Origin: Macrostomum lignano
Taxonomy: Eukaryota
Assembly: GCA_002269645.1 (NCBI GenBank)
Contig: NIVC01003074.1
Coordinates: forward strand, 1 to 52,033
Direction of reading: 5' to 3'
Length of the DNA stretch: 52,033 nt
The translations under genes were made by a program, and so were the position numbers. Below the pieces are notes generated by a model. It did not search any database. It saw only the letters and a list, made by a program, of their open reading frames with translations, and was not told where the DNA came from. Positions within the stretch are counted from its first letter, which is position 1. The number at the start of each line of letters is the position of its first letter. Shown piece after piece: positions 1 to 52,033 of the stretch.

Positions 1-828
1 CTTCAGACACTCAGATACTTCAGATACTTCAGAACTTCAGATACTTCAGATACTTCAGACACTTCAGATACTTCAGACACTTCAGATACTTCAGACACTT
101 CAGATACTTCAGATACTTCAGACACTTCAGATACTTCAGACACTTCAGACACTTCAGACACTTCAGATAGTTCAGACACTTCAGATACTTCAGACACTTC
201 AGATACTTCAGATACTTCAGACACTTCAGATACTTCAGATACTTCAGACACTTCAGACACTTCAGATACTTCAGACACTTCAGACACTTCAGACACTTCA
301 GATACTTCAGACACTTCAGATACTTCAGATACTTCAGACACTTTTAGATACTTCAGACACTTCAGACACTTCAGATACTTCAAATACTTCAGATACTTCA
401 GATACTTCAGATACTTCAGATACTTCAGATACTTCAGACACTTCAGACACTTCAGATACTTCAGATACTTCAGATACTTCAGATACTTCAGATTCAGATA
501 CTTCAGACACTTCAGATACTTCAGACACTTCAGATACTTCAGATACTTCAGACACTTCAGATACTTCAGATACTTCAGACACTTCAGATACTTCAGACAC
601 TTCAGATACTTCAGATACTTCAGATACTTCAGAGAACACTTCAGATACTTCAGACACTTCAGATACTTCAGACACTTCAGATACTTCAGATACTTCAGAC
701 ACTTCAGATACTTCAGACACTTCAGAGACACTTCAGACACTTCAGACACTTCAGAACTACTTCAAATACTTCAGATACTTAAATAATTCAGATAATTTCA
801 GACACTTCAGATACTTCAGACACTTCAA
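1..828. repeat. 9-bp tandem repeat (ACTTCAGAT/ACTTCAGAC)n
   Basis: About 90 contiguous copies of ACTTCAGAY with occasional indels; truncated by the window start. The ORFs 3..749 and 334..720 are translations of this repeat. Confidence 0.97.
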
Positions 829-913
829 CAAAGAACTGATGCTTTTCAGATTATACATGAAATTCTTGATTACTAAGCATTTATTTCAATATTTTTCTTA
901 TATCTTTACACAG

Positions 914-994
914 GAAGACACAACTAGCATCGTCTCAAATGAGGCAGATTCAGCATCTGTAGCTGAAATGCTAACGGATAAAGACAGTGTTTAA
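914..994 (+). CDS. Possible terminal coding exon of a gene starting upstream of the window (EDTTSIVSNEADSASVAEMLTDKDSV*)
   Basis: Pyrimidine-rich acceptor ttcttatatctttacacag (AG 912-913), then 26 open codons and TAA at 992-994 inside AT-rich flanks. No homology recognised. Confidence 0.35.
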   Translation, partial: EDTTSIVSNEADSASVAEMLTDKDSV

Positions 995-1212
995 AAATCA
1001 ATTGAAAAAAATTACTATAAAGCTCGATTTTTCGTCTAACAAACTCACCAATAATACTTGTAACTGTAATAATGACAAAGAACTTAAATTGCTTATAACA
1101 AAAAAATTAGTTCACAAAAAATTTCGTGTGAATTAGTCGATTGTTCATTTAAATTAACAGATATTATAATCAGAATTAGCTCTTATTAAAATTCTTTAAC
1201 ACTGTTTGCAAC

Positions 1213-2343
1213 CAGGCACCGCGGAACAGGGAGGGGTGTCGCAGAGGGGGCAGCCGCTCACGAATTTTAAGGTCACTGCTTGACATTCCGTATGGCGCCA
1301 AGACCTTCCATATCGATATGACGCCAAGACCTCCCCTCCCCTATGGCGCCAAGACCTCCCCTCCCCTATGGCGCCAAGACCTCCCCTCCCCTATGGCGCC
1401 AAGACCTCCCCTCCCCTATGGCGCCAAGACCTCCCCTCCCTATGGCGCCAAGACCTCCCTCCCTATGGCGCCAAGACCTCCCCTCCCTATGGCGCCAAGA
1501 CCTCCCTCCCTATGGCGCCAAGACCTCCCCTCCCCTATGGCGCCAAGACCTCCCCTCCCTATGGCGCCAAGACCTCCCCTCCCCTATGGCGCCAAGACCT
1601 CCCCTCCCCTATGGCGCCAAGACCTCCCCTCCCTATGGCGCCAAGACCTCCCCTCCCCTATGGCGCCAAGACCTCCCCTCCCTATGGCGCCAAGACCTCC
1701 CCTCCCCTATGGCGCCAAGACCTCCCCTCCCCTATGGCGCCAAGACCTCCCCTCCCTATGGCGCCAAGACCTCCCCTCCCTATGGCGCCAAGACCTTCCC
1801 TCCCTATGGCGCCAAGACCTCCCCTCCCCTATGGCGCCAAGACCTCCCCTCCCCTATGGCGCCAAGACCTCCCCTCCCCTATGGCGCCAAGACCTCCCCT
1901 CCCTATGGCGCCAAGACCTCCCCTCCCTATGGCGCCAAGACCTCCCCTCCCCTATGGCGCCAAGACCTCCCCTCCCTATGGCGCCAAGACCTCCCTATGG
2001 CGCCAAGACCTCCCCTCCACTATGGCGCCAAGGCCTCCATTATGGCGCCAAGACCTCCCCTCCCTATGGCGCCAAGACCTCCCCTCCCTATGGCGCCAAG
2101 ACCTCCCCTCCACTACCGCGCCAAGACTTGCCCTCCCCTATGGCGCCAAGACCTCCCCTCCCTATGGCGCCAAGACCTCCCTATGGCGCCAAGACCTCCC
2201 CTCCACTATGGCGCCAAGGCCTCCATTATGGCGCCAAGACCTCTGTTGTGTCGCTACTGAATCTTCCTTGTGGCGCGAACTATGTATTCTTGTGGCGCTA
2301 AAATCTCCCCTGTGGTGCTAAAAAAACATTCCGCGCTGGCCTG
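1213..2343. mobile_element. TIR-bounded non-autonomous DNA element (MITE-like) carrying an expanded minisatellite
   Basis: Left end CAGGCACCGCGGAA (1213-1226). Right end TTCCGCGCTGGCCTG (2329-2343), whose reverse complement is CAGGCCAGCGCGGAA. G-rich 5' subterminal region. No matching TSD seen (tttgcaac vs acaataac). Confidence 0.5.
1289..2245. repeat. 24-25-bp GC-rich minisatellite (TATGGCGCCAAGACCTCCCCTCCC[C])n
   Basis: About 39 tandem copies, each with a GGCGCC core. The ORFs 1318..2301, 1343..2260 and 1368..2321 are repeat translations in all three frames. Confidence 0.97.
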
Positions 2344-2404
2344 ACAATAACCGACCATATGTATTCTCTAATCAATTAACAATAACCGGCACAATCAGGA
2401 GAAC

Positions 2405-2743
2405 ATGTCAGACTCTGGCAGCGAAGACAATCAAGAAGATGATTACGTTGAAGACGAACTGAATTTGGACAATGGCTCCAGCTGCTCGGACGAGATGGAA
2501 GACGATATTGACGGGATGACCGCTTCGGGCTTGCTAATGCAGCGCTCGGCTCAGATTGCCAGCTCTGAGGATGAGCTGGACGATGAGTCTGTGGTGGTTC
2601 AGATGGTCACCGGAGCCGAGGCGGTGCGCTATGGTCAGCAGCAGGTGCAGCAGCCGGTTGTGCTGAAGCCGCAGCTGGAGTGGGACGATTCGAGCCTGCC
2701 GGATATCAAACCCATGATTCGATCTACGGCTGGCACTATTTGA
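2405..2743 (+). CDS. Small acidic hypothetical protein (112 aa)
   Basis: ATG-initiated, GC-rich ORF in AT-rich flanks, with the codon style of the neighbouring real genes. Asp/Glu-rich N-terminus and a non-repetitive C-terminal motif LKPQLEWDDSSLP. Family not recognised. Confidence 0.55.
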   Translation: MSDSGSEDNQEDDYVEDELNLDNGSSCSDEMEDDIDGMTASGLLMQRSAQIASSEDELDDESVVVQMVTGAEAVRYGQQQVQQPVVLKPQLEWDDSSLPDIKPMIRSTAGTI

Positions 2744-4834
2744 GCTGGGAAATCAAAGATCAAGGGCACAATGATGAGGCAGTATTGTGCGGCACAAATA
2801 TGCAAAATTTAAAGTGCAACAATTGTTTAATTAAACTAATGAGGAAACTACAATTTTATTTGTTTTCATCACAATAAATAATATTGATATATAAGCTTCA
2901 ATACGAGTGTAATAAACTATAATCTCTTAATTGTTTTCACTGCAATTTTTTTTGATTATACAAAACCAACGCTTGTTATTAAATTAATTTTTGTTTCAAT
3001 CAGCTTTACAATTTTTAATGAGAAAAAAATACCATCGACATTTAATACCTGTTTTTGTTTATTCGAAATCACCTAATGCTTTACGTTACACTTTGCATGC
3101 AGGCTTGTCTTCACTTGTAATCATGTGGTATATAAATTGAATTTTTGACATATATTTATGATAATTTATGACAAATTTGCAACATTAGCCGCATACAACG
3201 AAGCAACAAATGTGATTTTTTTTAAATTACTGTTTTTGTATGTAGAAAAAAGTTGTATTAAAGCAGCTAGATATTCATTTGTGCATCTGGTAGTTCAGAA
3301 AACATCAGACAGCTTTGTTTATTTTTAGTTTTTTTCACCGCGTGTTTTTGCAAAGACTCAGTTAATATTTTATGGTAAACCTTTTCATATGCTTTTTCCT
3401 GAACGTTATTCTCTTCTGGCAATATTTAAGCACTGTATAATCATTTGCTTTGAATTGGTAAAGTTTTGTATATTCTTTTTTCACTACGGCATACGAATAT
3501 TGTACGTGTATGTATATCACATATATATATATGCGTTTATTGTTAACTATCTTACAACCAAATCGCTTTAACTACATGAAAATAAAAATATGTTAAACAG
3601 CTGATTTAGTTTATTTTGACAGCGTTATGCTTGTTTTGTTATAATTGTATTATTTATTTAATGATACAGTGCTCGAATCTCGAATATTTTAGTTTTATAA
3701 TATTTATTAATATTAGATGTCAATTTAATAATCAAACATTAAATAGTCGATTCGGGCGTAGTATCTAAAACAAATTAAAATTACAAGCTTGCTTTATTTT
3801 TGTTAATATTTATATATTTATTTGTTTTTTTTCCTGAATCACTTTTGATCGTAACAACAGCGTCACAAACATTAAATAAAATTCCACAATAATTTTTTAT
3901 CTGTTTTCTCTTTTCCTCATTTGTGTTATCATTTATATTCATTTTCATTTTCATTGTAAATCAGTTTTTGAGCAGCTTTTGTCTAGATGGTTATTGATCC
4001 TTATGCAAGTCGCCATTGACGTATAATAATATTTCTGCAATTTTTAGGCTTCTACATATTTAATTGTGTCTAACAACGAACAACAGCTTCATTCTACTGG
4101 TAATATTTACTGTTTTATAATTACGTAATCCACTACATTTAATGCTTTTATTGTTGTACATTTTTTCGTATATTTAAATTATCAAAAATATGTATGTATT
4201 TCATGCATCTTAGTGTTATATTAGTATAGTTTACAGTGCTTTTGGTGTCACACGTTACAGCATAACCAAAGCTTAGGCTCGTATCATTATGTCGTGTCTC
4301 GCTTCTGCAGCCCGAAAAAAAAACAAAATCTTTATAAGATTTTTTCCAGTTAACAATTTGGGAAAAGTTCATGTGTGAAAAAAGTTCGAAAATGTGAAGT
4401 TTTTTCTCTCGTTTTTTGTTCCTTTTCTACTTATTCGCTTAGCCTAGTAGTGCATCTGTCGCCCAAGTATATTTGGCTAAGTTTATTTCACCAGCCGAAT
4501 GTAGCATTCAACATTGGCTTGAATGTTTCGTCGACGGTCTGTGATCATTGAAAGCAGAAACTATAATAAACGTGTCTGCTCGTTCGTTGCTTGGGTGTTT
4601 TTTTATCAACAAAATGTGATTGTTCGGCTTGTTTATTTGTCTAATTTTTAGATTGTTTTTAGGCTTAGCGTAGTATTTAGTGACTAAATTTAGTTTGTTT
4701 TGACAATTCTAAGGTAATTTAACAAATTTTATAGCGTTGTCTGTAGATTATTATAGTGCGTCGCTCATTGTTATGACTGCTGTCTGTTCATATCAACTGT
4801 CAATTGCCCAGCAACTTCTCTGAGGTACAAACAA

Positions 4835-5134
4835 GTTGCTGGGTTGTGCAGCCTAGTTGGTCAGAGCGCGGACTCACGACTTGAAGGTCGGAGGTTCGAT
4901 TCCCGATCCCACTCGCAACAATTTGTGTCTTTGAGTAAGACACTTAACTCTGCATTGCTTCAGTTCACCCAGTTGTAAAAATGGGTGCCAGCATTAGCTG
5001 GGGTAATTGAGGGTGTGTGTGGCGACCCCGCAGTCCTTGGACTGAACAGCCGTACGCAATAGCTGCGGCTGAGCTGTCGGTTGCACATCTGGCCTAATTG
5101 GGCAGGTGTAATCAATTATTATAATTATTATTAT
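4835..5134 (+). mobile_element. tRNA-derived SINE with CORE-like central domain, copy 1
   Basis: A-box-like TAGTTGGTCAGAGCG (4854-4868), B-box GGTTCGATTCCC (4893-4904), core TTGAGTAAGACACTTAAC...CAGTTGTAAAAATGGG, and an (ATT)n tail at about 5115-5134. A second copy is at 17791. Confidence 0.8.
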
Positions 5135-5332
5135 CTGAGGTGCAAAAATGATGGTAGGACAGGGCATCTCACCGGCCAATGTGTTGTGACTACTTTCACC
5201 AAAGTGCCCAAGGACCAGCTTTCAATCGGTCTATCGGTAACAGTAGGATAATGTTTAGTACCCATTTTATACTGGCAGATCCTATTTGATTCTCTTCATA
5301 ACTCTCATTTTTGTCTTTTTTGTATCGTTTGC

Positions 5333-5755
5333 ATGTCGTCCGAGCAGGAAGACTCTGCGGAATCTGAGCCGCAGTCGCAGGCGGCTGAGCAGCAGACTCA
5401 ACAGCAGGATGAAGCCTCTAGCAAAGACTCTGCAGTTGAGTCTAAATCAGATGAAGGCTCGGCAACTCCAGCTGCCAAAGCTTCAACAGACAAAATCGTG
5501 ATTTTACTTCGACCAACTGGTAATGCGCCGATTCTAACCAAGAAAAAATGGGTCGTCGCCCGTTCCCAACGAGTCGGCTGGGTCAGCGAGTTCGTCAAGA
5601 AGGCGCTGAAATGCCAGCCGGACGAGTCGCTGTTTCTCTACGTCAATCAGGCATTCGTGCCGGCGCCAGATCGCGATTTTGGCGGCCTCTACGACTGTTT
5701 TGGCGCCGATGGGAAACTCACTCTGCACTATTGCAAGACGCAGGCCTGGGGCTGA
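5333..5755 (+). CDS. ATG12: Ubiquitin-like protein ATG12 (140 aa, intronless)
   Basis: Disordered N-terminus followed by KIVILLRPTGNAPILTKKKW...LFLYVNQAFVPAPD...LYDCFGADGKLTLHYCKTQAWG, ending in the conjugating Gly. AATAAA at 5771. Confidence 0.96.
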   Translation: MSSEQEDSAESEPQSQAAEQQTQQQDEASSKDSAVESKSDEGSATPAAKASTDKIVILLRPTGNAPILTKKKWVVARSQRVGWVSEFVKKALKCQPDESLFLYVNQAFVPAPDRDFGGLYDCFGADGKLTLHYCKTQAWG

Positions 5756-6335
5756 CAGCCGATATGTGCCAATAAATTGACGCCTAAATTATTCAAGAGC
5801 TATTATTGAAAATCTGTTTAAATAGCTACGCTAAAATTTAAATTAGTTATCATGATTTTATTTTAATCGACAATAAAAACACTATTGATAAATTTGTTAT
5901 TACTCTTAGTTAGTATCTGTTTTATCTTCCCAATCAAGTCGAAGTGTGTTAATATGACTAGTAATAATTATTATTAACGTATCTGCAACCGCAAATGTAA
6001 TGTTTTGTTTCAAAATAATATATATAACAATGATTTCAATGAAATGCATTTATGTGCACTGCTAAGATTGACTGTTTCATACAATCGTTGTTTTATGTTG
6101 TTTACTAAATACTTAATAGTGGAATTTATATTACTTAAAATGATACTGTAGATAGCTTTGTGTGTGGAATTAATAGTATTATAATTCTCCTAAACGCTAC
6201 ATTTTGATGATTACTTAAGTATAGATCTGTATCTTTGTTTTAGCCTAAACTTGAAGCATGTATGCTAAAATATAAGTTATTAACGCTTCATATATTTTTC
6301 ATGTAATCCTGCCGAGTTGCTATTTTCGAAGAGCG

Positions 6336-6977
6336 ATGAAGTTCAAAATTTTCGGCGACCTCGACTGTCCGGACTGGCTGCTAGCTGAAGTGTTTGCCAT
6401 GTCAAAATTGTCAGTTGTCAAGTTGCGTCTGGTCTGCTCAGCTTTGGTAAAGTCTTTAGCCGCTTCTGCCGCTAGCAACGATAGTAGTAGCCTTGACAAC
6501 AACGCCGTCCTCCTAGCAACGGTTGCTAAGCACACGTCGGACGCGAAATTTAACGAACGCGACAATCAGGCATTGATCTCGGCGTTGACTCAGCTGTTTA
6601 CTTCGGCTAATAAGTACTCAGCGAGTCCAGAGACTCTGGGAGAGGAGCTGCAACAGCTGGGCTTGCCGAAGGAGCATGCGGGACAGATTGTTAGAGTGTA
6701 CTCAGACTCCGGTGCTGCTCTGACTGAGTACGCCAATGCTAGAGAGCTCAGACTGTCTCGTTTGGCCTCGTGCTCCTGGAGCTTGCGTTTAATGATGCCG
6801 CCAAAGTCTGGGCAGAAAACCGCTGCTCAAGTTCGATTTAAGCTCGGTGTTGAAGGTGACGGCACAGAGCAGACTAAAGAGATTGAGTTTGAAGCTAGCG
6901 AGCAGAGATTGCGATTATTGAAACACGAAATTGGACGATTGCTAGCTATGATGGAGCAGACTATGAGAACTGGATGA
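6336..6977 (+). CDS. COMMD4: COMM domain-containing protein 4 (213 aa, intronless)
   Basis: N-terminus MKFKIFGDLDCPDWLLAE and internal ELQQLGLPKEHA match the COMMD4 signatures (MRFRFCGDLDCPDWVLAE / ELQQLGLPKEHA). C-terminal COMM domain with the conserved W. Confidence 0.94.
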   Translation: MKFKIFGDLDCPDWLLAEVFAMSKLSVVKLRLVCSALVKSLAASAASNDSSSLDNNAVLLATVAKHTSDAKFNERDNQALISALTQLFTSANKYSASPETLGEELQQLGLPKEHAGQIVRVYSDSGAALTEYANARELRLSRLASCSWSLRLMMPPKSGQKTAAQVRFKLGVEGDGTEQTKEIEFEASEQRLRLLKHEIGRLLAMMEQTMRTG

Positions 6978-7514
6978 TGCTGGGAAAGGTGTTTGTTGTT
7001 CTTGTTGAGAGAAGGTGCTTCAATGGTTGTCTTGTATATATGATACCAATATGTTTGCAATCTTACTTGACTAAATATTCCCAATTTGATAGTTATTTTA
7101 TCATTTATGTTCCAACCTTAAACAGAATTGTTAGTTATAGAATTTGTCTTTCCAATACAAATTAGCATTATCTAAATTGTACTCCAATGTGTGTAGTGTG
7201 TACGGTTTGTTATTGACAAACAATTACTATAATGTTATTCTTGCTCAATGAGTAATTAATTCACTCATTGATTGATTTATGCAATTCTATTATAATATTT
7301 GCGTAATAAAATAAATTTATTGATTCTTCTACTAATATATACCAAGATATTTTTATGCTTACTATTGTAAAGCATGGGTTACCGTTTTAGAAGTAGCATA
7401 GATAATGGGGCAAAGCAACGTCGTGACTCTCGCATCTCAACCCTTTGTTCGATCCATGCATCCGTCACACTCATTTAAGTCTTGTGGCGCACGGAAATTG
7501 TCCATTGGGGGTTT

Positions 7515-7772
7515 TTATCTGCAATTCACACCCATGAGGGCCAACTCTCCCCCCCCCCCCGAAGACAGAGTGTGCATGCCCTGTTATCTGCAATTCACAC
7601 CCATAAGGGCCAACCCCCCCCCAAGACAGAGAGTGTACATGCCCTGTTATCTGCAATTCACACCCATAAGGGCCAACCCCCCCCCCCAAGACAGAGAGTG
7701 TACATGCCCTGTTATCTCCAATTCACACCCATAAGGGCCAACCCCCCCCCAAGACAGAGAGTGTACATGCCC
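7515..7772. repeat. ~63-69-bp minisatellite, 4 copies, with variable poly-C
   Basis: Unit TTATCTGCAATTCACACCCATAAGGGCCAA(C)nAAGACAGAGAGTGTACATGCCCTG starts at 7515, 7584, 7647 and 7712. Confidence 0.92.
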
Positions 7773-7811
7773 TCGTAACATGCCTAACGATTAGAAAGGC
7801 AGGTTCGCTGA

Positions 7812-8118
7812 CAGGGGCGCCGCTATGGATTTTATAGTGGGGGGGGGGACAAAGCCAAGAGTTCTGCATGTACATGACTAAATTCCTACATGTACATTAT
7901 TGTGAGAATCGGTGTTGTCAGCGCTCATTTTGGCGCCACAGGCACTCATTTTAGCGCCGCAGGCACTCATTTTAGCGCCGCAGGCACTCTGTTTTATCGC
8001 CCTGACGCAAAATTATTGATTTCCATAACAGGTCAACAAAGGTAGGGTAGGACAAATAACTAGCATGTCCCCCCATAAATTTTACTGGGGGGACATGCCC
8101 CCCCCCGGTGGCACCCTG
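7812..8118. mobile_element. MITE-like element with imperfect CAGGG TIRs
   Basis: Starts CAGGGGCGCCGC plus a G-run (GGGGGGACA). Ends TGTCCCCCC...GGTGGCACCCTG. Internal 21-bp repeat CTCATTTTAGCGCCGCAGGCA x3 (~7924-7985). No TSD seen. Confidence 0.55.
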
Positions 8119-8291
8119 TGTGAGCGGTGCATGAGTGTGTGCCTGCGTACAGTATTGGCTCGTTTGTATGTGCTATAAAATGCATTACTGAAACTTTATC
8201 ATACTTTATAAAATTCCAGTCATTGTTTGCCATCGGTAAACAGTCAACAAAGTCAGCAGTCAAATAAATCAACAGAGCCGATACTGCAATT

Positions 8292-10141
<1,850 letters not shown>

Positions 10142-13100
10142 ACGAATTTACAGAAAAATTGATAAATTCACAAAGAACAAGGCTCGAAAAGTGGTGACTA
10201 TTTAAGTCAATCGAGTTTTTTTACTTTTATTTATCTCTCGATCTGTTCCGTTTTCAGTTGCTAAAAACCTTTTGCCTTCTATTTGTTAATTGTGTTTTAA
10301 GAGCATCAACTATTGATGCAAAGTAGAGACTACTACATATATGTGCGTACGAGTAGTATACAATGTGACTGTACAGATGAACTACTGGGTATACGTATGC
10401 CCTACTCTATTCGTTTTCATATTTGGTGATAGCTTTGAACCAACTCATTTCTACGTGGGGTCTATAAGGTATTCCCGGTCAGATATAAAAGGTCTTTGGT
10501 TGCATTCTAAGTTTAATCTACTACTGAATCTTACGTATTCTTACATTTAGCATATGAATTTAAACAGATTATTTCGAGAACCCATTTGTTTTAGTTCGTA
10601 TATTTATCATATCTATTTAATACTGTTTAATCTTTTAAAAGCCACAGTCTAAATTAAATTATAATGATTGATACAACCATCGCATTGGTACCGCAATGCG
10701 TTTGACACTTTTTAATGGTGTAACTTTGACCAGTAAATTAACCTGTACTGTTAACTTAACTGATTTTGTCTATTTAAAGTATTTCTACTTTCCATTGTAT
10801 ACCACACCCGACAGTATCTGAATCTCGCTCTAGCTCTGCAGTCTACGCTACTACATTTAATGTGAGTATAGTACATTTTTATGTAAAAGATACACTGCTC
10901 AAAAAAGCGCCACCGGAAATTGTATCATCATTCAGCGATAGTGCGTAAAAACGCGGTGGTATGAACTGGGTTTCATAAGCTAATGCATGGATATTAAATT
11001 CAATTGTAAAATAATCATGCGGAAATATTTAGGAAACTACAAATCAAATACCGGTATTACAGTATGTCTAGCAGTGCGATGCAGAGTGAAAATACTTTCT
11101 TCTGAAAATGTGTTTTTAAAGATCGACTTAAACAAGTAGTCTACTTATTTGTCTACTATTCTATGGAAGCATTTAGCTGTGCAATACTGTCACGAGTACA
11201 TTTATATAGCTGTAATGTAATGCATAGGCCTAATCTCTGTTTGTAAATAAACAGTCCCACGGAACAAAAAATTGTCTTAGTAAAGTAAAGCCATTCCGAG
11301 TTAAGGTAACATTTATAAAAGAAAAACAAAAACCTTTACCAGCAAATTAAACAGCATGATAAGTAATTCTACGTTTTAATACTTTGACTGGAAAAATATT
11401 TCTTTGAAAAATTAAAATAAATTTAGTCATATATAGCTTTTAATACAATGACTAACTACACTGGGAAAGAACAATTTTAACTGTCTATATTATTAAGTTT
11501 TTTATATCATCATTGCGATGAACTGATGATGATAGGCTGATAATTCCATTGGGTTGGAATCGGATGTTCAATTAATTATATGTGCCTGAAAAATGATTAT
11601 AACGTTGATATAATGTATTTTAAAGCTATATAATATTTTTCAAGCATTTAAACCTATTTCTTTTTTGCTCTTGTATATTAGACTTAGCGGATTTTGTTAT
11701 CAGTTTCACTTGCACACTGTGCTACAATGCTATGCACAGTACCACCAGTAGTATTTATGGTGGCCAGTGCTGTTCTAGTGTTCTTGTAATTATAAAATTA
11801 GGAATCTTCAGCATATAAGATGGTGCAAAGTGCACTGAAACAAATCTCAAGCAAATTTTAATATCAAATATCCTATATTATTTATTAATATATTAGCCTT
11901 AGGGCTCCACTTGCTTGTGACTTGACTTTGACTTGGCTTAGCCCTTGTAAAGTAATACTACATGTGCATTTCCTGTCCTGTCATATAATCCAATATATTA
12001 ATTAATATTATATTATTATAATTATAAATTTTATTGTTTACTAATTTTCCATGCAATTATTGAATTAAGCAACAGCCCACTATGTTGGCCTATCATAGAT
12101 ATAGCTAATTCAATTATTTTGGGCCTATACTATACCTTTACATTTTAGACTAGGTTTACACACTATGCTATATTTTCTAACTTAGCCTTAGATCAAGGCC
12201 TTGGCCTTAGATAAGAAGATGTCCTATATAGCAAAATTTTATGGCATGCATTAGCCCTTTTTAGTTCATTGGCATATATATTCAGGCCTAGCTTACTTGA
12301 ATCCTCAAAAGTTGTGTTTGATAGGCCTATACAGAAAATAGTATAAAAGGCATCTTGAAAAAGAGTGCAAGTATATTCTAGTTTTTTTGTAACAAAAGAT
12401 AGAAAATTTTGTAGAAAGCTGTTAAGAGGTAACAAGAGTGCAAATGAAAAAGAAATAGTAATTAAATATCATAATGCTTTTTAAAAAATTTTGGTATTAG
12501 AATTTTGTATAATTGCAAGTTTTTATAAAAGAGTAATAGGCCTACTAATAATAGATATAACACTTTTTATAATATACACATAAACACTGAACTTAATAAT
12601 GAAAAAAGGTCTTTTATTGTTGCAAGAGAAAAATTAGTTTATATAATATTGAAATTTTAGCATATATAACAGAATCACATTTCAAATTTTTTTTATACAT
12701 GGCTTATTCTTATACCTAAAAATTTGCCCAAAAAAACTTTAGTATATACTGGACACTTTCTTAACAATGGGACCCTAGCCATATTGCCCATATTATAAGA
12801 TAAAGATAGTGATCAATTATTTATATTAGGCATATATATTAGATTTAGACTTTTTCATCATAGACCATATTTAAGATCATGTTGAATATATGCCAAAATA
12901 TATACTAAGAAGTTTTTTATTTATATGCCTATTGTCTATATGCTTATAAATTACATGCTATATGCACTATCTCTTAGAAAAGTATACACTTTTTTGTATA
13001 ATATTTTTAAATGCACAAGAAAAAAAACAAAGCTATAACCATTCAAGCATTATATTATAAAGATATTACAAATACTACAAAAAATAAAATATTACAAATA

Positions 13101-13724
13101 CATTTTAGTTCAAAAGTTTTTAAGAATAAAAATGAGATAAAATAAATTATTAATAATAAATATTTTTAAGAAGTACAATATATAATTAATAATATAGAAT
13201 TGCAACACCCAAGGCCATACTTCAAAAAGTCATACCAGGTTATTATTGTGCTATATATTCTATGCTATCAAGCTATTCTATATTATAGCATACCACCTTT
13301 GCCATGCAATACCCAAATGCATACTAACATTTTTGGCCAAACCAAGTGCATATGCACCAAAATTTTCTGGCATGATAGATGCCTTCTAGAGTATAGATAA
13401 TTAGCTTTACTATTTATTCAACTAATAATAATGTATACTTTATAAAATTAAAAAGTTAGCATAAATATGTTTGTTGCTATTTTTGTATGGATTATCAATA
13501 GATCCCAATATGAATAAAATTAACAACTAAATTCAAAATTATCTTAATTAAATGATATAAAATTTATTTTAGATTTTTGTATTTTAAATGGTATAAAATA
13601 AAAATATTTGGCTATATAAAAATAATAGTAGCTATTTTTATTATTTATATAATACTACATTGAAATCATATTTTGCTTAATTTTTTGCCAATCCAATATT
13701 TGGCAAGGTATGCTCAATTAGGAA

Positions 13725-22004
<8,280 letters not shown>

Positions 22005-25000
22005 CATTATGATTCTGGCTTAGTTACGTTGATTACGATACATATCGGCGAAACATGAATCGTTAAAATGTATCACCAGGCAGACTAAACACTAAAACTT
22101 TTTCATTTTCCTATTGTGCAGTTATTAATAGATTTGTTAAATACATTGTATGATTTATGGCATATATTTAACATCATATCTTTTTGTTGTCTTGTGTCTC
22201 AGCTTATAAATTATGTAGATTTCGCAATCTGATAAAGTGCTTATAACCATATAAGTTAGTGTGTTTTTATATTCTATCTCTGTTGCATTCATTTGCTTAT
22301 GTATAAATTTACTATTATCTATTATTAATTTACTTTATGAAATACAGCTGGACTAACTTAGTAAGTTTGCCTATTTGAGTGTGTTAGTCGATACACTTCC
22401 TCTAATTAGTGAAATTTCTATATTATTCAATGCAATTAACTCCAACTGTAGTTTTAATTCTAAAAAGTAATATATAAAATTTTGTCTACAATTTTCTACT
22501 ACAAGTAGGCTTTTACAATTTTTCCTTGGTAGCTTCGGCATTCCGAACAAAATCTAATACGAATTATCATCATTGTTTACTTTTCAAACTAAAGGTTGTA
22601 GTAAGTCTTTGTTGTTAATTAATTGAGAATTAAGTTTACCTTCTGTTTATAGGTTTAATTTAATTTAATTCAATCGAATTTTAAGCTTTTAAATTGTTAC
22701 ATTTTTTCAAGGTCTAATTCCAAATACGAGGTATTTTAGCTTGGATTTGCATTTTACCAATTAATTTTTTATATTGCTTTTGACTTTAAGGCTTTATCTG
22801 CTAACTTCGAATGTAGGTCTCTCAATTATTTGTCTGTTATGATAATAATATTTCCCAAACATTAATTACATTGCATCTACGAAACTATCCGTCCTTAATA
22901 ACAATACAAACGTTTTAACAAATGAAACAATGAATTTTAAGATTGCGCTTACTACAATTCGTCATGTTTGTTATAACTTCACCTTTTGTCCGCTTTTGCA
23001 ACATAATTTATGATTCGGCCAATGACTAATGATTTGCTGTGCATGTACATTAAAGTTGTTAATTAGTTATTTTGTCACCCATGTCAGCTTGTTTATCTAT
23101 TCTTGTTAATGAGTACATACAGGTTTAATCTATGCTTTTTTCATTTTATTGGATCTTTATTATAACTTTGTTAAAATCTAACGATGACGAAAGATTTTTG
23201 AATGGTTCCTAGTTTTTTAAATCTTATTTGTTTTAATTACTAGAAGCTGTAACTTATAGTTTGCTTTCGGTTATCTAGGCACAAGTTTCAGCTTTGCTCC
23301 GTTCTTCGTGCTCACCCTTTAGCTTTTGAGCTAACTTTTTACACATGCGTTTGCAAAAAATGTTATTCTTTGTTTAAATCGCTTTTTTCTTGATCACCGC
23401 GGAAGATTTTCACTTTTAAATACTGTTGTCTTTTTCATGAGTATTAATGTGCATAAAAGCAGCATATTGATCTTCTAACTGTCATGGTTATTATCAATAA
23501 TAACGGTTTTGCTTCTCATGGTGAGGTCTCTGACTTCGCTTCGATAGTACCATAAAAAGGTTAAGTTAGACTATTCGTGTTATTCGACAGACGTGTCGAT
23601 TAATTTCGAACTTAACTATTATGAAGACTAAATTTAAATACGGTAGTTGAATAGCTGTCTGTTTTTAACGTTAGTGGGACTTGAGCATGCAATTCGCTTT
23701 TTTAAGTGCTAACTGACTGCTTGCAAGAGAAATTGTAGACATTTTTTTCTGCAAAACTATCTTTCGAAGCATTCTCTCCCCATAATGCCAGCTGTGGCAA
23801 TTTTGACGGACAGGAAACCAATGTTGTTAAAGCTTTCGCTTGCTGCACATCCCTCAGGACTTAGCTGAGGCTGTTTGCTTTTTCCCTGAACAGATCTTCA
23901 CTTGCAGTCCAGTTTGGTTGAGTCGATCAAGTTACCCCAGTAGAGCATAAGGGGGTGTTTTTTGCTTGCCGTCACAGAAGCGACATGTGTTCAACGAGAG
24001 ACTCTTTGAGTCCATGGTTGGGTGGAGCTGAAGAGCAAACAAGTTCTCAGAGCTGAAGAGAAGTGCAAAAAATATTTTGCGAGAATAGCTACTTTCTTAC
24101 TGAGTATATCTAAAGTTCATAAGCGTAATCGCGTTAACTCCAATGCTTCCTCGGTTGCTACAAGGACGAGTTCGACACACCTTTGATCGGCTGTTGTCGC
24201 TAGCGTCATTACCGACATGACCGTGTGTAAATGCAGCGATATCTGCAGGGTCAAGGAGCTGTCGTACTTGGGACTAAAAAAAGGGGAAATTCCTACGAAT
24301 TTTCGAAGTCAAGTGAAGGCGCGTTACGACTATGAACTACATTCAAACCACAGGAAAATTAACTCTACCTTATAAAAATGAAAACTCTGAACCTTTCAAT
24401 TTGTTCACTATGGACTCCCAATCGTGTGAAATTTCGAGTCTCAAAGTTAATCCTAAACGATGCTGTGCACTTTAAAGTTAGTATTCTTTTTAGCGTAGCA
24501 ACCACCCCAACCTCCGCCTCTCTTTCAGAGTGGAAAAAGTGGTTTCAAAATTGACCTAACTTTTGGCTGCCATAAGTTTGCTCCACGTAAAGCGATTGAC
24601 TTCAAACTTGACACAATTATTAATTGACTCATTCTCTGTCTAAATGTGAAGTTTCAACTCTGTAACTTAATCAGAACAGAAACTGTAAGCATGTAAAGTT
24701 TGTCTGCTTTTTCTGTTGTTTGTGCCGCTCACCCAACTCATTTCCCCCAGACCAAGGGTCAGGCGACAGGGTTGAATGTACATAGCAAATGTACAGTGTT
24801 TTGGAATAGCTTCTTTTTATGGCCTTCTCTGCACCCCCGTGGAGAGGCGACGTTTAGCTGCGACACTTTAGTGAGGAATTCGAACCACTCTCCACTGTGT
24901 AGGCAACTCTGCTGCAGTTTAACAGTGGATGGCAAACCAAGGCAATGCGAGCTTTTCACAATTAGTGTTTGTTTGTTTGTTTTGTTTAGTTTAGTTGTTT

Positions 25001-25369
25001 TGTAAAACTAAAAGCGAAAAATTTATGAAAAAGCGATTACAATGTAATCCTACTAAATTAGTTACACCATGGAAATTTCAACAATAAGTTTCACTTAAGA
25101 GGTATTTCCTACAAAAACCGCATTTCCTTGGTTCGTAGACTGCTGCAGACTGCCGTGGAGCTGGAGATACACAAAACTCCTCCCAAGGCTGCAAATTGGC
25201 CAGAAAGATGACGTGATCAAAGCAGTCAGCAAACAGCCGACGGAATGAAACAACCATGACTGTCCATGAGAGTACTATGTCCCACAAACTGGCTTTCGAA
25301 GCAGGGGTCAGCAGACTTTCACCTCATAGCCAGATGAAGAATCCAGCTCGTGGCTGCGGGCCAGATGGA

Positions 25370-26220
25370 TGGGAGTGGGAAGGAGAAGGAATATATGATT
25401 ATAAAAGAGAGGAGAGGCAAGAGAGAAGATAAAAGAATAGATTGAAAAGTAAAAGAGAGAAGATCAGGGTAGCAAGGCGAAAGAGAGAGGATGGGAGAGA
25501 GAAGAGAGAAGGGGCGACAGGGAAGAGAAGGAAAGTGGGTAGAAATGAGAGGGCAAAGATGAGAGAGTAGAGAGGGGAGAAAAAGGGAGAAAGGGAGAAA
25601 GGGGAGAGATGTGAGAGAGGAGAAAAGATAGGAGAGAAGAGCGAGGAGAGACAAAGGGAGAAAGAAGTGGAGTGAGGAGAGACGAGAGAGAATATATACG
25701 AAAGTAGAGATGAGAAAGCAGAGAACGGATGAGAGGAGAGGTTAGAGAGAAGAGGGAAGATGAAAGATGAGAGAGCAAAGGGGAGAGGAGAGAAGAGAGG
25801 AGAGACGCAGACAACGGGAGAGAGAAGTGGAGTGAGGAGAGAGAGAATTGTGAGGACAGAGAATAGGGGGGAAAGAGAGAGTAGAAAGGGAGGAGAGAAA
25901 AGCAGAAAGAGAAAAGAGGAGAGAAGAGGGAAGTGTCGAGAGAGGGGAGAGTAAGGAGTGAGGAGTAAGAAGAGGGGAGAGAGAAAAGAGAGTAAAGAGA
26001 AGAGAGAAATGCGAGGAGATAAGAGAGTAGAGATAACAGGGAGAAAGGAGAAATGAGAGAGCAGAGACGAGAGGGAGGAGAGGGGAGGGAGAAGAGAGGA
26101 GAATAGAGAAGAGGGAAGAGACGAGAGAAGAGAGGAGAGAGGAAAGATGAGAGAGAAGAGAGGAAACGGAAGAGAAGATAGAAGTTTCAAATGATCCAAG
26201 GGATATAGAGAGAGGCAGAG
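25370..26220. repeat. Purine-rich (GA) low-complexity tract
   Basis: About 850 bp of almost only G and A on the + strand with no fixed period. The Leu/Ser/Phe/Pro ORFs on the minus strand are compositional artefacts. Confidence 0.93.
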
Positions 26221-26822
26221 GCATTGCCTATACAGACATTGCCTGACATTCTGCCAACTAGATCAATGCTTGCCTCAAATCTTAATTTTACGCAGATTTA
26301 CTTCATTTTTTGTTTACCTCTATCCTCACTATAAACAAGTTTTTGTTTGAGTATGACTTCAGATTTTAGAATACAAGCAAAAATAGTTCCGTGGATTGGA
26401 ATTCCAAGGGTTCAAATTCTGCGGGTTTCAACAGCTTGTGAAAAATAAAATTCTGAGTACAAGATCCAAAAATAAAAAGCAAACAGAATGAAAGCAACAC
26501 CATGAAAGAACTAGAAAAAATACATGTGAAAAATTAATAGATTACGAGCGTAAATATGCAATGTGGAAAAAGCAGGTGATCTTTGCAAAAGTAATCTTCT
26601 AAAACTGGTCGTAGACCTATTCAATAAGAAAGTCTAAAGTCGATGTAACTACGTATGTAAATTTGTTCAAAAAGTATGAAAAGTGTCAACACATGTGCAA
26701 ATTAAAGTAGAAACATCAATAAATATGACAAATTTCATGACAAATCTAGAGGCAAAGTCAAAGGCATCATTTAATAAATGACTAAAAATAGAACTTTCTA
26801 TAGGTCACAAAGCAGTGACACC

Positions 26823-27090
26823 CAGGGGCGTAGCCAGAGGGGGGGGGCAAGGGGGGCCGTGGCCCCCCCCCCAATCACCAACTCTGGCCATGGCGCCCCC
26901 CCCCTAAAAGAAACTGGCGCCTTCCCCCCCCTAGAAGAAACTGGCGCCCCCCCCCTAAAAGAAACTGGCGCCTTCCCCCCCCTAAAAAGAAACTGCCCCC
27001 CCCCTAAAAGAAACTGGTGCCCCCCTATAAGAAGCTGGCGCCCCCTAACTCACGGCCCCCCCCCAATCAAAATTCCTGCCTACGCCCCTG
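26823..27090. mobile_element. hAT-type MITE (268 bp) with 8-bp TSD
   Basis: TIRs CAGGGGCGTAG (26823) and CTACGCCCCTG (ends 27090). Identical flanking 8-mers GTGACACC at 26815-26822 and 27091-27098; an 8-bp TSD is characteristic of hAT elements. Internal ~22-bp repeats GGCGCCCCCCCCCTAAAAGAAACT. Confidence 0.88.
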
Positions 27091-27370
27091 GTGACACCTT
27101 AGTAAAAAAGTCCATTCTAATCTTTAAAAAGTTGTATCCTTGGGCCTAGCTAAAATATCCCTATCAGTCACTTGATAGTAAATAATGTTAGTAAAAAATC
27201 GCACCAAGTTCTAACTGAAATCTACGCACACAGCAACACACTATAAAAATGTTCAAATGCAAAAAAAAATTATCAAAGAAAAGATCATGCTTCAAAAAAG
27301 TACACTATACATTATACACTACACAAAATTATACACAAAAGTACACTATACTATACACTATACTTTTTTC

Positions 27371-27592
27371 TAGACACTATATTTCTATCTAGACTGTCTG
27401 TCTGTCTAGACACTAGACACTATTTTTCTATCTAGACTGTCTGTCTGTCTAGACACTAGACACTATTTTTCTATCTAGACTGTCTGTCTGTCTAGACACT
27501 AGACACTGTTTTTCTATCTAGACTGTCTGTCTGTCTATAGACACTAGACACTATTTTTCTATCTAGACTGTCTGTCTGTCTAGACACTATAT
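27371..27592. repeat. 43-bp minisatellite, ~5 copies
   Basis: Unit TAGACACTAGACACTATTTTTCTATCTAGACTGTCTGTCTGTC. Confidence 0.93.
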
Positions 27593-28844
27593 TTTCGGCC
27601 ACTGGATAAGTAGAATCCCTCAAATTGACACTTCGGGCTGCGACTTGTCAAGCTCTTCTGAAGGAGCCCAACGCCTTCTAGATACATGTAATCTGTTGTA
27701 GTCAGGCTATCGATTAAAGATAAAATGTTGGTGACTGTGCTGACAGCCTTCAGACACAGGAAGTCAGGCGGCGCTGCTGCAGCTCTCGCCACTAGGAACT
27801 TATGAAACTTATGCAGTCATCGAGAGACAGTCGTCCACTACAATTCCCCAACGTGCACCCTGACTTGGGCGCCGTAGCCTACACCGAACTGTTACGTGCT
27901 TACTCCGCTGTCCACTTCTCTGGTGGTACGGAGCAACCCGGACACGCAGAAGTCAAGGACACCGGCAAACTTTTTTGTCTTTGCGCACCTCTCTTGCTGT
28001 GCATCTAGTCGCCAGCCCTTCGATTCAAAGATTGCGCCGGAAGGTCGGACAAAATTCTACAAGATCATTGCACACCTGTGCGCCAATCAGCAATGGGCCA
28101 AATTTAATCAGCACGTCAAGCGCATGTGTTTACATCAGCTCTGACTACAGCGGCCGTACCGGAACTCATCTGGACCTTCAAAAAGTGGCATCGGTGACTA
28201 TGGACTAGGGAAAAGGTATAATAAGAGGAGCTTAAAACTGTTTTTAAGAGGAAAAAAATAGAAACAGGAGATCAAGTCTTGAATATTTAGCCTTCCTTGG
28301 CTTCAGTGTGAATGTCTCTAATCAATACAATATAGGTTTGAATCTCAAAGCCAGAAAAAATGCAGACCAAAAAATTCATTGTCAATATAGGGGAAAAAAT
28401 AAAAAATTGAAAAGTCAAGAAAACTGTCCTCAAAAATTCTACTTGGACAGCAAACAGTTTGCCTTCTTCGCCTTGGATCGAGCAGCTGCCGAGCGGCTCT
28501 GAAATCAGTGGGGTGGGGGCCGTCGGACCTCGAACGAACCTCTGCAAGACATGAGCGAGAAAGCGAAAAAAAGTTTACCACCCCAAGTCGCACAGAGAGT
28601 TTTCGTTGAGACGGCTAGCTGGCTTGACTTTTCTTTTCAGCAACTAACCTGAAACAAGCCTCTGGCCGTGAGCCGTGAGCACTGACCAACAGATGCTCAG
28701 TGAGAGAACTGCGACTCTGTCATTTCTGCATTTTTTCTAGAAATTCAAAGATCAGCAATTTTTTAGAAAAAGTTAACTGAGAAGTATCAGTTGGACGAAA
28801 TAGCAATCGATCACTAAATTCACGCCCACGTGCCCTGAATACTC

Positions 28845-28850
28845 TATAAA
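28845..28850 (+). promoter_or_regulatory. Candidate TATA box of the WSC/lectin gene
   Basis: CTCTATAAATAAG about 105 nt upstream of the signal-peptide ATG at 28954. Positional inference only. Confidence 0.4.
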
Positions 28851-28953
28851 TAAGGTGTCAGTTTTTAGGCCAAATCTTCGCTTCTAAATTTCTTGCGAGA
28901 TCGGCAAGAAAGTTACTACCTGCGATTTGATTGGCAACAACAGGCAAACTAAA

Positions 28954-29011
28954 ATGGCGTGCAAAGGCTGGCTATTGATGGCTGCGTGCCTTCTGCATGT
29001 GCTGTCTCAAG
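28954..29011 (+). CDS. Exon 1, signal peptide MACKGWLLMAACLLHVLSQ
   Basis: aaaATG, hydrophobic core, donor G|GTGAGT in phase 1. Joins exon 29528 to give ...VLSQAHS-YRYIGCFVD. Confidence 0.85.
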
Positions 29012-32000
29012 GTGAGTGACCTCCGCCAGCACTGAAAGGCCTATGTAGCACCATTATTCAAGCTAGTTAACATCCAATTATTTGTTTGTTACTTCTCTTG
29101 TGTATTGATATAATACGTAATATTCCGTAGAATCACACTGTCGTCTATGACCATTGCATCAGAATTGCTTCTGATGTCTATGGCAGCGTTAACTTGAGAA
29201 ACACAGGTCAACAAGCCAGCTGAGAACCAACAGCGGTTCTCCTTTACCTCTAGCTTTACCCGCTTTCTTTCCATAGCAATCGCTAGAACTGACAGTAAAT
29301 TGCCAATTAACAACATGAGCATTTTGCTTCTTCATCAATTGGTTACTCTACTCGCGAGTGCTGCAAGTGAAACCTCATAGTGTCCATGCAGTAGCATAAC
29401 CCAAATTAATCGGCAATTTTCGGCACAAAAGACACATAAACGAGTTCAAACGAGAATGCATTATACAATCAACCAATTATCCTAATACCTAAACGCAATT
29501 CACTAACATTACTACATTCCTATGCAGCGCATTCCTACCGCTACATCGGGTGCTTTGTGGACAAAGGCAAACGGGATCTGCCGGTACTGGGCGGAACTGG
29601 ACACATGTACGCGGGTAAGTGCGACCGGCTCTGCCGCAAAAGGAACTACCGCTACTTCGGTCTGCAGTACTCCAAAGAGTGCTGGTGCGGCAACAGCTAC
29701 GGCAAGTACGGAGCGCGTCGGTCCAGTGAGTGCCGGATGCGCTGCAGCGGCAGCCGAGGCTCTTACTGCGGCTCAAGCTGGCGCAACAGCATCTACGCGA
29801 CCACCAAGCCAAGTGAGTCGGGGCTGAATGGCAAACCAGCGGTCCCGTTCAGTCTGTTGTGCAAGGCGCTTTGCCATAGCGAAAAATTCGGCCATAGAAC
29901 GATTAACGACAATAAAATAGCCAAAGTTATCTAAAGATTCGACTGCCAGTAAACAGTCTGTAATAACATATACAGTTCTTAGTGGATCGCGCAGCTAAAG
30001 CTTTACTGCCGCATTTTCTGATTTAATTGAATACGTCGTAGATCAACCCATGTGACATCGGTTTAAATTATGTTTGTTAAACTAGACTTTAAAAATTGCA
30101 CACTTGTTAAAAACACAGCTCCAGGAATGCGATTCGTCGGCTGCTACATCGACAAGAAAAAGCGAGACCTACCAGTGATGGCCGGCTCCGGCTCGATGAG
30201 CATCCCGAAGTGCTACCGACTGTGCAGAGCAAAGAGATACGCCTACTTCGGTGTGCAGTACAGCAAGGAGTGCTGGTGCGGAAACAGCTACGGCAAGTAC
30301 GGAAAGAGATCCAAGTCCGAGTGCAGGATGAAATGCTCAGGTAACAGGTCGACCTTCTGCGGTTCGAGCTGGAGAAACAGCATCTACACCACTGGACTGC
30401 CAGCTCGAAGACGACCAAGAGTATGTAAGTGATACAACGCTCACTGACCAGCTAAGTTAGCAAATTTATTGAATTATTCTTCTTTTGGCATCATACTTGT
30501 CCAAAATTTTAGCCGCTATGCAATGACGTATTTACAAATTCTTGCTTTAAATTTAATTATCGTGCTTTTACAACCAAAAGAAAGCCTTTATACGCCGCCG
30601 TTGAAAGTCCAAATAGTATTTTCGTCAAAAGTGCACGTGATCAAATGTACACGATTTCAGCGAGGCTGCCTCTGTCCAGATGCTCGCAGCACTCCGTCGG
30701 TTGGAACGGTAAATGCAGTAGAGCCATCGATGGAAACACAAACCAAAACTATGGAAAGAAATCCTGCACCCACACCCGCACTGCGACCGGCGCCTGGTGG
30801 CAGGCGAGGACAAGCAGACGTGCCAGAATCACATCCGTCAGAATCTACAACAGGCGGGACTGTTGCGCCAACAGACTCAGGAACTTTGTGATCAAGGTCG
30901 ACGGTCGAGTGTGCGCGTCCTACCGCTCGTCGAGAGCGTTCTCTGTGAGGACGTTCAGGTGCAACGCAGTTGGTCGCACAGTCCGCATCCAGACGAGGAA
31001 TCGAGTACCGCTGACTCTGTGCGAAGTGCAAGTGTTCGGACGTTATGTAGGACGCACTCCAAAGCCGTCACGAGGTGAGTTTCTGTATTTTTAACTGGGA
31101 ATGTGAGATTAATTTCGGCTTTACTTGCACCACTGTTAATCTGTATGTTTCGTTGAATTTTCTTTGTTCAGTTTTTTGTTTAATTGATCACCGAAGCATT
31201 TCAAACAAAGCCAGTTTATGAAATTGAATTATAATTTTAGCTTGTCCAGCTGGGACGAAGGTGAAGCGAATCTCACGTCGTACCTGTTCTTGCAAGCCCG
31301 CGCCGGAGGAGCGACGGCTCGGTTCTCTCGTCTTCGTCATCGACATAACAGGCAGCATGGGCAGGGTGATCAACGCCGTTCGGAGGAACATCCGAAAGAT
31401 TCTCGCTGCAAACAGGCGCTTCAGTAACTACGTTGTCGCTACTTTCGGCGACCCTTATGTGAAGAACATGAAGAAGACCAAAGACGCTCGACAGGTGATT
31501 CGATTTCTCAATCGGCTTCGAGCATCCGGAGGTGGCGACTGTGCGGAGATGGCCATGTCTGGCGCACTGGACGCCGCAGCAGCTGCTGACCGCAACTCTG
31601 TCATGATGCTGTTCACCGACGCCTCGGCCAAGGACGCCCGACTGAAGGGTCGCGTATCGGCCAGGCTGAGGTCGAAAGGAATCAGGTTGTACACTGTCGC
31701 GAGCGGCAACCTTTGTCGGCGAGGCAGCGGACTTTACAAATCGTTGGCGAGAGGCTCAGGTGGCTACGTGGCGAGCCTGCGCTCCAGCTACTTCAACAAG
31801 GCAAGGGTTATATTTAATGACTTCTATTGTATACAGGGGGCTTTCGGCATTGTTATAATGTAAGGTCAGATGTAAACAAGCGAGGAGAAAATCGGTTATG
31901 CTTAATACCGGTACGTTAAACATTCAGCACAAAAAGGTACGTAAGCACGTAGGTACAGAATCTGAAGGGGTGGACACCTGTCTTTAGTTTGTCGTAGCCA

Positions 32001-35000
32001 GTCCTGTCTATTTTGTTCGATGGGTTGACCCTTACTGATATTAATAGCAGGAGAAGGGACAAGGCCTTTTTGTGCATGAGCCGCTAGTTACTGAGGCCGC
32101 GTACTAAATCGAGACCGTCTGCGTTTCATCTTTGCTTTGGCCAGTGTTTGTGCTTTTAAAAAAACGAATATAGTCCGAAAAATAGAAAAAATTGCTTAGT
32201 TTCATATTAGCTAAATTTTCTGAAAGGGCGTGGTTCAGCATGCTTTTTTTCTTTTCAATTGCAGCAAAGTGTTTAATGTCTAAAGTGTCTAGTGTGGCAG
32301 ACTTTTTTGTTATTCTTTTTTAGTTTAAAATACCTGACGACACTGTCTAGGTCATTAAAATGTTGCAGCCTCGCTGATTTTCACTTTGATTTATCAGTAA
32401 TCCTTTAATTACGTATTAACCTTCCTCCGTCTTTTTCAGCTGATGGAGTTTGTCAGGCGAGCAGCCAGTGGAAAAATGAGCTTCAGTGCCTTCCCAGCAA
32501 ACGCGGCAGCGCTAAACAAAGCTCTTCGAGGCCGTAAGCAAGAATTAGTTAATTTACAAAAAATATTTGTAGGCTTAGCCTTGAAAACCAATCATCAGGA
32601 TCTTACTAATACTCTTTGCAGGTTGCCGCTGTCGAAATATCAATCGTCGAATCTGTGTGCGAAATGGTGAGAACTGCAAGACCGTTTTGTAAAATATAAA
32701 TCATTTATTTGAAGCTCCACTGCACCTAATTTTCCGGACAATTCTTAGTGAAATAGATGCATTAATTGACTCAAAGAACTAAAGCAACAGGTGGACAACA
32801 AACACAAAATCGCAAAAACAAACCCACTAGCGAAATTGCAAGAGTCGCATAATTTTGGTGCAAAAAAATCCGATTGTGTTTTAACTGGAACCTATAGTAA
32901 TTTAAATTATGTTCATATATTTTATTCACTAAGTCTTCCATCCGCGGCAACTCATCCTGCTAGTAGTTTTCGCAGACTTGGAACTCATTTCACTTCAAAG
33001 ATCTGTTCTTTATCGCGTGTGTGCTCACCGAAATCTTGTAAATTTTGCAAGCAATGCTTGATAGTTGCCTCTGTCTTGCGACCTTTCATCACGGACTACT
33101 CTACTCGGAAAGGATACTACACAAAAAACAACCTCACATGATACTGCTATACGCATGCGTCTTGCTCAGCTTATTCTTCTCGGAAAGGATCCTCCCGATG
33201 TGTTGTAAATAGGCTTCTGCTTGGTATGTCTCGCTCGCGACTTGTCCACAACTACTGGATTGCCTGCAAGAATGTTGATGGGATCTGCTTTGTTCTTGAG
33301 CTATTTAGAAGCCTGTTAGAGGATATAAGTTTGCTACACAAGCACTGGGCCCTTGCGAGATGTGAGCCTTCTACAGAAGCAGCAACTTGTTAGCTCAGTG
33401 TGTTTTGTTGCAGCCCAGAAGGTGCAACGACCAGGTGACCAACCTAGGTCGGCAGCAAAATAAACAGCTGCTGATGGAGTTGGTCAGGCAAAAAAATTAC
33501 CGCTGTTCTGCATTAGCCGACGCGCCTGCCACAGAATGCCACACTGTCGAGTTTGCAATAACGCTTAGTGCAGAAGCGAACTGATTTTCCTGCATCATAT
33601 TAAACAAGTAGACAACGATTGTGAATTGAGCCAAACTGCTACTCACAAGGGCATTAATTCGCCTTGCTCTCTCCTTCACTTTCTATCTAGTTTCTTTTAT
33701 TTGCCTCTTACAGCATTTTCCTTGTAACTTTCCGTATATACTTTTAAATCACCCAATCTATGCAACTAAAGTAATGTAGCTCTAGCAAAGGTTCATTGCC
33801 TAATTCCGTTCACTTGCATGTAAGTTAAAGAAACCGGGCAGCTAACTACCAACAATTAAAAACAAAAAAAATTTGGGCCGAAAATCTCAAAACTTAGATT
33901 TGCTTTTAAGATATAGCAACTAGGATCATGTGAAAACAACTGTGACATGATTTACGATATCAGAATAAGTCAAAATCAATACGAAAAGAAACTCAGAAAA
34001 CCGGAATTTCACAGAAAACCGTTGCCCAAATTTAAAATCAGTTCACTGCAGAATGGCGCAACCCACCCTTATAAACAATTTCCAATATTAAAAAAATTTC
34101 ATTATGTCTCCTTACGTCTCCAGTTTCAGCGAGGCTGCCTCTGTCCAGATGCTCGCAGCACTCCGTCGGTTGGAACGGTAAATGCAGTAGAGCCATCGAT
34201 GGAAACACGAACCAAAACTATGGAAAGAAATCCTGCACCCACACCCGCACTGCGACCGGCGCCTGGTGGCAGGCGAGGACAAGCAGACGTGCCAGAATCA
34301 CATCCGTCAGAATCTACAACAGGCGGGACTGTTGCGCCAACAGACTCAGGAACTTTGTGATCAAGGTCGACGGTCGAGTGTGCGCGTCCTACCGCTCGTC
34401 GAGAGCGTTCTCTGTGAGGACGTTCAGGTGCAACGCAGTTGGTCGCACAGTCCGCATCCAGACGAGGAATCGAGTACCGCTGACTCTGTGCGAAGTGCAA
34501 GTGTTTGGACGTTATGCTAAAGGCCGATCGCGAAGCAGAAGTAAGAACAAAATAACCCTTTGCTCTTTGTATGACTTTAAAGTAGATTTCTATAGGCATT
34601 TCGTCGCCGAAATACAAGCTAAATATTTACCTCCTTTAAATCCTTTTAGCTCCGGGAATGCGATTCGTCGGCTGCTACATCGACAAGAAAAAGCGAGACC
34701 TACCAGTGATGGCCGGCTCCGGCTCGATGAGCATCCCGAAGTGCTACCGACTGTGCAGAGCAAAGAGATACGCCTACTTCGGTGTGCAGTACAGCAAGGA
34801 GTGCTGGTGCGGAAACAGCTACGGCAAGTACGGAAAGAGATCCAAGTCCGAGTGCAGGATGAAATGCTCGGGTAAAAAGTCCACCTTCTGCGGATCGAGC
34901 TGGAGAAACAGCATCTACACCACTGGACTGCCAGCTCGAAGACGACCAAGAGTATGTAAGTGATACAACGCTAACTGTCTAAAACTGAGTAGCAGATGTA

Positions 35001-38000
35001 ATTCTTCGCTTAGTATCATTATTTGTCATACAGTTTAAACGCTATATAGTGAGATGGAAATTAGTGACTTAAATTAACTTTGCGTGCTTTTATTACAAAT
35101 AGAAAGGCACTGTGCACCGGCGTTAAAATTCCAAGTACACTCGTGCTCAAATGTACACAATTTCAGCGAGACTGCCGCTGTCCAGATGCTCGCAGCATTC
35201 TATCGCTGCAAGAGGTAAATGCAGAAGAGCTATCGATGGAAACACGAACCAAAACTATGGAAAGAAATCCTGCACCCACACCCGCACTGCGACCGGCGCC
35301 TGGTGGCAGGCGAGGACAAGCAGACGTGCCAGAATCACATCCGTCAGAATCTACAACAGGCGGGACTGTTGCGCCAACAGACTCAGGAACTTTGTGATCA
35401 AGGTCGACGGTCGAGTGTGCGCGTCCTACCGCTCGTCGAGAGCGTTCTCTGTGAGGACGTTCAGGTGCAACGCAGTTGGTCGCACAGTCCGCATCCAGAC
35501 GAGGAATCGAGTACCGCTGACTCTGTGCGAAGTGCAAGTGTTTGGACGTTATGCTAAAGGCCGATCGCGAAGCAGAAGTAAGAACAAAATAACCCTTTGC
35601 TCTTTGTATGACTTTAAAGTAGATTCTATAGGCATTTCGTCGCCGAAATACAAGCTAAATATTTACCTCCTTTAAATCCTTTTAGCTCCGGGAATGCGAT
35701 TCGTCGGCTGCTACATCGACAAGAAAAAGCGAGACCTACCAGTGATGGCCGGCTCCGGCTCGATGAGCATCCCGAAGTGCTACCGACTGTGCAGAGCAAA
35801 GAGATACGCCTACTTCGGTGTGCAGTACAGCAAGGAGTGCTGGTGCGGAAACAGCTACGGCAAGTACGGAAAGAGATCCAAGTCCGAGTGCAGGATGAAA
35901 TGCTCGGGTAAAAAGTCCACCTTCTGCGGATCGAGCTGGAGAAACAGCATCTACACCACTGGACTGCCAGCTCGAAGACGACCAAGAGTATGTAAGTGAT
36001 ACAACGCTAACTGTCTAAAACTGAGTAGCAGATGTAATTCTTCGCTTAGTATCATTATTTGTCATACAGTTTAAACGCTATATAGTGAGATGGAAATTAG
36101 TGACTTAAATTAACTTTGCGTGCTTTTACTACCAATAGAAAGCCATTGTACAGCGGCGTTAAAAGCCGAGAATACACACGTGCTCAAATGTACACAATTT
36201 CAGCGAGGCTGCCTCTGTCCAGATGCTCGCAGCACTCCGTCGGTTGGAACGGTAAATGCAGTAGAGCCATCGATGGAAACACAAACAAAACTATGGAAAG
36301 AAATCCTGCACCCACACCCGCACTGCGACCGGCGCCTGGTGGCAGGCGAGGACAAGCAGACGTGCCAGAATCACATCCGTCAGAATCTACAACAGGCGGG
36401 ACTGTTGCGCCAACAGACTCAGGAACTTTGTGATCAAGGTCGACGGTCGAGTGTGCGCGTCCTACCGCTCGTCGAGAGCGTTCTCTGTGAGGACGTTCAG
36501 GTGCAACGCAGTTGGTCGCACAGTCCGCATCCAGACGAGGAATCGAGTACCGCTGACTCTGTGCGAAGTACAAGTGTTCGGACGTTATGTAGGACGCACT
36601 CCAAAGCCGTCACGAGGTGAGTTTCTGTATTTTTAACTGGGAATGTGAGATTAATTTCGGCTTTACTTGCACCACTGTTAATCTGTATGTTTCGTTGAAT
36701 TTTCTTTGTTCAGATTTTTGTTTAATTGATCACCGACCGAATTTCAAAAAAGCATGAAAGTTATTCCAGCTGGAACGAAGGCTGAAGCGAATCTCACGTC
36801 GTACCTGTTCTTGCAAGCCCGCGCCGGAAGAGCGACGGCTCGGCTCTCTCGTCTTCGTCATTGACATCACAGGCAGCATGGGCAGGGTGATTAACGCCGT
36901 TCGGAGGAACATCCGAAAGATTCTCGCTGCAAACAGGCGCTTCAGTAACTACGTTGTCGCTACTTTCGGCGACCCTTATGTGAAGAACATGAAGAAGACC
37001 AAAGACGCTCGACAGGTGATTCGATTTCTCAATCGGCTTCGAGCATCCGGAGGTGGCGACTGTGCGGAGATGGCCATGTCTGGCGCACTGGACGCCGCAG
37101 CAGCTGCTGACCGCAACTCTGTCATGATGCTGTTCACCGACGCCTCGGCCAAGGACGCCCGACTGAAGGGTCGCGTATCGGCCAGGCTGAGGTCGAAAGG
37201 AATCAGGTTGTACACTGTCGCGAGCGGCAACCTTTGTCGGCGAGGCAGCGGACTTTACAAATCGTTGGCGAGAGGCTCAGGTGGCTACGTGGCGAGCCTG
37301 CGCTCCAGCTACTTCAACAAGGCACGGTTTATCATTTTCTTAAGCCTTTATGTTTTTAGCGACGCAATTGAATATTTTTCCTTGTCTGCCAAATGATTGA
37401 GAAAGTGATGAATTATTCCGAGATGTGAACTAAAGCTATCCCGTTAAATTTATTAGCTCTGAGCATTGGCTGCTTCGTGTAGTCGGACTTCTTGGGTGTG
37501 AAAAAAAGTTCGGCTGAATAATTTCATTTGCACGCCTTAAACAACAGGGCAACGATTTTACGTGATTTATTTTTAGGGACGATGAATTTTTTATGTCTTT
37601 TTCTTTATGTTTGTAGTTGATGGAGTTCGTGAGGCGAGCAGCAAAGGGAAGAATGAGCTTCAGCGCTTTCCCAGCCAACGTAGCAGCACTAAACAGTGCA
37701 CTTCGTGGGCGTAAGTATAATTTTTTGAAATTACCAATATACCAGCTAATAAAAAAATTTTTCATATTGATAAATTCTGACACTTTTAGGTTGCCGTTGT
37801 CGCAACATTAACCGCTCGATCTGTGTCCGAAAGAGTAAGAGCATCTCTATTATCAGTGTTTTGAAATACAATTTTTGTAAAACATGATTTACTTAAAAGC
37901 GCTTCGGTTAATCTCTCTTAGCTCCCGGATTGAGAAAAGTTGGCTGCTTTGTCGATGCGAAATCTAGAGATCTACCTGTTCTGGCTGGATCTGGCTCAAT

Positions 38001-41000
38001 GAGTGTCTACAAATGCTACAAACTGTGCAGGGCGAAGAAGTATTCTTATTTTGGCGTACAGTTCTCCAAGCAGTGCTGGTGCGGCAATCGCTACGGTCGA
38101 TACGGATCCAGGCCGGCTCGCGAATGCAGAATGAGGTGCTCCGGCGACAAGTCCGCGTTCTGCGGCTCTAGCTGGAGAAACACAGTCTACACCACTGGAA
38201 TTCCTTATAGAGCTATTAAAAGTAATATTAATAAACTGATTTTTCAGGCTACTCTTTTTTGTGGATAGATAAAATTCTTGGAACGCATTTTGCTAATCAT
38301 CTTTTACTTTAAATCCTAACAGCCCCAGGTTTAAAATACATCGGTTGCTACATCGACCGAGCTAGTCGCGACCTGCCAGTGCTTGCTGGCCGAGGATCCA
38401 TGAGCGTTGCTAAATGCTACAAACTCTGTCGAGCAAAGAAGTACCCGTATTTCGGCGTTCAGTACTCCAACCAGTGCTGGTGCGGCAACAGATATGGCCG
38501 GTACGGCGTGAGGGCTGCCAGAGAGTGCAAGATGCGCTGCAGCGGCGACTGGTCCAAGTTCTGCGGTTCCAGCTGGAGAAATAGGATCTATGCGACTGGA
38601 CTTCGCGCTCCCGCTATTGCTAGTGAGTTTGTTGCTGGATTTTTTTAACAAATCCGGAAGAGAAATTACATTGAACAGTTCTCGTGCCTAATCGATGACT
38701 CATTAGCAAGCAGATTCATTAGCATTTGCTGTTTGACGAGTGTATACTCATAAAATATTAGGCAGACATCTTTTTGGTACGTTTATGATCTCGTAAAGCA
38801 ATTATCTAGTAAAAGCTAGGCAAAATCAAATTTGACATCTAATCGAACAACAAAATGTTATAGCTCCCGGCTTAAGAAAGATTGGCTGCTTTGTTGATAA
38901 CGCCATCCGCGATCTGCCTAAGTTGGTGGGCTCGGGCGTCATGACCGTGCCGAGGTGCTATCAGCTCTGCAAGCGGGCCAAGTACGCATATTTTGGCGTG
39001 CAGCACTCAAAGCAGTGCTGGTGCGGCAACAGCTACGGTCGCTACGGAGCGAAACCAATGTCGCAGTGCAAGCAGCGCTGTAGCGGCAATCGCAAAACTT
39101 TTTGCGGTGGAAATTGGCGAAACATTGTCTACTCTACGGGACTGAGGTCTTCGAGGCAATGTAATTCAAGTTGTAAAATATTCTGTCTTAATTTGATGTT
39201 TTTTCACTGTGTTTATTTGCTTCAAAAATTTGAAAATCGATTTCAGTGCCGGGTATCAGGCATCTTGGCTGCTTTCTTGACAAAGGCAGCAGAGACTTGC
39301 GTAAATATGCTGGATCTGGTCGCATGACAGTGTCAAAGTGTTACAAACTCTGTCGAGGCAAGAGCTACATGTACTTTGGTGTTCAAAATGGCAACCAATG
39401 CTTCTGCGGCAATAGTTACGGTCGATACGGTGTCAGACGCATCACTGAGTGCAGAAAGCGTTGCAGCGGCGACAAGTCGACTTATTGCGGAGCCTCTTGG
39501 AGAAACAGCGTCTACGCTACCGGTGTAACTCCTCCAAAAATCCTAAGTAGGTTTCTGCGATGCTATCTATAATGCCAACTAATTTGGATTCTGTGTCAAC
39601 TTATACGAGTATATTTTCATTTTTGACTTTTTCCAGCACCAGGACTTCGATCTCTCGGATGCTACATCGATCGAAAGGCCCGAGATCTTCCAGTTTTGGC
39701 TGGCAGGGGCAGCTCGATGCGGATACCCGTCTGCTATAGGCTGTGCCGTGCCAAGAAATACTTGTACTTTGGAGTGCAACATTCTAACCAATGCTGGTGC
39801 GGCAACACTTACGGACGGTACGGCGTTAGGCCAAAGAAAGAGTGCCGTATGCGGTGCCGAGGTGACGGATCGACGTATTGCGGCTCGTCCTGGAGGAACA
39901 GCGTCTATGCCACTGGCCTAACAATGAACGATATTAGTAAGACTTTCTGCCAGTAATCTCTGTACTAATCGCATCCTATTTGCACTTATGCCATTTATTT
40001 TATGTTTTGCTGTTTAATTGCAGTGCCAGGGCTTCGCTACATCGGCTGCTTCCTTGACAGCGCCAACAGAGATCTGCCTAAGCTTGCCGGCAAAGGCAAG
40101 ATGAGAATTCAGAAGTGCTACCAGCTTTGCAGACAGAAGAACATGGCCTACTTCGGACTGCAGTACGGCAACCAGTGCTGGTGCGGCAATGAGTATGGGA
40201 AACACGGAGGTAGGAGGGCATCGGAGTGCAACAAGAGGTGCTCTGGAGACAGCAAACAGAAATGCGGCGCTTCTTGGAGAAACAGCGTCTACACTACTGG
40301 ACTTGGAAATCAGGGAGAAAGTAAGATGATAACTCCTTTATACTAAATTACGCTTGTATTTTCATAGACTAAGTAAGTAAAAAATACTTAAAAATCCTTT
40401 CAGCCAAGCTGCCACTGTCTCACTGCTCGCAGCACTCCACAACATGGAAGGCCCCTTGCATTAGAGCCATTGACGGTAACACTAACCAGCACTTCTTCAA
40501 GCACTCCTGCACCCACACTAAAACTGCCAAAGGCGCCTGGTGGCAGGCTAAGACTAAAAAGCTCGCCAGAATCACCGAGATCACCATTCACAACAGACAG
40601 GACTGTTGTGCGAAGCGACTCAATAATTTCGTTGTGAAGGTAGACGGTCGCGAGTGCGCCTCGTACCGGTCGTCGGCAGCTTTCTCCGTGCGAACTTTCT
40701 CGTGCCATCTGATTGGACGGGTCGTTCGAATTGAGACTAGAAATAAGGTGCCGCTAACTCTGTGCGAAGTGCAAGTCTTTGGACACTATGTCGTAGCGAG
40801 AGCCTGGCCTCCGGGTAAGCTCAAGAGAATATATATATATATCTCATACATATAACAAGCTATTTCCGAGAATTGAATGATTAGTCTATTAGTGTATTAT
40901 CAAAACAGGAAAGATCTGAAAAATTATTTTATAAGCGTTTTATGCAGTACCATTTGGTGTAATGGATCTAATGGATCTAAACTTAGTCGAACATAGACCA

Positions 41001-44000
41001 CCGATTATAGCTCGTACTTAACATCTTTTCAGCTAAAGGAGTCAGGTATCTTGGTTGCTACGTTGACAACAAAAAGCGAGACCTGCCTTTACTATTGAAC
41101 TCTCGTTCAAAGACTACCCGCAATTACTGTTACAAATCCTGCAAAGCACGTGGTTATCGCTATTTTGGTGTGCAGAACGGCAACCACTGCACGTGCGGCA
41201 ACTCGTACGGCCTGTTTGGTCGCGCTTCAGAGAAGAGCTGCCGATCGCTCTGTCAGGGCGAGAAGAGCACCTACTGCGGAGGTCCATGGAGAAACGCCGT
41301 CTACACAACCGGAGTCAGCAGACCGCTTGCTTCAAGTAAGATTGATTTTTCTTAATAACTTAAGTCACAGCGCCACAAAAGAAAAGATATGTGGCTTGCC
41401 ATTAAATTCATGACAATAGCTAACGTCGTTAAAGTTATATTTCAATATGAGCCAGTGAAAATTGAATTCAAAAGCATTAAAAAAACCATATATTTCAGCT
41501 TTTTAATTCATTTTGAGTCACCAAAATATCAAGCGCCTAAAATCATCATCAACTTCTCTTTCAGATAAGAGAGGGAATGATGATCTTATGCCAATCAAAG
41601 CTTCTAAATTGAGAGATAGTTGGTAGGGTTTTTGAATGATAAAACGTCTTGGTCACGAAGCTTTTATATGTGGTTTTATTATAGATCAACTATCCGCAAC
41701 TATTCTACCAGCTCGTGTCAAGAAGTCTAGCTTAGAAGCTAGACTCATCGTCGCTAAATCCAATATTCTATCCCTGATCTCACCTCTATTTTCATAACAC
41801 TTCATTTCAGCGCCGGGCATGACCAAGTTAGGATGTTTCATCGACAAGACTGCTCGCGACCTTCCAGTGCTGGGTGGCTCAGGCTCCATGAGCGCCGCCA
41901 AGTGCTATAAGCTTTGCAGAGGCAAGAAAAAGCGATTCTTTGGCATTCAGAATGGCAACGAGTGCAGGTGCGGCAATCACTACGGTCGCTATGGTAGGCG
42001 TTCACAAATCGAATGCAGAAAGCAGTGCACAGCAGACAAAACTGCCTACTGCGGTGCATCCTGGAGAAATATGATCTACACTACTGGACTGGATCTTGCT
42101 ACTTCTAGTAAGGAGGAATATTTCTCATAAATGAATTACACATACGCATACTTTGACCGAAGAGAAAACGAGAATTACATCGCTCTCGCATTATCTATAA
42201 TGCTTTATTTAGGCGTTGGGGTCCGAAAACTCGGTTGCTTCGTCGACAGAGCTAAGCGAGACCTGCCTCATCTGTACGCTGCTGGACACAGAACTAACAA
42301 AGCCTTCTGCTGGAGATACTGCAAAAATAGGGGCTACAAGTACTTTGGTCTGCAGTTTGGCAATCACTGTACATGCGGAAACACGTACGGTCGGTACGGA
42401 AAGGCTAAATCGTCTACCTGCTCCTCCGTGTGCAAAGGCGATCGGAGAAGAAAGTGCGGCGGTGCTTGGAGAAACGAGATTTTCACAACCGGACTGAGGT
42501 CCAGACGATACAAAAGTGAGATTCTCCAGCTTTACCTACTAAGATTTTAAACCAAAGTAAAAACAACATCGCGTACTATAAAAGTCGAACGCGCTAATCT
42601 AAATAAGTTAAAAAATTCACTTGCAGCACCTGGCATGCTCCATCTGGGTTGCTTTATTGACGCTAAGGCTCGCGATCTGCCCAAATTGGCTGGCAAGGGC
42701 CGCATGACTGTCGGAAAGTGCTACAACTTGTGCAGAAAGCTCAAGTACAGATTCTTTGGAGTGCAGTACGCAAGTCAGTGCTGGTGCGGTAACCACTACG
42801 GACGGTACGGTCTTCGCGACAAGAACGAGTGCCGCATGCAGTGCAGCGGCGACAAGACCACTTACTGCGGTGCAGGCTGGAGAAACGACATCTTCACAAC
42901 TGGTCTTTCGGCCAGGCCAAAAGGTAAGATTACTTAGTGTTGCAATGCCTATAATTTATATCGATTACTGAAACGAGCTATCATTTACGAAGCAACTATG
43001 ATTTTTGTCCACAGACTCGGCTTATCTTGGCTGCTTCATTGACAACGCAGCCCGCGACCTGCCCAAGGTGGTGAACGCTGGAGTGAAAGCCAACAGCCAC
43101 TACTGCATCAAGCTGTGCAAGCGTGCTGGCTACAAGTACGCCGGTTTGCAATACGCCAGTTACTGCACCTGCGGCAATAGCTACGGCTCTCTGGGTCGAG
43201 TCAGCAACAAGCAATGTAAAATGACGTGCAAGGGCGACAGGCGAGAGAAGTGCGGCGGACCGTGGAGGAACTCCGTCTACAGCACCGGACTCAAGACTAG
43301 AAAGGTGTCAAGTAAGTCTTCTTTTACACAAACTAACATAATGAACTTTTAGATTGTTAATTTTAAATGATCTTTGAGATAAATTTCAATTAATATCGTT
43401 GTTTTTAACAGCTCCGGGACTGAAGTACCTCGGCTGCTTCGTCGACAAAGCCACCAGAGATCTGAGACGCGAAGCTCCAAAAGGCCACATGAGCGTGCCC
43501 AAGTGCTACAGGTTCTGTCGAAAGCACAAGTACAAGTTCTTCGGAGTGCAATATGGCAACCATTGCTTCTGCGGCAATCACTATGGCCGATTCGGAATCA
43601 GACCGAACACGGAGTGCAGGATGCAGTGCAGTGGCGATAAGACTACTTACTGCGGTGCAGGCTGGAGAAACAGTGTGTACGCTACCGGCTTGGAGCTGGC
43701 TTCCACAGGTAAATATTTAATAAAAAGTCTACCAACACTGAAATTTCAATTTTTACATAATATCAATAAAATATAAAACGGTTTTTATTAAAGTGATGAG
43801 TGCTAGACATTTGAGCACGTGCTGACATCCATTGGATTCTGAATAATATTCAAAGCAACACCACCTTTCAGGAGCTGGAGTTCGCAAGCTCGGCTGCTAC
43901 GTCGACACAGCTAAGCGAGACCTGCCCCACCTGTACGCTGCTGGACACAAGACTAACAAAGCCTTCTGCTGGAGGTACTGTAAAGGCAAGGGTTACAAGT

Positions 44001-47000
44001 ACTTTGGACTGCAGTTCGGCAACCACTGTACATGCGGAAACACGTACGGTCGGTACGGTAGAGCAAAGGCGTCGTCATGCTCAGCAGTGTGCAAAGGCGA
44101 CCGACGAAGAAAGTGCGGCGGCACTTGGAGAAACGAGATTTTTACAACCGGACTGAGGTCCAAGAATGCTAAAAGTGAGTTATTGTTAGCTTTCCTACGT
44201 TTTAGCATGAGCTGCTTAATGTAGGCTCAACTTTTATTTTAACGTTCTTGGGCGTCCTCTGACTGTAGCTCAGCTTTTAGAACACAGCACTACTTTACAA
44301 AAGCCTGGGACAAAGAACATAGACAAATTAAACCCTCGCACTCCTCTTAGGTAAATTTACAGGTTCATATCGGTTTTCCATTCGATACAGAAAAAGAACA
44401 TAAGAGTGTTGAGTCTCAGTTCTCTCAATAAAAGAATATTGTTGTCAAAGTTAGTATCACTGCAGAGGCTTCATCCAACGGAATTTGCAGGTAAGCATTG
44501 GTGAAGTCGATGACGGCAAAAACGTTGCCCCGTCCAACTGGCTTAGGACGTCCTCGTTGCTTGGTGTGGTAGAGACCATGTCGTTTAACCAATTATTTAC
44601 TGTCACTTTATAATCCCCACGCAAACAAATCTTTCTATTCGGGTTTCTTACAGTCACGAATGGAGTAGACCATTTGCTCTGATCCACGGGCTTTAAGATC
44701 TTCTCCGCCACCAACCGTTCCAGTTCCAGCTTAACAGCATCACACATGCCGTAGCTGTCTGGTATTGGTCGTTGTTTAAAAAAACAATGGTGTAGCACCA
44801 TCCTTTAACGTGAGGTGCGCTCAAAATTAAGCAACTTAAAAGATGTTTAGATGAGGTTCCAGTGCGTGCATCCACTCGAGGCCATTAAAGATACTGGGAG
44901 CGTTTAGATTGTCTACCATGAATATCGGGAGGCTGCCGTCTTGCCTTGAAATTGCACGTTCACAATCGACTGTCCACATATCGGAACAACTCTTCCTTGG
45001 TAATCGTTGAAATTTCTGTCCGGTATTAGACTTCCGGTTTTCTCTGTTAGACCATCGAACAGTTTTCTAGAAATTAGCGAGGCATCTGGATTTGCCACGG
45101 TATTGAAAACCGTGTTGAAATCGGTCCCGTTAATGCGCAACTTTCTGTAGATTCTCTGACTGTCCCCTTGAAATAAGAACACTTGATCTCCATTGTCCCC
45201 TAGCTGCTTATCGACATCGTTCCGAACTTCCCCATGCATAACATAAGTCTGATAGAAAATGACCCGCTTGTAGGCTTACATCTTTGCGAAGATGTCTTGG
45301 GGTTTAGTGCTTTACAGACGGCTTTGAGATGTCCCACTTTTCTACAATATCCACACTTGAGCAGCTTGTCTCGACATTCCCTCTTCATGTGTACTTGCTT
45401 TCCACTGCAGAAGCAAGATATCTGTTTTCTTGCTTCTCAACGGTAGGCTCTTTCAGGCTGTTTTCATTGCCCAATTCCGGTGACGGGGTCGATTTCCCCC
45501 TGACTGGCGCATCTGTAATAGGCCTGAGTCCGCCATGTCCTCACCTCTTTACACAGATGCGCACGCTGTTGCAACAGCAGTGACCTTTTGCAGAGTTATT
45601 CCCGCGAGTTTCTCGGCCAATAGCTTGCGTAGAATATCTTATCTTTGTTCGAAAGTTCAAATATAAACTGGTCGCGAAGACGGTCCTTGACGTCGTTGGA
45701 ATCGCACTCGTCGGCCAGTTGATTCAGTCTAGGACTGTTCGACAAGGTATCCTCGTTGGGCTCCTGCCCTGTCCTGCGAAATACGTATCGGTAGGCGATT
45801 ACAGATTTCAGTGATTTTATCTTGTCACTCAGCAAGGTCTTCATGTCATCGTAGGACTTCTTCTCAGTATCGTCTGGCACGGCTGCATCTGCGAGAAGGT
45901 TACACATGCGCTTGCCAATAAGCGCTAGAAATGCGTCTTTCTGCTTTTCCTCCTTGAAGTCGTGAAATTTGCAGTGAATTTCGACTCTTCAAATCTACCT
46001 ATTCGAATCTTCACCATCTTCTAGTGTGTCCAGTGGGGAAAGCCTCGTCGCCATTGTTAGCTTTCTTCTTACGTTGTAGCATGAGCTGCCAATGTATTCT
46101 CAATCTTTATTTTCACGCTCAGCTTATAAATCACAACACTAAATTACAAATACGCTCGTATCTAAGGCATATAGAAAAACTAAACCCTCGCAGTTGTTAT
46201 TCAATACTTTATCATACATCGAACAAATTTAATGCTGCTTTGTTAAAAACTTGCAAAATGTGAAATTACACGGTGATGTACTTGTCAAACTCTCGTAAAA
46301 AAACAAACAGATGATAGCTTTGAACTATATCGCTCTCTTTTAGCACCAGGAATGCTACATCTCGGCTGCTTCGTCGACTCTAAAGCTCGCGACCTACCCA
46401 AATTAGCTGGCAAGGGCCGCATGACTGTCGGAAAGTGCTACAACTTGTGCAGAAAGCTCAAGTACAGATTCTTTGGAGTGCAGTACGCAAGTCAGTGCTG
46501 GTGCGGTAACCACTACGGACGGTACGGTCTTCGCGACAAGAACGAGTGCCGCATGCAGTGCAGCGGCGACAAGACCACTTACTGCGGTGCAGGCTGGAGA
46601 AACGACATCTTCACAACTGGTCTTTCGGCCAGGCCAAAAGGTAAGATTACTTAGTGTTGCAATGCCTATAATTTATATCGATTACTGAAACGAGCTATCA
46701 TTTACGACAGCAACTATGATTTTTGTCCACAGACTCGGCTTATCTTGGCTGCTTCATTGACAACGCAGCCCGCGACCTGCCCAAGGTGGTGAACGCTGGA
46801 GTGAAAGCCAACAGCCACTACTGCATCAAGCTGTGCAAGCGTGCTGGCTACAAGTACGCCGGTTTGCAATACGCCAGTTACTGCACCTGCGGCAATAGCT
46901 ACGGCTCTCTGGGTCGAGTCAGCAACAAGCAATGTAAAATGACGTGCAAGGGCGACAGGCGAGAGAAGTGCGGCGGACCGTGGAGGAACTCCGTCTACAG

Positions 47001-50000
47001 CACCGGACTCAAGACTAGAAAGGTGTCAAGTAAGTCTTCTTTTACACAAACTAACATAATGAACTTTTAGATTGTTAATTTTAAATGATCTTTGAGATAA
47101 ATTTCAATTAATATCGTTGTTTTTAACAGCTCCGGGACTGAAGTACCTCGGCTGCTTCGTCGACAAAGCCACCAGAGATCTGAGACGCGAAGCTCCAAAA
47201 GGCCACATGAGCGTGCCCAAGTGCTACAGGTTCTGTCGAAAGCACAAGTACAAGTTCTTCGGAGTGCAATATGGCAACCATTGCTTCTGCGGCAATCACT
47301 ATGGCCGATTCGGAATCAGACCGAACACCGAGTGCAGAATGCAGTGCAGCGGCGATAAGACTACTTACTGCGGTGCAGGCTGGAGAAACAGTGTGTACGC
47401 TACCGGCTTGGAGCTGGCTTCCACAGGTAAATATTTAATAAAAAGTCTACCAACACTGAAATTTCAATTTTTACATAATATCAATAAAATATAAAACGGT
47501 TTTTATTAAAGTGATGAGTGCTAGACATTTGAGCACGTGCTGACATCCATTGGATTCTGAATAATATTCAAAGCAACACCACCTTTCAGGAGCTGGAGTT
47601 CGCAAGCTCGGCTGCTACGTCGACACAGCTAAGCGAGACCTGCCCCACCTGTACGCTGCTGGACACAAGACTAACAAAGCCTTCTGCTGGAGGTACTGTA
47701 AAGGCAAGGGTTACAAGTACTTTGGACTGCAGTTCGGCAACCACTGTACATGCGGAAACACGTACGGTCGGTACGGTAGAGCAAAGGCGTCGTCATGCTC
47801 AGCAGTGTGCAAAGGCGACCGACGAAGAAAGTGCGGCGGCACTTGGAGAAACGAGATTTTTACAACCGGACTGAGGTCCAAGAATGCTAAAAGTGAGTTA
47901 TTGTTAGCTTTCCTACGTTTTAGCATGAGCTGCTTAATGTAGGCTCAACTTTTATTTTAACGTTCTTGGGCGTCCTCTGACTGTAGCTCAGCTTTTAGAA
48001 CACAGCACTACTTTACAAAAGCCTGGGACAAAGAACATAGACAAATTAAACCCTCGCACTCCTCTTAGGTAAATTTACAGGTTCATATCGGTTTTCCATT
48101 CGATACAGAAAAAGAACATAAGAGTGTTGAGTCTCAGTTCTCTCAATAAAAGAATATTGTTGTCAAAGTTAGTATCACTGCAGAGGCTTCATCCAACGGA
48201 ATTTGCAGGTAAGCATTGGTGAAGTCGATGACGGCAAAAACGTTGCCCCGTCCAACTGGCTTAGGACGTCCTCGTTGCTTGGTGTGGTAGAGACCATGTC
48301 GTTTAACCAATTATTTACTGTCACTTTATAATCCCCACGCAAACAAATCTTTCTATTCGGGTTTCTTACAGTCACGAATGGAGTAGACCATTTGCTCTGA
48401 TCCACGGGCTTTAAGATCTTCTCCGCCACCAACCGTTCCAGTTCCAGCTTAACAGCATCACACATGCCGTAGCTGTCTGGTATTGGTCGTTGTTTAAAAA
48501 AACAATGGTGTAGCACCATCCTTTAACGTGAGGTGCGCTCAAAATTAAGCAACTTAAAAGATGTTTAGATGAGGTTCCAGTGCGTGCATCCACTCGAGGC
48601 CATTAAAGATACTGGGAGCGTTTAGATTGTCTACCATGAATATCGGGAGGCTGCCGTCTTGCCTTGAAATTGCACGTTCACAATCGACTGTCCACATATC
48701 GGAACAACTCTTCCTTGGTAATCGTTGAAATTTCTGTCCGGTATTAGACTTCCGGTTTTCTCTGTTAGACCATCGAACAGTTTTCTAGAAATTAGCGAGG
48801 CATCTGGATTTGCCACGGTATTGAAAACCGTGTTGAAATCGGTCCCGTTAATGCGCAACTTTCTGTAGATTCTCTGACTGTCCCCTTGAAATAAGAACAC
48901 TTGATCTCCATTGTCCCCTAGCTGCTTATCGACATCGTTCCGAACTTCCCCATGCATAACATAAGTCTGATAGAAAATGACCCGCTTGTAGGCTTACATC
49001 TTTGCGAAGATGTCTTGGGGTTTAGTGCTTTACAGACGGCTTTGAGATGTCCCACTTTTCTACAATATCCACACTTGAGCAGCTTGTCTCGACATTCCCT
49101 CTTCATGTGTACTTGCTTTCCACTGCAGAAGCAAGATATCTGTTTTCTTGCTTCTCAACGGTAGGCTCTTTCAGGCTGTTTTCATTGCCCAATTCCGGTG
49201 ACGGGGTCGATTTCCCCTGACTGGCGCATCTGTAATAGGCCTGAGTCCGCCATGTCCTCACCTCTTTACACAGATGCGCACGCTGTTGCAACAGCAGTGA
49301 CCTTTTGCAGAGTTATTCCGCGAGTTTCTCGGCCAATAGCTTGCGTAGAATATCTTATCTTTGTTCGAAAGTTCAAATATAAACTGGTCGCGAAGACGGT
49401 CCTTGACGTCGTTGGAATCGCACTCGTCGGCCAGTTGATTCAGTCTAGGACTGTTCGACAAGGTATCCTCGTTGGGCTCCTGCCCTGTCCTGCGAAATAC
49501 GTATCGGTAGGCGATTACAGATTTCAGTGATTTTATCTTGTCACTCAGCAAGGTCTTCATGTCATCGTAGGACTTCTTCTCAGTATCGTCTGGCACGGCT
49601 GCATCTGCGAGAAGGTTACACATGCGCTTGCCAATAAGCGCTAGAAATGCGTCTTTCTGCTTTTCCTCCTTGAAGTCGTGAAATTTGCAGTGAATTTCGA
49701 CTCTTCAAATCTACCTATTCGAATCTTCACCATCTTCTAGTGTGTCCAGTGGGGAAAGCCTCGTCGCCATTGTTAGCTTTCTTCTTACGTTGTAGCATGA
49801 GCTGCCAATGTATTCTCAATCTTTATTTTCACGCTCAGCTTATAAATCACAACACTAAATTACAAATACGCTCGTATCTAAGGCATATAGAAAAACTAAA
49901 CCCTCGCAGTTGTTATTCAATACTTTATCATACATCGAACAAATTTAATGCTGCTTTGTTAAAAACTTGCAAAATGTGAAATTACACGGTGATGTACTTG

Positions 50001-52033
50001 TCAAACTCTCGTAAAAAAACAAACAGATGATAGCTTTGAACTATATCGCTCTCTTTTAGCACCAGGAATGCTACATCTCGGCTGCTTCGTCGACTCTAAA
50101 GCTCGCGACCTACCCAAATTAGCTGGCAAGGGCCGCATGACTGTCGGAAAGTGCTACAACTTGTGCAGAAAGCTCAAGTACAGATTCTTTGGAGTGCAGT
50201 ACGCAAGTCAGTGCTGGTGCGGTAACCACTACGGACGGTACGGTCTTCGCGACAAGAACGAGTGCCGCATGCAGTGCAGCGGCGACAAGACCACTTACTG
50301 CGGTGCAGGCTGGAGAAACGACATCTTCACAACTGGTCTTTCGGCCAGGCCAAAAGGTAAGATTACTTAGTGTTGCAATGCCTATAATTTATATCGATTA
50401 CTGAAACGAGCTATCATTTACGACAGCAACTATGATTTTTGTCCACAGACTCGGCTTATCTTGGCTGCTTCATTGACAACGCAGCCCGCGACCTGCCCAA
50501 GGTGGTGAACGCTGGAGTGAAAGCCAACAGCCACTACTGCATCAAGCTGTGCAAGCGTGCTGGCTACAAGTACGCCGGTTTGCAATACGCCAGTTACTGC
50601 ACCTGCGGCAATAGCTACGGCTCTCTGGGTCGAGTCAGCAACAAGCAATGTAAAATGACGTGCAAGGGCGACAGGCGAGAGAAGTGCGGCGGACCGTGGA
50701 GGAACTCCGTCTACAGCACCGGACTCAAGACTAGAAAGGTGTCAAGTAAGTCTTCTTTTACACAAACTAACATAATGAACTTTTAGATTGTTAATTTTAA
50801 ATGATCTTTGAGATAAATTTCAATTAATATCGTTGTTTTTAACAGCTCCGGGACTGAAGTACCTCGGCTGCTTCGTCGACAAAGCCACCAGAGATCTGAG
50901 ACGCGAAGCTCCAAAAGGCCACATGAGCGTGCCCAAGTGCTACAGGTTCTGTCGAAAGCACAAGTACAAGTTCTTCGGAGTGCAATATGGCAACCATTGC
51001 TTCTGCGGCAATCACTATGGCCGATTCGGAATCAGACCGAACACCGAGTGCAGAATGCAGTGCAGCGGCGATAAGACTACTTACTGCGGTGCAGGCTGGA
51101 GAAACAGTGTGTACGCTACCGGCTTGGAGCTGGCTACCACTGGTAAATATTTTTAGACGATAAAAGTATTAATATTGACTTTTCGATTTGTATATATTAC
51201 CTTCAAACATGAAAAGAGCCAGCCGTCTTTTTAAGTAGTGAGTGCCTAAAAATTGAGCACTAGCTTGCAATCAAAAATATATTTGAGAAATGCAGAAATG
51301 CTACGTGCTGACATCCATTGGATTCTGAATAATATTCAAAGCAACACCACCTTTCAGGAGCTGGAGTTCGCAAGCTCGGCTGCTACGTCGACAAAGCTAA
51401 ACGAGACTTGCCCCACCTGTACGCTGCTGGACACAAGACTAACAAAGCCTTCTGCTGGAGGTACTGTAAAGGCAAGGGTTACAAGTACTTTGGACTGCAG
51501 TTCGGCAACCACTGTACATGCGGAAACACGTACGGTCGATACGGTAAAGCAAAGGCGTCGTCATGCTCAGCAGTGGCAAAGGCGACCGACGAAGAAAGTG
51601 CGGCGGCACTTGGAGAAACGAGATTTTCACAACCGGACTGAGGTCCAAGAAGGCTAAAAGTGAGTTATTATTTAATACTTTATCATGCATCGAAAAAATT
51701 ATTGCTGCTTTGTTAAAAACTTGCAAAAATGTGAAATTACACGGTGTTACTTGTCAAACTCTCGCTAAAAAACAAACAGATGAAAGCTTTGAACTATATC
51801 GCTCTCTTTTAGCACAGGAATGCTACATCTCGGCTGCTTCGTCGACTCTAAAGCTCGCGACCTACCCAAATTGCTGGCAAGGGCCGCATGGACTGTCGGA
51901 AAGTGCTACAACTTGTGCAGAAAGCTCAAGTACAGATTCTTTGGAGTGCAGTACGCAAGTCAGTGCTGGTGCGGTAACCACTACGGACGGTACGGTCTTC
52001 GCGACAAGAACGAGTGCCGCATGCAGTGCAGCG
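28954..52033 (+). CDS. Giant secreted multidomain WSC / F-type lectin / vWA protein (3' end beyond the window; ~3700 aa in window)
   Basis: Order: SP-WSC-WSC-FTP-vWA-FTP-WSC-FTP-WSC-FTP-vWA-WSCx6-FTP-WSCx15 plus a partial WSC. Each exon was bounded by splice sites and phase-checked. No stop or transmembrane segment is seen in the intended frame, apart from scattered 1-bp indels near 36286, 36782, 37831, 51576 and 51813-51895. Confidence 0.88.
29528..30424 (+). CDS. WSC domain exons 1-2 (29528-29812, 30119-30424)
   Basis: GCxxD...RDLP...C...C...YFGxQYSKECWCGN...C.M.CSG....CGSSWRNSIY, the WSC eight-cysteine pattern. Confidence 0.92.
30661..31074 (+). CDS. F-type lectin (FTP/fucolectin) domain exon a
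   Basis: RAIDGN...SCTHT...WWQ...NRRDCCANRL...LTLCEVQV. The fucose-binding motif H-X26-R-X-D-X4-R is exact (26 residues counted). Confidence 0.92.
31241..32666 (+). CDS. vWA module 1 (exons 31241-31800, 32440-32533, 32622-32666)
   Basis: LVFVIDITGSMG (DxTxS MIDAS variant), FGDP, GGGDCAEM and LFTDASAKD, typical of hemicentin/VWA7-type vWA domains. GC donor after 31800. Confidence 0.88.
34130..36616 (+). CDS. FTP b (34130-34540), WSC (34650-34955), FTP c (35167-35577), WSC (35686-35991), FTP d (36204-36616)
   Basis: Tandem [FTP-WSC] units with a ~1036-bp period. FTP d has a 1-bp deletion near 36286 relative to FTP a. Confidence 0.9.
36770..37835 (+). CDS. vWA module 2 (exons ~36770-37321, 37617-37710, 37790-37835)
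   Basis: Near-identical vWA exon to 31241-31800 with the same GC donor. +1 indels near 36782 and 37831. Confidence 0.82.
37922..40320 (+). CDS. Six diverged WSC exons (37922-38221, 38323-38622, 38864-39160, 39247-39546, 39637-39936, 40024-40320)
   Basis: Each is 297-300 nt, GT-AG, phase 1-1, with the full WSC cysteine pattern. Confidence 0.92.
40404..40814 (+). CDS. F-type lectin domain exon e (diverged)
   Basis: TKLPLSHCSQHSTTWKAPCIRAIDGNTNQHFFKHSCTHT...HNRQDCCAKRL; H-X26-R-X-D-X4-R intact. 411 nt, phase 1-1. Confidence 0.9.
41033..44174 (+). CDS. Seven WSC exons (41033-41335, 41811-42107, 42213-42515, 42627-42923, 43015-43311, 43412-43708, 43872-44174)
   Basis: Each is 297-303 nt, phase 1-1, with the WSC pattern. 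Confidence 0.92.
44184..46192 (-). mobile_element. Internally deleted Ty3/Gypsy (Mag-like) LTR retrotransposon, copy 1, intronic
   Basis: LTRs TG...CA at 46055-46192 and 44184-44340. PBS TGGCGACGAGG (46053-46043, minus). PPT AAGAGGAG next to the 3' LTR. 5-bp TSD GTTAT/GTTGT. Frameshifted gag (LRDQFI), two CCHC knuckles (second CGYCRKVGHLKAVC), degenerate protease, and RT N-terminus (WSTPFVTV...GDYKVTVN). RNase H and integrase are absent. Confidence 0.9.
46344..47892 (+). CDS. Four WSC exons, duplicate unit 2 (46344-46640, 46733-47029, 47130-47426, 47590-47892)
   Basis: Copies of 42627-44174, phase 1-1. Confidence 0.9.
47902..49908 (-). mobile_element. Internally deleted Ty3/Gypsy LTR retrotransposon, copy 2
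   Basis: Near-identical to 44184-46192, at the same intron position with the same TSD. Confidence 0.9.
50060..52033 (+). CDS. WSC exons of units 3-4 (50060-50356, 50449-50745, 50846-51142, 51358-51659, 51813-end)
   Basis: Same four-exon unit without the LTR element. The last two exons carry 1-bp indels, and the window end truncates the final one. Confidence 0.82.

Follow-up and report, generated by a model that had tools for sequence, protein, structure and literature searches.

A probable single giant gene for a secreted chain of WSC, F-type lectin and vWA domains in Macrostomum lignano

The last 23 kb (28954–52033, plus strand) of the window, as we call the whole stretch of 52,033 nt of Macrostomum lignano DNA analysed here, raise the question of whether WSC, F-type lectin (FTP) and vWA domains are joined in one polypeptide and, if so, what such a protein could do. 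The assignment to M. lignano agrees with 96–99% identity to UniProt fragments. We give a probability of about 0.6 to the reading that this very large, unfinished locus is a single 3'-incomplete gene encoding a secreted multivalent lectin chain, a glycan cross-linker of a secretion.

Our gene model comprises 38 exons with AG/GT splice sites except for two GC donors (Table 1): one signal-peptide (SP) exon, 26 WSC exons, five FTP exons and two vWA modules, each with two mini-exons. Their order is SP - WSC2 - FTP - vWA - FTP - WSC - FTP - WSC - FTP - vWA - WSC6 - FTP - WSC3 - (WSC4)n..., where a digit gives the number of WSC domains in a run. Exon junctions are nearly all in phase 1, with a compatible acceptor and donor at every domain exon, and the spliced chain amounts to 11,210 exonic nt or 3,737 codons, stop-free after six single-base repairs. 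Splice phases and Pfam bear out the original prediction, in which one signal-peptide exon leads into a long run of exons for WSC, F-type lectin and hemicentin-type vWA domains, about 3,700 aa in all. Its domain counts were recovered both by a regex scan of the three forward frames and by Pfam, which on the spliced conceptual protein finds WSC (PF01822) 26 times above its gathering score (1359 bits in total), F5_F8_type_C_2 (PF22633) five times and VWA_4 (PF25106) twice, and no other family within the 3,737 aa. The Pfam and regex matches lie far beyond chance expectation.

Table 1. Features of the M. lignano locus (window coordinates).
Feature	Coordinates	Strand	Evidence
Candidate TATA box TATAAATA	28845..28852	+	read from sequence; ~100 nt upstream of start codon
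Exon 1, start codon and signal peptide MACKGWLLMAACLLHVLSQ	28954..29011	+	phase 1 end, donor GTGAGT; signal-peptide scan
Exon 2, WSC1	29528..29812	+	Pfam WSC 5e-18; AG/GT phase 1-1
Exon 3, WSC2	30119..30424	+	Pfam WSC 1e-20; donor GTAAGT
Exon 4, FTP1	30661..31074	+	PF22633 6e-13; PDB FBP32 3cqo 3e-27; triad motif
Exon 5, vWA1 main	31241..31800	+	VWA_4 PF25106 2e-35; GC donor AAG/GCAAGG
Exon 6, vWA1 tail mini-exon b (LMEFVRRAASGKMSFSAFPANAAALNKALRG)	32440..32533	+	82%-identical island vs copy 2; dN/dS 0.095
Exon 7, Cys-rich linker mini-exon c (CRCRNINRRICVRN)	32622..32666	+	conserved vs copy 2, changes mostly synonymous
Exon 8, FTP2	34130..34540	+	regex core, splice sites, triad motif, Pfam
Exon 9, WSC3	34650..34955	+	WSC regex core, splice sites, Pfam
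Exon 10, FTP3	35167..35577	+	regex core, splice sites, triad motif
Exon 11, WSC4	35686..35991	+	WSC regex core, splice sites
Exon 12, FTP4	36204..36616	+	1-base deletion near 36287 (AAACCAAAAC to AAACAAAAC)
Exon 13, vWA2 main	36770..37321	+	VWA_4 1e-35; extra base at 36782 vs vWA1; GC donor AAG/GCACGG
Exon 14, vWA2 tail mini-exon b	37617..37710	+	conservation vs copy 1
Exon 15, Cys-rich linker mini-exon c	37790..37834	+	conservation vs copy 1
Exon 16, WSC5	37922..38221	+	WSC regex core, splice sites
Exon 17, WSC6	38323..38622	+	WSC regex core, splice sites
Exon 18, WSC7	38864..39160	+	WSC regex core, splice sites
Exon 19, WSC8	39247..39546	+	WSC regex core, splice sites
Exon 20, WSC9	39637..39936	+	WSC regex core, splice sites
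Exon 21, WSC10	40024..40320	+	WSC regex core, splice sites
Exon 22, FTP5, divergent copy	40404..40814	+	PF22633 6e-13; triad motif; dN/dS 0.17 vs FTP1
Exon 23, WSC11	41033..41335	+	WSC regex core, splice sites
Exon 24, WSC12	41811..42107	+	WSC regex core, splice sites
Exon 25, WSC13	42213..42515	+	WSC regex core, splice sites; dN/dS 0.12 vs WSC17
Four-WSC unit copy 1, exons 26-29	42627..44174	+	WSC14 42627-42923, WSC15 43015-43311, WSC16 43412-43708, WSC17 43872-44174
Four-WSC unit copy 2, exons 30-33	46344..47892	+	WSC18 46344-46640, WSC19 46733-47029, WSC20 47130-47426, WSC21 47590-47892
Four-WSC unit copy 3, exons 34-37	50060..51659	+	WSC22 50060-50356, WSC23 50449-50745, WSC24 50846-51142, WSC25 51358-51659 (1-base deletion ~51577)
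Exon 38, WSC26, start of fourth unit	51813..52033	+	cut by window end; three 1-base indels, zero exon substitutions vs WSC22

A scan for signal peptides (ATG, hydrophobic core and phase-1 donor, over 28000–52033) yielded two candidates, at 28954 and 29315. The former, which is the start originally proposed, has a perfect donor, and exon 1 spliced to exon 2 reproduces the N-terminus of the paralog P0006 (…LLHVLSQAHSYRYIGCFVD). The latter was rejected, being located inside intron 1 and without homology support. Upstream of 28954, no WSC core was found in any of the three forward frames. At the other end, no terminal-type WSC exon like those closing the paralogs precedes the window end, and hydropathy (19-residue windows, maximum 1.37) reveals no transmembrane segment in the conceptual product. 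The claim that the chain contains no second start, stop or transmembrane exon agrees with these scans, with regard to the frame only after the repairs. Because the 3' end is missing, the gene may still encode a transmembrane segment or GPI anchor there.

Could the region instead give rise to several shorter transcripts or isoforms, by internal promoters, alternative polyadenylation, SL trans-splicing or exon skipping, such that the three domain types are rarely or never combined in one polypeptide? Database gene models do split the region and none carries all three domains, the family has short members (P0006, 475 aa, SP-WSC-FTP-FTP-WSC; P0082, 273 aa, SP-vWA), any subset of the phase-1 symmetric exons would splice in frame, and an in-frame stop follows a few codons into the intron after each FTP exon. 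We consider this unlikely, since the rejected candidate in intron 1 is the sole internal start exon in sight, the internal exons begin mid-codon (the vWA exons with neither start codon nor signal peptide), and the introns, mostly 79–300 nt (median 153) and only 166 and 153 nt between FTP and vWA, are too short for a terminator plus a promoter. The lack of a terminal-type WSC exon in the region argues in the same direction, as do the paralog models in which WSC arrays are joined to vWA. Moreover, giant secretory genes of M. lignano are known to show up as unconnected transcripts (PMC6410801).

Taking the locus as a single gene, we turn to its modules. WSC cores were located by regex in the three forward frames of the whole window, from 29548 for the first to 51832 for the last, which the window end truncates. 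Single exons reach Pfam E-values of 5e-18 to 1e-20, and the best PDB match is the WSC domain of KREMEN1 (1e-9, WSC2). Eight cysteines are present in 24 of the 25 complete copies, the exception having a repaired unknown residue at a Cys position. Only about 13–14 WSC sequences are distinct; about half of the copies are 96–100% identical, among them the domains WSC2 to WSC4 (mutually 97–100%). Twelve copies are accounted for by a 3.7-kb four-WSC unit occurring three times: the DNA of the first unit (42625–46341) is 99.6% identical to the next, while the third, incomplete unit shows 96–98%. The near-identical WSC copies are recent tandem copies. Carbohydrate binding by WSC domains is known from fungal examples; for animal WSC domains, the literature searched offered no glycan ligand.

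The five F-type lectin cores (regex, three forward frames) lie at 30723, 34192, 35229, 36266 and 40466. As predicted, the fucose triad H-X26-R-X-D-X4-R is present in all five, in FTP4 only after repair of one deleted base upstream of the motif, and its spacing is that of His52/Arg79/Arg86 of the eel agglutinin AAA (PMC5712786). In a phmmer search against the PDB, the matches were FBP32 (3cqo, 3e-27), Sm-hPAF, S. pneumoniae FRP (2j1r) and eel AAA (1k12, 4e-13). FTP1–4 are nearly identical, and the WSC-to-FTP junction at exon 4 is the same as in the UniProt model P0001.

The two vWA cores were found at 31330 and 36851 by the same scan. Both main exons require their non-canonical GC donors; in a paralog, the donor at the codon matching that of vWA1 is GT. 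Around mini-exon b the intron is otherwise unalignable between the two copies, and the vWA1 junction of this mini-exon recurs in P0019 and P0058. A sequence-only PDB search with the vWA module gave no match. A vWA fold is predicted by the AlphaFold model of vWA1 (pLDDT 81.7, pTM 0.78; alternating strands and helices), for which the top Foldseek matches are the vWA domains of integrin beta I-like, ITIH1, alpha2delta and CMG2 (E 1e-8 to 1e-6). The MIDAS stretch reads D-I-T-G-S, with Thr replacing the first Ser of D-x-S-x-S, and FTDA and GGGDC.E are invariant across the vWA family alignment. With the N-terminal vWA of hemicentin-1 and VWA7 the modules share the best Pfam family (VWA_4, PF25106) and the GGGDC(P/A)E and FTDA motifs, and in UniRef relatives go by the name 'Hemicentin-1-like von Willebrand factor A domain-containing protein' (VWA7-like in one source). 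In those proteins vWA is N-terminal, whereas here both copies are internal. An orthologue of hemicentin or VWA7 was rejected, as Pfam detects no Ig array, EGF, G2F or VWA7-type (VWA7_N/GBD) flanks in the 3,737 aa.

Where the original prediction had noted a single indel, we found six that break the frame: in FTP4 (~36287), VWA2 (36782), WSC25 (~51577) and, three times, WSC26. Left unrepaired, the reading frame is lost at codon ~1090 and a stop follows at codon 1142. This raises the question of whether the locus is a partly decaying pseudogene or an assembly artefact, with real frameshifts and expression confined to the first ~1,100 codons (or absent), or with near-identical units that are mis-assembled alleles or collapsed repeats. 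Apart from the six indels, this idea draws on the 99.6% identity between units, on the window ending within a repeat and on the nature of M. lignano assemblies, which are repeat-rich and based on long reads. We regard it as quite improbable. Judged by dN/dS, which is 0.04–0.37 for all exon-duplicate and paralog pairs with estimable dS, old duplicates included, the exons are shown to be under purifying selection. Four of the six indels fall within the last 730 bases, where they look like long-read consensus errors: the last 250 bases differ by three indels versus one substitution, a signature of error rather than decay, and the indel-dominated differences of WSC26 suggest the same origin. The A-rich run at the FTP frameshift is mis-framed, differently, in the independent models P0007 and P0003. 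Furthermore, a 2-kb intronic insert in two of the four-WSC units, missing from the third, argues for distinct copies.

The architecture has relatives, though none of those found has all its parts. Among the predicted proteins returned from a 5.8-billion-protein database, none contained WSC, FTP and vWA together; models carry WSC+FTP or WSC+vWA, and no database protein bridging FTP to vWA was found. Both pairwise combinations are already in UniProt/NCBI as uncharacterised proteins, and a 2017 review of F-type lectins makes no mention of WSC (PMC5712786). At the level of the exon chain, the three-domain combination is real and without existing annotation. For the vWA exons, FTP5 and WSC11–17, no database match exceeded 66% identity.

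The gene is one member of a Macrostomum-specific mosaic family, no isolated oddity, with small (P0006, P0082) and giant (P0058/L001) members. P0001–3 (A0A1I8G3S4, A0A1I8J1D5, A0A1I8J1F0) are 96–99% identical to the WSC2-4/FTP1-4 part and confirm its splice junctions, although P0001 has four WSC-FTP units versus three in the window. P0006 (BOX15_Mlig029288g1) has the signal peptide and WSC1 in common with the gene (79% identity), but is complete at 475 aa; like P0001–3 it is devoid of vWA. P0081, a 273-aa SP-vWA ORF, comes from a Logan contig whose 1,073 bp leave no room for introns. The paralogs P0058 (BOX15_Mlig000253g1, locus L001) and P0054 (A0A1I8JDU5), at 52–60% identity, display the four-WSC unit in matching order, vWA with two mini-exons, the phase-1 design and tandem amplification. 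The array at the uncharacterised locus L001 is giant too and extends far beyond what is annotated. It differs by its upstream vWA+LCCL repeats, which we take to resemble cochlin, and by lacking FTP exons over the 27 kb read, and it shows the family 3' end absent from the window: vWA, a divergent terminal WSC and a stop, with no transmembrane segment. Junctions matching independent models are WSC-to-FTP and FTP-to-WSC (P0001) as well as NK/LMEF and RG/xCxC (P0019, P0058, P0077). The gene probably arose as phase-1 symmetric exons, each encoding one domain, were shuffled and repeatedly duplicated in tandem. Outside Macrostomum, a bivalve multi-WSC mosaic of Saccostrea (LOC134242777, P0059; 33% identity over 77% of the query) also combines WSC arrays with a lectin; in such uncharacterised mosaics WSC is partnered by SUEL-type Gal-lectin and Kringle instead of F-type lectin or vWA.

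The 3'-incomplete conceptual product (3,737 aa, >418 kDa) has a pI of 10.2, a net charge of +575, 20% K+R and 7% Cys. We infer a multivalent, polycationic protein that cross-links glycans in a secretion. The settings named in the original prediction (mucus, glue, rhabdite or egg coat, or an immune agglutinin) are pure conjecture. The F-type lectin domains would bind terminal fucose and the WSC domains a second glycan class, and the vWA modules would provide metal-dependent protein-protein contacts, either self-association or docking to a matrix partner. A polycationic surface would add an electrostatic attraction to sulfated or acidic glycoconjugates. With >30 lectin sites per chain, the molecule would be a high-avidity cross-linker, turning a secretion rich in glycoconjugates into a gel or holding it together, or agglutinating targets coated with glycans.

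As to the site of action, our best single guess is a reproductive secretion, given the predominance of small WSC proteins among the prostate-limited transcripts of M. lignano, a published lead that the original prediction does not mention. It is possible, if tentative, that the role is specifically reproductive (prostate/seminal fluid, egg coat or cement gland), the protein cross-linking sperm, antrum or egg glycans, with an array copy number evolving fast as in oyster sperm bindin. WSC-domain hits are the commonest annotation among the 76 prostate-limited, seminal-fluid-candidate transcripts, under 'fungistatic metabolite', 'WSC-domain-containing' and 'transmembrane receptor' (PMC5977470, Table S1). 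The WSCD2-like Mlig-pro46 influences sperm competitiveness (PMC6953679), and RNA815_80.4 is prostate-specific with two WSC domains (PMC4490696). These and other such proteins, secreted and seminal-fluid candidates in the same species, are the only M. lignano WSC proteins we found with expression or RNAi data (PMC5977470, PMC6953679, PMC4490696). Variable-number tandem F-lectin arrays mediate gamete recognition in oysters (PMC5712786), and the window combines 99.6% identical units with a WSC-FTP copy number differing from P0001. On the other hand, the BLAST hits of the 76 transcripts include no fucolectin, hemicentin, vWF or discoidin. The WSC proteins of the prostate are small (2–3 WSC, ~1-kb transcripts, no F-type lectin or vWA hits) and distant in sequence from the window gene, RNA815_80.4 included, and the low dN/dS of that gene contrasts with the fast evolution that seminal proteins typically undergo.

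As a pattern-recognition agglutinin, humoral or mucosal, the protein would clump fucosylated and beta-glucan- or chitin-like microbial surfaces, aided by its cationic charge; this role seems to us improbable. The closest solved FTP relatives, FBP32 and eel AAA, are immune fucolectins (PMC5712786), the protein is multivalent with its basic pI, and vWA+LCCL modules occur in the paralog array. Giant tandem arrays would be unusual, however, soluble pattern-recognition receptors normally becoming multivalent by oligomerising small subunits, and the family shows little binding-site diversification, as seen in FTP1–4. Fish FBP32/AAA and oyster sperm bindin resemble our FTP domains in their F-type fold and in having the His-Arg-Arg fucose triad, and bindin with its variable one to five repeats illustrates how tandem F-type lectin domains give multivalent cross-linking (PMC5712786). 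All of these are small, with F-type lectin domains alone or with few partners, whereas here such domains are a minority module in a WSC/vWA giant.

For a cross-linked, cohesive secretion, a precedent in M. lignano is offered by Mlig-ap1 and by Mlig-ap2, the glue proteins of temporary adhesion, likewise giant, repetitive, Cys-rich, K/R-rich, secreted, equipped with carbohydrate-binding domains and fragmented in transcriptomes, for which charge-based cohesion is documented (PMC6410801). Mlig-ap1 contains C-type lectin, vWD/C8/TIL and EGF domains, Mlig-ap2 vWD, TIL, LDL and TSP1 (PMC6410801). Membership in this group was rejected, as Pfam finds no vWD/C8/TIL, C-type lectin, EGF, LDL or TSP1 in the product; the domain sets are entirely different, and the product differs from the described Macrostomum adhesives as the original prediction had stated. 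In Mlig-ap1/ap2 the charge resides in low-complexity KR regions, whereas in the product of the window gene it is spread across the folded domains.

On the plus strand, stop-to-stop translation from 28 kb on revealed a regular run of open segments of ~80-270 aa, most of them 100-130 aa long. Scanning the entire window for motifs located 26 WSC-like cores (GC[FY]xD ... WRNx[IV][YF]), all within 29548-52033, and, inside this WSC-bearing region, five F-type-lectin (FTP) and two vWA cores. Each domain occupies one exon, with a YAG acceptor rich in pyrimidines at its 5' side, a GT(A/G)AG donor at its 3' side, and phase 1 at both in almost all cases. After repair of six single-base indels, the conceptual gene comprises 38 exons with 11,210 exonic nt, i.e. 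3,737 codons, close to the ~3700 aa originally estimated up to the window end. Introns have a median length of 153 nt, apart from three longer ones of 1.46, 2.17 and 2.17 kb. Single domains matched Pfam WSC (PF01822, 1e-20), F5_F8_type_C_2 (PF22633, 6e-13) and VWA_4 (PF25106, 1e-35), and Pfam delineated exactly 26 WSC, 5 F5_F8-type and 2 VWA_4 stretches on the assembled product, in agreement with the original prediction of at least 26, 5 and 2.

The signal-peptide exon had been placed at 28954, a position recovered by a systematic scan: spliced to exon 2, this exon reproduces the N-terminus of P0006 (BOX15_Mlig029288g1), a paralog of 475 aa with the order SP-WSC-FTP-FTP-WSC. A candidate promoter element, the possible TATA box TATAAATA, lies ~100 nt 5' of it. 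A second mini-ORF at 29315-29366 (MSILLLHQLVTLLASAA), which combines an ATG, a hydrophobic stretch and a phase-1 donor, falls inside intron 1 and was outscored; we rejected it as the start since the 28954 exon has a perfect donor and a signal peptide matching P0006. It is probably spurious, though conceivably an alternative first exon of the gene.

Features of the window, with positions on the forward strand
Feature	Position	Strand	Remarks
ATG12	5252-5752	+	PF04110, 5e-32
COMMD HN domain	6276-6974	+	1e-28
Yip1/YIF1-like	8268-9100	+	weak, sub-threshold match
Micro-/minisatellite	1-827		period 9 nt
Micro-/minisatellite	1287-2243		period 25 nt
Micro-/minisatellite	9107-9828		period 4 nt
Micro-/minisatellite	13949-14926		period 30 nt
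Micro-/minisatellite	15703-16147		period 4 nt
Micro-/minisatellite	20682-21054		period 30 nt
Micro-/minisatellite	27370-27589		period 43 nt
Start exon	28954-29011	+	MACKGWLLMAACLLHVLSQ; donor GTGAGT; top scorer in systematic scan
Intronic insert	44185-46191, 47903-49907		intron after fourth WSC exon of units 1 and 2; self-BLAST
Antisense ORFs of insert	44460-44804, 44916-45275, 45599-45988, and copies	-	RT-like 'DYKVTVNNWL' stretch

Downstream of either vWA exon lie two mini-exons, 94 and 45 nt long. They were detected as conserved islands between the two vWA modules amid otherwise unalignable intron, and the changes between the two copies are mainly synonymous. Both main vWA exons end at GC donors (AAG/GCAAGG at 31801-31802 and AAG/GCACGG at 37322-37323), apparently giving GC-AG introns, where the paralog has a canonical AAG/GTGACA at the same codon. 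We discarded a possible GT donor (AGG/GTTATA in copy 1) 3' of the vWA exons because copy 2 has no in-phase GT, and retained the GC donor at the codon of the paralog's GT. The junction peptides ...RRRPRV/S/RLPLS... and ...RSRSR/T/PGMRF... are identical in the independent model P0001, and equivalent junctions (...FNK/LMEF... and ...LRG/xCxC...) are also present in the models P0019, P0058 and P0077. In P0081, a complete 273-aa SP-vWA protein on a 1,073-bp Logan contig, vWA, tail and Cys-linker module are uninterrupted, so that this module must come from spliced RNA of a relative.

The structural part of the original interpretation thus largely holds with respect to exon chain and Pfam domains, but not the notion of "one ORF" with one indel: a single chain is obtained after six repairs, in FTP4 (~36287), vWA2 (36782), WSC25 (~51577) and three times in WSC26, and translation otherwise stops at codon 1142. 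Four single-base indels in coding sequence lie in the last 730 bases (51303-52033), and the final 250 bases differ from the previous repeat copy by 3 indels and 1 substitution. The FTP4 deletion site is an A-rich run that is differently frameshifted in the independent UniProt models P0007 and P0003. Because of this misframed run and the indel-dominated final 250 bases, we think that most of the six indels are consensus errors rather than real frameshifts, and 51303-52033 looks like poor consensus at the contig end. In tblastn with the terminal WSC and LCCL modules of the paralogs, neither type of exon was found in the window. As the window ends inside exon 38 (WSC26) and has no terminal-type WSC exon like those closing the paralogs, the gene lacks its 3' end here; judging from the P0058 locus, this end would be expected to comprise a vWA, a divergent WSC and a stop.

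The conceptual product is a secreted, polycationic, disulfide-rich chain in which more than 30 lectin modules are combined with two or more vWA modules. It amounts so far to 418 kDa, with a pI of 10.2, a net charge of about +575 (11.8% Arg and 8.1% Lys versus 4.6% Asp+Glu), 7% Cys and two N-glycosylation sequons only. Consistent with the reported absence of a transmembrane exon over 23 kb, no TM-like segment was found in the 3,737 aa that precede the 3' end beyond the window. The F-type lectin domains align with FBP32, eel agglutinin (AAA) and bacterial fucolectins, and the fucose motif, described earlier as intact in every copy, is indeed so: the His/Arg/Arg triad is kept in 5/5 domains at the spacing of AAA His52/Arg79/Arg86 (PMC5712786). 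The WSC domains keep eight cysteines and are most similar to the WSC domain of KREMEN1. Searched against PDB by sequence alone, the vWA module gave no match; the structure predicted for a single vWA exon has a vWA fold (pLDDT 81.7), with Foldseek matches to integrin I-like, ITIH1 and CMG2 domains, the metal site reading D-I-T-G-S.

Judged from its sequence, the protein is plausibly a multivalent glycan cross-linker or agglutinin. The lectin modules would bind fucosylated and other glycans multivalently, the vWA modules would provide metal-dependent protein-protein contacts, and the polycationic chain would be drawn electrostatically to acidic glycoconjugates; combined, these contacts would gel a secretion or cross-link it, or else clump particles coated with glycans. 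A precedent in M. lignano is the cohesive glue protein Mlig-ap1, which is giant, Cys-rich and K/R-rich, contains a lectin domain and is blocked in its function by polyanions; both glue genes of the species were initially seen as several unconnected transcripts (PMC6410801). Mlig-ap1 and Mlig-ap2 have no domain in common with the present protein, which had already been set apart from the described Macrostomum adhesives. The present protein would be a third kind of giant secretory scaffold in M. lignano, one consisting wholly of folded lectin modules. Macrostomum lignano is a model flatworm in bioadhesion and sexual-selection research.

UniProt fragments of M. lignano named "WSC domain-containing protein" match the WSC-FTP part at 96-99% identity. 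For the vWA modules, FTP5 and WSC11-17, no database protein exceeded 66% identity; this part is therefore unannotated, and in present gene sets the gene is either absent or broken up. Further relatives in M. lignano are P0082 (SP-vWA, 273 aa), P0017 and P0019 (vWA+LCCL repeats), and P0054 and P0058, in which n four-WSC units are followed by a vWA and a terminal WSC domain. Directly upstream of the annotated start of the P0058 gene (BOX15_Mlig000253g1), positions 1-10000 of NIVC01001234.1 harbor at least six tandem unannotated vWA units of the P0017/P0019-type (vWA+LCCL) on the same strand, with a period of ~1,584 bp. The gene of this paralog probably extends far beyond its 821-aa model; giant under-annotated arrays thus characterize the family. 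Among the database proteins returned, none unites WSC, F-type lectin and vWA, so that the combination that seemed unfamiliar at first sight remained without a match. WSC and FTP domains co-occur in a few metagenomic proteins too (P0028, P0029 and P0043); bivalves pair WSC arrays with other lectins (P0059, a Saccostrea WSC mosaic). We found no literature joining an F-type lectin with a WSC domain or a WSC domain with a flatworm, and that on Macrostomum fucolectin or hemicentin held nothing bearing on this gene. The most fitting description of the gene is that of a domain architecture, new and unannotated, in a family of exon-shuffled lectin/vWA mosaics specific to Macrostomum.

Self-BLAST revealed a 3,717-bp unit with four WSC exons at 42625-46341 and 46342-50058 (99.6% identity); a third unit, starting at 50059, is 96-98% identical where comparable. 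The WSC-FTP(-vWA) block is duplicated too, with 93-99% identity. The proteins encoded by the 25 complete WSC copies represent ~13-14 types, 42-80% identical mutually, plus near-identical recent copies. Units 1 and 2 contain a ~2-kb intronic insert that is absent from unit 3, which places either the unit duplication after the insertion or unit 3 before it. The insert looks retroelement-derived; its antisense ORFs had no Pfam matches, so that this assignment depends on our reading of the RT-like motif. For old and recent exon duplicates, and for three of the four WSC types of the unit compared with the paralogous P0058 locus, dN/dS (Nei-Gojobori) was 0.04-0.37 wherever dS was unsaturated, indicating that the exons evolved under purifying selection; in pairs with saturated dS, pN was well under pS. 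The locus cleanly illustrates phase-1 exon shuffling combined with very recent tandem amplification, and its near-identical repeats and indel-rich contig end call for caution on annotation quality in the M. lignano genome. The number of WSC-FTP units in a row before the vWA-preceding FTP type is four in A0A1I8G3S4 (P0001) and three in the window (34130-36616), which may reflect either copy-number variation or collapse between assemblies/haplotypes.

The only published expression data that we found for WSC proteins of M. lignano concern small ones, which are located in the prostate glands and regarded as candidates for seminal fluid (PMC5977470 Table S1; PMC6953679; PMC4490696). None of the prostate-limited transcripts (PMC5977470 Table S1) has a fucolectin, hemicentin or vWF match, so that the prostate link is a lead, not a finding for this gene; should it prove right, the locus would matter for hermaphrodite seminal-fluid biology. 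Transcript RNA815_80.4 from the prostate, with its sequence taken from the supplement, is not the window's gene. Oyster bindin shows that gamete recognition can be mediated by tandem F-lectin arrays, and fish fucolectins offer an immune role as the alternative (PMC5712786). It is a rather unlikely, far-reaching reading that the locus encodes the main structural lectin of a particular Macrostomum secretion (ejaculate, antrum or egg-attachment material being the most plausible), with the number of WSC/FTP/vWA modules setting gel or plug properties, and that concerted evolution keeps the array homogeneous while copy number varies between individuals. Such a locus would be the flatworm counterpart of oyster bindin or of mucin-type copy-number-variable loci, and would for the first time assign animal WSC-domain arrays a defined role in biology and a glycan ligand. 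To our knowledge, animal WSC domains are abundant and functionally obscure; 26 of them beside fucose lectins provide a tractable handle on their ligands.

The upstream neighbors ATG12, COMMD and Yip1/YIF1-like appear to be ordinary metazoan housekeeping-type genes. Long open frames at 14939-20009 (+), with GC up to 63% and a low-complexity Ser/Ala/Gln-rich translation, had no Pfam match and possibly belong to another gene of unknown type. Upstream of the gene, the first 29 kb of the window contain many micro- and minisatellite arrays of up to 185 copies, and several lie inside open reading frames, where they yield low-complexity peptide repeats.
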